The position numbers and the translations under genes were made by a program. The notes beneath the pieces are model-generated. The model saw only the letters and a list, made by a program, of their open reading frames with translations. It was not told where the DNA came from and ran no database searches. A stretch of 64,000 nt of DNA, taken from Vulcanimicrobiota bacterium. GTDB taxonomy: Bacteria > Vulcanimicrobiota > Xenobia > Xenobiales > JADMJV01. The stretch lies in NCBI GenBank assembly GCA_050250895.1, contig JBFWNU010000001.1, positions 3,840,149 to 3,904,148 of the forward strand, written 5' to 3'. Positions within the stretch are counted from its first letter, which is position 1. Each line of letters opens with the position of its first letter. Positions 1 through 64,000 of this stretch are shown one piece after another.

Positions 1-2
1 TT

Positions 3-18
3 TGTGAAGTTGCTCACA
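3..18. promoter_or_regulatory. CRP/FNR-family binding site upstream of the A2M-like gene
   Basis: Perfect TGTGA-N6-TCACA (tgtga agttgc tcaca) ending 57 nt before the ATG at 76, in an AT-rich stretch. Confidence 0.6.
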
Positions 19-75
19 ATGTTTTATGTAGTGTTGGCCTAAGCTGAGTTCAATAAACTCAGGGAGGGTGAACCG

Positions 76-3000
76 ATGGATTATTTGCAGGGCAAAGGCT
101 TTGTCTTTCTTTCCAGGGATACGATCGAGCGCGAGGTTCCCTGGCTGACCCCCGACGACTACACCATTTCGACCTTCGAAGACGCACCCATTCTGCTGCC
201 TGGGCTCGAACTCCAGCCCACCTCCCTGCCCGAACCGAAGCTGGCGGTGGTGACCAGCGATAAAGCTCTCTATCGGCAAGACGACGACAAGGTGCATCTC
301 TTTGTCTATGACCCGCTGGCGGCTGGCCTGCAAACCCAGCTGTGGGTGCGCCAGGCCTCGACGGTGGTGCGTAAACTGACGGTGGGATTCGACCGCTACG
401 GCGCAGGGGCGGCGGTACTGGCGGGCCTGCCGGCCGGAAGATACTCGGTGGGTTGGGAGTGGGACGAGCGGGGGGGCTGCAACTTCGAGGTCGCTGGCTA
501 CCAACTCGCGCCGCTGGTGGCTAGCCTCGAGCAACTGCAACGCCACCAGAACCTGGTCGACCTGGAGTTGCAGGTGGAGAGCTTCGGCCAACCGGTCGAG
601 GGGGGCATGTGGGTCGAACTGGTCGAGGCCGGCCGGCCCGTCCGTCGGGGCTACGCGGTGGCTCGGGATGGGTGTTTGCGGGTTCGCCTCGAACTCGACG
701 GCGAGGGGCCTTATAGCCTCAATCTCCAGCGAGCCTCGGAAGGCAGTCAGACGGCCACCGTGCCGCTGGTGGGCAGCACCCGGCGAGAGCGGGAAGAGAC
801 GATTCTCTCGACCCTGGGCGGGATCTGGAGCGGCTCGCTGATGCCGGGCCAGGACAGTCACTGCGTGCGCGGTCTCTATCTGCGCGAGCTGGGTCGAGCC
901 GAGGAAGCCTTTTGTCTCGAGCGAGTGGATGGCCGGAGAGTTCGGCTGATTGCCCAGACTGCGGCTCGCCAGCTGAGGGTGGTGGTGCTCGACCCGCTGG
1001 CGGTGCCTGGAGGAGAGCCTGGACCCCAACCTGATCTTAGCCAGGCCTGGAGGCTGGCCGGAGAGCAACGCTGGAAGGCAGCCCTGGAAGCGCTCCGGGG
1101 GCATTTCCATCCCGCCGCAGCCGCCCTGGAGGCGCGTTGCCGTTTGGCCCGGGGCGACCGCGATGGGGCTCAGGCCGCCGTTCGACGAGCCTTGCGCGGC
1201 GGCTATCGACGCCGCGACCTCGAGGATTTGAGCCAGTGCCTCTGGGTGGGCCAGCGAAGTATGCTGGTGAAATCGGTGCAGGCAGGGCAGGTCATCGAAT
1301 TGGAAGTGCCGGCCCCGATGGGCGTGGTGGCCCTGGGAGCCTTTCTTGACGACGGACCGTGGGAAGGTTGGGCAACTACGCTGGCGCCGCCTGCGGCTCA
1401 GGCCGACCTCACGCTGCCGCACCACTGTCAGGCCGGAGAAACGATGACCATCGAACTCGACCGACCGGCTGACAGCCGTCTCTATGTGGTGGTCAAGGAC
1501 CTGCGGCTGGGCTCTGAGAGCCACCCTGAGGCCAGGCTGGGCGGGCGCATTCTAGACTATGCTCGCTTGCTCGGCTCGCAGACCCGCACCGGCTCGGTGC
1601 GACCCCAGCAAACCTGCGCCTTCGGGGGCTTCTCGCCCGCCCACACCGAGCAGGCCCTCGAGAGCCTGGCCGGGGAGGGTGTAATCTCTCGGGCTCAGCT
1701 GCGCGAGATTCGGCAACGGATGCAGTGGGCCGGTCTTAGCCTGTTCGAGGCGGCCTCCCAGGCCGGTCTCGAGTGGGGACGGCTGGCTGCTCACCTCTGC
1801 GGGTTGGAATACCTCGAGACGATCGAGCCGGATAGCGAGATGGCGCAGTTGCTGCCCGAGCATCTAGCCCGTCGCTACCGGGTCTTTCCCCTCAGTCATT
1901 CCGATAATCTGCTGCGCGTGGCCATGGTCGATCCCAGGGATATTCTGGCCCTCGACGATATTCGAGTGATCACCGGCTTTGAACTCGAGCCCGTGGTCGC
2001 CTCACTAGAAGCTATTCACGCGGCCCTCGACCAGAGCTATGGGGTCACCGACCTGGTCGAGATCGAGGAAACCGTCAAGGACATCAGCGCTCTCGACTTC
2101 GGCTGCCTGGAGTTCGACGACCTGCACGAGGCCATAGCCCTCGACCGACTGGCGGGGCCGCGCTACCTGACCGCAAACGTGGCCGACGAGCCAGCCACCA
2201 AGGCCGAGGTCCTGTTTGCGGGTTGGGTCGAAGAGGCGCAGTTGCAGCTGCTCTTGCCCTCGGTCCCGGCTCAATTCGAGGTCCAGGCCTTGCTGGTCCG
2301 GCCCGATGACTGGAGCTTTCAACGCCTCACCTTCAGTTCGACCCGCCCCGTCCAGGCGCACCTGCAGTTGCCTCAATTCGTACATCCCGACGATCAGGTG
2401 GTCGGCTGGCTGGCGGTGGTAGCGGGCACCGGGCCCTTTCGGGTTTTGCTCGAGCGCGACGGAGTCGAGGTGGCCCTCGAACACCAGGTGGTGGACCTGG
2501 GCGCCAAGCTTCTCTTTCCGGCTTACCCCGGAGCCTACCTGGCTCGCGTCGAGTCGATCCCGACCGGGCTCGGGGACCTGGTCCGGGGTCGGGTCGAGCT
2601 ACCGGGCCAGGTGTCAGGTCTGCGTCGGACCATCGCCTGGCTGGGCCAGGGCGAAAGCCTCGACCGGGGCGACGACCCGGAGATCGTCAGCCTGCACCGG
2701 CTCGACAGTATTGCCGGTCCGATGGGCCGGTTGGCCCGGGCGACCAGCGACTACACCCATCTTTGTTGCGAGCAGACGGCCGCCAAGATTCTGGCTGCGG
2801 CCGCTCTCTGGAGCCTGGCCGATGGCTCGAACCGCACTCAGTATGAAGCTGTCATACGGGCCGGCCTCGAGCGCGAGCAGCGCATGCACCGACCGGGAAT
2901 GGGCTTTGCCCTCTATCCCGAGTGTGGCCGGCACGACAGCTTCTGGGGACCGAAAGCAGCCCTGTATCTACGCCAATTGAGCCTGTTGGATGCGCCTGAA

Positions 3001-4356
3001 CTAGGGCCTCTGGTTGAGCAGGCGGTGGCCATGGCCGACGACGTGTTGAGAGCCTCCAATCTCGCCTGGCCCCCTCCGAGTAAAGACCCTCAGACGACCT
3101 ATCTGCAGGCTCGCTTTGGTCAATCCACTCTGGAAGCCCTCGGCGCGGCTCGTCACGGCTTCCAGGCTGATGGGGCGGTCGCAAAGCGCCTGGCAGCTGC
3201 CTACCGGGCCGCGATTTTGTTGCGGCTGGGCGGTCCCTCGGATCGGGCCGCGGCCATGGTCCTGGCTGGCGAAGTGCTGAGTCAACTCGGTGAGGACGGT
3301 CGCCTCTATTCGACTTGCGATTCGATCGCGGCCCTGGCCTTGATGAGTGAAATGCGCCAGGCGACCCCCACCGGCAAGGGTGAGTATCGACTGATTGGCG
3401 AGGCCGATGATCCCGATCGTCTCGAGGTCCTTGACGGCGATGTTCTGGTTGAGGTTACGCGCCGTTTTCGCCAGGACTGGTCCGAGCTCTCGGGTTCGGT
3501 GGCACTCGAGGCGGTGCTGTCCACCGCCAGGCCGGCGGTGGGTCAAGCTCTCGAACTCGAGCTGAGCTTGCCCGCCGGCTATATAGCCGGCGACCTTGCC
3601 CATATCTGCCTCCCGGACTGTCTGGCGCGCGTCAGCGGCGGCGGCCAGATTCGGTCCTTCTCGCTTGACTTCGAGGGCCGGTCGAAGGTGACCGTTTCTC
3701 TGCAAGCCATTCATCCCACCGGTGGCCGTGAGCAACGTTTGCTGGTGTGTCTGCGCAACATGTTCGAGGAAGAGCGGGTGGGCCTGCCAGCGCCGTTGCT
3801 GGTGGCCGTGGCCCAGGTCCAGCCGGGAGAGGCCTCCCTGACGCTACCGCTCGAACTGTGCCGGTTGGACCTGACGGCCGAGGCCGCAGCGGTCGAAGGA
3901 CCCGCCTTGCGAGATTTCGTGGCCCAACTGCAAGAAGAGGCCCGGCGTCGGGGCGCGACCTCGTTGTTGCTGGATTGGTCCGAGCCAGGATTGGCTCGCC
4001 TACGACTGCGTCTCGCCGGCAAGATGGTCGAGCTGATGCAGCTGCCCGAGGCGGTGGCCGACGGTCTGGCCAGCCAGCTGGCCGAAGCCGGCGCTACCCT
4101 GACGCCCAGTGCCCTGGGAATGATCGCCAGCCTCGAGTTTGTCTCATCGGTCTCGCGGCTGGAATGGGTCCGGGCTCTGGCTCAGGTGGCCGCCGCTCTC
4201 GAGGGGGATGGGTCGCTCGACCTCGAGCGCTTACACAAGGCCCGTCCGAGCCAGCCCAATCCGAAGGTCGATCAGCTCTTCGCCATGCTGGCCGGCCCTG
4301 AGCCGGCAGCCGACGAGGTGCGACGGCTGATGTTCGAGCTGGTGGGCGAGCGTTAG
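76..4356 (+). CDS. Alpha-2-macroglobulin-like thioester protein with inserted PilB/GspE N-terminal (MshEN/T2SSE_N) domain
   Basis: MG2-like N-terminus (DKALYRQDDDKVHLFVYD), LQLPQFVHPDD A2M segment, CCEQT thioester motif at 2764-2778, GFALYP..SFWG thioester-domain motif, ICLPDCL..; LLPEHLARRYRVFPL...VAMVDPRDILALDDI is T2SSE_N; SD AGGGAGG. Confidence 0.75.
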   Translation: MDYLQGKGFVFLSRDTIEREVPWLTPDDYTISTFEDAPILLPGLELQPTSLPEPKLAVVTSDKALYRQDDDKVHLFVYDPLAAGLQTQLWVRQASTVVRKLTVGFDRYGAGAAVLAGLPAGRYSVGWEWDERGGCNFEVAGYQLAPLVASLEQLQRHQNLVDLELQVESFGQPVEGGMWVELVEAGRPVRRGYAVARDGCLRVRLELDGEGPYSLNLQRASEGSQTATVPLVGSTRREREETILSTLGGIWSGSLMPGQDSHCVRGLYLRELGRAEEAFCLERVDGRRVRLIAQTAARQLRVVVLDPLAVPGGEPGPQPDLSQAWRLAGEQRWKAALEALRGHFHPAAAALEARCRLARGDRDGAQAAVRRALRGGYRRRDLEDLSQCLWVGQRSMLVKSVQAGQVIELEVPAPMGVVALGAFLDDGPWEGWATTLAPPAAQADLTLPHHCQAGETMTIELDRPADSRLYVVVKDLRLGSESHPEARLGGRILDYARLLGSQTRTGSVRPQQTCAFGGFSPAHTEQALESLAGEGVISRAQLREIRQRMQWAGLSLFEAASQAGLEWGRLAAHLCGLEYLETIEPDSEMAQLLPEHLARRYRVFPLSHSDNLLRVAMVDPRDILALDDIRVITGFELEPVVASLEAIHAALDQSYGVTDLVEIEETVKDISALDFGCLEFDDLHEAIALDRLAGPRYLTANVADEPATKAEVLFAGWVEEAQLQLLLPSVPAQFEVQALLVRPDDWSFQRLTFSSTRPVQAHLQLPQFVHPDDQVVGWLAVVAGTGPFRVLLERDGVEVALEHQVVDLGAKLLFPAYPGAYLARVESIPTGLGDLVRGRVELPGQVSGLRRTIAWLGQGESLDRGDDPEIVSLHRLDSIAGPMGRLARATSDYTHLCCEQTAAKILAAAALWSLADGSNRTQYEAVIRAGLEREQRMHRPGMGFALYPECGRHDSFWGPKAALYLRQLSLLDAPELGPLVEQAVAMADDVLRASNLAWPPPSKDPQTTYLQARFGQSTLEALGAARHGFQADGAVAKRLAAAYRAAILLRLGGPSDRAAAMVLAGEVLSQLGEDGRLYSTCDSIAALALMSEMRQATPTGKGEYRLIGEADDPDRLEVLDGDVLVEVTRRFRQDWSELSGSVALEAVLSTARPAVGQALELELSLPAGYIAGDLAHICLPDCLARVSGGGQIRSFSLDFEGRSKVTVSLQAIHPTGGREQRLLVCLRNMFEEERVGLPAPLLVAVAQVQPGEASLTLPLELCRLDLTAEAAAVEGPALRDFVAQLQEEARRRGATSLLLDWSEPGLARLRLRLAGKMVELMQLPEAVADGLASQLAEAGATLTPSALGMIASLEFVSSVSRLEWVRALAQVAAALEGDGSLDLERLHKARPSQPNPKVDQLFAMLAGPEPAADEVRRLMFELVGER

Positions 4357-5768
4357 GGCCCGGTCACTGGTTCGACCACCACATCCCGTGGGCTGGTGCC
4401 CACGGGAAAGGGCGAGCCGGTGATCTCGGTCAGGGTGGCGGCGTCGAAGACAGTCAGGTTATTGGTACTGTTGTTGACGATCAGGATGTGGTCGGCGGTT
4501 TCGTCGTAGGCGATGGCATAGGCCGAGCCGGCGGTGGGAAAGGTTCCTACCACGCTCATGTCGGTGGCGTCGAAGACGGTGAAGCTGTTGTTGGTGAAGT
4601 TGGCCGTATAGATGCGATCGTGCACACTGTCGACAGCCACCGAGATGATGCGTCCCACTCCGGCAAAAGGAGAGCCGGGGATGGCCGTCAGGGTCGCAGC
4701 GTCGAAGACCGCCACCGTCGAAGAGGTGTCGTTGGTGATGTAGACGCGATTGCGCACCGGGTCATACTCGATGCCGTCGGCGAAGCTGCCGCCGGTAGGA
4801 AAGCTGCCTACCAGGGCCAGACTATTGGCGTCAAAGGCTTGAAAGTTGCCCGTGCCGCTATTGTTGCTGATGTAGACGCGGTTGTTGTTGCCGTCGAAAG
4901 CCAATTCGCCCGCTCGCGTAGCGGTGACCGGAGAGCCGGTCAACTCGGTCAGTCCGGTGGCGTCATAGGCGTGGAGATGATTGGTGAACAGCGAGCTGAC
5001 GTAGACCAGATCGCCGGCTTCGTTATAGACCACATCGGCAGGAAGCGAAAAGGCCCCGGTGGGAGCGCCGGCCACCGGAGTGAGGGTGGCCAGATCGATA
5101 CCGGTGAATTGACCGCTACCGTTGAGGGTGACGAACACGCGCTGGTGAGTGACGTCATAAGACAACCCGAAGGGGCCGCTGCCGGCGCCCAGAGAGAGTG
5201 GCGAGCCAGTCAGGGGCGTATAGTCGCCGGCCGACAGGATGGTCAGATCGTCGGAGCCTTCGTTGCTGACGATCACCCGCCGGCCCGTTGGGGGCGGAGT
5301 CGGACTCATGGTGGGACTGGGTTCCGGTGAGGGGCTGGGCGAAGGAGAGCCGTCGAAAGAGGCAGTCACCAGGGTGGTCTGGCCAGCCAGGACGTTGACC
5401 GTTGTCTCGAAGGTGCCGATGGGGGAGGTGCCGCTATCGAAGGCCAGCACCTGGATCAGGCGCAGGCCCGGCGGGATACCGCCGATGCGAACCGGGCCGC
5501 TCTGCTCGAGGGTGACCACGGTTTGCCCGACCACCGCCAGACGAGTCTGAGGATCGAGCACGTCGATGGTCACTCGCTGCACCCCGGTGGTGGCCAGCAA
5601 GAGGTCCTCGACCCGGGCCACCCCGCTCTCCAGGTCGACCCGCAGGGTGATCGAACCGCTGCTGCCGCCGGGTCCGGGGCCTTCGGAACCGGTGCCTCCG
5701 GGCGCCGAACCGCCCCCTCCTCCGCAGCCCGCCAATAATAACAAAAGAATGGCCAGGAATCTTCGCAT
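4353..5768 (-). CDS. Lipoprotein with YVTN/YncE-type beta-propeller
   Basis: MRRFLAILLLLLAG-C lipobox (start moved to ATG 5768), Pro/Ser linker, repeated RVYxxNxxsxxVxVFDA blades. Confidence 0.85.
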   Translation of the reverse strand: MRRFLAILLLLLAGCGGGGGSAPGGTGSEGPGPGGSSGSITLRVDLESGVARVEDLLLATTGVQRVTIDVLDPQTRLAVVGQTVVTLEQSGPVRIGGIPPGLRLIQVLAFDSGTSPIGTFETTVNVLAGQTTLVTASFDGSPSPSPSPEPSPTMSPTPPPTGRRVIVSNEGSDDLTILSAGDYTPLTGSPLSLGAGSGPFGLSYDVTHQRVFVTLNGSGQFTGIDLATLTPVAGAPTGAFSLPADVVYNEAGDLVYVSSLFTNHLHAYDATGLTELTGSPVTATRAGELAFDGNNNRVYISNNSGTGNFQAFDANSLALVGSFPTGGSFADGIEYDPVRNRVYITNDTSSTVAVFDAATLTAIPGSPFAGVGRIISVAVDSVHDRIYTANFTNNSFTVFDATDMSVVGTFPTAGSAYAIAYDETADHILIVNNSTNNLTVFDAATLTEITGSPFPVGTSPRDVVVEPVTGP

Positions 5769-5857
5769 CGACTTCACTCCAGTCCGAGATTCGAGGCGGC
5801 TTCGGTCGCAGGAACTGTCTCCCTCCGCGGGAATTTCAGGTTTCTGACGGTATTTTC

Positions 5858-6703
5858 GTGAAGGTCTTCTATTCACCATACCAGAGCGTGGCCTCGAACC
5901 ACTCGTTTAGTCCCAGTGCCGGCAAGCCGGCCCTGCTGGTGGAGCAGTGGCGGCGACGCTGGCCTAGCCTCGACCTGGTCGAACCCAGGCCCGTCACCGT
6001 CGACGAGCTTTGCCTGGCCCATCAGCGGGAGTATGTCGAGGACGTGCTGGCCTGCCGACGGCCCAACGGCTTCGGTAACGAGTCGCCAGAGGTGGCCCGC
6101 TCCTTGCCGTGGACGACCGGTTCGTTGGTATCGGCAGCCCGCCACGTCGTGGCTAACGGGGGGGCGGCCTGCTCGCCGACCAGCGGCTTTCATCATGCCG
6201 GCTATCGGTGGGGCAGTGGCTTTTGCACTTTCAACGGGCTGATGGTGGCCGCCTTGCTGGCTCGCCCGGTCGACGGCATCGTAGGTATCCTCGATTGCGA
6301 CTTTCACTATGGCAACGGCACCGACGACATCCTGGCCGAACTCGGTGTCGAGTTCGTGCGCCACTTTACTACCGGTGGGATGCGTAGCCTGCGCGATCCT
6401 GACTATTTTCTCGACGAGTTGCCCGGGCTATTGGCTTCGATGGAAGCCGGCCTGCTCATCTATCAGGCCGGGGCCGATGCCCATCTCGACGACCCGTTGG
6501 GCGGCTGGATGACCACCGAGCAACTGCGCCGGCGCGACCGGGTGGTGTTCGAGTTCTGCGCCCGGAACAGGGTGCCGGTGGTATGGAACCTGGCCGGCGG
6601 TTACCAATCCGACATCCAGAAGGTGCTCGATTTGCACCACGCCACCATGGAAGAGTGCCTCAGGGCTTTTCCTCCGGCAGCTACCACGCCCCAGCTGCAT
6701 TAG
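5858..6703 (+). CDS. Histone deacetylase family protein
   Basis: SGFHHA, GFCTFN, DCDFHYGNGT, YQAGADAHLDDPLG, LAGGY motifs. Confidence 0.93.
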   Translation: MKVFYSPYQSVASNHSFSPSAGKPALLVEQWRRRWPSLDLVEPRPVTVDELCLAHQREYVEDVLACRRPNGFGNESPEVARSLPWTTGSLVSAARHVVANGGAACSPTSGFHHAGYRWGSGFCTFNGLMVAALLARPVDGIVGILDCDFHYGNGTDDILAELGVEFVRHFTTGGMRSLRDPDYFLDELPGLLASMEAGLLIYQAGADAHLDDPLGGWMTTEQLRRRDRVVFEFCARNRVPVVWNLAGGYQSDIQKVLDLHHATMEECLRAFPPAATTPQLH

Positions 6704-6704
6704 T

Positions 6705-7451
6705 TCAGCGGCCGCCGCCCAACTCGAGGAAGCTGCCGGTGGTGTAGGACGACTTGTCGGACAAAAGCCAGAGGATGGCTTCGGCCACCTCTTCGGGTTG
6801 GCCACCCCGGCCCATCGGCAGACCCGAGGCGACCCGGTCGACCCGCCCTGGTTCGCCCCCGTCGGCGTGGATGTCGGTATAGATAAAGCCGGGCCGGACC
6901 GCGTTGACGCGAATGCCCTGGCCGGCCACCTCCAGGGCCAGACCCCGGGTCATGGTGTCGAGGGCCCCCTTCGAGGCGGCATAATCGACATACTCCCCGG
7001 CCGAGCCCAGTCGAGCCGCTACCGACGAGACGTTGACGATGGCTCCGCCCCGACCCCCGCGACTGGTGGCCATGCGCCGCACGGCCTCGCGGGCGCACAC
7101 GAAGCTGCCGATGACGTTGGTGGTCATGATCCGCTGGAGTCGTTCGAAGGTCAGGTCCTCGACCCGGCACTGACGCTCGAGGATGCCAGCGTTATTGACC
7201 AACCCCGTCAGCCTTCCCAACTCGCGGTCGACGGTTTCGAACATCGCCATCACCTCAGCCTCCACCGACACGTCGGCTTGAACCGTGATGGCTCGACCAC
7301 CTTTCCCTCGAATCGCTCGGGCCGCCGCCTCAGCCGCCTCGGCCTGGGTCCGATAGTTGATAGCCACGGCATAGCCGTTCTCAGCGGCCAGCCGAGCAGT
7401 AGCCGCGCCAATTCCTCGGCTGGCCCCGGTGATGAGCACGATCTTGTCCAT
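6705..7451 (-). CDS. SDR family oxidoreductase (YgfF-like)
   Basis: TGASRGIG, NNAG, YAASK; start at MDKIV (7451) or 7490. Confidence 0.93.
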   Translation of the reverse strand: MDKIVLITGASRGIGAATARLAAENGYAVAINYRTQAEAAEAAARAIRGKGGRAITVQADVSVEAEVMAMFETVDRELGRLTGLVNNAGILERQCRVEDLTFERLQRIMTTNVIGSFVCAREAVRRMATSRGGRGGAIVNVSSVAARLGSAGEYVDYAASKGALDTMTRGLALEVAGQGIRVNAVRPGFIYTDIHADGGEPGRVDRVASGLPMGRGGQPEEVAEAILWLLSDKSSYTTGSFLELGGGR

Positions 7452-7545
7452 GGCCGGGCCGTTCGCGGCCGCATTTGAGGATTCTTTCATGACCTTGCCA
7501 TAGGCTAGCAACGGTTCACCGTGCCGTCTATTTCCAGGAGGATAG

Positions 7546-8649
7546 ATGGTAGTCAAGCCCTGCATTTCCACACCCGTGTTTCGCCCTGCGCCGAGTCAGC
7601 CGGCCCCCGAGCAGGCGCCCGAGCCAGACGATCGTTTCGATCAAGGCAGCGAGTTGGGCAATCTTTCCAAATACGGCGTGGGCGGTCTGGTAGGCGTGGG
7701 CATCACCCTGCCCGCCATCTACGCCGGGGTGGTCGGCGGAGCCTTGCTCGGCTCGGCCTTCGGCGCCGGGTTGGGGCCGGCTGTGTCCTCGGTGACGACC
7801 CACGGCGCCCTCGGCTTCCTGCAGGGCGTGTGGACTTCTACCAGTCTGGCCGCTAAAGCCGGCATGTTCATCGGCGGATTTGGTGGTCTGGTGGGTGGTT
7901 TCAAGCTGGGGGCCGAACTCGGCGACGCTATCGGCCGGGTGACCGGCGCCACCCCCTCAGAACGGCGCCGCCATCGCAAGCTCGATCGTCTGACCGGTCC
8001 GCTCACCACCTTCGTAACCGGAGTCGGCGCTGGTTCGGGCTTCTTGGGAGGGAGCCTGATCGGAGCCGGTTTAGGGGCCACCGGAAGTTTCATCGCAGGC
8101 GGGTTCGACATCTCCCTGGCTGCCCTGCACGGCCCCGCCTTGATCGGTGCCGGGGTAGGGGCGACGGTGGGCACCCTGGCCGGTGCCGCCGGCAGCTACG
8201 AACTGACCCGCACCGTGGTAGACTTGGTAGCGGCTGCTGGCGAGAAGGGCGAGACCACCGCCCGCCAGCACGACCTGGCCGGCTACGTCAAGACCCACCC
8301 GGTGCGCAGTCTGATGACCGTTGCCGGTGCGGTCACCGGAGCAGCCGTCAGCCTGGGCAACGCCTCCTCTGCCTCCGGCGCGTTTATGGGCAGCGGGGCT
8401 CAGGTGCTTGGCTTCTTGCACGGGGGTAAGGCGGCCATCGATCTGTATGCCTCTTTAGACGCGAGTACGATGTATGCCGACCCCAGCATCTCGCGGGCCT
8501 GTTTGGTTCGTGGATTAGGCGAAGCCCTGACCTCGACGGGTTTGCTCATTTCTGGCTCGGTGTCACCGGTGCTCTCGCTGGGCTGCCTGGGGGCCGGCCT
8601 GGCCACCACCATCGTGACCGACGTGGTCTATCCAAAGAATCCCTACTAG
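7546..8649 (+). CDS. Glycine-zipper-rich membrane protein with Pro-rich leader
   Basis: SD AGGAGG; repeated GxxxG hydrophobic segments; no Sec signal. Confidence 0.7.
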   Translation: MVVKPCISTPVFRPAPSQPAPEQAPEPDDRFDQGSELGNLSKYGVGGLVGVGITLPAIYAGVVGGALLGSAFGAGLGPAVSSVTTHGALGFLQGVWTSTSLAAKAGMFIGGFGGLVGGFKLGAELGDAIGRVTGATPSERRRHRKLDRLTGPLTTFVTGVGAGSGFLGGSLIGAGLGATGSFIAGGFDISLAALHGPALIGAGVGATVGTLAGAAGSYELTRTVVDLVAAAGEKGETTARQHDLAGYVKTHPVRSLMTVAGAVTGAAVSLGNASSASGAFMGSGAQVLGFLHGGKAAIDLYASLDASTMYADPSISRACLVRGLGEALTSTGLLISGSVSPVLSLGCLGAGLATTIVTDVVYPKNPY

Positions 8650-10715
8650 TCCCAGTCGCTGCGGGTGCCGGTACCACCGACCGGAGCCTTGGGAGCGACC
8701 CGCTTTTGCACGGCCACTCGCACCACCTGGCCGCCTTGGACGGCCTGTCTGAGCAAGTCGCCCAGCACCCCGGTGGGGCGGGTGGCCAGGTACTTGAATT
8801 CGGCCAGCAGGATGAGCTTGGCTCGGGCCCGCGAGATGCTCACGTTGAGCAATTGGGCCGAAGCCGAGTTGAGGCCTTGATCGCAGAGCAGGTGACCTGG
8901 CTCGAGTGGCGGGGCATCCACCGTGTCGACCACCACCAGTTCGCGCTCGTGGCCCTGAAAGCGGTGCACTGTCGAACAGGTCACCCTGCCTCCGTCCAGG
9001 TTTTCGGCTCGCAAGAGGCGCTCGATGACCCGGACTTGCTCGCGGTACGGAGTGATGATGGCGATGTCCTCCACGCCATCCCCCAGGGCCTTGCGAGCGA
9101 TGGCCACGGCCACTTCGGCCGACTCTTCGTTGTAGCGGCTTTTGCTATTGGGCGGTCGCTGGCAAGTGCTCTTGCCGGCCAGATCGACCACCGTCACGCC
9201 CCGCCCGGGAAAAGGCTCGCGACCGGTCTTCTCGGCTAGTTCGCCGGTCGAGTCGGCGTTCTTGAGATTGCCCTCGTAAAACAGCCGGCTGACCAGCTCA
9301 CCGATCTCGGGAGCCATACGATACTGGGTGTCGAGCATCGAGACCAAAGGACTATTGCTCGGGTCGGGCACCGTCACCTCGAAGATGCTGCGCCCCAGAA
9401 TGCGCCGGGCCGTCTGGTTGCGGCTGCTCAGGATCGAGGGCAGCTGGCGGGGGTCGCCCACCACGATGACCTGCTGGCTAGCCCGGGCAGCGGCCAGAAA
9501 GACAGCCGGCAAGACGGCCATACCGGCCTCTTCGATGACCACCGTGTCAAAGGTCGCCCCTTCCAGCAGGGGATGCACCGACAGGTTAGCCAGGGTCGAA
9601 AAGACTACTCGGGCGGATTTGGCCACCGACTCGCGGCTCTCTTTGAGGGTCTGGCGGATCTCGAGCACGCGTGCTTTGGCTTCGGTCAACTCTGACTGCA
9701 GCTGGTTCGACAGCTCGTCGAGAGTGGCCAGCTGCTCTTCGGCCGGCAGGTCGACCACCTGGTCGAAGGCCTGGCCGTCAAGAATCTCGCGCAGCTCGCG
9801 CCGTTCCAGGCCGGGGTTGCCGCCGCCGAAAAGATCGAGCTGTTCGGGCTCGACCTGGCTGTGTAGCTTGACCACCGCTTTCGCCACCTTGCCCAATCGC
9901 TCTTGCAGGGCCGAACGCCGGTCGCGGCAGTCGACCAGTTCTTCGACCAGGGAGCGATAGCTGGCCTTGACCACGTTGCCCAGAGCGCAGGGCTCGTCGG
10001 GCTCGGTCTGGCCCAGGCGCAACAGCTTGCCCTGGCCGGCCAGTTCGGCCGTATCGGGTTGGCGTTTGAGGTGGGCCAGCACCTGGTCGATGGCGGTGTT
10101 GGTGTTGGAGACCACCAGAATGCGCCGGTCCTGTTCCAGGATGCGGGTGATGAGGCGGGCCAGGGTGGTGGTTTTGCCGGTGCCGGGCGGTCCCCACAGA
10201 AACGAGAGCTGATGATTGAGGCCGTGCTCGACGGCCTGTTTCTGAGCGGGGTTGAGGGTTGGCTCGTCGAGGCCAGCGGTCTGGCCGATGCGCTCGACGG
10301 GCAGCTTGCCGAAGGTGCGCAAGGCCATCTGGGGATGGTAGCCGTGGTCTTCCTCGGGCAGCCGCTTGAGGTCTTGCTGCATCTTCTCGTAGAGAAACCA
10401 GGGCACCACCTCCAGACCATAGTCGCTGGCGCTCGGATCAAAGGCCACCTCAGACTTGAGGACGACGTGGTCTTCGGCTAGTTCTTCGACCGTGACCGGG
10501 GTCCGGGCGCCGTCGCTTGCCACCAGCACCCCGCTCTGTCCGGCCGAGAGGCGATCCAGGCCGCGCTGGCAGTGGAAGGTGTAGAGGTCGTCGCTCTTTT
10601 GGCCGCGCCCCACGCGAATGAGGGTCTCTTGCAACTGCTCGCGGATCGACTCCATCTCGAGTTCAAGCCCCTGCAAGAAGGTATCTACAAAGCGTTGGAC
10701 CAGTTCGGCACTCAC
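8646..10715 (-). CDS. Superfamily 1 helicase (Upf1/DNA2-like, AAA_11/AAA_12)
   Basis: GPPGTGKT, SNTNTAID, IEEAG, VGDPRQL, QYRM, TPYREQ, TVHRFQGHE, NVSISRAR; start uncertain (GTG 10715 chosen because the longer ORF crosses a terminator). Confidence 0.9.
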   Translation of the reverse strand: MSAELVQRFVDTFLQGLELEMESIREQLQETLIRVGRGQKSDDLYTFHCQRGLDRLSAGQSGVLVASDGARTPVTVEELAEDHVVLKSEVAFDPSASDYGLEVVPWFLYEKMQQDLKRLPEEDHGYHPQMALRTFGKLPVERIGQTAGLDEPTLNPAQKQAVEHGLNHQLSFLWGPPGTGKTTTLARLITRILEQDRRILVVSNTNTAIDQVLAHLKRQPDTAELAGQGKLLRLGQTEPDEPCALGNVVKASYRSLVEELVDCRDRRSALQERLGKVAKAVVKLHSQVEPEQLDLFGGGNPGLERRELREILDGQAFDQVVDLPAEEQLATLDELSNQLQSELTEAKARVLEIRQTLKESRESVAKSARVVFSTLANLSVHPLLEGATFDTVVIEEAGMAVLPAVFLAAARASQQVIVVGDPRQLPSILSSRNQTARRILGRSIFEVTVPDPSNSPLVSMLDTQYRMAPEIGELVSRLFYEGNLKNADSTGELAEKTGREPFPGRGVTVVDLAGKSTCQRPPNSKSRYNEESAEVAVAIARKALGDGVEDIAIITPYREQVRVIERLLRAENLDGGRVTCSTVHRFQGHERELVVVDTVDAPPLEPGHLLCDQGLNSASAQLLNVSISRARAKLILLAEFKYLATRPTGVLGDLLRQAVQGGQVVRVAVQKRVAPKAPVGGTGTRSDWD

Positions 10716-10773
10716 CGAGGCTGGTTTGAGGCACGACCACGGCCTCCTGCCGAACGTTGGTGCGACCCCAAGC

Positions 10774-10799
10774 AAAAGGCCCCCGCCAGAGCGGGGGCC
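10774..10799 (-). terminator. Intrinsic terminator of the 12945-10813 operon
   Basis: ggcccccgc-caga-gcgggggcc stem followed by TTTT on the minus strand. Confidence 0.75.
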
Positions 10800-10812
10800 A
10801 GGGAAGGGTTGA

Positions 10813-12048
10813 CTACTGTGCGTAGACAGACAGCGAGAGGCGGTAGTGGGCTTTGCCGTTGCCGAAGTCGAAGGTGAAGTGTTTGGGTTTGCCCGGACGG
10901 ATGTCGCGTAGCTGGTTGTAGTTGAGCAAGACGTGGCTATGGCCGACATAGTCGTCGGGGTCCACCACACCCGGCGCGCCGAAGGGGGTGATGGCTTCTT
11001 TTAGGGTCTGGTCGGTGGCCACATCGATGGCCACTTGGCGTAGTCTCTCTCCGATCGCCTCGACCTTGGGGTTTAAAGAGGCCGGGTTCAGCAACCCTCC
11101 AAGCAGATTGAGTCCGTTGTTCTTGAAAGCGTTGACCTCGCTCTTCAGCGCACTGAGAACGGCCGAGCGCGTTTTGTCGGCGGCGGTGTTCGAGGTGGCA
11201 TCTTCTTCGAGGGCGGCCACCAGGATGGTCATCAGAGGGGCCTGGTCATACTGCTGCGGGCCGAGCGGACGGATCTGCGTCTTGACCGTCGAAGCGTAGC
11301 CGGGGACCGGGATCTTGTCGCCCTCTTTCCAGTGGGTCTTGGCGGGATACGAACTCAGATTGCCGTGGGTTCGGTTGGTGAAGGTCAGGATTCTGACCGG
11401 TGAGCTGGGCAGGTTGGCCGGGTCGATGGTGGTGCCGTCCATACACAGCACGCCGGCCAGTAGGTAGGGCTCGTCCTGAGATTCGTCGGCTTTGACGATC
11501 TCGAGGGAATTCAGGTGAATCAGCAAATTCATCACGTCAGGTCGCGGGTCAAGGGTTGGTGGCTTGGTGGGAGCTGCTTTAAACGCGATGTGCACGGTGT
11601 TGGTGTGATAGGTCTTTCCGTCGCGGGTAAAAGCCTTCATTCTGACGGTATAGGTGTGGCCCGCCGTCAGTCCGTAGTTGGCCAGGGGCAGGTTGAACTC
11701 GGCGAAGTAGCCGGGCTTGGAGGGGAAGCTGTTGACATAACCGGCGGCCTTCGGACTACCCTGGGGCTTGGCTCCCTGAAAGAGCTCCCAGGTCGCCGTT
11801 TTGAGGCCTGACCCGTTGAACCGCCACCGCAGCAGCACGGTTTCGGGACCCACCACGACGCGTTTGTCACCCCAGGTGCCGAAGTCCTTGCTGTTCAAAC
11901 TCTTGATTTCGAGCTTGGCGACCCTCAGGCCGGCCTTGGGACCACGGGCAGACGAGTTAGGCAGGGTCGGTTGCTGGTCTTGGGCCAGGGCCGGCCCGAA
12001 CAACAGGCTGACCAGGAATATCCAGAGGGTGAAGTATCGGATTGTCAT
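10813..12048 (-). CDS. Secreted protein of unknown function
   Basis: Sec signal MTIRYFTLWIFLVSLLFGPALA-Q; SD GGAG; Ig-like N-terminal domain. Confidence 0.8.
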   Translation of the reverse strand: MTIRYFTLWIFLVSLLFGPALAQDQQPTLPNSSARGPKAGLRVAKLEIKSLNSKDFGTWGDKRVVVGPETVLLRWRFNGSGLKTATWELFQGAKPQGSPKAAGYVNSFPSKPGYFAEFNLPLANYGLTAGHTYTVRMKAFTRDGKTYHTNTVHIAFKAAPTKPPTLDPRPDVMNLLIHLNSLEIVKADESQDEPYLLAGVLCMDGTTIDPANLPSSPVRILTFTNRTHGNLSSYPAKTHWKEGDKIPVPGYASTVKTQIRPLGPQQYDQAPLMTILVAALEEDATSNTAADKTRSAVLSALKSEVNAFKNNGLNLLGGLLNPASLNPKVEAIGERLRQVAIDVATDQTLKEAITPFGAPGVVDPDDYVGHSHVLLNYNQLRDIRPGKPKHFTFDFGNGKAHYRLSLSVYAQ

Positions 12049-12099
12049 TTTGAGACTCCATTTCGTTTGAATTGCGGGCGCAAGCGGAGTCAGTCTGTA

Positions 12100-12945
12100 T
12101 TAGTTCAAACCTTGGGTGACCACCACGGGATTGCTCCAACTGGTGCCGTCAGGCCCGTCGAGGCGAAGGATGATGACCGACGAGGTACTGTCGGGGACAT
12201 ACTCACCCGGGTCCAGAACGAAGGAGTTCTCGTCCACGGGGCCTTGAAAGACCTGGCCGTCGGCCACCAGTATCCACGAGATCGAGGTGGCCTTGGCACC
12301 CGTCTCCCATTGCAACTGCAGCGGCCCGGTCTGGTCGAGCACGAGCGACTCGGTCCACTCGTCACCGCCGAGAACCTTGAGCCAGGTGCTTCCCGGTGCG
12401 GCTTTGGTTTGGAATGTAGTATTTGCTTCGGGGCCGAGCGGGATGCTAACGTTCACGCCGGGAAGCGAGATGTGGATGCCGCTGGCGGGCTGGCCAGAAT
12501 CTTCTTCGTAGTATTCGTTTTCTTCATCGTCCGGCTGGTAGAAGTCGTCTTCGGCGAAGGTTGGCGGGTCAACCGGAGTCTCGACCTGAGGGACCTCGGG
12601 CTTTCCGAGAGGACCTGGAAGCCGCAGTTCGGGCGGGGTGGGCATCTCGGTGAGCACCTTCGTTGGAGGCTTCTTGGTCGAGTAGCGAAGGATTCCCGGT
12701 GATGGCTGCTGGGGCGCCTTGACGGGCTTCACTGGATAGTGGACACGGGTGCGGCCGGAAAGGTTGCGGTTGAGGAGCTTTCGGCCAGGGCCAGAGAGCC
12801 GGGTATTGCCAGGAGGCCGGGGCTTGGGGCTGACGACTTCGGCTCGATTGCTTTTCAACTGCCCCAGGCGACCCTGGGCCTGAGCAGCGGGGCCCACAAA
12901 GAGGCTGACGATCAGAAGGGCGAGGATGTAGATGCGTGTTTTCAC
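12100..12945 (-). CDS. Secreted Pro-rich protein with C-terminal Ig-like domain
   Basis: GTG start at 12945 behind GGAG; signal peptide KTRIYILALLIVSLFVGPAAQA; the upstream part of the listed ORF overlaps mqo and is spurious. Confidence 0.75.
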   Translation of the reverse strand: MKTRIYILALLIVSLFVGPAAQAQGRLGQLKSNRAEVVSPKPRPPGNTRLSGPGRKLLNRNLSGRTRVHYPVKPVKAPQQPSPGILRYSTKKPPTKVLTEMPTPPELRLPGPLGKPEVPQVETPVDPPTFAEDDFYQPDDEENEYYEEDSGQPASGIHISLPGVNVSIPLGPEANTTFQTKAAPGSTWLKVLGGDEWTESLVLDQTGPLQLQWETGAKATSISWILVADGQVFQGPVDENSFVLDPGEYVPDSTSSVIILRLDGPDGTSWSNPVVVTQGLN

Positions 12946-13076
12946 TTTGATGCACTCCGTATTCTGTGAATTCGGGTTTGCAAGCGTCGTGAACCATACG
13001 TCGCAATTTTCTCCGAGGTTCATTATTTGCGCGTAGTAATAGGATACTATTTTCCTATAGTAAAATTGTTGGGTGG

Positions 13077-14564
13077 TCAGATCAGCCGCAGCAGTTGGGT
13101 GGAGCGCTCGCGCATGGCCAGTGCCAGGGCCTCGTCGCCGGCTAACGAGCGACCATAAGAGGGGATGAGCTCGCGCAGGGTGGACTGCCAGCGCTGGCTG
13201 GCCAGCTGCTCGGGAAAGCACTGTTTCAAGGTCTGTAGCATGATCGACACCGAGGTCGAGGCCCCCGGCGAGGCTCCCAGCAAGGCCGCCAGCGAGCCAT
13301 CGGCGCTGGAAACGAGCTCGGTGCCGAACTCCAGAATACCGCCGAGGTGCTTGTCCCTCTTGATGATCTGGACGCGCTGACCGGCCAGTTCCAGACGCCA
13401 ATCCTCTAACCGGGCAGTCGGCACGAACTCGCGCAGGGTCTCGAGTCGCTCCTGGTCCGACTGAGTGACCTGGTCGAAGAGATAGCGGGTGAGGGCCAGG
13501 TTCTGCAAGCCAGCCGAAACCATCGGAGCGATATTGTCGAGGGTGATCGACCCTGGCAGGTCGAGCAATGAGCCCTGCTTGAGAAAGCGGGTGGAAAAGC
13601 CCGCGTAGGGACCGAATAGCAAGGCCTTTTCGCCTGCGATCCGTCGGGTGTCGAGGTGGGGGACCGACATGGGCGGAGCGCCCACTTTGGCCTGTCCGTA
13701 GACCTTGGCGCTGTGGCGAGCGATCACGGCTGGATCGCGACAAATCAGCCACTGCCCGCTGACGGGAAAGCCGCCGTAGCCGCTGGCTTCGGGAATTTCC
13801 GAGCGCTCCAGCAAGGGCAAAGCACCGCCGCCGGCCCCGATGAAGACGAAGGGCGCGCTGAGCCAGCGGCGGCTCCCGTCGGCCAGAGCCTTCACGCTCA
13901 GGTGCCAAAGGCCATCGCCGCCCCGGTCGAGGTCGCGTATCTCGTGGGCACAATGCAGCTCGAAACCTTCCTGGGAGGCCAGGTAGGCGAACAGGGCCCG
14001 GGTGAGGGCCCCGAAATTGACATCGGTCCCGATCTCCATGCGGGTGGCAGCCAGGGGAGTTCCGGGCTCGCGCCCATCCATGATCAGGGGGATCCAGGCT
14101 TCGAGTTGACTCCGGTCCTCGGAATAGAGCATATCCCGGAAGAGAGCGTGCTGGGTGAGGGTTCGATGGCGAGTGCGCAGATAGTCCACGCCCTGGTCAC
14201 CCCAAACGAAGCTCATGTGGGGCACCCGGCAGATGAACGAACCCGGGTCAGGCAGAATCTCGCGTTCGACCAGAGAGGCCCAGAGCAGTTTGGAGGTCTC
14301 GAATTGCTCGGCGATTTTCAGGGCCTTGGCGATGTCCACGCTACCGTCAGCCTGCTGCGGCGTGTAGTTCAGTTCGCAAAAGGCGGAGTGTCCCGTGCCG
14401 GCGTTGTTCCAGGCATCGGAACTCTCGGCCGCCACCTCGGGAAGGCGCTCGAAAACCTGGATGGTCCAGTCGGGTTCCAGAACTCTGAGGAAAAGTCCGA
14501 GCGTGGCGCTCATGATACCGCCGCCGATCAGAACCACCGAGGCATGGGTTTCCTGGGCACGCAT
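13077..14564 (-). CDS. mqo: Malate:quinone oxidoreductase
   Basis: LIGGGIMSATL, WNNAGTGHSAFCELNY, GAPPMSVPHLDTR, LLGASPGASTSV. Confidence 0.97.
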   Translation of the reverse strand: MRAQETHASVVLIGGGIMSATLGLFLRVLEPDWTIQVFERLPEVAAESSDAWNNAGTGHSAFCELNYTPQQADGSVDIAKALKIAEQFETSKLLWASLVEREILPDPGSFICRVPHMSFVWGDQGVDYLRTRHRTLTQHALFRDMLYSEDRSQLEAWIPLIMDGREPGTPLAATRMEIGTDVNFGALTRALFAYLASQEGFELHCAHEIRDLDRGGDGLWHLSVKALADGSRRWLSAPFVFIGAGGGALPLLERSEIPEASGYGGFPVSGQWLICRDPAVIARHSAKVYGQAKVGAPPMSVPHLDTRRIAGEKALLFGPYAGFSTRFLKQGSLLDLPGSITLDNIAPMVSAGLQNLALTRYLFDQVTQSDQERLETLREFVPTARLEDWRLELAGQRVQIIKRDKHLGGILEFGTELVSSADGSLAALLGASPGASTSVSIMLQTLKQCFPEQLASQRWQSTLRELIPSYGRSLAGDEALALAMRERSTQLLRLI

Positions 14565-14786
14565 GGCTAGTGTACATACCGTGGCCAGAGCATGAGCAAA
14601 CCCGCCCGCTGATGGCCGTAGAAGGCGGGCCTTCGTCGCACCTTACGACCAAGAGCTGAGCAAAAGCAGTCCCAACCGGCCCTGGTCGAGCTTTTCAGAG
14701 TGGCTTGAGCGTCTCGTTCTACACTCACAAAGGGGAGAGGAGCCAGCCGCCGACAGCTTTTGAACCGGCCAGGCTGACAGAGGAAG

Positions 14787-15998
14787 TTGAAGAGATTCGC
14801 AGTTCTGCTGATCGGTCTGTCGGCGGGAGGCCTGCTTGGACTGAGCATCCTGTCGTTGCTGGCGTTTGACTGGATTTTGCAGAAAGATCTTGCGACGCGC
14901 TTTCAACACCGCAGAGAGGCTGGCCTCGAGGTGGTCAAGGCCGAGCCTGAGCGCGTCGATCAGGCCAACGAAGGCCAAATCGTCTTCTTGACCGGCCAGT
15001 TGCAAGCCGAGACTCGCCGGGACCCGGTCCTGGGTGCCCAGGCCCAGGCTCTGGCCCTGGACCGGCGCGTAGAAGGCTATCAACGACGGCAGGTAACGCG
15101 CAAGCGCACTACCGGCCGCGGTGCCGGACAAAGCCATACCGAAAGTAGCCTCGATTGGCACTTCAGGGGCTTTGAGCCAGCTTCAAGAACTTCGCCGAGT
15201 CTCGACAGCTTGAACTCGCTTCGGATCGGCACGGGGTATGACGACCACCTGGGCCAACCCGGAGGGCCTCAAGGGGTCCGACTGGGCGCCTACGAACTGG
15301 CGCCGGCCTTGCTCGAACCACTCCTGGAGTTCGAGCCGGCGCCCCTCTCGAAAGTGCTGCTCCAACTGCCCCAGTTCTCGACTTCTGGCCCGGTCCGCCG
15401 GGTTGGCGACCGGTATTTGACGAGCATGCGTGACGAATCCCAACCCCAGCCGGGTGATGTGCGCATCTGGTTCGAGACGGCGCCGCTGGGTCAGGTCAGC
15501 CTGGTGGCCCGCCAGCGCGGGGGACGACTCGAGCCGGCGGGGACAGGCTGGATTCGGCGCGGTCTCCACCATCCCGCCGAGGTCCTGTCGGCGTGGCAAC
15601 TCTTGCGCAGCACCGAATTCTGGAGAAGCCACCTGCTCAGCCTGCTATTGCTGCCTATCCCCGTCTATCTCGTGGTGCTGCTGTTGGGATGGCTCGATGG
15701 CGAATTCTGTATGCCTGAACCGCTGCTGAAGGGGGCGCAGCGGCTGGCCTCGATGCCTCGTAATCTTCTCTTCTGTCTCTTGCTCCACGCAAGCCTTGGG
15801 GCCGTCGTCTGGGTCGAGCATGACCCGACTGTGACCGCCTTCTACGTGGCCATCGGCTGGCCTATGGTGATGGGCCTGCTTCGCCTGCCACCCCCTGAGC
15901 GAGAGGCCGCCCGGTCGGGCGGGCGCACTAGTTGCGATCCCGAACACGGCGGTCGACCAGAGCCCGGAACCGGACCTGGGAGTGGAGCGCCCGCTTGA
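14787..15998 (+). CDS. TMEM43 (DUF1625) family membrane protein
   Basis: N-terminal TM, VDQANEGQIVFLTG..DPVLG, LxRRVExYQ, GAYEL, PQPGDVRIWF, VSLVARQ, C-terminal TMs. Confidence 0.8.
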   Translation: MKRFAVLLIGLSAGGLLGLSILSLLAFDWILQKDLATRFQHRREAGLEVVKAEPERVDQANEGQIVFLTGQLQAETRRDPVLGAQAQALALDRRVEGYQRRQVTRKRTTGRGAGQSHTESSLDWHFRGFEPASRTSPSLDSLNSLRIGTGYDDHLGQPGGPQGVRLGAYELAPALLEPLLEFEPAPLSKVLLQLPQFSTSGPVRRVGDRYLTSMRDESQPQPGDVRIWFETAPLGQVSLVARQRGGRLEPAGTGWIRRGLHHPAEVLSAWQLLRSTEFWRSHLLSLLLLPIPVYLVVLLLGWLDGEFCMPEPLLKGAQRLASMPRNLLFCLLLHASLGAVVWVEHDPTVTAFYVAIGWPMVMGLLRLPPPEREAARSGGRTSCDPEHGGRPEPGTGPGSGAPA

Positions 15999-16143
15999 GA
16001 TGCGCCAGAGCCAGGTCGGCCTGGGCCAGCATGATCTCGGGAATCGTTCCACCCGCGCCGGACAGGGCGCAGAGATAGTCGTCTAGAGCGGTGCGCGGGT
16101 CCTGAGTGCGAACCAGCAGGTCTTCAAAGTTCGAGAATCGCAT
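15928..16143 (-). CDS. Small hypothetical protein
   Basis: 71-aa ORF with ATG and normal composition; 3' end overlaps the TMEM43 gene. Confidence 0.35.
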   Translation of the reverse strand: MRFSNFEDLLVRTQDPRTALDDYLCALSGAGGTIPEIMLAQADLALAHLKRALHSQVRFRALVDRRVRDRN

Positions 16144-16264
16144 GGCTCAAGCCTAGGCGGCTCGCGTGACAGAAGTTGGCAGCGGACACAATTTCTCTAC
16201 ATTTGGGCCAAGCTTTGACAAGGTTTGCTGGCACAATCACACCTAGCATATGACCTTGTAGAGT

Positions 16265-16297
16265 GTCTGGAGAGCCCGCCCGAAGGGCTCTCCAGAC
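16265..16297 (-). terminator. Hairpin downstream of the glutaminase gene
   Basis: 13-bp stem gtctggagagccc/gggctctccagac 9 nt after the stop codon; weak U-tract. Confidence 0.55.
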
Positions 16298-16305
16298 CAA
16301 TCCCC

Positions 16306-17148
16306 CTACGCTGCGATGAGCGCTTCCTGTTTGGGATGGTCTCGATCGTAGCGTTCTTTGATTTCCTCGAGCTCGCGCGAGTAGCGCTCCATGGTGCGGT
16401 GGGCCGAATCCATACTCTGGTCGAAGTCCTCATAGGCTCCATCGGTCTCGAACGGGCCGTACTGGGGGGCTCGGGTGATGTCGATCTTGATGGGCGTCTC
16501 CTCATCCCACATCTGGTGGATCCACTCCTCGGCTTTCAGGGGATGGTCGGCCATGCTCGGGTCCATGATGTAGGCCGAGACCTGGTGGGACTCGTCTTCG
16601 GCAAACACCAGGGGAGCTACGTGATACCACCACTCGGCGTGCATATACTTGTTGTCGGCCTCGAGTCGTCCCGGGTTGCCGATGTCTTCAAGCATCACGA
16701 ACATCTTGCCGCAGTTGACCTGATCTTCGCGCATGGTTTCGCACATCTTGTGGGCTCGGGCGTAACAGCCGTCGGTGATATATTCGAAGGGGATCTCGGG
16801 ATCGCCGGCCAGTTTGTGAAACTCGGCGAAGAGCTGATCGCTGGTCAGGATACGCCCTTCTAACCGCGACACGTCCTGATGATATTGAATGCGAGCGTCC
16901 TCGCCCAGGTCGCCGAGCAGGCGTTGCTCGAGGGCGCTCTGATTTAGATCGCGGTTGGAAGGCTCTTCGTTGAAGTCGTCATCGCCACCACTGACAAGCT
17001 CCCCGTGGGTGAGCAGCCACTCGCGGTGAGTGGCAAAATCAGCACTGCGACCCAGCTCGAGGGTATCGGCGAAGGCCTCTTTTGGCGTGGTCTCGATTCG
17101 GCGTGGCGTGAGCGTTGGCGTGTGACCTCGATGACCGATCGGATTCAT
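16306..17148 (-). CDS. Protein-glutamine glutaminase (deamidase) family protein
   Basis: IPFEYITDGCYARAHKM (Cys), WWYHVAP (His), IMDPS (Asp), as in Chryseobacterium protein glutaminase. Confidence 0.88.
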   Translation of the reverse strand: MNPIGHRGHTPTLTPRRIETTPKEAFADTLELGRSADFATHREWLLTHGELVSGGDDDFNEEPSNRDLNQSALEQRLLGDLGEDARIQYHQDVSRLEGRILTSDQLFAEFHKLAGDPEIPFEYITDGCYARAHKMCETMREDQVNCGKMFVMLEDIGNPGRLEADNKYMHAEWWYHVAPLVFAEDESHQVSAYIMDPSMADHPLKAEEWIHQMWDEETPIKIDITRAPQYGPFETDGAYEDFDQSMDSAHRTMERYSRELEEIKERYDRDHPKQEALIAA

Positions 17149-17164
17149 ATGTTCCCCCTCGTTG

Positions 17165-18541
17165 TCAGGCCGTCTGTGCCGGCCCTCGTTCTAAGACGTT
17201 GCTGATACAGCGGATGGCTCCCCGCCACGAGGTCAGGGCCGGCAGTTTGAGGGGGACGACCTCAAAGCCGAGCGATTCATAGACCTGACTGGCGCGGCGG
17301 TCCAAAGCCGGCAAATCGTAAGTGGGCAAGAAGACGCGCTTTACCTGGTTGCCGCCGTCGTCGATGTAGTTCTCCATCAGGCAGTTGTTATAGGTCACCC
17401 AAGAAAGTTCGGGCGGGCCCTGGAGATAGGGCAGCCGCACTACGTTGTAGCCACGCTCGCGCATCAGCTGGGCGTTGTGGTCGAACTGATGCTGCAGCAG
17501 CGGGTCACCCTCGGTGTTCTGATGGACCAGCGCGGCCAGGTGGTCCTGACCCTCGGTGCCCAGATTCTCGTTGAGGCGGCGGTTGTGGTCGGCGTATTGC
17601 TCGGGGCTGAGGCTGGCCACGGTCGAAAGGGCCCAGCTGGGATCGCCCACCAGGATGGTGTGGTCATCCACAGGGGTCAGCCCCATGTCGATGTGGAAGG
17701 TGGCCGGCACCTCCAGTTCGGGCGTTTTCGGGTCGTCGGCCCCCACCACGGTGACCGGGCGCCCGTATTTCTCCTCGAAGATGCCCTGAGCCAGACCCAA
17801 CCAGTGCTCTTCACCGGGACCCCGGGTCGATTTGTAGAGGTTGGGTTCGAAGTGATAGCCGACCTTGGTGTTGTCTTCGACCATCCTCACCGAGAACGGC
17901 GTGGTCGATTGGCCGGGGTGCTCTTCGTCGTACAGCTTCTTGGCCGTCAAATAGAGCGAGGTGAAACCTAGAAAGCTCTCGTTGCTGTTCGAGACCTCGT
18001 CGCCACCGTCGGTGACCAGGCGCTTGTCTGCGTCGAGTTCGACTCCGGCGAATTCGGCGATGCGCGGGGGCAACAGCTCGTCGTCGCCGTGGGGTCGCAT
18101 GGTGGTCTGGCCGAGCAGGCGCGAGGTGCCGTTGGCGTTGCGCAAGCCGACCATCTGATCGCGAGCCCACATGGTGATGTCGAGGCCATCGTTGACCATC
18201 AAGCCGAAACGCTCGCGGTTGGGAATGTTGCGCTCTTCCAGGCGTTGGGCCAGGGCCTGGCGGTCTTCGTCAGACTCGAGCACGATGGTGAAGCGCGTCT
18301 TGTCGTCCATGGTCTCGAACACCTGGAACCAGGCGTTGAAGACCTCGTTGCGGATGTTGGTGGGCACGTCGTGATCCAGCTGCAGAGCCAGGTGGCGAAT
18401 TTTGCCAAACGGCTCGGAGTAGACGCGGGTGGGAGCCTCGCTCAGGCTGACCTGATCGGTGGCCACGGCCGGTCCCTGGGCGGGACGGTTTGCGGGTCTA
18501 ACGGAAAGCGCCGGACGTTGGGTGACAGCCGAGATCTGCAT
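17165..18541 (-). CDS. Pentein-fold arginine/agmatine deiminase-like protein
   Basis: MWARD, DGGD, FHIDM, TYNNCL, GAIRC catalytic motifs. Confidence 0.8.
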   Translation of the reverse strand: MQISAVTQRPALSVRPANRPAQGPAVATDQVSLSEAPTRVYSEPFGKIRHLALQLDHDVPTNIRNEVFNAWFQVFETMDDKTRFTIVLESDEDRQALAQRLEERNIPNRERFGLMVNDGLDITMWARDQMVGLRNANGTSRLLGQTTMRPHGDDELLPPRIAEFAGVELDADKRLVTDGGDEVSNSNESFLGFTSLYLTAKKLYDEEHPGQSTTPFSVRMVEDNTKVGYHFEPNLYKSTRGPGEEHWLGLAQGIFEEKYGRPVTVVGADDPKTPELEVPATFHIDMGLTPVDDHTILVGDPSWALSTVASLSPEQYADHNRRLNENLGTEGQDHLAALVHQNTEGDPLLQHQFDHNAQLMRERGYNVVRLPYLQGPPELSWVTYNNCLMENYIDDGGNQVKRVFLPTYDLPALDRRASQVYESLGFEVVPLKLPALTSWRGAIRCISNVLERGPAQTA

Positions 18542-18628
18542 AGGCTGAGACTATGCCGAGGTCTGCTCGACGGGTTGAACGATTTGTTAATTTCCGTGAG
18601 CAAGCTCGGGCCGGACCCGAATCGGTAG

Positions 18629-19078
18629 TTAATTTCGGCTTTTGAGCCAGTGGACGTAGCCCAACTCGGGGGCAGGGTTCGGGCAAGCGGGACCGGTCGG
18701 ACCCAGCCAATACTCCTGCCCTTTAGAATCGGAGTCGTAGGCGCCGGCCAGTTGATGGCCCGGGCAGGTCGGAATCTGCCTTAGATAGTCCGGCGTCAAC
18801 AAGCTCAACCGGGCCGGAGGAGCTTGAAAATCCGCAGCGTACAACTCGACTGCCACGGCCAGGTTCTTGAGATTGCTCTGGCAGGCCCGTTGACGGCCCT
18901 CGAACATCAGGCGATCGGCCCGATAGGCGCCATAGGTGGCAGCCAGAGGGAGGGCGACCACCTCGAGGCCCACCACCACGGCCAGTTTGATCGCTGGGGT
19001 CTGGCCGCGGGTCAGGCCCAGGGCCACCACGGCGGCGCTGCCGGTGATCAGCAGAAAGAAAAAGGCGGCCGTCATCAT
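18629..19078 (-). CDS. Membrane protein with pseudopilin-like domain
   Basis: Two TMs then ACQSNLKNLAVAVELY..LTPDYLRQIPTCP; no prepilin cleavage site. Confidence 0.65.
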   Translation of the reverse strand: MMTAAFFFLLITGSAAVVALGLTRGQTPAIKLAVVVGLEVVALPLAATYGAYRADRLMFEGRQRACQSNLKNLAVAVELYAADFQAPPARLSLLTPDYLRQIPTCPGHQLAGAYDSDSKGQEYWLGPTGPACPNPAPELGYVHWLKSRN

Positions 19079-19111
19079 ACGGCCGCCTTTTCGGCGCTCC
19101 GGCTGGGTGTC

Positions 19112-20185
19112 CTAGTTAAACGACAACCCGTAGCGGTTGAAGCAATACATGGGCAGTTGCTGTTCGAGTTGCTCGAGCATCGCCCCCGGCAACTGGGTCT
19201 GCTCGGGATAGATGCAATGGGCCAGCTCAAGGCCCTGATAGATGGTCTCGCCAGCGACGACGAATCGCTGCAGAGTCTGTTGGACGCGGCTCTTGATCAC
19301 GGTGAGCATGGTCTCGATGTGGTCCTCGGGGGACTGCTCGGCCAGGATGATGACAAAGGTCTGCTCGTCGATGCGACCCAGCACGTCGCTGCCCCGAAGC
19401 AATCCGGCCAGGCGTCCAGCCGCGAAGCTGAGCACCCTGGGAGAGGCATCCGGTAGCGACACTCCGACCAGGGCTACTCGCTGGCGATAGCGCTGGGCTC
19501 GCTTGATCAACAAATCGAGCAAGTGGAACGTCAGAGCCCGGTTGGGAAGACCAGTGATGGGGTCGTCTAGTCGTTGCAGGGTTTCGTGGGCCAGATGAGC
19601 CTCGACCCGCGAGGCGCGTTCTTCGGCGGCCCGCACCCTTCGCTCGGCCAGTAACCATTCGCTCTCGGCCAGGTAGGCTCGCTCTTCCGCTGTCTCGACC
19701 TGGGCCTCGAGGTCGTTGGTGCGTTGGCGCGCTCGCGCCAATTGGGCTTCGGCTCGCCTCAGTTCCTCGTGTAGCTCTTCGCAATCCAGGCGAAGCAACA
19801 GCCTCGAGCTGGCTTCCTCCGCTTGCTCCTCGGCAAAGGCCATGGCCTCGCGCACGTTCGCCCGGGCGTGATCAAGGCGCTCTTCCATCTCGCGAATGTG
19901 TTCTTCAAGACGCCTGGTCTGGGCTCGCGACACTTGCATCTCTTTGGCCGTGCAGTACGGCGTCAGGGTCACCAGGAGCGCCGGATTGCCGTCCCAATCG
20001 AACATCTGCAAGCGCACCTGTTCCTGGCCAAGGCGCGGCAACACGGTGCCCGTCAACCTGCCCAACGGCTTGCCCAAAAAACTGGCCGCGGCGGGATTGG
20101 CATAGCGTATCTTTCGGGCTGCATCAACCACCATGACGGGGTCGGGCAGGCTCTCGAGAATGCGAACGGAGTCAGTCTTCTTCAT
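19112..20185 (-). CDS. PAS / coiled-coil / degenerate GGDEF protein
   Basis: ILESLPDPVMVVD..YANPAA; DPITGLPNR; RGSD I-site; active site reads IDEQTF. Confidence 0.8.
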   Translation of the reverse strand: MKKTDSVRILESLPDPVMVVDAARKIRYANPAAASFLGKPLGRLTGTVLPRLGQEQVRLQMFDWDGNPALLVTLTPYCTAKEMQVSRAQTRRLEEHIREMEERLDHARANVREAMAFAEEQAEEASSRLLLRLDCEELHEELRRAEAQLARARQRTNDLEAQVETAEERAYLAESEWLLAERRVRAAEERASRVEAHLAHETLQRLDDPITGLPNRALTFHLLDLLIKRAQRYRQRVALVGVSLPDASPRVLSFAAGRLAGLLRGSDVLGRIDEQTFVIILAEQSPEDHIETMLTVIKSRVQQTLQRFVVAGETIYQGLELAHCIYPEQTQLPGAMLEQLEQQLPMYCFNRYGLSFN

Positions 20186-21134
20186 CTCTAACCTCCCTCT
20201 TGCAACTTGAGGCCACCACTTCCATCAACTCTTTGCCGAAGGGGTCAACGAAGATATAGCGCTTGCAACCGCGGATGGTGGGTCGGGTGAGCATGTCTCC
20301 CACCAACGACCGGGTGCTGGCTTCGCCGGCCCTGTCCACCAGACCGCGCACGCCCTCAAAGCGGTACTCTACCAGATTCCCTGAAGGCTCGCTAAGACGC
20401 ACCGTCAGGCCCTTCGAGTTGCGTTCATAGCCTCGCAGTCGACCCTCGTGCCCACTGCCGGTGAAATACTCGTGGGACGGTTCTACCTCGAGCGGCACAT
20501 CGGGAGCATAGGCATCTTCAAAATGTAACTGGTGGTCGATGGGAGCGTTCTGGCGCTGACGGGCGATTTTTTCGTAGCGGCGCAGGGCGAGCCGGTTTTC
20601 GGGGCTGACGCGGACAAACTGTAGTCCGACCTTGAACAGGTTACGCAGCCATTCTTTGCACCACACCACCTGGGCGCAACATTCGATGGGGGGCAAGCTG
20701 TCGACATCAAACTCCAGTCGCAGCAACACCGAGGCCCCGTGGGCCACTGCCTCGGGCAAGACCAGTTGCAGACCGCCCTGACTGAAGTCAAGGGTGTTGG
20801 TCCGATAGCCCGGCAGGTCTTTCGAAACCACGCAGAGTTGGCATTCGACGCGTTGGTAGGCTCGCAAGGCGGTGTCGTCGTGCCCTGTCTGGCCCCAGGC
20901 TGGCAGAGGCTCGTTTCCCAAGAGCACTGCCACCAGGGCAAACCCACCTCCGGTCAGGTTGCGGCAACTCTCGACGACCACTTGCATGGGGCGGGTGCGA
21001 CTGGCATCGGGTAGATTGATGCGGACCATCAAGATCTTCCCGCGTGCGTAGAAGCGGTCCGACCGCAACACCAACAGTCTCTGTTCACCGTCGAGGTAGT
21101 CGACAACCGGACCGGCAAGAAAGTCTAAAAGCAT
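20172..21134 (-). CDS. PilZ domain protein
   Basis: RAYQR and DFSQGG motifs, AQVVW, VGLQF. Confidence 0.85.
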   Translation of the reverse strand: MLLDFLAGPVVDYLDGEQRLLVLRSDRFYARGKILMVRINLPDASRTRPMQVVVESCRNLTGGGFALVAVLLGNEPLPAWGQTGHDDTALRAYQRVECQLCVVSKDLPGYRTNTLDFSQGGLQLVLPEAVAHGASVLLRLEFDVDSLPPIECCAQVVWCKEWLRNLFKVGLQFVRVSPENRLALRRYEKIARQRQNAPIDHQLHFEDAYAPDVPLEVEPSHEYFTGSGHEGRLRGYERNSKGLTVRLSEPSGNLVEYRFEGVRGLVDRAGEASTRSLVGDMLTRPTIRGCKRYIFVDPFGKELMEVVASSCKREVRDEED

Positions 21135-21327
21135 GATTGGTGCCCCTTCCGTCGATCGCCCTACCCAATTAACTTACCCCGATGTCCAAGATTTTACTCT
21201 GTTCGAAAGGAATCTTTTTCTCGAGGTAAGAATGAAGCCGGCTTTTTGGGTTGGCCTGGAACGGCGCTGGGTAGCGACGTGCCGGTCCGGCAGGAATAAG
21301 CCTGCCCCGTGTGCGACGTTACCCGCC

Positions 21328-22194
21328 ATGAAAAGATACCTTTTGCTGATGCTTACCACCCTCGGATTAGCGGCCATGGCCTCTCCTGGCGCCGGAAACG
21401 TCGAGCTGGCCGGGGTTCGCTGGCAATCCTGGGAAGAGGCTCAGGGGCGGGCCCGGCGCGAAGGCAAACCGATTCTGCTCTTTGATATGGTGGGGCGCCT
21501 CGACGAGCGCTGGTGCTGAACCAACGCACGCACCGTGAGGGCCGTGCTGCTCTCCGACACCAAAACCGCTCGCTATCTCGATGAACATTTCATCCTGGCC
21601 TGGAATAGCGTCAGGCCCGCTCCGAAAGTCAGGATCGACTTCGGCAACGGTAGGGTGCTCGAGCGCACCCTCAAGGGAAACACAGTGTTCTATGTTTGCA
21701 ACAGCCAGGGGCGGGTCGTCGACGCTCTGCCCGGAGTCTATCTGCCCGGCGATTTCCGGGCCGAACTGGCGCAGAGCCTCGAGCTTTTGGCTCAGGACCC
21801 CGAACAGGTTCGTCGCCGTCACGACCAGGCTGGGGTCGCTATGGGAATGGCCATGGTCGGCAAGGGCTTCGTCGAGGCTCCACTTTTGCAGGCACTCGAT
21901 GCGCCCGCCCACAAGACGGGCGCCATTCGCGACATCAGTGGCGAGCCCCATAGTCGGCAAGAGCTAGAAGCCTTGATCCCCGGCCAGGGCGAGTTGGCCG
22001 GGCGGGCGCTCCAGGCCGACTCGAAGGCCAGCCGCGAGGTCTTGCGCCCGGCCGCCCATCGTCTGTTGGCGGGGTTCTCGACCCTGCCTCGGCCGGAGGA
22101 CTGCCGCCAGCAACTCTATCGCGACGTGCTCAAGGTGGACCTCGACGATCCGTATCTGGGCCTCAAGCTCGAGGGAATGCCCGGCACACCGTAA
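21328..22194 (+). CDS. Putative selenoprotein N-like thioredoxin-fold protein (in-frame UGA at 21517-21519)
   Basis: Signal peptide, W..WEEA..RARREGKPILL..GRLDERWC-TGA-TNARTVR; the two listed ORFs (ending 21519, starting 21535) are in the same frame. Confidence 0.8.
21526..21547 (+). promoter_or_regulatory. Candidate bacterial SECIS element
   Basis: gcacg/cgtgc stem with upper cc-GTGA-gg loop; loop G is 16 nt after the UGA. Confidence 0.5.
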
Positions 22195-22225
22195 GGTTGT
22201 CGGCGCGTAATGTGAACCGAGTGCC

Positions 22226-22654
22226 TCAATCGGTTTCGCAGGCCAACAATTCGCCGCGGCCGTAGATGCCTTCTTCGACCATCAGGTAGCCGGCCTGAAG
22301 AAATTCAGGCTGGTCCTGGTCGATGCCCATCAAGATCAGGCTGTAGCCCTCGATGATCGAATCCAGACAGTCGTTCCAGCCTTGGGCCAGCTGGGGGAAC
22401 TCGGCGAACGGGTTGTCGTGGACTTCCGCTTCCCACTCTTCGAGATCGGTGCGCAGCTCTTTCACGGTCTCTTCGCGGCTCTCTTCGCCGGTCATGAAGT
22501 CGTCGAGCAGCAGGCGCAACTCCTCGAGTGCGCTCTCGCGAGCCCCGTCGAGTTCCACTTCGAGATCCTCGGTGTCTAGTTCGTCGAGGTCAATCGGGGC
22601 CGGCTGCCAGGGGCTGCTGATCTCGATCTCGAGGCCGGTCTCAGGATCCAGCAT
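22226..22654 (-). CDS. Acidic helical hypothetical protein
   Basis: ATG 22654 behind AGGAG, overlapping the upstream gene. Confidence 0.65.
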   Translation of the reverse strand: MLDPETGLEIEISSPWQPAPIDLDELDTEDLEVELDGARESALEELRLLLDDFMTGEESREETVKELRTDLEEWEAEVHDNPFAEFPQLAQGWNDCLDSIIEGYSLILMGIDQDQPEFLQAGYLMVEEGIYGRGELLACETD

Positions 22655-22922
22655 CCTGGTTCTCCTCTTGTGGTTGCTGCTGCTGCTTGCGCTTGCGCTT
22701 GCGGCCGCGGCGTCTACGAGCCTTGCGTCCGGCCATGCGCTTGAGTTTGCGGGTCTCGACCAGTTTGCGCAAGAGCACGTTCTCGCGCTTGGGAACGCCC
22801 CGGGCGCCGCCGGCCTTCTTAGGGGTGGCCGTCTTCTTCTGGGTGGCAGTCTTCTTGGCCGCATCGGCTTCTTTGCCGTGCCGGACGTGGCCCGCGGGGT
22901 GGTGGCCACCAATCGAGGTCAT
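22641..22922 (-). CDS. Small highly basic (histone-like) protein
   Basis: KKTATQKKTATPKK and RKARRRRGRKRKRK; SD AGGA. Confidence 0.55.
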   Translation of the reverse strand: MTSIGGHHPAGHVRHGKEADAAKKTATQKKTATPKKAGGARGVPKRENVLLRKLVETRKLKRMAGRKARRRRGRKRKRKQQQQPQEENQDAGS

Positions 22923-23031
22923 TGCTCAAGGATTCCTGTCGTCAAGCCTTTCGGCCTGCCCAAAGAAGCCGGTCAACGACCGGCTTCTGACACTTTTTCT
23001 GACAGACTCGGGCCCGAGCCTCGAGTCGTGT

Positions 23032-23481
23032 CTAGGGGGCGGGAATTTCTGGTTCCACCAGCCTGGCTAGATATTCCAAGGATTGTTGCCAGCCCAGGTA
23101 ACATTGCTCAGCGGGAATGGCGGCCGGGATCCCTTCCTGGACGATGTTGAGTTCGGTCCCGCAGCTGACGGCCCGTAGCTCGACCGTGGTGACCATCTCG
23201 CCTGGCAGATTGGGATCGTCGAATACATCGGTGTAACGGAGCTTCTCGTTGGGCACGAGTTCCTGATAAGTACCGCCGAAAGAGTGGCCGTTGCCGGTGG
23301 TGAAGTTACGAAAGGTCATGCGAAATTGGCCGCCCACCCGGGCCTCGAGCTTTTCGACCGAGCAGGTGAACCCGTGCGGAGGCAGCCAGCGAGCCAGCGC
23401 GTCGGGCTCGAGAAAAGCCCGGTATACCTTCTCGGGTTTGGCGGTCAGCACGCGATGTAGTTTTACAGTTCCAGTAGCCAT
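23032..23481 (-). CDS. SRPBCC/AHSA1 family protein
   Basis: MATGTVKLHRVLTAKPEKVYRAF..WLPPHGF..GWQQSL; SD AAGGAG. Confidence 0.93.
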   Translation of the reverse strand: MATGTVKLHRVLTAKPEKVYRAFLEPDALARWLPPHGFTCSVEKLEARVGGQFRMTFRNFTTGNGHSFGGTYQELVPNEKLRYTDVFDDPNLPGEMVTTVELRAVSCGTELNIVQEGIPAAIPAEQCYLGWQQSLEYLARLVEPEIPAP

Positions 23482-23660
23482 GGTTTGAGTCTCCTTTGTC
23501 TGATTAGCCCCTCCACCATGTGGTCGTTCGGCGAGCGGCTGGATCGACATTCTCCGAAAGAAGGTGACTTCAAGGCAAGAACTCGAGACCGACGACCGAC
23601 TTGCCGCCGGCCAACGGAGCAGACCAGGCGACCCGAGCCGGGCACTTGTCCCGGCGTCGC

Positions 23661-23694
23661 AAAATGAAAGAAGCCGGCCATCCGGCCGGCTTCT
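23661..23694 (-). terminator. ahcY intrinsic terminator
   Basis: agaagccggcc-atcc-ggccggcttct stem with T-rich tail on the minus strand. Confidence 0.75.
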
Positions 23695-23753
23695 AAGCGG
23701 GCGGCGGGGGGTACTACCCCACTGCCGTCTACCGTCTGCTAACTACCGTCTGA

Positions 23754-25070
<1,317 letters not shown>

Positions 25071-25137
25071 TCAAAGGTGTATCTCGATAATAGGGGGCCG
25101 GAGGGGCCCCCGCATCCCCGTGATCGGGTAAATGACT

Positions 25138-25167
25138 CTACCTGATCTAATACCTGATTTCAGGTAG
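25138..25167. promoter_or_regulatory. Candidate operator between divergent ahcY and phosphoesterase genes
   Basis: TACCTGA-TT-TCAGGTA 7-2-7 palindrome plus a third TACCTGA half-site; TTGACA on the minus strand at 25184-25189. Confidence 0.5.
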
Positions 25168-25199
25168 GCCAAACTTCGCTCTCTGTCAAAGCCTCGCTC

Positions 25200-25844
25200 G
25201 TGCGCGTTCTCTTCATGGCCGACTTACACTGGGCGGGTCAGCGAGGGCTAGAGTGGCCTGACGAGCAGGCCGACCTGGTCTTGCTCGGCGGCGACCTGAC
25301 CAACTTCTGCGGCGGAGCCATCGTCGCAAAGGTGATTGATGCGGCCGCCGCTCGCTATGGCAAAGTGATGGCTGTGTGCGGCAACTGCGACCTGCCCGAG
25401 GCCGAGGCCACCTTGCGCGAACTCGATGTCGACCTCGACGGGCGGGCCCGCGACCTCGCCGGGGTTCGCTTTCTGGGGCTCTCGGGGGGGTTGCCTTTTG
25501 GCAATTGTCCCTACGAACGCAGCGAAAACAACTATCGCGATCTGGCCGCCGAACTCTTTGCCGAGGCTCACCCCCGGCCGCTCGTTCTGGTCTCGCATCA
25601 GCCCCCGCACGGAGTGGCCTGCGATCTGACCCGAGGCCGTCATGTAGGCTCGACCGCCCTGCGCCAGGTCATTCAAGACCATCAGCCCGACCTGGTTCTC
25701 TCAGGCCATATCCACGAAGGCATTGGCACCGATCAGGTGGGCCGCACCACCATCGCCAACCCCGGCCCCTGGATGGCCCGCCGTTATCTCACCTTCGACG
25801 CCGACTCGGCTGGGGTCTCAAACCTCGTCCTGCATCACGGCTGA
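25200..25844 (+). CDS. Metallophosphoesterase (Icc-like)
   Basis: DLH, GD, GNCD, SHQPP, GHIHE motifs. Confidence 0.92.
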   Translation: MRVLFMADLHWAGQRGLEWPDEQADLVLLGGDLTNFCGGAIVAKVIDAAAARYGKVMAVCGNCDLPEAEATLRELDVDLDGRARDLAGVRFLGLSGGLPFGNCPYERSENNYRDLAAELFAEAHPRPLVLVSHQPPHGVACDLTRGRHVGSTALRQVIQDHQPDLVLSGHIHEGIGTDQVGRTTIANPGPWMARRYLTFDADSAGVSNLVLHHG

Positions 25845-25854
25845 GCGCAGGCCC

Positions 25855-26835
25855 TTAGTAGCCCCGATAAGCTCCACCCTGACTCATGCTCTTCACGCCC
25901 GGCACGTTCGAGGTCGAGCCGTAGCGCGCGACGGCATACTTCACGGCGGCCACGATGTTGTGGACGGGATTCCAGATGTCGTCATGACCGGGCGACTTGT
26001 ATTGATTGAAGGTGCTGTCGATGCACTGCATGATGCCCTTGGAAGGATGCCCCGCCTTGGCGTTGCTGTCCCAGTTGTTCTGGGCGTTGGGGTTGCCTCC
26101 CGATTCCTTTTGAATCATCAGATAGATGTCTTGCTCGCGCACTTTGGACATGTCCACGCCATCTTGTTGGAGAATCTGCATCGCTTGAGCGACCCACTCT
26201 CTGACGTTGCCAGAAGGCTGGGTAGTAGGGGCCGGACCCGAGGCGGGGCCGGCCTCTTGAGGTCCGCCGCCACCCTGGGGGCCTCCGGCACCTTGGGGTC
26301 CTCCCCAGTCTTGCTGCTCGCGACGCCAGGGGGTTCGGGCGGCCGGGTTATTGTCGCCACCGGCTACCGGTGCGCCACCTTCGGCTCCACCCGCCTCGCC
26401 AGCGTTCTGCCCGTCCTGGGCCTGATCGCCGCCGTCGACCTTGGTGAGGTCCGCCTGAAGCTTGGCTAGCTGCTCTTCGAGCGCTTTTTTCTTTTCGGGA
26501 TCTTTTTCGGCCTCGATCTGTTGCTGCAGATCTTGAATCTGCTGATTCAGGTCGGTCTTCTGTTGCTCGGGAGTCTTGGGTGGGTCAGATTCTTTGGCCT
26601 TCTCGCCCTGGTCCGCAGCCCTGGCCTCTTCAGACTCAGGCCCGAAGTTGCCCTTCAGAGCGTCGACATGCTTGGAAAGGCCGGGTTCCTTTTTCTCGCC
26701 TTGCGTGTTCGTGAGGGAGACTTTCTCCTCGGGGGCGGCCTTGGGGGCCTCTTTGGGGGCTGGCGTCTCGGTCTTCTTCGGCTGGACCGGCCGGGCTTGG
26801 GTCGTTTGATGGTTGTTGACTTTGGGCGTGCTCAT
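25855..26835 (-). CDS. SLT-domain lytic transglycosylase with disordered/coiled-coil N-terminus
   Basis: KESGGNPNAQNNWDSNAKAGHPSKGIMQ, IWNPVHNIVAAVKY; SD GGAGGAG. Confidence 0.9.
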   Translation of the reverse strand: MSTPKVNNHQTTQARPVQPKKTETPAPKEAPKAAPEEKVSLTNTQGEKKEPGLSKHVDALKGNFGPESEEARAADQGEKAKESDPPKTPEQQKTDLNQQIQDLQQQIEAEKDPEKKKALEEQLAKLQADLTKVDGGDQAQDGQNAGEAGGAEGGAPVAGGDNNPAARTPWRREQQDWGGPQGAGGPQGGGGPQEAGPASGPAPTTQPSGNVREWVAQAMQILQQDGVDMSKVREQDIYLMIQKESGGNPNAQNNWDSNAKAGHPSKGIMQCIDSTFNQYKSPGHDDIWNPVHNIVAAVKYAVARYGSTSNVPGVKSMSQGGAYRGY

Positions 26836-26962
26836 CCAATCGTCTCCTCCGAAATTCTTGTTACCAGTAAAGCACAGGGTGGTTGCCAGACCAAGCGTTT
26901 TCAGGTTGTCATTCCGTAATAAATGTGAGCATCAGGTTGCCGTTCTTGCCATTTCGTGCCGT

Positions 26963-27352
26963 TCAGGCCAGGAGCAAGCCAACATGATCAAGGTAGGTGC
27001 TGGCCTGTTGCAAGGCTTCCTCAGCCATTCTCTGGGTGAAGACGGCGGCCGTCTCATCGTCAGCATCTTCCCGGGCCGTCTGCAGGGTGCGCAGATAGCG
27101 GGCAATGGCCGGATCGAGTTGGCCCGGCTCGACGAAATGCTGGTAGACGAGGTGAGAGACCCCGGTATGGGTGCGGGCTTCCATCCCGACGCTGAGCAAG
27201 AGTGCCCGGGCCGCATGCAGCGCGGCAAAGTAGGCCCGCGACACCGCGCCTTTCGTCTTGTCGTGGTCTAGCAACAGGCGCGCTTCCTCCAAGGCCTCCC
27301 GGGCCTCGCTCCATTGCTGGGCCTGATTGTGGCGGCGGTTCTCTTCGGTCAC
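26963..27352 (-). CDS. HEPN domain protein (HEPN/MNT module 1)
   Basis: AVSRAYFAALHAARALL, RTHTGV, REDAD. Confidence 0.9.
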   Translation of the reverse strand: MTEENRRHNQAQQWSEAREALEEARLLLDHDKTKGAVSRAYFAALHAARALLLSVGMEARTHTGVSHLVYQHFVEPGQLDPAIARYLRTLQTAREDADDETAAVFTQRMAEEALQQASTYLDHVGLLLA

Positions 27353-27687
27353 AGCGGGATTCCGTCGTTGAGGATATCGCGAGCCAGGAGTCGTTCTCGG
27401 CGCACCAGTTCCTCAAAGTGGGCTCGAGCCATGATGCGGGGCGAGACCAGGAACGGAAAGCCGAGTTCTTCCTCTACACTGCAGGCCGCCTCGATGATAG
27501 CGCGGTCAAGCTTGGGGTCGCGCTGGTCGACCATGACGAAGATGTCCAGGTCTGACCCGGCGTGGGCCTCTCCCCGGGCCATCGAGCCAAACACGCGAAA
27601 CTCCAGAATGCGCTCTCCGCCCGCATCCTCGGCGCGGGACTTGAAAGTGCGAGCGGCCTGCGCGGCCAGGGGCGAAAGCGAGTCCAT
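27349..27687 (-). CDS. Minimal nucleotidyltransferase (MNT)
   Basis: FGSMARGEAHAGSDLD; 4-nt overlap with the HEPN gene. Confidence 0.92.
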   Translation of the reverse strand: MDSLSPLAAQAARTFKSRAEDAGGERILEFRVFGSMARGEAHAGSDLDIFVMVDQRDPKLDRAIIEAACSVEEELGFPFLVSPRIMARAHFEELVRRERLLARDILNDGIPL

Positions 27688-27726
27688 CCCAGAGAACTTC
27701 CCCGCTGGTTCCGGCTGGCCTTCTGC

Positions 27727-29502
27727 CTACGACACCGCCTGGCGAGCCACGATGGCGTCACCTTCGACCCGCAGGTCGCAACTATTGGTGATGTAGCCGA
27801 CCACATGCCGGGCGGCCTGTTCAAGGTCGTCGATGTAGATGTGCTCCATACCGGTGTGCATGTCGCGCTCGCCAGCGCCCACCGCCAGGCTACGGATATG
27901 ACCGCTATTGAAGCCCACGGTGTTAGCGTCAGAGCCTGCTCCGGTCAGGATGGGGGCGTGAATGGGCCGGGGCTCGAGACCGGCCCGGGCCATCGACTGG
28001 AAGACCACCTGGATCAGCGGGTCTTCTTGCGAAAACTGATATTTGATCGAATCGGGATTGACGATGACCGCGTCGTTGGTCAGATGCACGTCCTTGACGC
28101 TCAGCGAGTCGACCACGAATCCGAGCGTCGGGCGGGTCGAGATGTCTTCGGGCTTGAGTCGGCTGGCTCCGCGCAGGCCGCGTTCTTCATCGACCGGGAA
28201 GACCAGCTTGATTTCAGGATGGTCGAGCTGTTGCTCCAACACGCTGGTCACGCCTTCGAGAATCTCGGCCAGTCCGGCCCGATCGTCGGCCCCCAGCACG
28301 TGGCGCCCGTCGGTGTAGATGCGCTTGCCGTCGTTGCGGATCGAACCGGGGTTGGTGGGCTCGACCGTGTCTTGATGGGCGCTCAGCATGACCGTCGGTG
28401 CGTCTTGCTGGCCGGGGCTGGCCGGCAGGGTGCCGATGAGGGTGCCGTCTTCTTTGCGCTCGACCGCAAAGCCCAGGGCCTGCATGCGGGTGGTGAGTTC
28501 GGCCGTCACCGCCTGCTCTTTCCCTGAGGGTCCGTAGATGCCCGTCAGGGACACGAAGTTGTCGACCAGTCGCTGGCGATTGACTTTGGGTTCGGGACGG
28601 TCGTTAAAGTGGATGTTCTGGACCGGTTTTTCAGCTAGCAAACGGTTGGTGGTCAAAGTGGTGTCCACCAGAAAGCCGACGATCGGCTCGGCAATGGCTC
28701 CGTTGAGCTTGAGAAAGCCCTTCTTGAGCGCCCCGGGCTCTTTGACGGCGGGTTGGCGGACGGGAGCTTTCACCCCGGCTGCCGACAGGCCGGTGCCGAC
28801 CAATTCGCCAGCGGCCCGACCGATTCCGAGAAAGTTCTCTTCGAGGCCGCCGATGACCATGCCGGCCAGGGGGCCGACCATGCTCCCCATGACCTGCCCC
28901 ACCAGCGAGTCGTAGCCGAACATGTTCGTGACCAGGTTGGGCAGTCCGTAGGCGCATACGAGCGTGCCAGCGGTGGCTCCGATCCCCTCGCCGATCTCGA
29001 CCACCTTGTTGCGGGCGGGGGCACCGCCCTGGGCTCGGTGGAGCAGCGAGGGCAGCAGGGCTTCGCGAGGGGCGGCACCCGTAGCCGGCGCCTGGGCTAA
29101 AGTGACCGGGCCCGGAGTGGTTTCGGCCTTCGAGCCCAGAATGTGGCGGGCGGCGCCGACTCCGGCGCCCACGGCGCCCAGGGCCAGCTGACCCACTTTT
29201 TTGCCGATGCCGAGATAGCGCTCCTCCACCGAGACGGCGGCCATGGTGCCGATGGACAGGGCGATGGCGGCGGGGATAGGAATGTCTGGCAGGCGCATCA
29301 TCACCTGGAGTGGGACTTGCGAGGTGGCGTAGGCGACCAGACCGAGAGCTCCGAGTTTTTTGCCCTGGTGGCCCCAGCTCTGGGCGTGCTCCTGAACCGA
29401 TGAAAGAAAGGAGTCTTCGGGCAATGCGGCCGCTGGGGCCGCCTGAGGACTGGCGTGAAGGTTTGCCCTTGGCGTAGGCAGGGGGAAAGATGCAATTTTC
29501 AC
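27727..29502 (-). CDS. M20/M28 metallopeptidase (peptidase T-like) fused to an N-terminal glycine-zipper region
   Basis: SAHQDTV, GADDRAG, DEERG, GSDAN, MHTGMEH. Confidence 0.87.
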   Translation of the reverse strand: MKIASFPLPTPRANLHASPQAAPAAALPEDSFLSSVQEHAQSWGHQGKKLGALGLVAYATSQVPLQVMMRLPDIPIPAAIALSIGTMAAVSVEERYLGIGKKVGQLALGAVGAGVGAARHILGSKAETTPGPVTLAQAPATGAAPREALLPSLLHRAQGGAPARNKVVEIGEGIGATAGTLVCAYGLPNLVTNMFGYDSLVGQVMGSMVGPLAGMVIGGLEENFLGIGRAAGELVGTGLSAAGVKAPVRQPAVKEPGALKKGFLKLNGAIAEPIVGFLVDTTLTTNRLLAEKPVQNIHFNDRPEPKVNRQRLVDNFVSLTGIYGPSGKEQAVTAELTTRMQALGFAVERKEDGTLIGTLPASPGQQDAPTVMLSAHQDTVEPTNPGSIRNDGKRIYTDGRHVLGADDRAGLAEILEGVTSVLEQQLDHPEIKLVFPVDEERGLRGASRLKPEDISTRPTLGFVVDSLSVKDVHLTNDAVIVNPDSIKYQFSQEDPLIQVVFQSMARAGLEPRPIHAPILTGAGSDANTVGFNSGHIRSLAVGAGERDMHTGMEHIYIDDLEQAARHVVGYITNSCDLRVEGDAIVARQAVS

Positions 29503-29600
29503 AGTGAGATGACCTTTGTTTGATTTTTATCTATATGTGGCTCTATCTTCACACGACCCGCTTAAAGGAACCTGAAGTCGACCGGACCGAACGGCTGGGC

Positions 29601-31460
29601 ATGCGTAACTGTTTGCTGCTGGCTCTGCTGCTGGTCGGGTCCGCCTGGGGCGATCCGCGCCAGACCCACGAGGCCCTGTTCGAGCTGTTCTATCCAGCCG
29701 GGATGGAGGGGCGCGATCAGCTGACGGAGTCCGCCTGGCAAGCGTTCGGGTCCGGGCTCGACCTGAGGGGATTGGAGGGGCTCGCCGGCCCGCAACTGGG
29801 CCGGCGCCTGGCCGCCATGGCCGGGTCCGAGCGCGCCGACCTTCGGTTTCAAGCGGCCGCCTTGCGCCAGTTGTATGTCGGATTTATCTACTCTTCGCCG
29901 ATCGGCTGGCAGCTGGCCCGCACCCAGGCCCCCTCCCTCGAAGGGGACGGGATGGAGTGGCCCCGCCTGCCGCCGGGCAACCTGGACAACCTCGACTTCG
30001 TGGTAGTCGGGAGCGGCCCGGCCGGCTCGGTCATCGCCCACGAACTGGTCGGCTACGGCTATAAGGTGGCTCTGGTCGAACGCGGCAGTCTGGTCCGTCC
30101 AGGCTTTGTCGACACCCGCGAGGTCGCGCGCCTGAAAGAAGGTGGAGGCGCCGTGCCCACAGCGGATGGGTCGGTCCTCGTGCGCAACGCCGAGGTGGTG
30201 GGCGGAGGCACCACCGTCAATATCGACCTGGCCTTCGCTCCCACCCTCGACCTGGTCCGCACGCGCCTGGACGCCTGGGGGGTCGAATGGGCCACGGCCG
30301 AACGGGTTGCCAACGCCTATACCTGGGTGGAGGAGAAAGTGGGCACGCGCTCTCCGGACCGGGCCGAGGTCAATGCCAACAACGACATTCTTTGGCAGGG
30401 AGCTGAGGCCATCGGGCTCGAGCCGCGTCTTTATGACCTGAACACCTACCCCCCCGGGCAATCGCCCTGGGTAGCCACCGATAAGCGCTCATCGGTCGAG
30501 TCGCTGCTCGTGCCCGCTTTCGAGCAAGGCCTGGTGATGCTGCCCGACGCCGAGGTGGAGCGAGTGGTGGTGGAAGAGGGAAGGGCCGTCGGAGTCGAGG
30601 TCCGCGGTCTCGAGCCCTGGCCGAACCGGGGGGTGGTGGTCGACCCCTGCCAGTTGGGACTCGCTCCCGGGCAACGACGAGAGATTCGGGCCCGGCAGAC
30701 GATTCTATGTGCTGGCGCGAAGGGCTCGGCCACCGTCCTGCTGCGCTCGGGTTTAGGTGGCCCCGAGGTGGGGCGCGGCGTGGTGCTGCACCCCTCCATC
30801 CCTCTCATCGGTCGGTTCGACCGAGAAATCAAGAACCTCGAGGGAACGCCTTCGACGGTCTATGTTCCCGAGGGCGATCTGCTGTATGAATGCATGGCCG
30901 CCGGACCCGGCTATGCGGCCGTGATGATGCCCGGCAGCGGGCCCGAGATCGCCGAACGGATCAAGGCGTTTCCGCATTTGGGCGGCTTCGGCGTGCTGGT
31001 GGTGGACGAGCCTCATCCCGAGAATCGGGTGGAGCTGGTCGAGGGCCGTCCGGTCGTGCGCTATAGCTTGCATCAGAAAGACAAGCAGAAGCTCGCTCAC
31101 GGCGTGGCTCAATCAATCCGCATGCTGTTCGCGGCCGGAGCCCGCGAGGTATATCTGCCCACCTGCGAGCCGTTGCTGCCCGGTCAACAGCCGGGCCACC
31201 TGCTGGTGCTCACCAGCCCCGAACAGGCCGAGACGATAGAGCAAAATCTGCGCTTTATCAGCGCTTCGACGGTGCTGACCTCGGCCCACATGCAGTCGAG
31301 CTGCAAGTTGGGGGCCGTGGTCGACGAGCACTTTCGGGTGAAGGGAGTCGAGGGACTCTACCTGTGCGACTCGAGCGTGTTTCCGACCTCGGTGGGAGCC
31401 AATCCGATGCAGACCATCTACACCGTGGCCAAGCTGTTCGTAGAAGGCTTCGCGCCTTAG
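29601..31460 (+). CDS. GMC family oxidoreductase, exported
   Basis: Signal-like MRNCLLLALLLVGSAWG; VGSGPAG, VGGGTTVN, SAHMQ, DSSVFPTSVGANP. Confidence 0.9.
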   Translation: MRNCLLLALLLVGSAWGDPRQTHEALFELFYPAGMEGRDQLTESAWQAFGSGLDLRGLEGLAGPQLGRRLAAMAGSERADLRFQAAALRQLYVGFIYSSPIGWQLARTQAPSLEGDGMEWPRLPPGNLDNLDFVVVGSGPAGSVIAHELVGYGYKVALVERGSLVRPGFVDTREVARLKEGGGAVPTADGSVLVRNAEVVGGGTTVNIDLAFAPTLDLVRTRLDAWGVEWATAERVANAYTWVEEKVGTRSPDRAEVNANNDILWQGAEAIGLEPRLYDLNTYPPGQSPWVATDKRSSVESLLVPAFEQGLVMLPDAEVERVVVEEGRAVGVEVRGLEPWPNRGVVVDPCQLGLAPGQRREIRARQTILCAGAKGSATVLLRSGLGGPEVGRGVVLHPSIPLIGRFDREIKNLEGTPSTVYVPEGDLLYECMAAGPGYAAVMMPGSGPEIAERIKAFPHLGGFGVLVVDEPHPENRVELVEGRPVVRYSLHQKDKQKLAHGVAQSIRMLFAAGAREVYLPTCEPLLPGQQPGHLLVLTSPEQAETIEQNLRFISASTVLTSAHMQSSCKLGAVVDEHFRVKGVEGLYLCDSSVFPTSVGANPMQTIYTVAKLFVEGFAP

Positions 31461-31506
31461 GGCCTTTCCGGAAACAACTCGTGCCTTCGGGGAGCCTGAC
31501 AGGCCC

Positions 31507-33759
31507 TTAGTCTGCCGGGGTCAGGCCGTGGTCCGAGGCCCAGCGGGCCGCGGCTGTACGCGACGGCACCCCGAGCTTGCGATAGATCGAGCGCAGGTGG
31601 ACCATCACGGTCTGGGGGCTGATCGAAAGAGCCTCGGCGATTTCTTTGTTAGAGACCCCGGTGGCCGTCACTCGCAACACCTCGACTTCACGACTGGTCA
31701 GGCCTTCGAGCCCCTCGAGCTGATGAGAGTCAAGCTCTTTAAGCAAGGCTTCTAAGCCGATGTTCTCGGTGCGCACCTGGGCCAGCGACGCGCCCAACGC
31801 CTTGCGCAGGCGCGATTCGATCTCGCCGTAGTCCTGGCTGTCAGAGGCCTCTAGCTTGACCCCGATCGAGGCCAGAAGCTGGTCGGCGGCGCCTAAGAAT
31901 CTGGCTCCCAGGCGGTCGCGGCCCTGGCCCGCCAACACTCCAGCCAAACCGATCAGACACAGGGCCAAACCGTGGCGGGCTCCGGCCCTGCGCCACAGGC
32001 CCAGAGCCTCGCGAAAGCCGTTGCCGGCCTCCTCCCAGCTCTGTTGACTCAGCTCGACATAGGCCAGATTCTGCAGGGCCAGGGCGGCCAGCGAGAATTC
32101 GTGCAGCTCGGTGAAGAGATCGGCGGCCGAGCGAAAGTGGCGGCTGGCCTGGCCCCGCTCGCGACGGCTGCGATGGACCTCGCCCAGGGCGTTGTGGGCC
32201 CAGGCTTCTCCCAGGGGATATTCTTGCTGCTGGGCCAGGCGCAGGCTCTGGTGCAAAAGATCGACCGCTTCGTCCAGGCGACCCTCGACCCAGGCCACCC
32301 GTCCCAGGCCGTTGAGAGCATCGACCTGGCGCGGATAATCGCCCTGCTGGCGGGCCGTTTCAAACAGTTCGCCCGCGGCGCGATAATCGCCCTCGCGAAA
32401 ACGCAGTTGAGCCAGGCCAGAGAGGGTTTCCGAGGCACGGGCCTGATCTTGCCACAGTTCCAAGGCCCGGCGATAGTGGCCGCCGGCCCCGATATAGTCC
32501 CCCTGGTGGCGCATCAGGGTGGCTAGAAAGTGCAGCGCCAGGGCAGACTCGCCTTGCGACAGCAACCCTTCGATGGCGCGGCGACCTTCTTCGAGCAGGC
32601 TGCAGGCCTCCCAATACCAGCCTAGCAATCCGGCCAGCTCGAGGGCTTGAGGCCCCTCGAGTTGCTCGAGGGCCTGCATCAGGTTGGCCCGCTCGAGGGC
32701 CAGGCGCTTCAACCCGGCGGCGTGGCCCCGACCGCCGCGCCAGGCTTCCAACTCGCCGGCCAGGTCGAGATAGTGGCGGGCGTGGGCCTGGCGCACCTCC
32801 GGGGCCTCTCCCAGGCGCTGGCCGACGTAGGCTCTGACTGTTTCTAGCAAGGCAAAGCGGCTCTCTCCGGCCAGGCTGTGGCGGGTGGCCACCAGGCTCT
32901 GGTCGGCCAGTTCGAGCAAGTCGGGGCGGGGGCAGCCGACCTCGGCCGCGGCCTGGTGAGTAAAGCTGCCGCGAAAGACGGCCAGCCGCAAGAACGACTG
33001 CTGCAGGGTGGGGCTCAGCAAGCCGAAGCTCCAGTCGAGGGTGTTGGCCAGGGTTTGCTGGCGGGCGGGCCGGTCGGGGCCGCCCCCACTGAGCAACTCG
33101 ATGCTGTCTTCGAGACTGGCATTGAGTTCGACCAGCCCCAGGTGGCGCAGTCGCGCCGCCGCCAGTTCGAGGCACAGGGGAATGCCGTCAAGGCGCCGGC
33201 ACAACTCCTCGACTGCCTCGCGGTTCTGGTCGTTGACCACAAAATCGGGACGCACCGCCCGAGCCCGCTCCATCAACAACCGGGTGGCCGTGGCCTCATC
33301 GAGGGGGTCGAGATGCAACAGACGTTCACCGGCGAGCAACAGAGGCGCGCGGCTGGTGGTGAGCAGGCGCAGTTGGGGGTGGCGTTCGAGCAGTTCGGTC
33401 AGTTGTCCGGCCTCTTCGCGCAGGTGCTCGAGATTGTCGAAGACGATCAGGGTCGAACCGGATAACACCGTGTCCAGCCGGGTGTGCCACTCATCCCAGC
33501 CACACTCGGGTAGCTCGAGGGTTTGGCCCAACCGCGATAACAGAGCGTGCTCGCCCGGGCGCACGTCTTCGAGCCGAACCCAGGCCAGGGCCTGACCCCA
33601 GAGGCTGGTTGCTTCTTGAGCTAGCCGCGTCTTGCCAATGCCGCCCGGACCCACCAGGGTCATCAGCCGCACTCCGGGATCGCCCAGCCAGGTCTTGAGC
33701 TGGGCCAGTTCAGAGCGACGCCCGACCAGCGGATAGGCCGGTGAAGGGAGGCGAGCCAT
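31507..33759 (-). CDS. STAND ATPase-TPR-LuxR transcriptional regulator
   Basis: [31 protein letters not shown] helices, [26 protein letters not shown]. Confidence 0.93.
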
Positions 33760-33764
33760 CGGCT

Positions 33765-33980
33765 CTAGAGGACCTCGGTGAGCAGCTCTTCGCGCGGCTT
33801 TTGGATCACCTGGGCCCCGGCCTCGACGGCGCTCTGCATGTGGGCCACCGAGAACGACTCGAGGATCCCCAACGCCTGCGTCTGGCCCCGCGGGGGGGTG
33901 GCCACAACCCCCAGACTCTTGAGCTGCTCTGTCAGCATCACGGTCAGTTCGCCCGCTCGCAGGGTTGCCCTCTTCGCCAC
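33765..33980 (-). CDS. Small hypothetical protein
   Basis: 71-aa ORF filling the gap, ends 5 nt before the regulator start. Confidence 0.35.
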
Positions 33981-34023
33981 TTACAAGACAGGTAGGCCGG
34001 CCCCTCGTGAGGAAAAGCGCACG

Positions 34024-35868
34024 ATGTCCCGCTTTGATTCAACTTACGATCCCGTCCCCCTAAAACGCTGGGCCGAGTCGGCCCCTATCAAGACGCTGCC
34101 GGGCCTGATGGCCCGGGCCGTGGCCGAACACGGCGATGTCCCCTTTTTGGGTTGGAAGGAGGGCAAGGGTTACCTCTATCACACCTATCGCGAGACCCTG
34201 CGGGAGGCCGAGCAGTTCGCCGCCGCCCTCATCGAGCTGGGTGTCGAGCCCAAAGACCGAGTGGCCTTGATGTCGTCGAATCGACCGGAGTGGGTCATTA
34301 CCGACATCGGCGCCATGCAAGCCGCCGCCATCAACGTTCCCCTCTATCCCACTTTATCCGAGCAGGCGGTCGAATACATCCTGAACGACTCGGCCGCCCG
34401 GGTGGCCGTGGCCGCCACGGCCGACCACGCCCGCAAGATTCTGGCCGCCGAGGCCGACGACCTCGAGGTACTGGTTTGTATGGAGGGCATCGACGGTCTC
34501 GGGAGCGACAAACGTCTCTTTGATTGGACGGGCTTTCTCACGTTCGGCGCCGGCTTGCTCGAGACCCACCGGCCCGAGATCGAGCGGCGCATCGCTGCCA
34601 TCGAGGCCACCGACGTGTGTAGCCTGGTCTATACCTCGGGCACCACCGGCGATCCCAAGGGAGCCATGTTGATGCATGGCAATTTCGTCTCGAACTGCAC
34701 GGCCGTCCTCGACCACCTGGGCATCACCCCCGGCGAGGTGCAGCTGTCTTTTCTGCCCCTGTCGCACGTGTTCGAGCGGGTCGTCTATTACACAATGATG
34801 GCCAGCGGGGCCACCATTTGCTATGCCCAGAGCATCGAAACCGTGCGCGACGACATCCTCGAGGTTAGACCTCACTTGATGCCGGCTGTGCCGCGCCTGT
34901 ACGAGAAGATTCACGCCGGGGTGATGGCCCGGCTGGCGGCCGGCTCGTCGGCCAGGCAGCAAGTTTTCACGGGCGCCATGGAAGTGGGCAAGAAATACTT
35001 CGACGCTCGTTGCCAGGGCAAGGTGCCCCGGGCCCTGAAGCTGGCCTATGCCATGGCGTTCAAATTGGCGCTCAAGAAGATCCATCAGGCCATGGGCGGT
35101 CGCATGCGCCACCTCATCTCGGGCGGAGCCCCGCTTCGAGTCGATGTCGGGGAGTTCTTCCTTCACGCTGGTTTCTCGCTCATCGAGGGCTACGGCCTCA
35201 CCGAGACCAGCCCCGGCATCACCTTCAACCCCCCGGACCGGCCCAAGATCGGAACGGTCGGCAAATGCCTCGAGCATGTCGAGGTAAAGATCGCCGACGA
35301 TGGCGAGATCCTCTCCCGCGGTCCCAACACGATGCTCGGCTACTTCAACAACCTCGAGGCCACTCGGGCGGTGATCGATGACGACGGCTGGTTCGCCACC
35401 GGGGATGTGGGCGAACTCGACAGCGACGGCTATCTGCGCATCACCGATCGCAAGAAAGAGATTCTGGTGATGTCCAACGGCAAGAACGTGGCTCCCGCCC
35501 CGATCGAGCAGGCGCTCAAGTCCAGTCCCTATATAGAACAGGCAGTGCTGATCGGTGATAATCGCAAGTTCATCAGCGCCCTGGTGGTGCCGTCCTTCGC
35601 CAGCCTGGAAAGCTTCATCAAAGACCGTCAATTGCCGGCCGAACCAGAACAATTGGTCGAGCATGAGACCCTGCGCGGCTTTCTTTTGGAAGAATGCCAA
35701 CGGGTCTTGCGCGAGTTTTCGAACTATGAGCAGGTCAAGAAGATCGCTTTGTTGCCGCGGGAGTTGACTCAGGAAACCGGCGAACTCACCCCCAAACTGA
35801 GCGTCAAACGCCGGGTGGTGGCCGAGAAATTCGCCGACCAGATCGAGGGGCTCTACGCCACCGAGTAG
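34024..35868 (+). CDS. Long-chain acyl-CoA synthetase (FadD15/FAA1-like)
   Basis: [33 protein letters not shown]; ATG 34024. Confidence 0.95.
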
Positions 35869-35899
35869 CCCAACACTGGGCACCTCTTGCGCAGCCCCG

Positions 35900-36457
35900 C
35901 TAGCCGCCGGAGTTGGTCTGGAGATACCAGAAGGTGAAGCCGGCGCCGACCAGACAGAGCAGGGCCAGGCTGCCCACGATCAGAGCCCACAGGCTGATAC
36001 GCCGCGGCTTGCGCTGGCCTTTCGAGGTCTCTGCCAGCAACTGGATACGGCGCTTGTCGAAGGCGGCGGCCATCTCTTTGAGCTGGCCGAAGTGGCGGTC
36101 GAGCGCGCCGGGTCGGGTGTGGTCACAATAGAAAAAGCCCAGGGGCTCGCCGGTGATGGAGCGCAGCGGCACGCAAGCGGCAGCGCGGTGGGTGGGATTG
36201 AAGCGGATCTGAGGGCGCTCGCGCAGGTCAGAACACAGGACCGTCTTGTTCTTGTGGAGGACCTGCTCGAGGAGCGGGCGATAGATGGTCGGCTCGCGCC
36301 AGATGTCACCCTCGAAGCCGTAGATGCCCAGGCTGGGTGGCTGGCTGGTGGGCTGCTCGGCGAAGACCACCACGGCGCGTTCGGCATGGAAGTCATTGAC
36401 CATCACGCGGATGGCCGTCTTGACCATCTTGGTCAGATCGGGGGCGGTGTCGAACAA
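35900..36457 (-). CDS. GAF domain protein with C-terminal TM anchor
   Basis: AACVPLR..GFFYCDH GAF motif; hydrophobic C-terminal helix; start uncertain (TTG 36457 behind GGAGG). Confidence 0.7.
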   Translation of the reverse strand: MFDTAPDLTKMVKTAIRVMVNDFHAERAVVVFAEQPTSQPPSLGIYGFEGDIWREPTIYRPLLEQVLHKNKTVLCSDLRERPQIRFNPTHRAAACVPLRSITGEPLGFFYCDHTRPGALDRHFGQLKEMAAAFDKRRIQLLAETSKGQRKPRRISLWALIVGSLALLCLVGAGFTFWYLQTNSGG

Positions 36458-36573
36458 ACTGGTTGATGGCCCTCCCGCTCCATCGTATCGGGTGCTCGCC
36501 GGTAGGAGAAGACACCAAATGTTAAAATTTGCGTTCGACCAGGGGCGGCCGCAGGGGCGGAGAAACTGCCGCG

Positions 36574-37914
36574 ATGATACCCAGCGATGCCGCCGCCACC
36601 CGGGCGGCAAAGGCTTTTCGTGGCTTGCTCGAGGCCGACCCGGTCGGGACCCGCCAGCAATACCAGCAGTTTTGTGATCAGCTGCGCCAGCAGCATATCA
36701 TGGTGGGCGACGATGTGGCTCCCTTTTGCTTTGCTCCGGCGGTCATCTCGCAAAAGCGTTACGCCCCGATCAAGTCTCAGGTAGCTCGGCTGATGCGCAT
36801 CCTGACTCGGCTCGAGCCGATGCTGCTGCGGCCGCGCTGGCTCGAAGCGCTGGGGATTTCTGAGGCCGAACAAGACCTGATCCGGCTACCGGCGGGCTTC
36901 GGGCTGGGTATTCACGTGAGCCGGGTGGACGGCTTTCTAGGCCCCGCCCGGGGCAAAGACACCGGATTTCGCATCGTCGAGCTCAATGTGGATAGTCCCG
37001 GCGGAGCCGCCTATCTCGACGCCTGTGGCGAGCTGCTGCTCAAGACGCCAGCCTGGAAGCAGTTTCGGGCCAAGTTTCCGGGTGGGTGCCTCAAGGCCGG
37101 CAAAAGCATCCTCGAGCTGCTGCTCAAGGCCTGGAATCTGTGGGGCGGCATCGGGACACCTCGGGTCGGCATCGTCGACTGGGTGACGGTCAGCACCGTG
37201 TCGGAGTTCGATGTGCTCAAGCGCCAGTTCGACCGGGCGGGCATCGAGACGGTGGTGGCCGACCCTCGCGAGCTGGAGTTCTCGAAGGGAAAACTCCGTG
37301 ACTATGATGGCAAGCCGCTGGACCTGGTCTATCGGCGGGTGCTGGTCGAGGACATTCTGGCGCACGGGGGCGACGCTAGAGCCTTGCTCGATGCCTATCG
37401 AGCCGGGGCGGTGTGCCTGGTCAATCCCTTTCGTTGCAAGCCTTTGACCGTCAAGTCCCTGCTGGCCGTCTTTCACAACCCCGAGATGGCCGAGTTGCTG
37501 ACCAGATCCGACCTGAAGTTCTTGCATTCTATCGTGCCCTGGACGGCCGTGGTCGAAGACGGGCCGAACCTCGAGCGCATCGAGAGGGAGCAGCAGGAAC
37601 TGGTGCTCAAGCCGGCCGACAGCTGGGGCGGCCAGGGATTGTATCTGGGCTGGGAGATGGGCTCCAGCCAGTGGCGCCAGGCCATGGACGAGGCGCTCAA
37701 GGGTCGTTATGTGGCCCAGCAACGGGTTCATATCCCTCAGGCCGAGTTTCCGGTGGCGGTGGATCACGGGTGGGAATATCACGATTTTCGCATCGACTTC
37801 GACCCCTACACCTTCTCGACCAGGGTGGGCACGCCGCTCATGCGGCTTTCGGCTAGCGATATGCTCAACATCAAGGCCGGTGGCCAGATGTCGGTCACTT
37901 ACATCCTGAAATAG
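36574..37914 (+). CDS. Circularly permuted ATP-grasp peptide ligase (glutathionylspermidine synthase-like)
   Basis: SRVDGF, VELNVDSPGG, LVYRR, VLKPADSWGGQG, NIKAGG. Confidence 0.85.
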   Translation: MIPSDAAATRAAKAFRGLLEADPVGTRQQYQQFCDQLRQQHIMVGDDVAPFCFAPAVISQKRYAPIKSQVARLMRILTRLEPMLLRPRWLEALGISEAEQDLIRLPAGFGLGIHVSRVDGFLGPARGKDTGFRIVELNVDSPGGAAYLDACGELLLKTPAWKQFRAKFPGGCLKAGKSILELLLKAWNLWGGIGTPRVGIVDWVTVSTVSEFDVLKRQFDRAGIETVVADPRELEFSKGKLRDYDGKPLDLVYRRVLVEDILAHGGDARALLDAYRAGAVCLVNPFRCKPLTVKSLLAVFHNPEMAELLTRSDLKFLHSIVPWTAVVEDGPNLERIEREQQELVLKPADSWGGQGLYLGWEMGSSQWRQAMDEALKGRYVAQQRVHIPQAEFPVAVDHGWEYHDFRIDFDPYTFSTRVGTPLMRLSASDMLNIKAGGQMSVTYILK

Positions 37915-37983
37915 TTACAATCGTTAACGGGATGTTCAACTTGGCGGCTTGTCGCGGCTTGCCGGCGTCGGGATAGATAGAGT

Positions 37984-40089
37984 ATGGGTCCAACCATCCA
38001 CAGCTTGCCCGCCGGCAAGGTTCTGCCGCCGCGTACCGCGCCACCCGGGGCCACCCCTCAGGCCGAGCCGGCTGCGATTGACCAGGCGACCCTGACCCCC
38101 TCGACCGATGTCCGCCCGAGACGGCGCAGAGCCCTGAAGTGGTTCTTGCGCGGCGGCGCCATGTTAGCGGCCAGTCTATCGGGCCTGGCCGGCATCGGCT
38201 ACTTTGGCAATCGGGCCGCTCTGCAAGAACCACCACGCCTGTCGATGACCTTGCCGCTGGAAGCGCACTTCGGGCCGCCCGCGAAGGAATCGTCCCCGGC
38301 ACCCGTGGCGCATTCGCGGGTGACCACCAGCGGTGGCGCGGTCCAGACCACCGAGCAGTTGCGGCCTCCTACCGGTGGCGTGTCCATCTTGCTGCCGCAG
38401 GGCTCGACCACCAGATTTTCGCGACAGCTTCGCGCTCACCCTGAGGTGCAGAAGCAACTCGAGCAGGTGGCCCGAGATCTCAACCAGGCCCTGGCCCGAG
38501 TCGAGATTCCCAAGACCGAGCTGCTGCTGGATCTCGAAGCGCCCCTGCCGGTGGGTCAGCAGGCCTTCTTTCACGTGGGAGGAGTCGATCTTCCTTCGCT
38601 GGGCTTTCGTCAGCTCGAGCGGACCAGGTTGCCACTGGCCCTGGAATTGGCGATCGACCCCATCGAATCGGGACTCAAGCTCGAGGTCGGACCCACCGAA
38701 ACGGATGCTCCGGTTCGTCCTGATAGTCTGAAGGGTCCCGGTGTTTACCTCGGCTCGGTCGAGTTGTCGATTCGGGCCGAGAAGCCCGAGGTGGACCTTT
38801 CGGGGTCGGCCCAACTCAAGCTCGACCTCGATGGAGCGGCCACCAGGGCCCGCTTGCCAGGGCAGTCCGGGGCCGCTCGTCAGGCCCTCGAGGGCCGTCT
38901 CGAGAGCGCCAGAAAATTGCGCGAGATCGGCGCCGAGAGTTCTTTTGGCTCGTTGCTGCGCGAGGGCTTCGAAGCGCAGGATGCCCAGTTCTCGGTGGCG
39001 CTCAAGAGCGCCCGAGAGCAATTGGCTTCGGTACGTTTTGATGTCTGGCTGGGCCAGGATGTCACCGGCGACGGGCAGAGCGATCTGCATCTGGCCCAGC
39101 AGGCCAACACCCAGGGTCTGGATGCGCTCGACATCAGCCTGTCCCGGCTCGAGCGACAGGGCCATTCCCAGGCCGGCTGGCTGGGCCAAACCGTCAACGA
39201 TCAGGTGCATCAACAGTTTCATCAAGGCATTCGCGACGGGGTGGGGCAGGCCGTGGCCCAACTGCGCGGGCGCGCCGAAGAGATGGTTGCTCAGGGTCTT
39301 GACCGCGGAGTCAGCCTGCTATCAAAGCACGGCAATCAAGAACTCGAGCAGCTCTATGGGCGGGCTCGCGGTATCGACCTGGGCAATCTCGACCTTCGTT
39401 TGTCCAGTCTGCGCATGAGCGACCAGGGGGTGCTGGTCGGACTCAACGGTAAAACCCTCGACGAAGGGGTGGTGCCGGTCCTGCCGGCCAGCTTCTCGCA
39501 ACACCCCGAGGCGGTGGTGGTCACGGTCGCCTCGAGTGAACTCGAGGCCCGAATGGAAGGTCTCGATTGGCCCGCGATCATGGCCAAAGTCAATCAGGCC
39601 AATTCGGGCTATTCCCTCGCCCTGGCCCAAAAAGACGGCCAACCGGTACTGCCCCGGCTGATCTGGCACGACGGGCAGCCAGCTCTGATGGCCGAGGTGG
39701 TGGCCACCCAGAAGGCGGCGTCCAAGCCAGGCCTGGGCTCGCTGCTGCAGAGCGTCACCCCGAGCACGGTGGAAGCCAAAGCCCTGGTTCCATTCGCTCT
39801 GGGCGTGGAGGATGGCCAGTTGAAGGTGACTCCCGATCTTGAGCATTTCGAACTCGAGCGCCATCGCCAGGGCCAGGGATTTCAGCTGGCCGACCTGTTG
39901 CCAGACAAAGCGCTGGCCGGCATCATCCGGTCTGTGGTCGGCGAGGCAGGAGGCTCGCTCAAGCTTCCGCTCGGGCAAGAGGGGGTCGAACTGGTGGGGG
40001 CCGCCGCCAGCGAGGGTCCCAAGAGCACCGTTCGTTTTCACGTGCAGGCCCAGCTTGGCCCAGAAGTCCTGGGACGAATTTCCCAGTAA
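37984..40089 (+). CDS. Hypothetical membrane-anchored protein with Pro-rich leader
   Basis: 701-aa ORF; single TM after RRRR; long alpha/beta body. Confidence 0.75.
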   Translation: MGPTIHSLPAGKVLPPRTAPPGATPQAEPAAIDQATLTPSTDVRPRRRRALKWFLRGGAMLAASLSGLAGIGYFGNRAALQEPPRLSMTLPLEAHFGPPAKESSPAPVAHSRVTTSGGAVQTTEQLRPPTGGVSILLPQGSTTRFSRQLRAHPEVQKQLEQVARDLNQALARVEIPKTELLLDLEAPLPVGQQAFFHVGGVDLPSLGFRQLERTRLPLALELAIDPIESGLKLEVGPTETDAPVRPDSLKGPGVYLGSVELSIRAEKPEVDLSGSAQLKLDLDGAATRARLPGQSGAARQALEGRLESARKLREIGAESSFGSLLREGFEAQDAQFSVALKSAREQLASVRFDVWLGQDVTGDGQSDLHLAQQANTQGLDALDISLSRLERQGHSQAGWLGQTVNDQVHQQFHQGIRDGVGQAVAQLRGRAEEMVAQGLDRGVSLLSKHGNQELEQLYGRARGIDLGNLDLRLSSLRMSDQGVLVGLNGKTLDEGVVPVLPASFSQHPEAVVVTVASSELEARMEGLDWPAIMAKVNQANSGYSLALAQKDGQPVLPRLIWHDGQPALMAEVVATQKAASKPGLGSLLQSVTPSTVEAKALVPFALGVEDGQLKVTPDLEHFELERHRQGQGFQLADLLPDKALAGIIRSVVGEAGGSLKLPLGQEGVELVGAAASEGPKSTVRFHVQAQLGPEVLGRISQ

Positions 40090-40172
40090 CCCGGCGGGCT
40101 GCCGTCGGTCTGTTGTCTATGAAGGAGGGAGATCACGCCTTCAAGATGATGACCAATAGCCGTTATTGCCTC

Positions 40173-40889
40173 ATGATGGGACGCCAACTCCTGATGATCG
40201 GATTGCTCTTGACCACCCTCGCCGGGGCCGACCCCACCACGGTCGAGCAAGAGATCGTGGACCGCTGCAACCAGATTCGCGCTGCTCACGGATTGCCGAC
40301 TCTGAAGACCCATCCGCGCTTGCTCGAGGCGGCCCGCCAACACTCGAGCGAGATGCTCGAACTCGGCTATTTCGGGCACACCTCTCCGACGAAGGACCAC
40401 CGCCGTTTGCGCGATCGATTATTGATGAGCCGCCACTTCGACCTCACTTTCGGAGAGAACATCTATAAGTGCCGCGGCTACGATGAGCCCGACCTGGCTC
40501 GCAAAGCCGTCGACGCCTGGATGGCCAGCCCGGCGCATCGCAAGAACCTGCTCAATCCGCGCTTTAACAGGATTGGCGTCGGAGTCGTCGGACAGGGAGA
40601 CACCTTCCTCTTCACCCAGGTCTTCAGTTATCAGACGGTGGAGATCCTCGAGCAAGTCTATACGCCCCAGGGCTCAGCGATGCGCCTCGACTTGCGAGGC
40701 CGAGTCCACGAAGGTCCTCGGACCGGCGCCCTGTTGGTCGGCGGTCACAAGGTGGCCGAGTGGAAATCCGACGCCACCGGCCACTTCGCCGTCTCGGTCC
40801 GCCTCGAGGGGCCGGCTCCGGTCGGGGTCGGTCAAACGACCTCTCCCTACCATTGGCGCATCGAGACCGAGGTCAGGCCTCGACTTTGA
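40173..40889 (+). CDS. CAP (SCP) domain secreted protein
   Basis: NQIRAAHGL, HSSEM, FGHTSP, GENI, WMASPAHRKNLL, IGVG. Confidence 0.92.
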   Translation: MMGRQLLMIGLLLTTLAGADPTTVEQEIVDRCNQIRAAHGLPTLKTHPRLLEAARQHSSEMLELGYFGHTSPTKDHRRLRDRLLMSRHFDLTFGENIYKCRGYDEPDLARKAVDAWMASPAHRKNLLNPRFNRIGVGVVGQGDTFLFTQVFSYQTVEILEQVYTPQGSAMRLDLRGRVHEGPRTGALLVGGHKVAEWKSDATGHFAVSVRLEGPAPVGVGQTTSPYHWRIETEVRPRL

Positions 40890-42783
40890 CCTCGAACCCA
40901 CCTACGCGCACCAGGTCATTCTCGGTTTCGAGCCGGGCGTCGCTGGTCGTCATCGTCTTGACCAGGTCAGAAATGGTCGCCTCGGGCCGGGATTGAACCA
41001 GTTCCACCAGTTCGTCGACCTGCTTGAGGAAGGCTTCCTGACGAATCTCTTGCTTTTGACTGAGCACTTCGGCGGGGGTGGCCACCAGCAGGGCGCAGCC
41101 CAGTTCGAGCGCTCGTTCGAGCGTGGCCGGGGCGAGGGCACCGGTCAGCAGCGTCTCGGCGGTCGCATGCCAATCGCGGCTGGCCAACTTGCGGCTGCCG
41201 CAGAGCGTGCCCAGCTGGTGGCGAACCTTCGCGAGCTGGTCTGGCGTTCCGCCTTTGAGGGCGAAGACGGCGGCCGGGAAGATGAACTCCGGCGAGCCTT
41301 GATGGAGTTGCTGCCGGGTCGCCTGCCCCAGAGCGTCGAGGGCCTCAGGGGCCGACTTGCCCGTGGCCAGGATTTTCTCGTAGTCTTTTTCGAGGTCATA
41401 GCGACGGAACCGGTCTTGTGACTTCTGGTGGTAGGCCAGCATGGTCACCAGGTCCACCTGGTCTGACAGGGTCGCGGCGGTCGAATTGAGCGAGGCCTTG
41501 GAGAGCAGCGATTCGGCGTCGCTGCCGGGCCCAATGATCTTTTCCAGCCGACCGAGCAGGCCGATCGCAGTTGCTTCGTCGACCTGCCGCAAGGCATCGT
41601 CGGGTTTGAGCTTGCCGAACATGATGGCCTGCTCGGCCGCCCGGGGAGTGCGCTTGAGCCAGCTGCAAGTGAGACCCACCGCCTGCTCGAGGCGCTGGCC
41701 GTCGAAGTTCTTGCGCAGCGATTCGTAGCGGGACAGGGCGCCGCTCAGGCGGCGGTCGTCCTCGGGAGCGTGAGTGAAGAGCTGCTTGACGAACTCCAGT
41801 TGAGAACCGGGGGTGTGGCCCTGGCAAGGCGTGTTGACCACCTGATAGACGGCTGGCAGGCCCGCCATTTCCGACGGTCCCAGCCCCGGGATGAGCTGGC
41901 TCTGGACAAACTGCAATCCCGCGCGGGCCTGGTCGAGGGCCTCACGCAAGCCCTCGGGGTCGGGAGTGGCCACTTTGGCCAGGTGAAAGGTCGTCTTGTC
42001 GATGGTCCAGGCGATGCTCGGCTGACCACCTCGTTCGGCCGATTCGTAGAGGGCCACCGGGTCGTTGCCCATCAGACTCCCCTGACTCTCCAACTGCTTG
42101 AGTTCGCGGGCAAGCTCTGGTTTCTCGAGCAGGTCCTCAAGTCCACTGCCTCTGAAATAGTCGGCCGCCACCGTGGACCAGCCGCTATAAGAGTGCCCTT
42201 CGCGCTCGAACGAGGCCGAGCGGCCGTCGAGCAGATACGAGAGTTTGGAGGAACCCGAATCGAAGCCCGACTCCCACAGGCGGTGGGCGGCCCGCAACTG
42301 ACGGCCGCGGTCGAGCGTGACCGGCTCGGCTCCCAACAGCCCGACATCCAACGATTCGAGTTGTCTCAGGCTGCGCAAGTAGTCATATTCTGGCTGGGAA
42401 GACAGGCGCACTCGAATGGCCTCGTCGCCGGCCGAGGTCAACTCGTCAAAGATCTCGTTGCCATCCAGGTGGCGTTCTTTGCCCAGCAGACGACTCAAGC
42501 CCGACCGGTGCTGATAGAACTCGACCCCGGCTTGCTTGAGGTCGCGCACCACCTCGACCACGGCCTGACGGTGGGCCTGGGTCAAGACCAGACCGGTGGG
42601 GCCACCGACACTGCTGGCCGTGGTGCTTTCTACCGCCTGTTGAAGCGACTTCCAGAGCCAGCTACGGTCCGTGCGGGGCTTGGACAGGCTGACCGAATCG
42701 ACCGCTCCCGGCGGGTTCGGTCGAACAGCAGGCCGACACGGCGCCGGGCCGGGCGTGCCCAGGCGAGACCCCTGAATCCTCAT
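40873..42783 (-). CDS. Hypothetical helical protein with Pro-rich leader
   Basis: 636-aa ORF with typical codon usage; no recognised domain. Confidence 0.75.
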   Translation of the reverse strand: MRIQGSRLGTPGPAPCRPAVRPNPPGAVDSVSLSKPRTDRSWLWKSLQQAVESTTASSVGGPTGLVLTQAHRQAVVEVVRDLKQAGVEFYQHRSGLSRLLGKERHLDGNEIFDELTSAGDEAIRVRLSSQPEYDYLRSLRQLESLDVGLLGAEPVTLDRGRQLRAAHRLWESGFDSGSSKLSYLLDGRSASFEREGHSYSGWSTVAADYFRGSGLEDLLEKPELARELKQLESQGSLMGNDPVALYESAERGGQPSIAWTIDKTTFHLAKVATPDPEGLREALDQARAGLQFVQSQLIPGLGPSEMAGLPAVYQVVNTPCQGHTPGSQLEFVKQLFTHAPEDDRRLSGALSRYESLRKNFDGQRLEQAVGLTCSWLKRTPRAAEQAIMFGKLKPDDALRQVDEATAIGLLGRLEKIIGPGSDAESLLSKASLNSTAATLSDQVDLVTMLAYHQKSQDRFRRYDLEKDYEKILATGKSAPEALDALGQATRQQLHQGSPEFIFPAAVFALKGGTPDQLAKVRHQLGTLCGSRKLASRDWHATAETLLTGALAPATLERALELGCALLVATPAEVLSQKQEIRQEAFLKQVDELVELVQSRPEATISDLVKTMTTSDARLETENDLVRVGGFEVKVEA

Positions 42784-42887
42784 ACCGAAAGAATAGTGGG
42801 AGCCTCTGAACGAACACTGAATGGCGAAAAGTGTCAGGTCGAGGGCGTGTTTTTTGGTAGGTGTGGACCAGATTCTGTCGAAAGGGC

Positions 42888-42917
42888 TTGTTTCAACCGG
42901 GCGCTATCAGGTAGAAT
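42888..42917 (+). promoter_or_regulatory. Sigma70-like promoter of the zinc-ribbon gene
   Basis: TTGTTT-N18-TAGAAT, then a ~95-nt leader and AGGAGG. Confidence 0.4.
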
Positions 42918-43013
42918 CACGATTACGTGGTCCGTCGAAAAGGTCTTAGCTGAAAGTCAAGACGTCGATAGCCTCGAAAATCTCATGGCCGTTTATTAGG
43001 AGGCTAAAGAAAA

Positions 43014-43451
43014 ATGTCTTTCGTAGACCGAACGCTGACTTGCGTCGAGTGTAAGGCTCCCTTCGTTTTCACCGCAGGCGAGCAAGAGTTCCACGCGTCG
43101 AAAGGTTTCGACAACGACCCTAGTCGTTGCCCTGCCTGTCGCGCAGCGCGCAAGCGAGCGGGTGGGGGACGTCCCCGCCACAACGACTCCCGTGGTGGTG
43201 GAGGGGGAGACGGCGGACGCCGTGAAATGCACACCGCGATTTGTGCCGATTGTGGCAAAGAAGCTCAGGTTCCCTTCGTTCCGAGCGGTTCTCGTCCCGT
43301 ATATTGTCGTGACTGTTTCTCTAGACAGGGCGGCGGCCGCAAGACCGGCGGCGGCGGCGGTGGCTTTGGCGGCGGCGGCGGTGGCGGCGGCGGTGGCCGG
43401 CGCGGCGGAGGTGGTGGCCGAGGCCACGACCGTGACCGCGACCGCTACTAA
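43014..43451 (+). CDS. Zinc-ribbon / CxxC-x17-CxxC protein with Gly-rich tail
   Basis: DRTLTCVEC..FTAGEQEF..PSRCPAC; MHTAICADCG..VPF.P..RPVYCRDCF. Confidence 0.95.
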   Translation: MSFVDRTLTCVECKAPFVFTAGEQEFHASKGFDNDPSRCPACRAARKRAGGGRPRHNDSRGGGGGDGGRREMHTAICADCGKEAQVPFVPSGSRPVYCRDCFSRQGGGRKTGGGGGGFGGGGGGGGGGRRGGGGGRGHDRDRDRY

Positions 43452-43470
43452 GACGCAGGTCTATTAGCCG

Positions 43471-43504
43471 AAAGGGACGGGCCCAGCCCGTCCCTTTTTG
43501 TTTT
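43471..43504 (+). terminator. Intrinsic terminator
   Basis: aaagggacgggc-cca-gcccgtcccttt followed by T-tract. Confidence 0.88.
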
Positions 43505-43567
43505 AGGTTTCTAAGGTAGGAGTCGGTCAGAAGATCTTAGAAGAGTCCCTGACTTTTAGGGGGGACC

Positions 43568-45757
43568 ATGAGAGCCAAACTTCTACTCGCGAGCCTGTTA
43601 GTCGCACTTCTTTTCGCCTGCAACGGCGACAGCGCCGATAACGAAACCTCAGGGCAGGCGGGGCAAGCAGGCCCCACTGCCAACGTCGCCTTTCTGTTCA
43701 CGCTCGCGCGCGGCAACGGGATTGTCCCTGCCGATGTCGACACGTTTCGCGCTACCGGAATGGACGGCAACGGTGCTGTCCTCTTTTCGCAGACCTTCAC
43801 CAAGCGGAACCGACTGGATCTCGAGGTGCCTATCACCCTGCAGGAGATCCGTCTCCAGTTCCTGAGCAATTCGGCGCTTCGTTGCGAAGGTTTGTTCGGT
43901 TTTGACCTCCAGGCCGGCGAAACGGTGCAAGTGGACAACCCCATCCTCGACCTGGTGGCGCCGGTCGGCGTGACGGGGCTTGCCGCCTCGCCCAATCCGG
44001 CCAACGTCGAGGCGGGGCAACCCTTTGACCTCCAGGTGGTGGGACAGGGCCCGAATGTCGATGTGACGCCCTTTGTCGTCTTCAGTTCGACCTCCCCCAA
44101 TGTTGTTTTCCCCGCTCAAGGGCAGGCTCAGGCCACGGCCGGCGGTCCGTTCACTATCAACGTGGACTATCGGGCGCCGGCCGGGAACGTGCTAGTCAGC
44201 GCCGGCGGACCAAACTCTTTGGTAAAGGCTTTCGACGGCGCTATGCCCGACCAGGGCGTGTTGGGTCAATTCTTCGGCTTTGACCCTTCCTTCCAGGGCG
44301 GCGCTCGCGTGGCCAGTGCCGACATCAACGGAGATGGAATCCCTGACACGGTGGTGGGGGCGGGCCCTGGGGGCGGACCCCACATCAGAGTGATCGATGG
44401 CCGAAGCGGCGAAGAGGTGCTAAGTTTCTTCGCTTTCGAACCTCAGTTTCAGGGCGGAGTGTTCGTGGCGGCCGGCGATGTGAACGACGACGGACGGGCC
44501 GACCTCATCGTTGGCGCAGGGGCTGGGGGCGGACCCCAGGTGCGGGTGTTCGATGGCCAGAACGGCAGCCAGTTGCGCGACTTCTTCGCCTTCGACGCCA
44601 GCTTCACGGGGGGCGTTACCGTGGCGGCGGGCGACGTGAACAACGACGGGCGAACCGACATTATCACTGGCGCCGGCCCCGGGGGCGGACCCCAGGTCCG
44701 GGTGTTCGACGGCCAGAACGCAAGCCAATTGCAAGACTTCTTCGCCTTTGACCCGCAGTTCCAGGGCGGAGTATTCGTGGCCGGGGGCGATGTCAATAAT
44801 GACGGGTTCGACGACCTCATCGTGGGAGCAGGCCTCGGCGCCGGCAGTGGCCCGCGGGTGCGGGCGTTCTCTGGTAGCAACCTTCAGCCGATTCACGATT
44901 TTTTCGCTTTTGACAACGGCTTTACCGGCGGCGTGCGGGTGGCCGCGGGCGATGTGAACGGCGACGGGGTCGACGACATCGTCGCCGGTGCCGGCCCGGG
45001 CGGAGTGCCTTCGGTGAGAGTCTTCGACGGTGACACCGGCAACCAGTTGACCCAGGTGATCCCCTTTCCAGCAGGCTTCACCGGTGGCGTCTTCGTGGCT
45101 GCCAATGACCTCCGAGGTGACCAGTTCAGCACCACCATCAACGGTACGGCCACGGCTCAAGGTCCCCTGGTACTGACCGGAACCCTCGAGGATTTTTTCC
45201 ACTTTGTCGGGCTGACCGCTTGCCCTCAGAACACGGGCATCTTCTCGCTTACCAACAATGGTGCCAATCCTATCAATGTGGTGGTGGATAGCTCGATCCC
45301 CACCGGACTTCCCGGCCGAGTCCTGGAATTCCAGGAGCAGGGCACTCCGACTGCCCTGCCGATCCTGACCACTACCATCGGAGCCGGCGACACCATCGGC
45401 ATCGAGGCCTTTTTTAACTGCTCGACCCAGAACCCGTTCACCACCACCGTGGAGATTACCGGGCAAGAAGGGATGACGGTGGTGTTTCAGCGCCAGTTCG
45501 TAGTCAATGCCGATATTGGCGTGCCTCAGGCGGGCGACAACCGCCTGTCGGTCCTGCTCGATCAGACGGTGGGTCCCTTTGCCCAGAACACTTTGATTAG
45601 CCTGGACCGCATCGCCGGCGGGGTGGTCACCGACGGCGCCCCCTGTTTCAACTTCCACCTGGAAGGAACCATCACCATCGATGGTCAGGGGCCGTTCGCA
45701 AACCCCAATCCGGGCGGCTGCGGTTTTGGCCAGCTTCAGCCTACCGTTGTTCGCTAG
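43568..45757 (+). CDS. FG-GAP repeat (integrin-alpha-like) lipoprotein
   Basis: LFA-C lipobox; five VAAGDVNxDGxxDxxxGAGPGGGPxVRVFDG repeats. Confidence 0.9.
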   Translation: MRAKLLLASLLVALLFACNGDSADNETSGQAGQAGPTANVAFLFTLARGNGIVPADVDTFRATGMDGNGAVLFSQTFTKRNRLDLEVPITLQEIRLQFLSNSALRCEGLFGFDLQAGETVQVDNPILDLVAPVGVTGLAASPNPANVEAGQPFDLQVVGQGPNVDVTPFVVFSSTSPNVVFPAQGQAQATAGGPFTINVDYRAPAGNVLVSAGGPNSLVKAFDGAMPDQGVLGQFFGFDPSFQGGARVASADINGDGIPDTVVGAGPGGGPHIRVIDGRSGEEVLSFFAFEPQFQGGVFVAAGDVNDDGRADLIVGAGAGGGPQVRVFDGQNGSQLRDFFAFDASFTGGVTVAAGDVNNDGRTDIITGAGPGGGPQVRVFDGQNASQLQDFFAFDPQFQGGVFVAGGDVNNDGFDDLIVGAGLGAGSGPRVRAFSGSNLQPIHDFFAFDNGFTGGVRVAAGDVNGDGVDDIVAGAGPGGVPSVRVFDGDTGNQLTQVIPFPAGFTGGVFVAANDLRGDQFSTTINGTATAQGPLVLTGTLEDFFHFVGLTACPQNTGIFSLTNNGANPINVVVDSSIPTGLPGRVLEFQEQGTPTALPILTTTIGAGDTIGIEAFFNCSTQNPFTTTVEITGQEGMTVVFQRQFVVNADIGVPQAGDNRLSVLLDQTVGPFAQNTLISLDRIAGGVVTDGAPCFNFHLEGTITIDGQGPFANPNPGGCGFGQLQPTVVR

Positions 45758-45895
45758 GAGTTGGCTCGTTCCATCAGTTGATTGCGCACATCGGTCAGGC
45801 CTAGCAGCAACGCGCCGACGTCTTTGGTCGGGTGGGGTGGCCGGCGCGTTAGGGGGCCTGGTGGCGTGGTAAGTTCGCGATCTTCATGCCTCGAG

Positions 45896-46297
45896 CTAAT
45901 CAGTCGCCTCGGAAAGAGTCCTTAAGCACTGGTCACAAAACGCGTTCGCCCACTGTAGCGCCTCCGTTGCGGCCTTCTCGGTGAAGACAGCGGCGCGGTC
46001 ATAATCGGCTGCCTCCCGCTCGGCCTGGAGTCGAGTGAGCAATCTAGCCACGTCGGGCGGAACCCGGCCCTCCCGGACGAAGTGCAGGTTAAACAACTGA
46101 CTGACGCCCAGGTGAGTCTTGGTTTCAAGCCCGTCCAGCAACAGAACCGCTCGGGCCGCATGGAGCATGGCGTAGTACGCCCGCGAGACCGAATCAGCGT
46201 ATTCTCCGTGGCTGGCCAACAGTTCGGCCGAGCGCAAGGCGGCCTGCCATCGCTCTTGCTCTAGCGCGATGTTCTTGCGTCGGTTTTCGCTGGTCAT
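45896..46297 (-). CDS. HEPN domain protein (HEPN/MNT module 2)
   Basis: SVSRAYYAMLHAARAVL, KTHLGV, REAADY. Confidence 0.92.
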   Translation of the reverse strand: MTSENRRKNIALEQERWQAALRSAELLASHGEYADSVSRAYYAMLHAARAVLLLDGLETKTHLGVSQLFNLHFVREGRVPPDVARLLTRLQAEREAADYDRAAVFTEKAATEALQWANAFCDQCLRTLSEATD

Positions 46298-46626
46298 ATC
46301 ACCACTCCGTGTTGTTGGATGTCGCGCGCATAGAGCGTCTCTAGTGCCAGGAGGCGTTGGAAGTGGCTGCGACTCATCACCTGGAGCGAAGCTGGGTAGG
46401 GCAGTTCCAGTTCATAGGCGATGTCCCAGCCCAGATCGAGCAGGGCCGTTCGCGTGTCGCGATCCTCGCCATCTCGCAGCACGAGCACGTCAAGATCGGA
46501 ATCCTCGTGATGGTCGCCTCGGGCGCGCGAGCCGAAGAGCCGAATCTCGATACGATCATCTGGAAAGCGCCCTCGAGCAGCCGCGCCCAGACGCCGGGCG
46601 AACTCTAGATCAAGCTGGCTAGGCAT
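46294..46626 (-). CDS. Minimal nucleotidyltransferase (MNT)
   Basis: LFGSRARGDHHEDSDLDV; overlaps the HEPN start. Confidence 0.93.
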   Translation of the reverse strand: MPSQLDLEFARRLGAAARGRFPDDRIEIRLFGSRARGDHHEDSDLDVLVLRDGEDRDTRTALLDLGWDIAYELELPYPASLQVMSRSHFQRLLALETLYARDIQQHGVVI

Positions 46627-47410
46627 AGGGTGGTCTGGGTTGGCAAGGTAGCGAGAGGACCTCGAACACCGGCTGGTGTCCTTCGGTCACGAAGCGGTAG
46701 TGGCGCCAACGCTTGTTGCCCCGCGACTCGAGCTTGCGCAGAGCCTCGGAGCCATAGGTGGCAAACATCCCCACCACCGGCGCAGCGGTGGCCACGGCCG
46801 CGTCGGTCACCCACTGGCAGTCGGGAAAGTAGAGGCTGTAGGCGGACTGCCCCTCGCTAAAGCGCAATTCGAGGCAGCCACCGGCCCACTGGTAACCGGT
46901 CAGGGTGACGTTGAGCGGAATGAGCACCCCGATGTGCTGCATGGGCCGGGTCTGGCGGCTGGGCTTGCGCCCGACCACCCGTTGGAAGGTGTCGGATCGT
47001 TCTGGATCCAGCCGCTTGGCCTCTTCGAGCAGGTCTTCGAGGTCGGCTTCAGAGCGAGTCTGCAGGATCGTCGCCATCAACGATAGGCTGCGCCGGGTGG
47101 CATCGTCCTGGGGCTCGAACGAAAGCCCGGCTCGAAAGCGCGAGCGGCGGTCGCTGCCATCGGGTTTGGCCCACATTACCCGAGCCGGACACGAAAAGTC
47201 GGCCAGTTGCTCATGGTCGAACTCGAGATCGAGTTGCAGCACTTTGCCTGTGGGCAAGATCTCTTCGGTCTCGAGCTGCAGACCGGTGCGGCTGACATCG
47301 AGGGTGATGGCGCGGTAACCGGGCAGGTCGCGAGAGCGAACCCTCAGGCTGATGTCGTGACGCTCGGCCGCGCGGTCGGCGGCTGTCTTCTCGGCTTTCT
47401 TGTTCCACAT
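46619..47410 (-). CDS. PilZ domain protein
   Basis: RAAER, DVSRTG, ARVMW, AGLSF; ATG 47410 coupled to the upstream stop. Confidence 0.85.
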   Translation of the reverse strand: MWNKKAEKTAADRAAERHDISLRVRSRDLPGYRAITLDVSRTGLQLETEEILPTGKVLQLDLEFDHEQLADFSCPARVMWAKPDGSDRRSRFRAGLSFEPQDDATRRSLSLMATILQTRSEADLEDLLEEAKRLDPERSDTFQRVVGRKPSRQTRPMQHIGVLIPLNVTLTGYQWAGGCLELRFSEGQSAYSLYFPDCQWVTDAAVATAAPVVGMFATYGSEALRKLESRGNKRWRHYRFVTEGHQPVFEVLSLPCQPRPPYA

Positions 47411-47781
47411 CAGCGTCCACCGGTCACTTTCTGGCGCACCTGCTCCAACTCGGCGGCGCTCAAGCCCATGCGCACCACCAGGCCTTCGATGTAACCTGCC
47501 TCTTCGGGCTGCAGAACGCCGTCGGCATAGCACACCGTCAGCAGTGATTGAAGGGCCAGCAGATGGGCCTCGCGGTCGTCAAAGTATTGATCGAGGGGGA
47601 TCGGGGCGCCCTGGGGCGGTTCGGCCAGGTTTTCGTCCAGCAGGCAGATCACCTCGGGTAAAGCCAGTCCGAAATGGCGCAGGATATTGGTCAGCGCGTG
47701 GACCTCGACGGGGCTCACCACCTGATCGGCCCAGGCCACTTGAAAGAGCGCTCGGATAACAGCTTGTAACGACTCAGACAT
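47410..47781 (-). CDS. TerB family protein
   Basis: VAWADQVVSPVE and VCYADGVLQPEE repeats. Confidence 0.85.
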   Translation of the reverse strand: MSESLQAVIRALFQVAWADQVVSPVEVHALTNILRHFGLALPEVICLLDENLAEPPQGAPIPLDQYFDDREAHLLALQSLLTVCYADGVLQPEEAGYIEGLVVRMGLSAAELEQVRQKVTGGR

Positions 47782-47843
47782 CGATACCCCCTTCGGGAGC
47801 TTCGGCGGAGGATCCCCTATGGGGTCGAACCGAAGTCGCCAAC

Positions 47844-49403
47844 ATGAAGAGCCCCCGCCTATTGCTTCTAGCCTTGCTTTGCACCACCATCGCCTGGGCT
47901 GAGCCATCCGACTCGGTGCTCGAATACATCGAGGCGAGTTGGGACACTCTATCGCGTGGCCTGTCCCAACTCGATCAGGCCGCCGTCGACCCCAAGCTGG
48001 GCGAGCGCAAGGTTTGGCCTGTGTACGTTGCTCCTGGTGAGTATGATCAGGTGAAGCAGCGGCTGGCCCGCGAACTCGACCCCGAGAAGCTGGCCCGCAT
48101 CGAGCTGCGGCCCCTCCCGGAAGGCCCTCTCGAAGTGCACGGGCTGCTCTATCTGCCCCATCCCTACGTGGTGCCCGGGGGTCGCTTCAACGAGATGTAC
48201 GGCTGGGACAGCTATTTCATCAATCTGGGGCTGCTGCGGGCCGGCCGAATCGAGCAGGCTCGCCAGATGGTCGACAACCACCTCTACCAGGTGCGCTATT
48301 ACGGGCAGGTGTTAAACGCCAACCGCACCTACTATCTGCAGCGGTCGCAGCCGCCTTTCCTGGCCACCATGGTGGGCGACGTGTATCGCTACACAGCCGA
48401 CCGCGAGTGGCTGCGCCAGGCCATGCCGATGCTCGAGAAGACCTATGCCCTGTGGACGAGCCCGCCGCACCTGGTGCCCGAGACCGGCCTTTCGCGCTAC
48501 TTTTCACTGGGCGAGGGCCCGGCCCCCGAGGTGCTCTCGGGCGAGCGCGACCCCGACGGTCGCAACCACTATGACAAGATTCGCGAAGCCTATCGCGACC
48601 TCGAGGCCGATCCTGGCTATGATCTGAGCCTCTACTATGACCGCGCCAAAGACGAATTGACCCCGCTTTTCTACAAGGGCGACCGCAGTATGCGCGAATC
48701 GGGTTATGACCCCAGTGACCGTTTCGGCCGTTTCAACATCGATGTCATCCACTATCTGCCGGTCGACCTCAACTGTCTGCTCTACAGCTATGAACTCGAG
48801 ATGGCTCGCCTCGAGAGCGAACTCGGTGGGGACGGCCGGATTTGGCTCGACCGGGCGGCCCAGCGGCGCGCCAAGATCATGGAGTACAATTGGGACCCCA
48901 CGGCCGGCCAGTTCTTCGACTACAACTTCCGCACCGGCAAGCGTCGCAACTATCCGTTTGCCACCACCTTCTTCCCGCTGTGGACCGGTCTGGTCGAACC
49001 GGCCGTGGCCGCTCGAGTCAAGGCCAACCTGCCTTTGTTCGAGCGTCCCGGAGGGGTGGTGACCAGCACCTACAGCTCGGGCAATCAATGGGACGCTCCC
49101 TTCGGCTGGGCCCCTTTGCAGATGGTGGCCGTGCAGGGCCTGCGCCGTTATGGCTACGATCAGGACGCCGACCGCTTGACGCTAGCCTTCTTGAGCCTGG
49201 TGATGGAGGAGTTCGAAAAGTCCAAGACCATCGTCGAGAAATATGATGTGGTCGAGCGCAGCGCCAGCGTTTCGAAGGGCATCGCGTATGGCTACTCGAG
49301 CAACGAGATCGGCTTCGGTTGGACCAACGCCGTCTTTCTCGAGTTGCTCGACGAGTTGCCCCCGAAGCTGCGCCAGAAGTTGTTCAGAGACCAGCTTCTG
49401 TAA
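47844..49403 (+). CDS. treA: Secreted alpha,alpha-trehalase (GH37)
   Basis: Signal peptide; PGGRFNEMYGWDSYF, NANRTYY..RSQPP, RESGYD, QWDAPFGWAP, EKYDV, GFGWTN. Confidence 0.93.
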   Translation: MKSPRLLLLALLCTTIAWAEPSDSVLEYIEASWDTLSRGLSQLDQAAVDPKLGERKVWPVYVAPGEYDQVKQRLARELDPEKLARIELRPLPEGPLEVHGLLYLPHPYVVPGGRFNEMYGWDSYFINLGLLRAGRIEQARQMVDNHLYQVRYYGQVLNANRTYYLQRSQPPFLATMVGDVYRYTADREWLRQAMPMLEKTYALWTSPPHLVPETGLSRYFSLGEGPAPEVLSGERDPDGRNHYDKIREAYRDLEADPGYDLSLYYDRAKDELTPLFYKGDRSMRESGYDPSDRFGRFNIDVIHYLPVDLNCLLYSYELEMARLESELGGDGRIWLDRAAQRRAKIMEYNWDPTAGQFFDYNFRTGKRRNYPFATTFFPLWTGLVEPAVAARVKANLPLFERPGGVVTSTYSSGNQWDAPFGWAPLQMVAVQGLRRYGYDQDADRLTLAFLSLVMEEFEKSKTIVEKYDVVERSASVSKGIAYGYSSNEIGFGWTNAVFLELLDELPPKLRQKLFRDQLL

Positions 49404-50883
49404 GCATGGCCTGGCGGATCAGCGGGATGGGGATGGGCCCGAACGAGAGGAACTGGTCGTGGAAACTCCTGAGGTCCTGGGGCGCCAGCGCTTCTCGCAA
49501 CTCCAGGATCAGCTGGGCTCCGACGAGGTACGACATGGCTTGGGACGGTTCGAGAGCGTAGCGCCTGACTTCAGAAGCGATCCAGCCGCGGGCTCCGTCG
49601 CCCAAATGCTCGGCCATCAGGTCGACGGCCGCCTCGAGGCTCAGTTCACCGGTGTGAATGCCGATGTCGACCAGCACCCGCAGCGCTCGCATCCGGGCGG
49701 CGTAAAGGCGGGGGGCGAAGGGCCTGCGTGGGTAGAGGCCGGCCTCTTCCATCAGGCTTTCGCAGTAGAGGGCCCAGCCTTCCAGCATGACGTCGTTGTC
49801 GCGCAGATTGCGCAGGGGCCGAAAGTGTAGTCCGGCGTGCAAGAACTGCAGGTGGTGTCCGGGATACGCCTCGTGGACCACCAGGTTGCGAAAGCCGCCC
49901 CAGTGGATGCGCCGAGCGTAGCGCAGGCGAGTCGCTTCGTCGAGGGGGTCAGGGATGGAGGGAAGGAAGAAGCGACCGGTGCGGTCGCCGGCAAAGAGAG
50001 CCGGCTCCAGATAGAAGGCCCCGGGCACCAGCGGCTCGAGATAGTCGGGCGTCTCGACCAGGTGCAGGGTGCCCTCGGGCACGCTGACAAGCTCGGACTC
50101 GACGACGAAGCGCCGCACCGTCTCGAGTTCGTCGCGATAGTAGTCGAGAATCTCGGCCCGCCCGAACTCCGCCGATGGTGGGGGAGGGTCGGGCAGGTGC
50201 TCGACCCTTTCCAGTTGTCGATTGGCCTGCTCGAGCGTCGTCTGAGCTAACTTCTGCCAGCGTTCGAGGGGGTCGTCGAGCAGGTGCTCGGCGGCCAGCA
50301 AGTCGCGAAACAGCTCTCTTCCCATCGGTTGAAAATCGGCCTGTTCGCGGCGATCCAACCACTCGGCGAAGTGATCGACCGACCGCCGCGCCTCGTCGGC
50401 GGCTCGGGCTACCCGTTCGGGAGCGTGGGCTCGACCGAAGGCTGTGCCCAGATGGTCGATGGCCTCCTGGGCCATCTCGAGGGCGACCTCGACGGCCGGC
50501 ACCTGGGGAGTGGTCAACTGGGCTCGGGCTTGAGCCAGCAAAGGCGTGAGCCCTTCCAGGCGGGCCAGCACCGCCTTCCAGGGAGGTTGATCGTAGCGCA
50601 GTTCCAGGCTCTCGAGAGCATCCAGCCCGGCTTTGAGATAGAACACCGGGTTGTGCTCGAGCACCTTCAGGCGCCGGTAAGGAAAGTCGACGGTGCCAGC
50701 GAGAGCCGCCAGCAGTCTTCCGTCCAGGCTGCCATCGCCCTCGATATCGGCCAACCGCGCACAGAAGCGCTCGATCTCCTGTTGGTCAAACGAGGGGGCT
50801 CGTTCGTCGAGCCCGGGGTAGCCTTTCTCGGTGGCCAGGTGAGGGTGAAGCTCGAACCAGGCCCGGATCAGCCCTGACGACAT
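49384..50883 (-). CDS. DUF885 family protein (putative zinc peptidase)
   Basis: HEAYPGHHLQ, EGWALYCE, RVLVDIGIH, EVRRY, SYLVG, FHDQFL. Confidence 0.92.
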   Translation of the reverse strand: MSSGLIRAWFELHPHLATEKGYPGLDERAPSFDQQEIERFCARLADIEGDGSLDGRLLAALAGTVDFPYRRLKVLEHNPVFYLKAGLDALESLELRYDQPPWKAVLARLEGLTPLLAQARAQLTTPQVPAVEVALEMAQEAIDHLGTAFGRAHAPERVARAADEARRSVDHFAEWLDRREQADFQPMGRELFRDLLAAEHLLDDPLERWQKLAQTTLEQANRQLERVEHLPDPPPPSAEFGRAEILDYYRDELETVRRFVVESELVSVPEGTLHLVETPDYLEPLVPGAFYLEPALFAGDRTGRFFLPSIPDPLDEATRLRYARRIHWGGFRNLVVHEAYPGHHLQFLHAGLHFRPLRNLRDNDVMLEGWALYCESLMEEAGLYPRRPFAPRLYAARMRALRVLVDIGIHTGELSLEAAVDLMAEHLGDGARGWIASEVRRYALEPSQAMSYLVGAQLILELREALAPQDLRSFHDQFLSFGPIPIPLIRQAMLTEAGL

Positions 50884-52247
50884 CCCAGAAACGGAACCAC
50901 GCCTCCTTTTTGGCAAATGTTGACCACCGGGCCGGGGCTATAGCGCCCCAGGGCTCCCAGGGTGCTCTCACTGGGGAACAATCCGGCGGTCAGAAACCGC
51001 TGTTGCCACTCGAGTCCGTCGGGACCGACAGCGGGCAGTTCGCACACCACCGGATCGGCATAGGCTTGCACCACAGCCGAGCCGGGCCGGCTCATCGCCT
51101 GCTCAAGAGCCTGATCCCACTCTGACTGGGTAAGTTGCGCTCCTAGCTCCACGCCTTCTCCGCCAAAACCCCGATTAGGCTTGATCACCAGACTTTCTCG
51201 GTGGGTCCGAGTAAAAGGTAAGAGTTCGATGGAATCTCCCGCAGGGTCGGTGGTGCGCCGCTCCCCCAGCAGGCGCGTCCATTGCACGTGCTGCCGATAC
51301 AAACGCTGCTGAGGTTTGGTGAACCAGTGAGCGAACGCTTCGTTGGTGAGAATCTCGAAGGTCGACTTCTGATCCAGGTCGCCGGCCACCGACGGGACCA
51401 CTCGTCCCTGGGCAAAAGCCTCTCGCAGGGCCGTCAAAGGAGCCTCGCGCTCGATCTCGGCCAGTTCGCCCAGTTCCAAGAAGCGATACATCAAGTCGAT
51501 GGTCTTACCCCCGGCCTGGATGCGGTGCTGGCTATCGAGTTCGAGTTCGCGGGGGTCAACCACCACGGCCGTCACCCCATAGCCGTTGAGAAAGGCTTCG
51601 AGCCGGCCCATCTCGCCCCCCAGGCGGTAGAGGCGAGAGTCGTCGAGCAGTCCGATCACCAGGCGGTGGGTCAGGCCCAGGCGCTCGGCCTGCAGGTGCA
51701 ACTCGCGCAAAAGCAGCAGGCGAGGGTCCTCCATGGGATGGACTCCGGCTGTATTGCAAAAGTCCGGAAAGGTCGCTCGCAGCGCCTGGAACACCGCCGC
51801 CGAGGCCGCTGGAGCATAGGTCATGCCTCCAATGCCGACCACGTTGGTCTCGATGAACCGCGGGCCCGTCTCGGGCAAAAGCGCGTCCAGGCGGCAAAAG
51901 ACCCTCTCCCCCAGGGGCGAGCGGCAATGGCGCACCCAATCTCGCTCTCCGGGAGACAGGGCCAACAACTGGTCGGCTTCGTGGCTCTCGTCGAGAATGG
52001 TGGTCAGGCGGCGCAAGCCCAGCCGGACCTGCCAGGCGATCTCTTGCAGGCGTTGCTCGTCGGCCCGCTCCAGGAGTCGAGGCAGAAAAGTCAAACCCAC
52101 CGGCTGGCGGTTGCCCTCGACTTCGGTCCACAGGCCGCCCTCGAAGGCCACCTCCTCCACTCGAGCCTGGAAGGCTCTCGCTTCACTCGGCGTGAGTTGG
52201 CCAAAGAGTCGTATGAGCTCGGCTTGAGCTCCCTGGCTAGTTCTCAG
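50868..52247 (-). CDS. Circularly permuted ATP-grasp peptide ligase
   Basis: CRLDAL, FIETN, LMYRF, VIKPNRGFGGEGV, NICQKGG; frame is open to a CTG at 52247 behind AGGAGAGG. Confidence 0.82.
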   Translation of the reverse strand: MRTSQGAQAELIRLFGQLTPSEARAFQARVEEVAFEGGLWTEVEGNRQPVGLTFLPRLLERADEQRLQEIAWQVRLGLRRLTTILDESHEADQLLALSPGERDWVRHCRSPLGERVFCRLDALLPETGPRFIETNVVGIGGMTYAPAASAAVFQALRATFPDFCNTAGVHPMEDPRLLLLRELHLQAERLGLTHRLVIGLLDDSRLYRLGGEMGRLEAFLNGYGVTAVVVDPRELELDSQHRIQAGGKTIDLMYRFLELGELAEIEREAPLTALREAFAQGRVVPSVAGDLDQKSTFEILTNEAFAHWFTKPQQRLYRQHVQWTRLLGERRTTDPAGDSIELLPFTRTHRESLVIKPNRGFGGEGVELGAQLTQSEWDQALEQAMSRPGSAVVQAYADPVVCELPAVGPDGLEWQQRFLTAGLFPSESTLGALGRYSPGPVVNICQKGGVVPFLGCRQG

Positions 52248-52340
52248 GCGGATCCTCTCCTAGAATCTTGACGTAACACCAGATGGCCAGACCCCAGACG
52301 AAGCCGACCGACACCACTAGAAACACCCAACCGGCAGGAC

Positions 52341-53948
52341 TCATTCCGCCTTACCTTCCAATCCCAATCCCTTTTCTTCCCAGCGTTTTTCCCCCGCCGC
52401 CAGGCAAGTCACCAACAGGCCGATGATGACCACGATCAAGCCCACCGCATATTGACGGGTCGGCTCGGCGGCCACGGCCTTGATCCATTCGGGTAAATTC
52501 TGATAACAGAAGCTGCCGAAGATGGCCAGCAGATAGACGGGCGCGATGTACTTGATGACGACCTTGTAGAAGGTCGGAATGCGAATACTCGAGCCCTGGT
52601 GGGCTTCTTCCCACCCCTTTTCGAGGTCGAACATCCAGCCGAAGCAGATGAGTTGGATGCTGCCCAGGATGAAGATGAACAGCGTCCCCACCCAGTCGTC
52701 GAGGGTTGCCAAGAACATGAGATCTTTGCTGAAATACATGGTCAGGAAGGAGCCCGTCACACAGGTGGACACCAGCAGGGTGGTGGTCTTTTGCTTGCTC
52801 CAACCGAGCGCTTCCTGGAAGAAGGCCAACGACGGCTGATACATCGAGATCGAACTGGTGATGGCTGCCAGAAACAACATGAAGAACCAGACGAAGCCGA
52901 TGATGTTGCCGACACCGCCCATCTGGGCAAAGACCACCGGCAGGGTCGAAAAGCCCAGGCCAAAGCTGCTGCCCTGGACACTGGCAGTCCCGGCGGCACC
53001 CAGAAAGATGAAAGCGGCGGTGAGGGTGATGAGGCCACCGAAGCTGACCTCGAAGACCTCGTTGGTGGCCGAGGCGGTCAGGCCGCTGAGCACCACGTCG
53101 CTCTTCTTTTTCATGTAAGACGCGTAGTTGATGATCACGCCGAAGCCCACCGAGAGGCTAAAGAAGATCTGGCCGGCTGCCGCCACCCAGGTTTGCGGGT
53201 TGGCCAGATACTCCCACTTGGGTGTCCACATATACCCTAACCCGTTGATCACGTTCTGGTCGGGCAAAGACGGGTCGGGGGTCCCCAGCGTCAACACTCG
53301 GCCCAGCACCACGATGGCGCAGATGGCCATGGTCGGCATGGCCAGCGAGCAGAACTTCTCGATGCCTCCCGAAATGCCCCGATAGACCAGAAAGATGTTG
53401 ATAATGAAGGTCACGATCCAGCAGTAGAAGGTGAAGTGGGTGTCACCCGTATTGAGGCCGTTCTGGAGTTGGCCGGTGACGTGCACGAAGAAGTCTTTGG
53501 CCGCCGTCGTTTGCTCGGGGATGGGGGCGGCGGTGTTGATGCCGATGCCCCCAGCCAGGTACTTCAGGGCGTAGGCCAGACACCAGGCTTCAATGTAGGT
53601 GTAGTAAAAACTCACCACCAGCGGGATCAGCACTCCTACCACGCCGATGTAACGAAAGGCCCGGTTGCGAGCCACTGCCCCCAGGATGGCCGGCGCCGAA
53701 TGAAAACCGCGCTGGCCGCCGTAACGCCCCATGGTCCACTCGGCCCACCCGATGGGAATGCCCAGTAGTAAGAGAGCGATGAAATAGGGGATCATGAAGG
53801 CTCCCCCACCGTTGGCAGCGGCCTGCCCAGGGAACCGCAAGAAGTTGCCAAGACCGACGGCCGAGCCGGCAACCGCCATCACGATGCCGATCTTGGTCGT
53901 CCACTCCTGGCGCGACTCTTGCTGTTGAGGTTCGGACAACTGGTGCAC
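52341..53948 (-). CDS. Sodium:neurotransmitter symporter (NSS/LeuT) family transporter
   Basis: GSAVGLGNFLRFP, GGGAFMIPY, AAGQIFFSLSVGFG, AAITSSIS. Confidence 0.96.
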   Translation of the reverse strand: MHQLSEPQQQESRQEWTTKIGIVMAVAGSAVGLGNFLRFPGQAAANGGGAFMIPYFIALLLLGIPIGWAEWTMGRYGGQRGFHSAPAILGAVARNRAFRYIGVVGVLIPLVVSFYYTYIEAWCLAYALKYLAGGIGINTAAPIPEQTTAAKDFFVHVTGQLQNGLNTGDTHFTFYCWIVTFIINIFLVYRGISGGIEKFCSLAMPTMAICAIVVLGRVLTLGTPDPSLPDQNVINGLGYMWTPKWEYLANPQTWVAAAGQIFFSLSVGFGVIINYASYMKKKSDVVLSGLTASATNEVFEVSFGGLITLTAAFIFLGAAGTASVQGSSFGLGFSTLPVVFAQMGGVGNIIGFVWFFMLFLAAITSSISMYQPSLAFFQEALGWSKQKTTTLLVSTCVTGSFLTMYFSKDLMFLATLDDWVGTLFIFILGSIQLICFGWMFDLEKGWEEAHQGSSIRIPTFYKVVIKYIAPVYLLAIFGSFCYQNLPEWIKAVAAEPTRQYAVGLIVVIIGLLVTCLAAGEKRWEEKGLGLEGKAE

Positions 53949-54063
53949 CAGCCTTCCCTAATTTATGAGCAGAAAGATACCACGCGACGTTGTCTTCCAC
54001 CTGCGAGGGGAACCCTCACTTTTCGGCCTGGACGCACGCGGCGGAATCGGCTATTTTTAGGGA

Positions 54064-54432
54064 ATGACAGGCGGAATGATTCTTCGCTACCTGCGCCCCG
54101 GGCATCGCCTGATGGTATTGGGAGCAAGCCGCCCTGACCTGGTGGAAGAACTGGCCCGGGCGGGCTGTCGTCTGATGCTGGTCGACTCGGACCCGGCCGC
54201 TCTCGAGCGTCTGCGCGGACTGCTCTTCGACAAAGGGCTGCGGCCCTGTCTGATGGGGGCGGCCACCAGCGTGGCCGATTTGCCCGATGGATACTATGAA
54301 GGGGCGCTGGTGCTCGAGCCTCAGCCTGGCTTCGAGCGGGCTCTCAAAGCAGGCTCGTTGGTGGTGGCCGCCGCTCCACTCGAGCTTACGCCGGTCAAAG
54401 AACTGCCAGAACTCTGGGTGGGACGCCGGTGA
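54064..54432 (+). CDS. Degenerate class I methyltransferase-like protein
   Basis: LRPGHRLMVLGA..LARAG..LVDSDPAAL Rossmann pattern, short and lacking a full GxGxG. Confidence 0.5.
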   Translation: MTGGMILRYLRPGHRLMVLGASRPDLVEELARAGCRLMLVDSDPAALERLRGLLFDKGLRPCLMGAATSVADLPDGYYEGALVLEPQPGFERALKAGSLVVAAAPLELTPVKELPELWVGRR

Positions 54433-55289
54433 GCCGCCCCTGGGTCGCCTCGATCGTGGCCGGCCAATCCGCTTTTCGCGACGCCTTTCGCCCGGGCAGC
54501 CTCGAGCGGGTTCGCCAACGCCGGCTGCAAGAACTGACCGACCTCGACCTTCAAGTGCATAGCCTCGAACCGGCCGGCTACATCGCCTGGGATTGCTCGA
54601 TGATCGAACTCGAGACGGGCCGTGAGGTAGCCAGCCTGTGGGATCTGTGGGTCGATCCGACCCGGTCTTTCGAGGCGGTGGCCAACCAGCTCTGGCAGGC
54701 TAGTGAGCTGGGCGGTCGCCAGCCCATGGTCGAGTTGACCGATCCTCGCGAGCGCGCCTTCTGGTCGTCGTTGGGTTTTCACCTGCGTCGCCATCGCCTG
54801 GGCAAGACTCCAGCGGTCCACGACGACTCGACCCAGGAGCGGGCTGGGGTTCGCCTGCGGCGAGGCCAGGAACGCGATCGCACCTTCGTAACCACACTGG
54901 CGGCGGCCAATCTGCATCACACTCTGCCCCCCGGGGGCCAGGCCCAGGCGGCTCTCTATCTGCAGGCCAGCATAGCTCGGTTTGCCCAGCTCGATTTTGA
55001 AGAGTTTCCCTTGATCGTGGCTCAAGACCGGCGCACCTATGTGGCGGTGGGCTATCTCATCCTCAAGCCCGAAGAGCATGGCTCGGCCTATTTGTTTGAC
55101 ATGGGAGTGCGCTCGACCCACTGGGGCAAGCTGGTGGCCCAGGCCCTGGTGCGAGGGGCCGAGACGGAACTGGTCGACTCGGGCTTTACCTTCCTTCACG
55201 CCGAGGCGTCGGCGGCCAACCGGCGCTCCTATTGGACGGCCCGCCGGACGCTTGCGTTCCAGCCTCTGACGGAATGGTGGTCTTTGTAA
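54429..55289 (+). CDS. Tandem GNAT acetyltransferase
   Basis: DLWVDP..FWSSLGF and DMGVRSTHWGKLVAQAL..N motifs. Confidence 0.75.
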   Translation: MSRPWVASIVAGQSAFRDAFRPGSLERVRQRRLQELTDLDLQVHSLEPAGYIAWDCSMIELETGREVASLWDLWVDPTRSFEAVANQLWQASELGGRQPMVELTDPRERAFWSSLGFHLRRHRLGKTPAVHDDSTQERAGVRLRRGQERDRTFVTTLAAANLHHTLPPGGQAQAALYLQASIARFAQLDFEEFPLIVAQDRRTYVAVGYLILKPEEHGSAYLFDMGVRSTHWGKLVAQALVRGAETELVDSGFTFLHAEASAANRRSYWTARRTLAFQPLTEWWSL

Positions 55290-55393
55290 CATCTGGCAAT
55301 CTGGCGTTAACATGATTTACATGTCGGCAATAAGTTTTGTCGCTGCCAGGGCTTATCCTAGAGCTAGATACGGTTGTAAAGGAGAGAGAATCT

Positions 55394-55606
55394 ATGGGTC
55401 AGCTCGGCGGAATCGGTAAAATGCTCGGCGGCGTCCTCGGTGGCGGCGGCGGTGGCGGTGGCGGTGGTGGCGGCATCGGCGGCCTCATCGGTGGCATCCT
55501 CGAGAAGGTCCAGGGTGGACTGGCCAACAAAGGCGACGAGAAAGCTCAGAAGGGCGCCCAGGCAATGGACATCGTCAAGAACTTGCTGGGTTCTTTCCTG
55601 GGCTAA
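55394..55606 (+). CDS. Small Gly-rich amphipathic protein
   Basis: Strong SD AAGGAG, ATG 55394, highly biased codons, 70 aa. Confidence 0.7.
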   Translation: MGQLGGIGKMLGGVLGGGGGGGGGGGGIGGLIGGILEKVQGGLANKGDEKAQKGAQAMDIVKNLLGSFLG

Positions 55607-55608
55607 CG

Positions 55609-56178
55609 ATGAGCCAGGGTAACAGCCAGTTGCCCGACGTGCTCAGCCAGGCCCTGAACGTGACCTGTCCGTCCTGCGGGCAGGTCACTAGCATTCGCGA
55701 GGCCAGTTGCTCTGGTTGCGGTCAGGCGCTCAGAGCGGCCGAACCGGACGAAGAATCGGTCTCCTACGTTCATCGCGAAGGGCTCGAAGAGAAGGCTGCG
55801 CACGGAGCGGGTTCCAAACAACTTAAGCTTCTGCACGAGGCTTACCAGGGCTTGCGCTCGGGCCAACTCGATCTCGAGGGTTACCGGGCCCGGGTGGGCG
55901 CGGTGCTCGAAGAGACGCTGGCCAAGCGGGACATCATGAACATCGACAGCCTCAAGGAGTTCGAGGCCCAGTTGCCTCCCGAGGCGGCCGAGATGATGCG
56001 CGAGACGGCTCGCCTCATCGATGATTTCGCGGCCGGACTCTACGCTATGCTCGACTGCGACGGCCAGGATTTCTCCCCGGCCGAGCGCGGTCTGCGCGAA
56101 ATCGAAGCGGTGCTGACCGACATGTCGCTAGCCCATCAAGACGCCGACGAACTCGAACAGGAGTACCAGCAGGGCTAG
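55609..56178 (+). CDS. Zinc-ribbon helical hypothetical protein
   Basis: CPSCG..CSGCG then acidic helical domain. Confidence 0.75.
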   Translation: MSQGNSQLPDVLSQALNVTCPSCGQVTSIREASCSGCGQALRAAEPDEESVSYVHREGLEEKAAHGAGSKQLKLLHEAYQGLRSGQLDLEGYRARVGAVLEETLAKRDIMNIDSLKEFEAQLPPEAAEMMRETARLIDDFAAGLYAMLDCDGQDFSPAERGLREIEAVLTDMSLAHQDADELEQEYQQG

Positions 56179-56522
56179 TGGCTGGCTAGATAGATAGCGA
56201 GTCCGGCCACGCCAACGGCCGCGCCAGCGACGAAGCTTTCCAGGGGGCCGGGGCCGTGGGCGCGAGATTCGTACATTCTGCTGAGGGCGCTGTATTCTCG
56301 CGTTCTGAGCTGGCCTTCGCGGATGTCGAGTTGACCCTCTCTCCCTTGCACGATCGCTTCACGGGCATCGAGTTGCCGGCGCCAGGCTTCCAACTCGCGT
56401 CGTTCTTGTCCCAGGTCTTGGGTCGTACCAGCGAACTGGTCCTGGTCGCTCGGGTTGGCGGGCTTACCGTGGGCCCGATGGCAAGAGCCGGCGATGGGCG
56501 TGCTGACTGGTAGAATCCTCAT
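56175..56522 (-). CDS. Small coiled-coil protein with C-terminal TM
   Basis: SD GAGG; leader, LDARE..REGQL coiled coil, FVAGAAVGVAGLAIYL. Confidence 0.6.
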   Translation of the reverse strand: MRILPVSTPIAGSCHRAHGKPANPSDQDQFAGTTQDLGQERRELEAWRRQLDAREAIVQGREGQLDIREGQLRTREYSALSRMYESRAHGPGPLESFVAGAAVGVAGLAIYLASH

Positions 56523-56577
56523 AATGGTACCTCTCGCCTTAGCCTATCGAAGCGTCCTCAAAAATGCTTGAACGGGT

Positions 56578-58275
56578 CTAGGGAAACAGGCCCAACCCCT
56601 CCGGCCGCTTAGGCCTTGAGAAGTCTAGTTCGGCATGCGCTGTGGCCACCGCCCTGCCCCAGAACTCGGGAGGCAGGTCCGGGTGGCGCAGAGCCAGGGG
56701 GTTTAGTGGCGCCAGTAACTTCGCCGGAAGGCCCGTCTGGACACGGTAGATCCCAGCACGTTTATCCCTGAGGTCGTCGCCTTCAAACGGTTTAGTCGAG
56801 AGCAGAGATACGGACACTCTTTCGTCGTGGCCGATGATATCGAAGTCGCTGGTTTCGTCCGAGGCCGAGGCCTGAGCCAGTTTGAGAAGCTCGTAGCGCT
56901 GCTTGACGTGACCACTTGCGAGCGAAGCCGCAGCCCACATCAACACATCTTCAAGACACCCGTCGCCTTTGAACTTCGAGTCACTCAGTTGCATGGCAAA
57001 GGTGGCCGCTGCCGCCGCCAGGTGTTGGTCTGGGGAAGATTGTTCGAAGGCCAGCGCCCTGCCCGGCAACTTCGAAACCAGGCTCTGACTTGAGTCCTGG
57101 TTGGGCTTCTGGTAAGCAACCCTAATTTCACCGAGCGCTCCTTCACCAGCCTTTGCTTCGAGTTCATAGAGAGCGGTGACGGATTGTCCCGCCCCCAGCT
57201 CGCCCCCATCAGCCTTGGGGTCGTCAAAAGCCTGGTCGGCAAGGCGTCGATTTTCATAGCCCATCAAACGATAAGAGGATACCCGACCCGGGTCAAACTT
57301 GACCTGGATTTTGACCTCGCGGGCGACCGTCTCATAGCTCGAATCCATCTGTCGAGCTAACACCTGCCGGGCCCGTTCGAGGGTGTCGAGATAGGCGTAG
57401 TCACCGTCTCCGTGATCGGCGAGATATTCCAGGTTTGTGTCGTTGAGGTTGCCTCGACCTACACCGAGCACGCTTAGAAAGATGTTTTCTTGAGCACTGC
57501 CTTCAATCAACTTGAGTAGTTGGCTGCGCTCAGTCCAGCCCGCATTGAAGTCGCCGTCGGTGGCCAGAATCACGCGGTTGATGGCCAGAGGGTCGAAGTG
57601 TTGGGAGGCCATCTGGTAGGCGGTTCTCAGCCCTCGGCCTCCGTCGGTGGCTCCTCCGGCCTCGAGTCTTTCGAGCGCATCCAGGATTAGGTCGTGGCGG
57701 TCACCGGGTGTGCTGGGCAGATTCACGCCCGAGATGCCGGCATAGGTTACGATGGCTAATCGGTCCTCGGGACCGAGCCGGTTGACCAGAGTCGCCAAAG
57801 CCTGCTGGAGCATCGGTAGGCGGTCCGGGTCGGCCATCGAGCCCGACACGTCGAGCAATAGCACCAGGCGGCGCGGACGCCTAGGCCCCTCGAGTCGCCC
57901 ACGGGCTTGCAGGCCGACGCGCAGGAGCTGATGCTGCGGAGCCCAGGGGCATACACTTAGCTCGGTAGCCAGCGCAATCGGCTGGTCGGCCCCCGGCTGG
58001 GGATAGTCATAGTCAAAGGCGTTGAGAAATTCCTCGAGTCGGATCGCTTCGGCCGGCGGCCGTTGACCCGCCTCGATGAACCGTCGCGCGTTGCTGTAGC
58101 TGGCGGTGTCGACATCGATGGCGAAGGTCGACAAGAACTGTTCGTCGGTCTCCCGATATCCGGTCTCGGGCCGCTTCTCGTAGCGTTCTCCCTGGTAGAC
58201 CACCGTGCGCGGCCCTCCCGGATAGCTGCAGGCCAACCCCAGGGTCAGCAAAGCGGCGGCGAAATGACGGCGCAT
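56578..58275 (-). CDS. YfbK-like vWA domain lipoprotein
   Basis: GLA-C lipobox; STFAIDVDTASY, DVSGSM MIDAS, ATDGDFN, GYENR; coupled to the upstream paralog. Confidence 0.9.
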   Translation of the reverse strand: MRRHFAAALLTLGLACSYPGGPRTVVYQGERYEKRPETGYRETDEQFLSTFAIDVDTASYSNARRFIEAGQRPPAEAIRLEEFLNAFDYDYPQPGADQPIALATELSVCPWAPQHQLLRVGLQARGRLEGPRRPRRLVLLLDVSGSMADPDRLPMLQQALATLVNRLGPEDRLAIVTYAGISGVNLPSTPGDRHDLILDALERLEAGGATDGGRGLRTAYQMASQHFDPLAINRVILATDGDFNAGWTERSQLLKLIEGSAQENIFLSVLGVGRGNLNDTNLEYLADHGDGDYAYLDTLERARQVLARQMDSSYETVAREVKIQVKFDPGRVSSYRLMGYENRRLADQAFDDPKADGGELGAGQSVTALYELEAKAGEGALGEIRVAYQKPNQDSSQSLVSKLPGRALAFEQSSPDQHLAAAAATFAMQLSDSKFKGDGCLEDVLMWAAASLASGHVKQRYELLKLAQASASDETSDFDIIGHDERVSVSLLSTKPFEGDDLRDKRAGIYRVQTGLPAKLLAPLNPLALRHPDLPPEFWGRAVATAHAELDFSRPKRPEGLGLFP

Positions 58276-60149
58276 CAGCGGGCCGCCCGATCGAGTTCCA
58301 GCGAGCGAGCCAACTCCACCAGGCGCACGAACTCGTGGCGGTCTCCCGAACGGTCGCGACCGACCGACTCCGAGGCCCAATTCGCCACTTTGCCCAACTC
58401 GGCCGAGCCCTTGTGCTCGGACTCGCGCATCACCATCCCGAAGGCCGCCACCGCTGTGGCGAATCGATGGTCGAGCGAGGCCTGTTCAAAGGCCAAGAGT
58501 CTCTCTTTGATGGGAATGGCCATCACGCGGCTGGTATCCTCATCAGGCAATTTGTAGCGCAATTTGACCTGGGCCAACTCATCGGCGTGAGCCTGGTTGG
58601 GCTGGCGGGCGCTCTGATAGCGCAAAGGCTGGTCCTGGCCGGGCTTACCAGCCGGAACCAGCTCATAGAGGGCGGTCACCGAGTGGCCGGCACCCAGTTC
58701 GCCGGCGTCCTTCTTGTCGTTGTCGAAGTCTTCGTCTTCGAGCCGTCGGTTCTCATAGCCGACCAGCCGATACGAGCTGACCTGGGTGGGGTTGAACTCG
58801 ACCTGCAGCTTGACATCCTTGGCGATGGTCACCAGAGTCGAGCCGGCCTCGCGCACCAACACCTTCTGGCCCTCCATCAGGCTGTCGATGTAGGCATAGT
58901 TGCCGTTGCCTTTGTCGGCCAGCTGCTCCATCGTGGAGTCTTTCAAATTGCCGGTGCCAAAGCCGAGCACCGTCAAGAAGACCCCGCTCTCGCGCTCTTG
59001 CTCGATGAGCCGCTCGAGCGACCCGCGGTCGGTGATACCCACGTTGAAATCGCCGTCGGTAGCCAGAATGACGCGATTGATGGCTCCCGGCTTGAAGTTC
59101 TCGCGGGCTACCTGATAGGCCAGTGTGATTCCGTCCGCGCCGTTCGTCGACCCGCCCGCTCGCAGGTTGTTGATGACGGCCTCGATGGTCTCTTGCTGGT
59201 CGCCCGAGGTGCTGGGCAAAGCCAATCCCTCGGCGCCCGCGTAAACCACGATGGCGATCCGGTCCTGGTCATCGAGCTTCTTCACCAGGAGCCCCAGGGC
59301 TCGTTGTAGCAACGGCAGCTTGTCAGGGCTTTGCATCGAGCCCGAGATGTCGATCAAAAAGACCAGGTTGCGGGGCGGGGTCGCTCCCTCTTTGATACGC
59401 CGTCCCTGCAGCCCAATGCGCAGTAGCTGGTGATCGGCGTTCCACGGGCATTCGCTCAACTCGGTGTTGACGGCAAACGGCACCGGGCCTTGCGGTTCGG
59501 GATAATCATAGCTGAAGTAGTTGACCAGCTCTTCGATGCGCACGGCATCTTTGGGAGGCTTGTTCCCGTCGTTGAGAAATCGCCGCAAATTGGCATAGCT
59601 GGCCGTATCGACGTCGATCGAGAAAGTCGACAGCGGTCGCTTGGCCACCTCACGATAACCGGTCTCTCCCACGTAGTCATAGCTCTCGGTATTGAACTCG
59701 CCGGGACTCGCCACTTTGACGGGGCGAGGGGTCGGACGGCGGGCGGCTGCCGGGGGGGCCGGCGCATCGGCGCTTGGGGCGGGCGGTGTGTATTCTTTCG
59801 CACGTCTCGCGTCGAGGATGTCGTCGGGAATCTCGCTGAGCTTCTCGGGTGTAGCCACCACGACGGTGTGCTCGAGGATCTTGTAGTCGTACTCCTGGGT
59901 CAGCGAGGCAAAAAGCTTCTGGAGAGCGCTCTCGGCGGGTTCGTCCTGGAACGAGATGGTCACGGTGCCTTGAACGGTTGGACCGACAAAGACGTTGCGG
60001 TTCATAGCCTTGGCGATGCACTTGATCACGTAGACTATATCGGCATTGACGAACTCGGCCGTGATGCGGCCGTCCTTATAGGTCGGCTCAGCGCCGGCCA
60101 GGGTCGTCAGCACGAGCACTGAGAGCAGAGTTAGAACGAGTTTTCGCAT
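58275..60149 (-). CDS. YfbK-like vWA protein with N-terminal secretin-N0/STN-like domain
   Basis: Signal peptide; ITAEFVNADI..VGPTVQGTVTI; STFSIDVDTASY, DISGSM, TDGDFNVG, GYENR. Confidence 0.92.
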   Translation of the reverse strand: MRKLVLTLLSVLVLTTLAGAEPTYKDGRITAEFVNADIVYVIKCIAKAMNRNVFVGPTVQGTVTISFQDEPAESALQKLFASLTQEYDYKILEHTVVVATPEKLSEIPDDILDARRAKEYTPPAPSADAPAPPAAARRPTPRPVKVASPGEFNTESYDYVGETGYREVAKRPLSTFSIDVDTASYANLRRFLNDGNKPPKDAVRIEELVNYFSYDYPEPQGPVPFAVNTELSECPWNADHQLLRIGLQGRRIKEGATPPRNLVFLIDISGSMQSPDKLPLLQRALGLLVKKLDDQDRIAIVVYAGAEGLALPSTSGDQQETIEAVINNLRAGGSTNGADGITLAYQVARENFKPGAINRVILATDGDFNVGITDRGSLERLIEQERESGVFLTVLGFGTGNLKDSTMEQLADKGNGNYAYIDSLMEGQKVLVREAGSTLVTIAKDVKLQVEFNPTQVSSYRLVGYENRRLEDEDFDNDKKDAGELGAGHSVTALYELVPAGKPGQDQPLRYQSARQPNQAHADELAQVKLRYKLPDEDTSRVMAIPIKERLLAFEQASLDHRFATAVAAFGMVMRESEHKGSAELGKVANWASESVGRDRSGDRHEFVRLVELARSLELDRAAR

Positions 60150-60214
60150 ATAGAGCCCCCTGTCGCGGTAGGCTTCCGCTTACGCTCGCCCCAATCCTTC
60201 GCGCAGGGGTGGCC

Positions 60215-60825
60215 CGGCACGTGACAGCGCCGGATTCGGCATCTGGTGGTGTCTTACTCGGGGCTTGGCGGGCCGGGGTGAGTACGGCACGTGGTAGCGC
60301 CGAATTCGGCACCTGGTGGTGCCGTACTCGAGGCTTGGCGGGCTGGGGCGGTGTACGGCACGTGACAGCGCCGGATTCGGCACCTGGTGGCGCCGTACTC
60401 GGGGCTTGGCGGGGCCGGGGTGAGTACGGCACGTGGTAGCGCCGAATTCGGCACCTGGTGGTGCCGTACTCGGGTTGGCCGGCCCGGCGGTGTACGGCAC
60501 GTGGTAGCGCCGGATTCGGCACCTGGTGGTGCCGTACTCGGGTTGGCCGGCCCGGTGGATGGTCCGGCAGGTGACAGCGCCGGGTTCGGCACCTGGTGGT
60601 GCCGTACTCGGGGCTTGGCGGGGCCGGGGCGAGTACGGCACGTGGTAGCGCCGAATTCGGCACCTGGTGGTGCCGTACTCGGGGCTTGGCGGGCTGGGGC
60701 GGTGTACGGCGCGTGGTAGCGCCGGATTCGGCACCTGGTGGTGTCTTACTCGGGGCTTGGCGGGGCCGGGGTGAGTACGGCACGTGGTAGCGCCGAATTC
60801 GGCACCTGGTGGTGCCGTACTCGGG
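60215..60825. repeat. Tandem array of nine ~71-bp palindromic units
   Basis: Core GAGTACGGCAC-gtggtagc-GCCGAATTCGGC-acctggtg-GTGCCGTACTC repeated with ~20-nt G-rich linkers. Confidence 0.95.
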
Positions 60826-60875
60826 ATAGTCCGTCATGGTAGCACTCTCGCCCGGCGGCTTGCCGCCCCAGAGTG

Positions 60876-61052
60876 ACGACGCGAAGCGTCGACTACCTCA
60901 AACCTCGAGTTGAGCGACAGCTCAACTCGCTCCCACCTCCGCGAAGCGGCTCCCCCCTCGGCGGCAAAGCCGACGCTCCCACCTCCGCGAAGCGGCTCCC
61001 CCCTCGGCGGCAAAGCCGACGCTCCCACCTCCGCGAAGCGGCTCCCACCTCG
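60876..61052 (-). repeat. REP-like GTRG+hairpin repeats including a 46-bp tandem unit
   Basis: gctcccacctccgcgaagcggctcccccctcggcggcaaagccgac at 60929 and 60975, partial at 61021. Confidence 0.85.
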
Positions 61053-61073
61053 CCGGCGCAGCCGGCGCTGCTG

Positions 61074-64000
61074 CTAGTCGTCGGGGCCGCGCAGGGCCAC
61101 GCGAGACACCATCCATTCTTTGAGGTCGTCGATGTAGGTGTAGACCACCGGCACCACCAGCAGGGTCAGCATCGTCGAGGTGATCAGGCCGCCGATCACG
61201 GCTACCGCCATCGCCTGGCGCACCTCGGCGCCGGCTCCGATACCCATTGCGATGGGCATCATACCGGCGATCATGGCTACCGTAGTCATGAGGATCGGTC
61301 GCATGCGGGCGTCGCCCGACTGGACCACGGCCTCTTCCCGTGGCACCCCGCGCTCCTGGGCCATAATGCAATAGTCGACCAGCAAGATAGCGTTCTTGGT
61401 GACCAGGCCCATCAACATCACGATGCCGATGAGGGCATACAGGCCCAGCGCCTGGCCGGCCAGGATGAGAGCGACCAGGGCACCACCGATCGACAGCGGC
61501 AGACTGAGCATGATGGTGACCGGGTGCAGGAAGTCGGCGTAGAGCAGCACCAGCACGCCATAGATGAGCAGCACGGCCGCGGCCATGGCGAAGGCGAATC
61601 CCTGAAAGACGTCGCGCTGAATCTCGGCGTCGCCGGCGGGTTGCTCGCGCACCGTGTCGGGCATCGCCTTGAATTCGGGCAATTTGTGGACCGCCTCGAG
61701 GGCTTCGCCCAGGGCCACGCCCTTGACCATGTTGGCTTGGATTTTGACCTGACGACGACGGTCGAAACGGTCGATCTGGGCCGGCCCATAGCCCGGCAGA
61801 ATTTCGGCCACGGCGCTCAGGGGGACCAGCTTTCCGCCGGCTCCCACCACCTTGAGGTTCTGCAGGGTCTCGAGGCTGGTGCGACGCTCAGGGTCGAGCT
61901 GAACGCGGATGGAGATCTGGCGACCGGGGAGGTCGAACTTGGCCATGTTCTGTTCTTGATCGCCCAGGGTGGCCAACTGGGCGGTGCGAGCGATCTGGGC
62001 GACGGTGACGCCTTGCTCGGCGGCGCGGTCGGGGTCGGGCCTGACCAGAAGCTCGGGGCGTTCGAGAGCGGCCGACGATTGGACATCGTAGAGGATGGGT
62101 AGCTGGCGCATGGCCACCAGCAGCTTGTCGGAGTATGGCTCGAGCGACCCGGGGTCGTCGGAGGAGAGCAGGATGGTCAGGGCCCCAGAGAGGCCCTGCG
62201 TCACCCCGAACCGCGTGCGGGCGCCGGCTACTTTCTTGACCTCGGGCAGCAACTGGTGTTCGATCTCTTGCTGCGAGAGGTCGCGTTCGCCACGAGGGGC
62301 GAGTTCAACGAAGAAGGTGGCCTTGTTGACTCCGCCCCCGTCGCCGCCAGAGCGGCCCCTGCTGCTGCTGGGAGAGCCCACGGCTACGAAGACATGCTTG
62401 GTGCCGTCGGGTTTAGCCAGCACTTCGGTCAACTGCTTGGCCACCCGGGTGGTCTCTGCCAGGGTGGTGCCCGGTTGCATCTCTAGACTCATCTGCAGTT
62501 CGCCACGATCGATTTGAGGGATTAGCGACTTGGGGATCAGCGGAAACAGCGACAGGCCGAAGAAGAAGAACACCGCGGCCAGAAAGGTGGTGGCCAGGCG
62601 ATGGTGCAGGGCCCATTTGAGCAGCTTTTCATAGGTCCTCATCACCGCACCCTTGGACTCGTCGTGAGGCGGTATGCCCATAAAATAGGCGCACATCATC
62701 GGGGTCAGCAATCGGGCCACCAACAAAGAGAACCACACGGCCAGGGCCACGGTCACACCGAACTGTTTGAAGAACTGGCCTGGGATGCCGCCCATGAACG
62801 CCACCGGGATGAAGACCGCGATGATGGTGAAGGTGGTGCCCACCACCGCCATCCCGATCTCGTCAGCGGCTTCCAGCGAGGCATTATAGGGCGTCTTGCC
62901 CATGTGGATGTGGCGAACGATGTTCTCGACTTCGACGATGGCGTCGTCGACCAGGATACCGATCACCAGGGCCAGGGCCAGCAAGGACATGTTGTTGAGG
63001 GTATAGCCCAGCACTTTCATCCCGAAGAAAGTCGGGATCATCGAGAGTGGCATGGCCACCGCCGAGATGGCGGCGGCGCGCCAGTCCTTGAGGAAGAGCC
63101 AGATCACCAGAATGGCCAGCGCCGCTCCCAGCATCAAGTGCTCGACGGTGGCGTGATAGGACATCTCGACGAACTTGGCGTTGGTGCGGATGCGGGTGAT
63201 CTTGGTGCCTTCGGGAAGGCTGTCGGAATGCTCGAGCCGATGCAGCTCTTCTTCGACCTTCTCCTGCACTTCGACCATACTCGAGCCGGTACTGCGCACC
63301 ACGCTAAAGGCCACCACCGGCTCGCCATCGAGCAAGGCTGCCTGGCGGGGCTCGCTGGTGCCGTCTTCGATGTGGCCCAGGCGACTGAGGGGGACCGAGC
63401 CGCCTCTGGGTAGCCCGATGGGCAGGTCGCGCAATTGCTGGAGGGTTTGGCGGCTGCCCAGAGTGCGAATGGCTTGCTCGGAGGCGCCGATGTCGCCGCG
63501 CCCCCCGGGCAGGTCGATGTTGCGGCTGCGCAGCTGGGCGTTGACACCATCGACCGTCAGACCGAGGGCTTCGACCTGGACGGGGTCGAGAAAGACGGTG
63601 ATCTGGCGGTCGACACCACCGGCGCGTTGCACCTGGCCAACGCCGCCCACCGAAAGCAGCGAGCGAGAGATCTCGTCGTCGACCAGCCAGGAGAGCTGCT
63701 CGACGTTGAGATTGGGGTTCGAGACGGTATAGGTGGCAAAGGGGCCGCCGGCAAAGTCGACCCGGCTGACGGTGGGCTCGCGCACATCGGCTGGCAGGTC
63801 CTGGCGGATGCGCGAGATGGCATCACGCACGTCGTTGACGGCTCGGTCGGTGTCGGTGCCCAATACGAACTCGATGCTGGTGGTCGAGGCTCCCTCGACG
63901 ACCGTCGAGTTGATGTGCTCGATGTTGCCGATGCCGGCCACGGCGTCTTCGACCTTACGAGTGACCTGGGTCTCGAGCTCGGACGGGGCGGCGCCGACCT
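61074..64000 (-). CDS. RND efflux permease (AcrB/HAE1 family), 5' end outside the window
   Basis: GILVDDAIVEVEN, GLVTKNAILL, RMRPILMT; frame open to the window end. Confidence 0.96.
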   Translation of the reverse strand, partial: VGAAPSELETQVTRKVEDAVAGIGNIEHINSTVVEGASTTSIEFVLGTDTDRAVNDVRDAISRIRQDLPADVREPTVSRVDFAGGPFATYTVSNPNLNVEQLSWLVDDEISRSLLSVGGVGQVQRAGGVDRQITVFLDPVQVEALGLTVDGVNAQLRSRNIDLPGGRGDIGASEQAIRTLGSRQTLQQLRDLPIGLPRGGSVPLSRLGHIEDGTSEPRQAALLDGEPVVAFSVVRSTGSSMVEVQEKVEEELHRLEHSDSLPEGTKITRIRTNAKFVEMSYHATVEHLMLGAALAILVIWLFLKDWRAAAISAVAMPLSMIPTFFGMKVLGYTLNNMSLLALALVIGILVDDAIVEVENIVRHIHMGKTPYNASLEAADEIGMAVVGTTFTIIAVFIPVAFMGGIPGQFFKQFGVTVALAVWFSLLVARLLTPMMCAYFMGIPPHDESKGAVMRTYEKLLKWALHHRLATTFLAAVFFFFGLSLFPLIPKSLIPQIDRGELQMSLEMQPGTTLAETTRVAKQLTEVLAKPDGTKHVFVAVGSPSSSRGRSGGDGGGVNKATFFVELAPRGERDLSQQEIEHQLLPEVKKVAGARTRFGVTQGLSGALTILLSSDDPGSLEPYSDKLLVAMRQLPILYDVQSSAALERPELLVRPDPDRAAEQGVTVAQIARTAQLATLGDQEQNMAKFDLPGRQISIRVQLDPERRTSLETLQNLKVVGAGGKLVPLSAVAEILPGYGPAQIDRFDRRRQVKIQANMVKGVALGEALEAVHKLPEFKAMPDTVREQPAGDAEIQRDVFQGFAFAMAAAVLLIYGVLVLLYADFLHPVTIMLSLPLSIGGALVALILAGQALGLYALIGIVMLMGLVTKNAILLVDYCIMAQERGVPREEAVVQSGDARMRPILMTTVAMIAGMMPIAMGIGAGAEVRQAMAVAVIGGLITSTMLTLLVVPVVYTYIDDLKEWMVSRVALRGPDD

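Follow-up and report, generated by a model that had tools for sequence, protein, structure and literature searches.

A signal-less macroglobulin-like thioester protein with PilB-type domains at its bait position and C terminus

Comparison with known macroglobulins

Bacterial type I alpha-2-macroglobulins (A2Ms), such as E. coli YfhM/ECAM (5a42, 4ziu) and Salmonella A2M (4u48), carry a signal peptide/lipobox and have an extracytoplasmic location, and in E. coli-type loci the A2M is paired with PBP1c. The C3/C5, TEP1 and A2ML1/CD109 proteins are secreted eukaryotic immune proteins whose inserted domain is an anaphylatoxin. Known activation of A2M and C3 requires proteolysis, and we know of no precedent for activation by mere binding. 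Pseudomonas aeruginosa MagD, a type II A2M, is periplasmic and sits in the mag operon. The type II bacterial forms are described in PMC5764988 and PMC3735191 as lacking the thioester.

The protein described here, P0001, shares with the type I A2Ms the MG7-CUB-TED-MG8 arrangement (VIA Z 13.3 and 12.4) and, with YfhM (which the family profile matches at E 8e-6), a CxEQ motif at the homologous site. It lacks their lipoprotein signal, and its scaffold is shorter (~1000 aa against ~1650 aa) and contains fewer MG domains. Additional to the type I plan are a TPR-like insert, a folded PilB N1 domain that occupies the bait site together with its PilB linker, and an N2-like tail. P0001 itself also lies below Pfam detection, and no PBP1c-type neighbor was found among the scanned ORFs. 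Its best structural matches are in the C3/C5, TEP1 and A2ML1/CD109 group (TEP1 Z 15.5, 508 residues aligned; C5/C3 Foldseek E 1e-17; C3 beta chain E 1e-11), and as in C3/C5 the position of the activation site holds no bare bait loop but a compact helical fold with an acidic segment behind it. Unlike that group, P0001 has no C345C or receptor-binding domain, its inserted MshEN domain is unrelated to anaphylatoxin, and the sequence identity is just 9–13%. Like MagD, it is a bacterial A2M homolog in an atypical context, but it keeps the thioester motif and is without a mag-type operon. We could find no earlier description in the literature of a macroglobulin with a PilB cassette.

The gene and its macroglobulin scaffold

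P0001 is encoded by a single 1426-aa ORF that occupies positions 76..4356 (+ strand) of the window, by which we mean the whole 64,000-nucleotide stretch of Vulcanimicrobiota DNA that was analyzed, and its frame is open throughout. The ATG at 76 is the first start past the upstream stop, and homologs align from residues 6–11 already. A crude hydropathy scan of P0001 showed no signal peptide, lipobox or transmembrane segment, and thus none of the marks of the extracytoplasmic YfhM-like A2Ms. The scan flagged 9 of 150 long family members, in each case solely through a hydrophobic 10-mer over a conserved G-x-A-F-A-F strand at residues 18–31. P0001 is a compact member of the A2M/C3/TEP superfamily that probably resides in the cytoplasm; the FHA and MshEN fusions in its family also point to the cytoplasm.

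The A2M scaffold is detectable through profiles and structure only. Pfam and NCBIfam gave zero A2M matches for P0001 itself, and PF00207 was matched at E<=0.1 by 11 of 24 homologs (best 1.5e-6). The family profile matches YfhM at E 8e-6, and an Atlas feature search returned A2M clusters at 0.90–0.92, P0001 itself having no match to the curated models (A2M, TED_complement and bMG domains in Pfam; NCBIfam). According to the two AF2 models (pLDDT 86.9 and 87.3), both halves of the protein have the A2M/C3/TEP scaffold fold, with matches to C3/C5/TEP1/A2M/ECAM (Foldseek E 1e-17 and 1e-11; VIA Z up to 15.5).

The N-terminal MG-like beta-sandwich block (aa 1–508, 76..1599, +; pLDDT 87.3) corresponds to the ring formed by the C3 beta chain or A2M MG1–MG6, matching the C3/C5 beta chains (Foldseek C3 beta chain E 1e-11; C3 8cem_E, model 33–554 to chain 30–661) and A2ML1 (VIA Z 12.4, 385 aligned). 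Within it, a TPR-like helical insert at aa 322–385 (1039..1230, +) is recognized from model helices, TPR Pfam matches in homologs and insert lengths; most family members have a longer one, of about 128 aa. The second half contains MG6-alpha/MG7/CUB-like beta domains (aa 709–877, 2200..2706, +; VIA C3 6ru5_B, model 7–545 to chain 764–1497, and ECAM 4ziu, model 54–548 to 1015–1653), an all-helical thioester domain or TED (aa 878–1098, 2707..3369, +) and the CUB/MG8-like beta domains that close the A2M body (aa 1099–1245, 3370..3810, +), which were placed by alignment, AF2 model and VIA and carry a family-conserved R-N-M-F-E-E motif. The MG7-CUB-TED-CUB-MG8 order is matched in TEP1 (VIA Z 15.5, 508 aligned; Foldseek E 1e-17), ECAM 4ziu (Z 13.3) and, for the TED, the C5 TE domain 9y6c (Z 12.4, rmsd 3.5, 205 aligned, model 179–399).

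Inside the TED, at the known thioester position, lies the motif CCEQT (aa 897–901, 2764..2778, +), which the family profile aligns with C-L-E-Q-T, the site of the thioester in E. coli YfhM/ECAM. C897, E899, Q900 and T901 are invariant in 55/55 aligned proteins and C898 is nearly so, which implies selection on the motif. The preliminary description of this locus had proposed a signal-less A2M-type scaffold with an intact thioester motif, and the C3/TEP/ECAM matches of the models, the conserved CCEQT, the modeled thioester domain and the clean hydropathy scan all agree with it.

PilB-derived domains

An MshEN/GSPII (PilB N1) domain at aa 518–655 (1627..2040, +) occupies the bait/anaphylatoxin position. 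It matches Pfam PF05157 at E 2.8e-19 (69.3 bits against a gathering cut-off of 23.1), PilF/PilB in a phmmer search of the PDB, and MshE (VIA 5htl, Z 14.0, 132 aligned). Within the same genome it is closest (46%) to the PilB encoded in the type IV pilus operon pilB-pilT-pilC-...-pilM, three other ATPases being 31–36% identical; over the module the identity to this PilB is 45% (E 5e-44). It is followed by an acidic PilB-type N1–N2 linker (aa 656–708, 2041..2199, +; LNK HMM E 5e-14), a candidate bait or contact segment of which aa 659–708 are predicted to be disordered (pLDDT <50). Domain and linker are flanked on one side by the C3-beta-chain-like block and on the other by the block whose alignment to C3 starts at residue 764, so that the predicted disordered stretch falls in the model where a bait/activation segment would separate the two MG6 halves. 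Pfam, the MshE superposition and the placement against the C3 blocks bear out the preliminary description, which had put a PilB N1 domain at the bait.

Similarity to the genome's own PilB is uneven. The linker is 64% identical (29/45 positions) and the C-terminal N1 subdomain 49%, but the N1 four-helix subdomain is just 15% identical (10/65). In the planctomycete G002 the linker is 62% identical to PilB, its first ~30 residues being almost identical, and the four-helix subdomain there is again just 15–17% identical, as in P0001; linker identity to PilB is 60–70% in several family members.

Beyond the A2M body lies a degenerate T2SSE/PilB N2-like domain (aa 1275–1356, 3898..4143, +). Its model superposes on the N2 domains of EpsE, PilF and Geobacter PilB with Z 11.6–11.8 and rmsd 1.5–1.6 Å over 81–84 residues (EpsE 1p9w, Z 11.8, rmsd 1.5 Å, 84 aligned; Geobacter PilB 5tsh_F, Z 11.6, chain 180–288), and a tail-subfamily profile matches PilB N2 (hhalign 88.9%, E 2.4e-6). 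For about 3890–4090, after the A2M C terminus, the PilB segment that follows N1 had been claimed in decayed form, and the fold and profile agree with that claim. Of the two fragments, the first aligns readily with the genome's own PilB, but BLASTP of the second against that protein gave no match (best E 4.8). The N2 identity rests on structure, profile comparison and intermediate homologs, P0001 alone being below sequence detection; the tail of P0083, for example, matches own-genome PilB 178–292 at E 1e-23. The P0001 domain is without 22 residues, including a P-Q-D/E-G hairpin that related tails have. It is followed by a C-terminal helical tail (aa 1361–1425, 4156..4350, +) seen in the AF2 model, which has no assigned fold and is common to the tails of P0004, P0056, P0057, P0135 and P0182.

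P0001 thus resembles the PilB/MshE/GspE ATPases in its N1 domain, its retained linker and its N2 fold. Unlike them, it holds N1 and N2 some ~570 aa of A2M body apart; P0001 has no T2SSE (PF00437) Pfam match, and a CTD HMM found the catalytic C-terminal domain with Walker A/B in 0/189 family proteins.

Distribution and history of the cassette

P0001 has relatives in many phyla, which together form an unannotated family without export signals, and a signal-less macroglobulin with a pilus-motor front end at the trigger site recurs in several bacterial phyla. Thirty-seven of the 189 family proteins have MshEN, which ends within 180 aa of the MG7 block in 34 of 35 judgeable proteins. The usual occupant of the bait site is a proline-rich, low-complexity stretch of 90–200 aa with up to 35% Pro, a composition that suggests an exposed linker. 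Other family members have TPR or FHA additions. The architecture of P0001 is found from end to end in P0002 (87% identical) and P0003 (69%), which come from other assemblies. The gene was not found in a same-genus genome (G006, 98% complete) and turned up in 0/15 same-family genomes and 0/10 genomes of family f3, and so is dispensable.

A tree of the A2M body with 153 rows, of which 35 have MshEN, requires at least 13 changes in MshEN presence, 8 of these changes being forced by well-supported branches. In a second tree, which combined 39 embedded copies of MshEN with 29 ATPase-borne ones from 6 genomes, embedded copies group with ATPases of the same lineage and not with one another: in Desulfobacteraceae, L111 joins L096 (support 98); in Thiotrichaceae, L089 joins L093/L098 within a clade of support 100; planctomycete copies join L086/L088 (support 99) and the P0001 copy joins its own-genome PilB (support 83). 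Since the cassettes resemble own-lineage ATPases across phyla, they were captured or refreshed several times at one site. A single clade of all embedded copies was rejected (delta lnL 320, AU p 1e-5).

Possible function

Because the cassettes are lineage-matched and were repeatedly captured at one site, a PilB-related role for them is likely, although this does not decide between a decoy and a docking function. We tentatively favor a thioester trap that works in the cytoplasm and in which an integrated PilB mimic serves as sensor or bait. The protein would trap covalently inside the cell, in the style of A2M/C3, and the segment that triggers it would imitate the N-terminal part of the pilus motor (an "integrated decoy"). 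Any attacker or ligand of the PilB N1-linker-N2 region, perhaps a protease or a PilB inhibitor encoded by a phage or competitor, would engage the mimic instead; cleavage or distortion of the exposed linker would release the scaffold and expose the putative Cys897–Gln900 thioester, which could then fix the attacker or a nearby target covalently. Plant NLR integrated decoys build a copy of the pathogen's host target into a defense protein as sensor. The likeness to P0001 would be one of working alone, with a copy that matches the host's own protein, since the proteins and kingdoms are unrelated and an immune-sensor role for P0001 is drawn by analogy. As precedent for a decoy we count the phage proteins described in PMC11656802: Tip binds PilB N2D (residues 187–227), and Aqs1 and Zip likewise target PilB or PilZ–PilB; PilB N1D is bound by PilZ according to the same source. 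Several observations weigh against the trap. Its cytoplasmic placement is based on a crude hydropathy scan, the gene is dispensable and was not found in the same-genus, same-family and f3 genomes, and a neighborhood survey found no protease or other partner gene conserved beside family members. A trap set off by binding and not by proteolysis would also have no precedent known to us. If the decoy were faithful, N1 should have been kept entire, yet the four-helix subdomain has diverged and the N2-like domain has lost its hairpin; that subdomain is the least conserved part of PilB itself too, so the pattern may reflect general constraint and not mimicry.

Docking on a lineage-specific partner would account for the lineage matching equally well, as this is what co-evolution with such a partner would give, and it is the main rival to the trap, although we consider it somewhat less likely. 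Here N1-linker (with or without N2) would be an address tag that brings the thioester protein to the type IV pilus machine on its cytoplasmic side, with the PilM stator, PilC platform, a PilZ-like cofactor or the PilB/PilT ring as candidate partners, and with motor regulation or action on incoming material as its role. EpsE N1 contacts EpsL in the type II secretion system, and the better-conserved part of the cassette, the C-terminal N1 subdomain plus linker, is equivalent to this EpsL-contacting N1. A contact of the EpsE–EpsL type is inferred for PilB–PilM in PMC11656802, where N2 is also described as packing on neighboring CTDs in PilB hexamers. A tag could go at either terminus, however, and the cassette is nearly always inside the protein, at the bait/ANA site, where it was captured repeatedly; its N2-like part is degenerate, and the pilus operon is about 1.57 Mb away on the same contig, the gene being neither in nor near it. 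We think it unlikely that P0001 traps proteases or serves quality control in the cytoplasm in a general way, unconnected with PilB, its bait site accepting inserts of any kind and its MshEN being a neutral or structural filler acquired by recombination from abundant MshEN genes. Such an origin is consistent with the proline-rich linker that stands alone at the bait site in most family members, with the TPR or FHA additions of others and with the Lon-type protease genes near 6 loci, but one kind of cassette (PilB N1 plus linker, sometimes N2) was captured repeatedly, with N2-like tails, and neutral filler should decay where the linker has kept its identity to PilB. Fusion of an A2M gene to PilB fragments by an assembly error, which the preliminary description had named as a risk, or by a gene-calling error deserves practically no credence, given a continuous frame on a 3.9-Mb contig, the same architecture in independent assemblies (P0002, P0003, P0004, P0057, L147 and others) and AF2 models that are confident across the junctions except in the linker. 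The public reads have no coverage across the fusion junctions, which counts neither for nor against an artifact. It is very improbable that MshEN senses c-di-GMP and so gates the scaffold, even though MshEN is described as a high-affinity c-di-GMP receptor (PMC5013675), the fold matches c-di-GMP-bound MshE and PilF GSPII domains, and a GGDEF gene and a PilZ gene lie 15–17 kb downstream. The nucleotide-binding part, the four-helix subdomain, is the least conserved, and a regex for the relaxed 24-residue motif given in PMC5013675 found a tandem motif in 0/39 embedded MshEN domains and a single copy in 1/39, with none in P0001 (unlike the known c-di-GMP-binding ATPase domains) or in its own PilB.

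One further locus bears on the trap with a PilB mimic. In G025, a relative of the same order, a shortened and catalytically dead PilB paralog lies directly downstream of an MshEN-bearing A2M-like gene, and we count this arrangement in favor of PilB mimicry.

The gene and its A2M-type scaffold

The gene at window positions 76–4356 (+) is a single ORF that encodes the 1426-aa protein P0001, and it lies on a 3.9 Mb contig of a 9.5 Mb genome. The ATG at position 76 is the earliest start past the upstream stop, and residues 6–11 are already conserved among homologs. Eremiobacterota/Xenobia MAGs are the closest named relatives of both P0001 and the genome's own type IV pilus ATPase, PilB. A word-indexed search found 54 homologs, and all share its full length apart from one variable region.

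By motif and predicted fold P0001 genuinely belongs to the A2M/C3/TEP superfamily, as the preliminary description had proposed. Pfam and NCBIfam return only MshEN/PilB-type matches for P0001 and no A2M model, and its body (aa 700–1245) finds nothing in the PDB by phmmer at E ≤ 10. Pfam A2M is matched by 11 of 24 family members at E ≤ 0.1, and a family profile matches E. coli YfhM/ECAM (E 8e-6) and Salmonella A2M (E 1.2e-3). In the family-profile alignment the C-L-E-Q-T thioester site of ECAM falls on the family's CCEQT motif (aa 897–901 of P0001, nt 2764–2778). C897, E899, Q900 and T901 of that motif are the same in all 55 aligned rows, and C898 is nearly invariant; the thioester motif noted from the sequence is well founded. 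Two template-free AF2 models, built from 55-row alignments, point to the same fold. The model of residues 1–720 (pLDDT 87.3) matches C3 beta chains (Foldseek E 1e-11) and gives VIA Z scores of 11–12.4 with A2ML1, CD109 and A2M, and that of residues 700–1426 (pLDDT 86.9) matches C5/C3 alpha chains (Foldseek E 1e-17) and Salmonella A2M and ECAM (E 1e-14). The second model superposes on TEP1 (Z 15.5, 508 residues), on ECAM from MG7 to the C-terminus (Z 13.3) and on the isolated C5 thioester domain (Z 12.4). Stripped of its inserts the scaffold is compact, at about 1000 aa.

The N-terminal MG block carries a TPR-like insert (window 1039–1230; family profile positions 353–450) that is about 30 aa shorter in the window than in most members. 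In the family profile it matches the TPR part of chains named "PDZ domain-containing protein" in PDB entries 9is4, 9iox, 9imn and 9iiu (E 5e-8).

Cellular location

A crude hydropathy scan agrees with the description of P0001 as signal-less, finding neither a hydrophobic stretch at the N-terminus nor a lipobox or a TM-like segment. Among 150 long family members the same kind of scan flagged nine, each on a hydrophobic 10-mer at residues 18–31; this 10-mer is the conserved strand G-x-A-F-A-F, which follows charged residues. In five an internal 19-mer lies just above threshold. By this crude measure we infer that the family is cytoplasmic. Fusions to FHA and to MshEN, both cytoplasmic domains, occur among the members and strengthen that inference. 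Signal peptides are described in PMC8416519 as typical of archaeal A2M homologs.

The two PilB-derived segments

The preliminary description placed a PilB N-terminal domain at the bait position, and the domain and its placement both hold up. Residues 580–657 match MshEN (GSPII, the PilB N1 domain; PF05157, E 2.8e-19), with weak NCBIfam PilB/GspE equivalog matches over the same stretch, and aa 518–655 of the model superpose on MshE-N (5htl; Z 14.0, 132 residues) and also on XpsE-N, the Xanthomonas PilB-N/PilZ complex and the PilF GSPII domains. An acidic segment that is predicted to be disordered (aa 659–708, pLDDT < 50) follows directly. On its N-terminal side the module is bordered by the stretch that corresponds to the C3 beta chain, and on its C-terminal side by the stretch whose alignment starts at C3 residue 764; in the models this places it in the A2M bait region and at the anaphylatoxin/alpha'NT position of C3.

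When both fragments are aligned to the genome's own PilB, the first is readily recognized and the second is not. At 45% identity (E 5e-44) the N1 module aligns with residues 16–181 of a 577-aa ATPase, identified as the type IV pilus PilB because its gene lies in a pilB-pilT-pilC-sigma-pilin-pilD-pilM operon; the genome's three other MshEN ATPases are less similar (31–36%). Identity to PilB is highest in the linker (64%), intermediate in the alpha/beta subdomain (49%) and lowest in the four-helix subdomain (15%). For the 181-aa extension past the A2M body, BLASTP against the same PilB gives nothing (best E 4.8).

The preliminary description had nonetheless taken this extension to be a decayed copy of the next PilB segment, N2, and structure, intermediate homologs and profile comparison each identify the P0001 tail as N2-like. 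In the model, aa 1275–1356 (model residues 576–657) superpose on EpsE N2 (Z 11.8, rmsd 1.5 Å, 84 residues) and fit N2 of PilF and of Geobacter PilB (the latter Z 11.6, chain 180–288). The tail is homologous to those of five other family proteins (P0182, P0056, P0057, P0135 and P0004; E 9e-20 to 5e-5), and direct matches to residues 178–292 of the own PilB are made by the tails of P0083 (39%, E 1e-23), P0184 (6e-7), P0050 (3e-5) and P0049 (5.5e-5). A profile of eight tails matches a PilB N2 alignment with 88.9% probability (E 2.4e-6, 115 columns). In P0001 and its homologs P0002 and P0003 a deletion of 22 residues has removed, among others, the P-Q-D/E-G hairpin, so "decayed copy" is apt.

A relative of the same order, G025, has a family member with MshEN plus linker (L147:1477–5505), followed directly by a decayed PilB paralog of about 380 aa, P0310 (L165:162–1310). 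P0310 retains N2, the C-subdomain of N1 and a Cys-rich zinc motif but no longer has Walker A; its identity to residues 80–523 of the window genome's PilB is 25% (E 3e-28). The N2-like tail could plausibly have arisen by fusion with a neighbor like this dead paralog; between P0310 and the P0001 extension the best BLASTP E value is 0.35.

Distribution of the family and exchange of the bait insert

An exhaustive single-sequence phmmer search of 1.84 billion representatives gave 322 matches at E ≤ 1e-3, 187 of them at E ≤ 1e-30, and a scan of one genome per species gave 132 relatives. The family occurs in Myxococcota, Acidobacteriota, Obscuribacterales, large sulfur bacteria, Planctomycetota, Longimicrobiales, Xenobia, Riflebacteria, Desulfobacteraceae and others. 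Among cultivable bacteria, Minicystis, Archangium and Bremerella have members. In the sources the family's proteins go by "hypothetical protein" or by the misleading label "type II protein secretion system protein".

Most often the bait site is filled by a low-complexity stretch of 90–200 aa that is rich in proline (up to 35% Pro). HMMs from the PilB lineage, run on 189 family proteins including fragments, found N1 in 37, the ATPase domain in none and N2 in two, the last an undercount given the tails identified by other means. In 34 of the 35 proteins (of the 37) that could be judged, no more than 180 aa separate the end of N1 from the MG7 block; the exception, P0073, has it N-terminally (aa 8–140), about 500 aa before that block. 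On a FastTree phylogeny of the MG7–MG8 body (153 rows, after removal of proteins < 1000 aa or with a body match ≤ 400 aa) the presence of MshEN changes at least 13 times, eight of these changes being forced by branches with support ≥ 95. Homologs do swap the bait insert.

Two variants of the bait site may be mentioned. In P0145, N1 (aa 467–605) and N2 (aa 632–744) occur there together. Linkers of the Polyangiaceae type (P0008, P0011, P0013, P0025, P0030 and P0042) are built of repeated G-F-G-P-P-P-P-like units with 29–35% Pro, and they look like more than a spacer.

The inserted cassettes are lineage-matched and have been captured at the bait site repeatedly and independently. In a tree that combines 39 embedded MshEN domains with 29 carried by ATPases, from six genomes (the window's and five others that have an MshEN-type family member, with 33 matches in those five), the embedded Desulfobacteraceae copy pairs with ATPase L096 of the same genome (support 98), that of the Thiotrichaceae genome G001 groups with its own L093 and L098 (68–75% identity, clade support 100), planctomycete copies group with planctomycete ATPases L086 and L088 (support 99), and the window's copy groups with its own PilB (support 83). 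Constraining the embedded copies to be monophyletic lowers the log-likelihood by 320 units (AU p 1e-5), in a tree of a short domain (150 columns) that was obtained by a quick search, contains some long branches and covers six genomes. The planctomycete G002 repeats the identity pattern of P0001: the first ~30 linker residues of the embedded copy and of its ATPase are almost identical, and the four-helix subdomain is 17% identical.

Possible function

Thioester proteins such as A2M, C3 and the TEPs are secreted or periplasmic traps and opsonins. They remain latent until an exposed segment at the bait site is cut or disturbed, whereupon the reactive thioester is exposed. The P0001 scaffold would act in the same manner and, because the segment copies the PilB N1-linker (and N2) region, would most likely monitor agents that act on that part of PilB. 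Sensing of c-di-GMP by the embedded MshEN was considered and rejected, as the tandem motif is present in 0 of 39 embedded domains. Phage Tip, Aqs1 and Zip and host PilZ are reported, in PMC11656802, to bind the N2D or N1D of PilB.

It is conceivable, if rather unlikely when taken in full, that bacteria of several phyla have, inside the cell, a covalent immune sensor of the complement/A2M kind with guard-and-decoy logic, in which a regularly refreshed copy of the N-terminal region of the cell's own PilB at the activation site of the thioester scaffold would cause it to fire when a PilB-targeting factor from a phage or competitor engages the copy. The main alternative to monitoring is that the cassette serves as an address through which P0001 docks on PilM or PilC. 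Docking is somewhat favored by the preferential conservation of the subdomain that putatively contacts the stator, sensing by the internal position of the module and its having been captured more than once at the trigger site, and the evidence does not separate the two. Co-folding of the own PilM (alignment of 21 rows) with aa 520–705 of P0001 scored 0.00 and gave no answer either way.

P0001 falls outside the YfhM-type periplasmic family, and its probable location and integrated domain set are new. The full-text literature searched describes neither a signal-less A2M/TEP family nor an A2M-MshEN fusion and reports no cytoplasmic location for thioester chemistry, and the single paper in which both terms of that fusion occur is unrelated; the supplementary MshEN architecture tables of PMC5013675, outside that search, could name such a fusion. 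A signal-less family that keeps the thioester motif in many phyla with large, complex genomes would extend this chemistry to the cytoplasm, and a pilus-motor module of own lineage at the trigger site offers a concrete hypothesis on what such a protein senses. Pilus-targeting phage inhibitors may thereby be linked to a new kind of counter-measure. If the immune-sensor reading is true, the family would be a prokaryotic counterpart of complement activation and of the integrated decoys of plant NLRs; even without a decoy it adds a sizeable, unannotated branch to a superfamily of medical importance, with a scaffold small enough to be a convenient structural model.

Relatives and genomic context

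Among 30 relatives, with the query used, the scaffold is present in four of five genomes of one sister family (37–39% identity), in 0 of 15 of the same family, including a 98% complete one of the same genus, and in 0 of 10 of a third family. The same-genus genome, G006, has ~70% nucleotide identity to the window in matches scattered over contigs, so synteny is uninformative. One public DNA run (word share 0.08) yielded only short contigs, with no piece spanning the domain junctions, and no RNA run with this sequence was listed.

No conserved or universal partner gene surrounds the family in 79 loci. The window's gene lies between unrelated beta-propeller genes that recur in none of the other family loci: a BamB/PQQ-like one of 350 aa (L006:15072–16124) ends 100 bp upstream, and a YNCE/lactonase-like one of 508 aa (window 4353–5879, −) converges on it, the stop codons overlapping by 4 nt. 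The only recurrent candidate operon partner, missing from the window, is a MerR-family gene (~200 aa) that directly precedes the family member, in the same orientation, in 11 of the 79 loci, in Longimicrobiales, Acidobacteriota, Myxococcota and others (for example L033:7174–7800, L037:7183–7812, L023:3755–4378 and L064:7258–7818).

Six loci have a Lon-type protease gene in the vicinity of the family member. One of these is L006:8814–11066, ~5 kb upstream of the window's gene; in the Haliangiales locus the Lon gene (L044:4991–7402) adjoins the family member on the same strand, and four of the others are from Obscuribacterales and may share synteny. In G025 genes for a clostripain-family (C11) cysteine peptidase and a PLD-nuclease/SNF2-helicase (L166:2993–4942 and L166:6673–9450) lie 0.5–7 kb upstream of the family member, which hints, in this one genome, at a defense island with a nearby protease. 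Downstream in the window, two adjacent genes at 16306–18541 (−) code for a 280-aa protein with a Gln_deamidase_2 domain and for one of 458 aa whose arginine-deiminase-like match is weak, and a PAS-GGDEF diguanylate cyclase gene with an adjacent PilZ-domain gene lies at 19112–21134 (−), 15–17 kb from the gene studied here.

Follow-up and report, generated by a model that had tools for sequence, protein, structure and literature searches.

A conserved N-terminal leader with a shared promoter on unrelated proteins of a Vulcanimicrobiota bacterium: a candidate export tag

Eight genes scattered over a 64,000-nt stretch of a Vulcanimicrobiota genome (hereafter the window) were proposed, from a sequence-only reading, to share a disordered N-terminal leader and to lack Sec and Tat signals. 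This raises the question of whether the leader is a genuine feature of these proteins and whether it could direct their export. More than 100 unrelated proteins were found with the same tag together with an unusual promoter, and the tag has the look of an address label for an undescribed export route.

Results

Leader proteins of the window

All eight N-termini quoted in that reading were reproduced exactly by translation of the window, with open reading frames at the coordinates below and ATG starts in seven of eight (GTG for 29502; genes are named by the position of their start). Leader E-values are given for the A1 profile, built from 36 leaders outside the window in the same genome, and then for the iterated leader9 profile, with 8051 N-termini as the search space. 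The eight best gene N-termini of the window by leader profile score were these same genes, graded as four strong, two moderate, and two weak members. Besides alternative starts of the same genes, one extra window N-terminus was recorded at E ≤ 20 (47739; E = 9.7 with A1).

Among the strong members, the 367-aa protein at 7546..8649 (+; E = 0.02 / 1.6e-9) possesses a leader (MVVKP...PEPDDRFDQG) that spans approximately residues 1-35, with glycine-zipper-like hydrophobic segments behind it, and returned zero matches in the Pfam search. The 458-aa deiminase-like protein at 17165..18541 (−; E = 1.3e-9 / 3e-8) begins MQISAV...ATDQVSLS, and its orthologues in six MAG records retain the leader. In the 591-aa protein at 27727..29502 (−; E = 0.044 / 1.8e-6), the leader (VKIASF...LPEDSFLSS) is followed by hydrophobic segments and then an M42/M20/M28 peptidase domain, while the 636-aa protein at 40873..42783 (−; E = 4.6e-10 / 1e-8; leader MRIQGS...AVDSVSLS) had no family over cut-off.

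The moderate members are a 326-aa SLT lytic-transglycosylase protein at 25855..26835 (−; SLT E = 1.1e-11; leader E = 0.08 / 0.003), with a long leader variant that lacks Ile3 and ends in EEKVSLT, and a Pfam-negative 701-aa protein at 37984..40089 (+; E = 70 / 4.5e-4), where the variant MGPTIH...AAIDQATLT precedes a hydrophobic segment. The weak members comprise a 280-aa Gln_deamidase_2 protein at 16306..17148 (−; Pfam E = 4.6e-25; leader E = 10 / 1.1), with the variant MNPIGH...EAFADTLELG, and a small 115-aa protein at 56175..56522 (−; E = 5.3 / 0.32) that starts MRILPV..., carries a distal DQDQF and a C-terminal hydrophobic segment, and belongs to the promoter set described below. Because the 17148 gene begins only 16 nt past the stop of the upstream leader gene 18541, the two are probably co-transcribed. 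Pfam agreed with the deamidase, transglycosylase, and peptidase cargo of the earlier reading, and for its deiminase gave a PAD_porph match under the cut-off.

A genome-wide leader with genuine starts

The gene set comprised 8043 genes from a crude codon-statistics caller, and every genome-wide count is therefore approximate. Iterated hmmsearch of these genes returned 96 proteins below E = 0.01 and 141-154 below E = 1, compared to 0 and 0-2 in the reversed-proteome control. The E < 1 matches starting exactly on the start codon numbered 125. The leader is carried by at least ~125 proteins in this genome, and it is lineage-specific. The genome-wide repertoire anticipated by the sequence-only reading was recovered, with its density of one per ~8 kb holding locally in the window but falling to ~one per 30-75 kb across the genome. 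When residues 2-45 of the 125 leaders were shuffled, 0/125 matched in each of five replicates compared to 109/125 real leaders at E < 1, and no leader match was found in 538 internal Met-started Pro/Ala/Arg/Thr-rich windows.

Profile position 1 coincided with the start codon in 91/96 matches. The leader genes start with ATG in 108/125 cases and at the first start codon of the open frame in 92/125, and position-3 codon GC rises from 0.54 directly upstream to 0.71 within the leader. Since the conserved residues use synonymous codons (Ile3 as ATC in 50, ATT in 28, and ATA in 6; Ser as AGC and TCN), the leader is conserved as a peptide, and it is retained by orthologues in other genera. Taken together, the ATG bias, first-in-frame starts, GC3 step, synonymous codons, and leader-bearing orthologues establish these starts as real, rather than lying further downstream.

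The leader is unstructured and about 35-40 residues long. Its consensus opens with M-[KRQ]-[IV]-x-P-Φ, runs through a stretch rich in Pro/Ser/Thr/Arg and devoid of acidic residues, and closes with P-x-D-x-[VF]-x-L-[SG] at residues ~28-38. Three fixed points were noted: Met, usually Lys/Arg/Gln, and Ile/Val at position 3, inside ~20 residues without acidic side chains; Arg at ~15 and Pro at ~20; and the acidic distal motif with its hydrophobic residue at 26-40. Among the 125 leaders, conservation was recorded for Arg in 95 (median residue 15), Pro in 106 (median 20), D/E in 108 (median 31), and V/F in 84, with 22-36 residues (median 28) between Ile3 and the distal hydrophobic residue. Position 3 is I/V in 96, position 3/4 is aliphatic or Pro in 92%, and the first 12 residues are acid-free in 95%, the acid-free and Ile3 features being partly built into the profile that picked the set. 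Mean Ser over the first 50 residues is 8.9%. In the AlphaFold2 model of the S8 cargo protein (mean pLDDT 90), residues 1-40 fall below 50 and have no secondary structure. The proposed anti-correlation with signal peptides was evident, as a Sec-like h-region was found in 0/125 leader proteins compared to 20% of other genes; twin-arginine was not enriched (12% of leaders, 10% background), and GG followed the motif in only 6/83.

A shared promoter

We found, as a new result of this analysis, that the leader genes share the promoter TTTCAG-N5-TTTCAG-N10-TAGACT. At a genome-wide PWM threshold of ≥20 bits, 307 sites were recorded compared to 4 in the reversed genome; they lie upstream of 273 genes, and occur at 57/125 leader genes compared to 59/2000 others. 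The 273 promoter genes have I/V/L at position 3 in 61% (background 23%), no D/E in the first 12 residues in 74% (background 33%), and a Sec-like core in 2.9% compared to 20%; those encoding Sec signal peptides lack the start motif. The promoter ends exactly 3 nt before the start codon in 112 genes and ≤8 nt before it in 175/273, with a Shine-Dalgarno-like 5-mer in 0/175. This usual 3-nt spacing implies leaderless mRNAs, and most promoter genes would be transcribed in this form. Monocistronic genes account for 192/273. The leader genes form one regulon, of ~340 genes when all those behind the promoter are included.

In the window, the direct repeat and -10-like hexamer were located at 7474..7509 (+; 31.4 bits), 36 nt upstream of the 7546 start with an AGGAGG ribosome-binding site between; at 42787..42822 (−; 22.3 bits), ending 3 nt before the 42783 ATG in leaderless geometry; and at 56538..56573 (−; 28.3 bits), 15 nt upstream of the 56522 start. 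A promoter-like element precedes 29502 (29542..29577, −; 18.1 bits), and a weak one with half-sites GTTAAC/GTTCAAC precedes 18541 (18556..18591, −; 15.8 bits, below the 20-bit threshold). The promoter scan recorded repeat half-sites only at 37984 and no shared site at 17148 or 26835. Pho boxes exemplify activator-dependent promoters, where the place of the -35 element is taken by a direct repeat with a period of 11 bp, set about 10 bp ahead of the -10. The same layout is seen here, with TTTCAG-N5-TTTCAG, about 10 nt, and then TAGACT; however, the half-site sequence differs, and most sites are placed for transcription to start at the ATG. Trans_reg_C gave 29 matches in the genome, none in a gene carrying a promoter site.

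Cargo and relatives

The cargo of the 125 proteins, mostly hydrolases, falls into 100 BLAST clusters, 89 of them singletons. Pfam matched 25 of the 40 proteins searched (E ≤ 0.001), with families including S8 subtilase with a pro-domain, three C11, M13, M48, patatin, a lipase-type hydrolase, alpha-amylase, GHL10, GDPD, PHB depolymerase, trehalase-like GH, PAD-like, and PI3/PI4-kinase-like; SLT and deamidase are added by the window genes. Several of these families work outside the cytoplasm in other organisms, and here they come with the leader and without a Sec-like h-region. For the S8 cargo, nearly all of the 120 homologues listed start with a leader-like MI[ST]x[IV], and one among those listed, named as another phylum (Bacteroidota), carries a classical signal peptide instead. 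It was also noted that some cargo families are as a rule cytoplasmic or nucleotide-needing (ADP-dependent sugar kinase, PRK/uridine-kinase-like, intracellular-type PHB depolymerase, GlpO/GlpD-like flavoprotein, DHHA1), which would suit proteins delivered into another cell and equally proteins that are never exported. Small leader proteins (≤200 aa) consist in 34/41 cases of the disordered tag followed by hydrophobic or glycine-rich segments, and glycine-zipper-like segments occur in 44% of leader proteins compared to 11% of others.

Leader and promoter were encountered together in two families of Vulcanimicrobiota/Eremiobacterota relatives (f1 and f3, weakly f4), and the leader was also seen in relatives sampled by promoter pattern alone. 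A same-genus genome (G088) gave 3 leader matches but 51 promoter-pattern matches, where 59 candidates were scored per genome and leader counts are underestimates biased toward the query genome.

Export machines

Two full FlhA/FlhB sets, both in flagellar contexts, constitute two flagellar type III gates. The genome, which is 99.6%-complete, yielded no gate in an injectisome context and no match to VipB (T6SS), Phage_sheath_1 (eCIS), or VirB4 (T4SS). Two secretins (a T2SS-like locus and a type IV pilus locus) and one stand-alone C39 domain were recorded. Gate and proximal-rod genes occur in two sets, but Flagellin_N gave just one match of flagellin length and another, shorter, in a frame of 306 aa, and Flg_bb_rod gave a single long frame (599 aa). 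The type III-like or novel exporter of the sequence-only reading stays hypothetical: the gate (FHIPEP) is present in 117/121 sampled phylum genomes, including families without leader and promoter, and the flagellar loci and their surroundings contain neither leader genes nor shared promoter sites. Pfam FlgM matched one gene, the real flgM, and this FlgM scored E = 18-360 against the leader profiles, leaving the FlgM likeness architectural and without statistical support.

Discussion

The explanation that we favor, with modest confidence, is that the leader is a signal for the export (delivery) of co-regulated hydrolases and small membrane-active proteins, independent of Sec and Tat. Under this reading, which we infer from sequence patterns, the leader would mark a co-regulated arsenal for export. 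About half of that confidence goes to a tentative route in which one of the two flagellar-type type III gates would take the leader proteins, with the hydrophobic element at the N-terminus and the hydrophobic distal motif playing the part of the export-signal pair on early flagellar subunits.

In Bryant et al. 2022 (PMC8983047), early flagellar substrates are described as carrying an N-terminal hydrophobic signal and a gate recognition motif that docks at FlhB-C. In every rod/hook subunit this motif is at least 30 residues away from the N-terminus, and Salmonella FlgD requires at least 19, optimally 24, residues between signal and motif. The leaders are similar in their unstructured N-terminus, a small hydrophobic residue within the first five, the lack of a cleavable hydrophobic core, and a second short hydrophobic motif ~30 residues in at a constrained spacing (22-36 residues here). 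However, the motif here is P-x-D-x-[V/F]-x-L-[S/G] compared to the published F-x-x-x-Φ, Arg and Pro are additionally fixed, and the leader sits on ~100 non-flagellar cargo families encoded outside flagellar loci. For P. syringae Hrp effectors, three N-terminal patterns, Ser >10% among them, are given by Schechter et al. 2012 (PMC3338616). The leader shows the other two (aliphatic/Pro at 3/4 and acid-free first 12), and its genes are likewise scattered, mostly monocistronic, and behind one dedicated promoter type; its Ser content is lower, it has a true consensus, unlike those signals, and its genome has no detected injectisome. With FlgM, whose layout we take to be that of the E. coli and Bacillus sequences, the leaders share a Met-x-Ile/Val start, a disordered stretch, and, around residues 35-45, a V-x-[LV]-S motif, but not the sigma-28-binding domain. 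The FlgM N-terminal secretion signal has been used for flagellar export of fusion proteins (PMC7911332). Several observations count against a type III route: flagellar gates are phylum-wide, leader genes lie away from flagellar loci, D-x-V-x-L differs from F-x-x-x-Φ, Ser stays at 8.9%, and the genome's own FlgM is unmatched by the profile. Injection into cells, moreover, is not known for a flagellar gate.

Known consensus sorting tags that unrelated proteins carry include the Tat signal, double-glycine leaders (with C39 transporters), and N-terminal T6SS markers such as prePAAR. The leader resembles these as a short conserved tag on many unrelated proteins per genome, restricted to the lineages that would own the pathway. 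It differs from the Tat signal in RR frequency and the missing h-region, from double-glycine leaders in the rarity of GG and the single stand-alone C39 domain, and from T6SS markers in that the VipB sheath has no match here. Chlamydial inclusion-membrane (Inc) proteins may offer a comparison for the tag and hydrophobic-segment layout of the 34/41 small leader proteins, although no injectisome was found and there is no sequence relationship.

Within the export reading, and concerning the route only, roughly the other half of our confidence falls to a machine outside the known systems searched or a flagellum-derived secretion apparatus, the flagellar likeness being convergent, which by itself we consider unlikely. 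Such a machine would fit the contrast between phylum-wide flagellar gates and a leader and promoter limited to f1 and f3 (weakly f4), and also the fixed residues of the leader, since type III signals, as far as we know, normally have no consensus. Nucleotide-dependent enzymes and the PI3/PI4-kinase-like domain would need another cell's cytoplasm, and two gate/proximal-rod sets stand beside single flagellin-length and long-rod frames and the 306-aa match. However, no candidate apparatus was identified, most promoter genes (192/273) are monocistronic, and the missing VipB, Phage_sheath_1, and VirB4 narrow the known options and point to nothing new. It is less probable again that the leader acts inside the producer, as a degron, tether/localisation peptide, or regulatory handle on hydrolases mobilising its own reserves. 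PHB depolymerase (PHB_depo_C), alpha-amylase, trehalase-like GH, GDPD, the GlpD/GlpO-like oxidoreductase, sugar and nucleoside kinases, and a lipid desaturase would suit cytoplasmic storage mobilisation, the genes could be one developmental or starvation regulon, and some protease recognition tags also start Met-basic-hydrophobic. Against this stand the subtilases with pro-domains, clostripain-like C11, SLT, and GHL10, whose families are extracytoplasmic in other organisms and which in the cytoplasm would serve no purpose or do damage, the Sec signal at the leader position of the S8 homologue named as another phylum, and the excess of glycine-zipper-like segments.

That the M-[KRQ]-[IV] start is a by-product of the promoter's leaderless transcription and translation, with no protein signal, appears very improbable. 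The 175 close-set sites without a Shine-Dalgarno-like 5-mer would suit it, and I/V/L at position 3 is somewhat commoner there (66%, compared to 54% with a 5' UTR); yet genes with a long 5' UTR and AGGAG keep Ile/Val3 (54%, background 23%), codon 2 varies freely, Ile3 uses three codons, Arg, Pro, and the distal motif are conserved as peptide 40-100 nt into the coding region, and promoter genes with Sec signal peptides lack the start motif. An artefact of mis-called starts, low-complexity composition, or chance is scarcely credible. The gene caller often chose a downstream start because leader codon bias is weaker, and statistical support is weak for two of the eight window members, but the shuffled, internal-window, and reversed-proteome (E < 0.01) controls gave 0, profile position 1 fell on the start codon in 91/96, the promoter-ATG distance was exactly 3 nt in 112 genes, and orthologues preserve the leader, as do relatives sampled through the promoter pattern alone. 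Alongside the favored export signal, a predatory lifestyle would be compatible with the cargo and with the prediction made for related large-genome Eremiobacterota (PMC9259500).

Leader genes in the window and across the genome

The sequence-only reading had proposed that eight genes of the window share an N-terminal leader. All eight open reading frames were present with the quoted N-termini and their translations agreed. They belong to a genome of 9.5 Mb (approximately 63% G+C, 17 contigs, 99.6% complete), in which the window occupies positions 3840149-3904148 of contig C1. Pfam agreed with the cargo that had been guessed for the deamidase (Gln_deamidase_2, 16306-17148), the lytic transglycosylase (SLT, 25855-26835) and the peptidase (M42/M20/M28, 27727-29502). 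The gene at 17165-18541 matched PAD_porph under the cut-off, and the four remaining window leader genes matched no Pfam family above it. When the gene N-termini of the window were ranked by the leader profile, the best eight were exactly these eight, and one further N-terminus at E<=20 was recorded (start 47739, E=9.7). The leader was strong in the genes named by their starts at 42783, 18541, 7546 and 29502, moderate in 37984 and 26835, and weak in 56522 and 17148. The endings quoted for 7546 and 56522 are those of a leader variant that has D/E-x-[FWY] in place of D-x-V-x-L-S.

We then assessed the whole genome, for which genes were called with our own codon-statistics caller (8043 genes, 89% coding); this caller is crude and the genome-wide counts are therefore approximate. 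The bare pattern [DE]-x-V-x-L-[ST] was three times as frequent at residues 30-40 as at other protein positions, and the proteins carrying it there align as an obvious family. An HMM started from 31 of these aligned proteins was iterated on the proteome until it converged. The E<0.01 cut-off then gave 96 proteins and the E<1 cut-off 141-154, compared with 0 and 0-2 in the reversed proteome, and profile position 1 was the start codon in 91 of the 96 matches. The start-anchored set at E<1 comprises 125 proteins of 72-1651 aa distributed on all large contigs. Shuffling residues 2-45 abolished every match in five replicates (0/125 vs 109/125 for the real sequences). In addition, 538 internal windows started at Met and equally rich in Pro, Ala, Arg and Thr gave no matches. 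It is practically certain that the leader is a real feature.

Anatomy of the leader

Residue counts were taken from the alignment of the 125 leaders to A1, a profile built from 36 leaders elsewhere in the genome. Position 3 was Ile in 83 and Val in 13 leaders, and position 6 was hydrophobic in 54%. An Arg (95/125, median residue 15) and a Pro (106/125, median residue 20) are followed by an Asp or Glu (108/125, median residue 31) and then, in order, by x, V (65) or F (19), x, L, and either S or G. Pro, Ser, Thr, Ala and Arg abound in the first 20 or so residues, where Asp or Glu occurs at 0-1% per position, compared to about 10% in other genes; the leader becomes acidic from residue ~23. In the distal motif, the hydrophobic residue falls between residues 26 and 40 (median 33); in the 95 leaders where this alignment column is hydrophobic, it follows Ile3 by 22-36 residues (median 28). 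A recurring sub-variant carries a Cys cluster (e.g. A-C-G-C or C-S-C-G-S-C-A-K-C) just past the position of the conserved Arg, as in C1:3447226 (g00694), g00355, C4:472859 (g06798) and g01253, and also in the homologues P0025, P0033 and P0010.

The leader begins at ATG in 108 of the 125 genes, and at the first start of the open frame in 92. GC at codon position 3 was 0.71 in leader codons 2-35 compared to 0.54 in the 60 nt upstream. The conserved residues are written with synonymous codons: Ile3 with ATC (50), ATT (28) and ATA (6), Ser with both AGC and TCN, and Leu with six codons.

A leader is also retained by orthologues from other genera. Those of the 17165-18541 gene, at 53-55% identity, have a D-[ST]-F-type leader in six MAG records whose titles read Vulcanimicrobiota (Candidatus Eremiobacterota) or unclassified. 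One leader-bearing subtilase has 120 listed homologues, of which nearly all start with MI[ST]x[IV] and 49 score at least 8 bits on A1; the one named as Bacteroidota has a classical signal peptide instead. An AlphaFold2 model of the subtilase, made with a 67-row alignment, gave a mean pLDDT of 90.3, with residues 1-40 below 50 and free of secondary structure. Several close subtilase homologues (P0014, P0046, P0065, P0082, P0104, P0124; 48-65% identity) are source-named 'Armatimonadetes bacterium', some of them with the same leader type, and the others are named Eremiobacterota or Vulcanimicrobiota. The 'Armatimonadetes' names may be older or mistaken bin labels, or they may reflect a wider distribution.

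Cargo behind the leader

The unrelated cargo reported for the window extends to the genome-wide set: with the first 45 residues removed, the 125 proteins fell into 100 BLASTP clusters, 89 of them singletons. A Pfam scan of 40 of the 125, namely the representatives of multi-member clusters and the longest singletons, matched 25 at E<=0.001 and left 15 with no family. The proteases include an S8 subtilase with a pro-domain and MAM-like domains, three C11 clostripain-like proteins, an M13 and an M48. Lipid-acting cargo comprises a patatin, a lipase-type alpha/beta hydrolase, a lipid desaturase and a GDPD, and cargo acting on carbohydrates or storage compounds comprises an alpha-amylase, a GHL10, an MGH1/trehalase-like hydrolase and a PHB depolymerase (PHB_depo_C). 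Also detected were two PAD-like proteins, a BamB-like propeller, a GlpO/GlpD-like flavoprotein, DHHA1, an ADP-dependent sugar-kinase-like protein, a PRK/uridine-kinase-like P-loop protein and a PI3/PI4-kinase-like domain. Proteins of 200 aa or less make up 41 of the 125, and 34 of these possess a hydrophobic or glycine-zipper-like segment; in the full set, a zipper-like motif was found in 44% of leader proteins vs 11% of other genes.

The PI3/PI4-kinase-like domain belongs to the leader protein L068 (C3:95007-95936, E 1.1e-9), and a patatin-like phospholipase domain to L044 (C1:102425-105613, E 3.3e-22). Both domain types are common among effectors that work inside other cells.

A shared promoter and its regulon

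We found that the hexamer TTTCAG occurs within 150 nt upstream of 40 of the 125 leader genes and of 200 of 4423 others (Fisher p=5e-22). It forms part of a layout TTTCAG-N5-TTTCAG(G), approximately 10 nt, cTAGaCT. A 36-nt weight matrix of this layout identified 307 sites at 20 bits or more in the genome, compared with 4 in the reversed genome, and these stand upstream of 273 distinct genes, 192 of them monocistronic. Sites of this score preceded 57/125 leader genes vs 59/2000 other genes. Of the 273 genes of the promoter set, 61% have I, V or L at position 3 (background 23%), 74% lack an acidic residue in the first 12 (33%), and 2.9% have a Sec-like core (20%). The same trend was noted in the 217 promoter genes outside the HMM set, and the leader and promoter sets together comprise 342 of the 8043 called genes.

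The site ends at most 8 nt before the start codon in 175 of the 273 genes, and exactly 3 nt before it in 112. None of these 175 close-site genes has a Shine-Dalgarno-like 5-mer, and TANNNT stands 5-8 nt upstream of the start in 77% of them, compared to 8% of other genes. From this geometry we infer that the close-site genes are probably expressed as leaderless mRNAs. The direct repeat, with its 11-bp period and its distance of about 10 nt from a -10-like hexamer, would be a putative activator site replacing the -35 element.

Within the window, sites were found at 7474-7509 (+) upstream of 7546 (31 bits), at 42787-42822 (-) upstream of 42783 (22 bits, with leaderless geometry), at 56538-56573 (-) upstream of 56522 (28 bits) and at 29542-29577 (-) upstream of 29502 (18 bits). 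A further site at 14693-14728 (+, 20.7 bits) precedes, by 58 nt, the gene at 14787-15998, which has no leader; the promoter is therefore not confined to leader genes. The product of this gene, on the + strand, has a hydrophobic N-terminus that resembles a signal peptide or anchor (MKRFAVLLIGLSAGG...).

An OmpR-type regulator that itself carries the promoter was sought among the 29 Trans_reg_C matches; none lay in a site-bearing gene, leaving no candidate, and four had a leader or promoter gene within three genes.

Distribution in relatives

Among 121 sampled genomes of the phylum, 32 matched the leader profile at E<=0.01. With the query genome left out, matches were found in 11/15 genomes of family f1 and in 5/5 of family f3 (5-15 matches each). 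Some genomes of family f2, in the genera g8 and g9, gave 1-3 weak matches, and single marginal matches were recorded elsewhere. These counts are lower bounds, since 59 candidates were scored per genome and the first pass favours the query genome. The promoter, searched as TTTMAGNNNNNKTTNAGN{9,11}TANNNT, was found in all 15 f1 genomes (5-51 matches vs 0-2 in the backward control) and all five f3 genomes (13-52 vs 0). It was weakly above the backward control in family f4 and at control level in f2, in f15 (0/45) and in the remaining families.

Promoter and leader occur together in the relatives' loci retrieved by the leader search. Sampling by the pattern only, in two relatives' genomes (G088 and G096), gave 20 matches. 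In 17 cases an open frame began no more than 80 nt away, and approximately 10 of these 17 frames have a leader-like N-terminus as judged by eye. A 44-position profile searched against 1.84 billion proteins returned six matches at E<=0.001, all from residue 1; a profile of this length is inadequate for so large a database, and the result is therefore uninformative on wider distribution.

Comparison with known export signals

The reported absence of a Sec signal was borne out: 0/125 leaders vs 20% of other genes had a hydrophobic core of the Sec type within residues 1-30, as defined by our own crude measure instead of SignalP (a Kyte-Doolittle 10-mer of at least 2.4). The n-region of a Sec signal-anchor was likewise ruled out, as there is no such core and many leaders pass straight into soluble domains such as C11. 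A Tat signal was rejected because RR at residues 8-25 is not enriched (12% of leaders vs 10% background); the stretch past the conserved Arg holds Asp, Glu and Lys, unlike the uncharged Tat h-region. A double-glycine leader was also ruled out, with GG at most three residues after the motif in only 6/83. The one C39 match of the genome stands alone, and its frame of 233 aa has no room for a fused ABC transporter. Targeting to an encapsulin or microcompartment was considered, and the roughly 100 cargo families count against it.

The genome was also searched for machines. No match to VipB, Phage_sheath_1 or VirB4 was found in this 99.6%-complete genome, one Pfam family being used for each of T6SS, contractile systems and T4SS. 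Leader genes were also sought at the loci of the two secretins, which are of the T2SS-like and type IV pilus kinds; none was present. Two full-length genes of FlhA, the flagellar type III gate component (Pfam FHIPEP), were identified. Each adjoins FlhB, FliPQR-type, C-ring and proximal-rod genes, which places both in a flagellar setting, and no injectisome was found. Complete sets of export-gate and proximal-rod genes lie at C1:556000-593000 and C1:1459000-1476200, and both FlhB proteins have an NPTH site. Flagellin_N matched one flagellin-length frame and one shorter frame of 306 aa, and one long Flg_bb_rod frame (599 aa) was found; one basal body may have no external parts of its own. Two loci beyond the gate regions, C1:1291927-1292847 and C1:126189, were noted with these matches.

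Possible roles of the leader

Among known routes for unfolded proteins with a non-hydrophobic N-terminal signal, the flagellar type III gate alone remains. In the account of Bryant et al. (PMC8983047), early flagellar subunits combine small hydrophobic residues at the extreme N-terminus with a gate recognition motif F-x-x-x-Φ at least 30 residues from it, at a spacing of at least 19 and optimally 24 residues; such substrates dock at FlhB-C and depend on the FlhAB-FliPQR gate for export. The leader matches this two-part layout, with I/V at position 3 in 96/125 and a spacing of 22-36 residues, but its distal motif reads D-x-[V/F]-x-L, unlike F-x-x-x-Φ. The effector patterns described for P. syringae type III secretion (PMC3338616) are more than 10% Ser in the first 50 residues, Pro or an aliphatic side chain at the third or fourth position, and a lack of acidic side chains over residues 1-12. 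The leader fits the latter two (92% vs 52% of other genes, and 95% vs 34%), whereas its mean Ser content, at 8.9% compared to 5.7% in other genes, stays under the threshold. The likeness to FlgM drawn by the sequence-only reading found no statistical support. The single above-cut-off match to Pfam FlgM (PF04316), a model of the sigma-28-binding region, is the true flgM (C1:558747-558902), two further matches at E~0.4 lie in unrelated frames, and no leader gene is among them. The genome's own FlgM scored E=360 on A1 and E=18 on leader9, the iterated leader profile, and shares with the leader only a loose layout, V3 and SSVEVS at residues 37-43. Also against a flagellar route, no leader genes or promoter sites were found at the flagellar loci, and FHIPEP occurs in 117/121 sampled genomes, including lineages without leader or promoter; being nearly universal in the phylum, its co-occurrence with the leader is uninformative. 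In addition, some of the cargo would need a cytoplasm to work, and flagellar gates are not known to give access to one.

On this evidence we lean modestly towards the leader being an export or delivery tag. As the route behind it we give about equal weight to the flagellar type III gate and to a device that is either unknown or derived from a flagellum. That the tag instead works inside the producer cell appears improbable, and some probability is kept for functions not considered here. If the tag is not an export signal, a conserved 35-residue N-terminal handle on a hundred unrelated proteins would call for a new explanation. We regard the leader as a probable sorting or export signal that has a consensus and a regulon of its own, and neither leader nor promoter was found described in the literature searched, with the terms used. 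The underlying pathway stands a substantial chance of being new. We put forward only tentatively the fuller picture of an undescribed delivery pathway in large-genome Eremiobacterota/Vulcanimicrobiota. In it, a flagellum-derived gate or unknown machine would use the consensus leader and a regulon of about 270 mRNAs, mostly leaderless, to export more than 100 hydrolases, enzymes acting on lipids or nucleotides, and membrane proteins with glycine zippers, the probable targets being other cells. A predatory lifestyle has been predicted for related Eremiobacterota with genomes of about 9 Mb, for which secretion systems were scanned (PMC9259500); for the phylum such a lifestyle has so far been a guess.

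Substrates of type III and other Sec-independent systems are hard to recognize because their signals lack a consensus; in this genome, a peptide tag and a promoter apparently reveal the substrates of one pathway directly. If the leader is an export tag, it would provide a catalogue of 125-340 candidate exported proteins in a phylum with hardly any cultured members. The tag is short and portable and, with the defined promoter, available for reporter assays. The families with tag and promoter sit beside sister families that have neither, so the machine and regulator should be traceable by phylogenetic profiling. In addition, the promoter set would offer a large and clean case of a regulon whose mRNAs are mostly leaderless.

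FlhA-C-only paralogues

Eight paralogues carrying only the C-terminal part of FlhA were also noted, at C6:529401-530381, C1:2013982-2014740, C1:2475431-2476438, C7:121919-122905, C1:1126976-1127566, C7:117253-118194, C1:2008860-2009774 and C8:31716-32150. Their association with the leader genes was considered and set aside, with a single adjacency (on C7, g01310 near g00915) and the promoter on 0/8. One of them is apparently fused to an HTH-like N-terminus. FHIPEP matches number 4 to 9 or more per genome in large-genome relatives and 2 in small-genome relatives. The longest operon behind a promoter site (C1:2461934-2471463, 10 genes, the first being g00577) lies 2 kb upstream of g00439, a 1001-aa FlhA-C paralogue.
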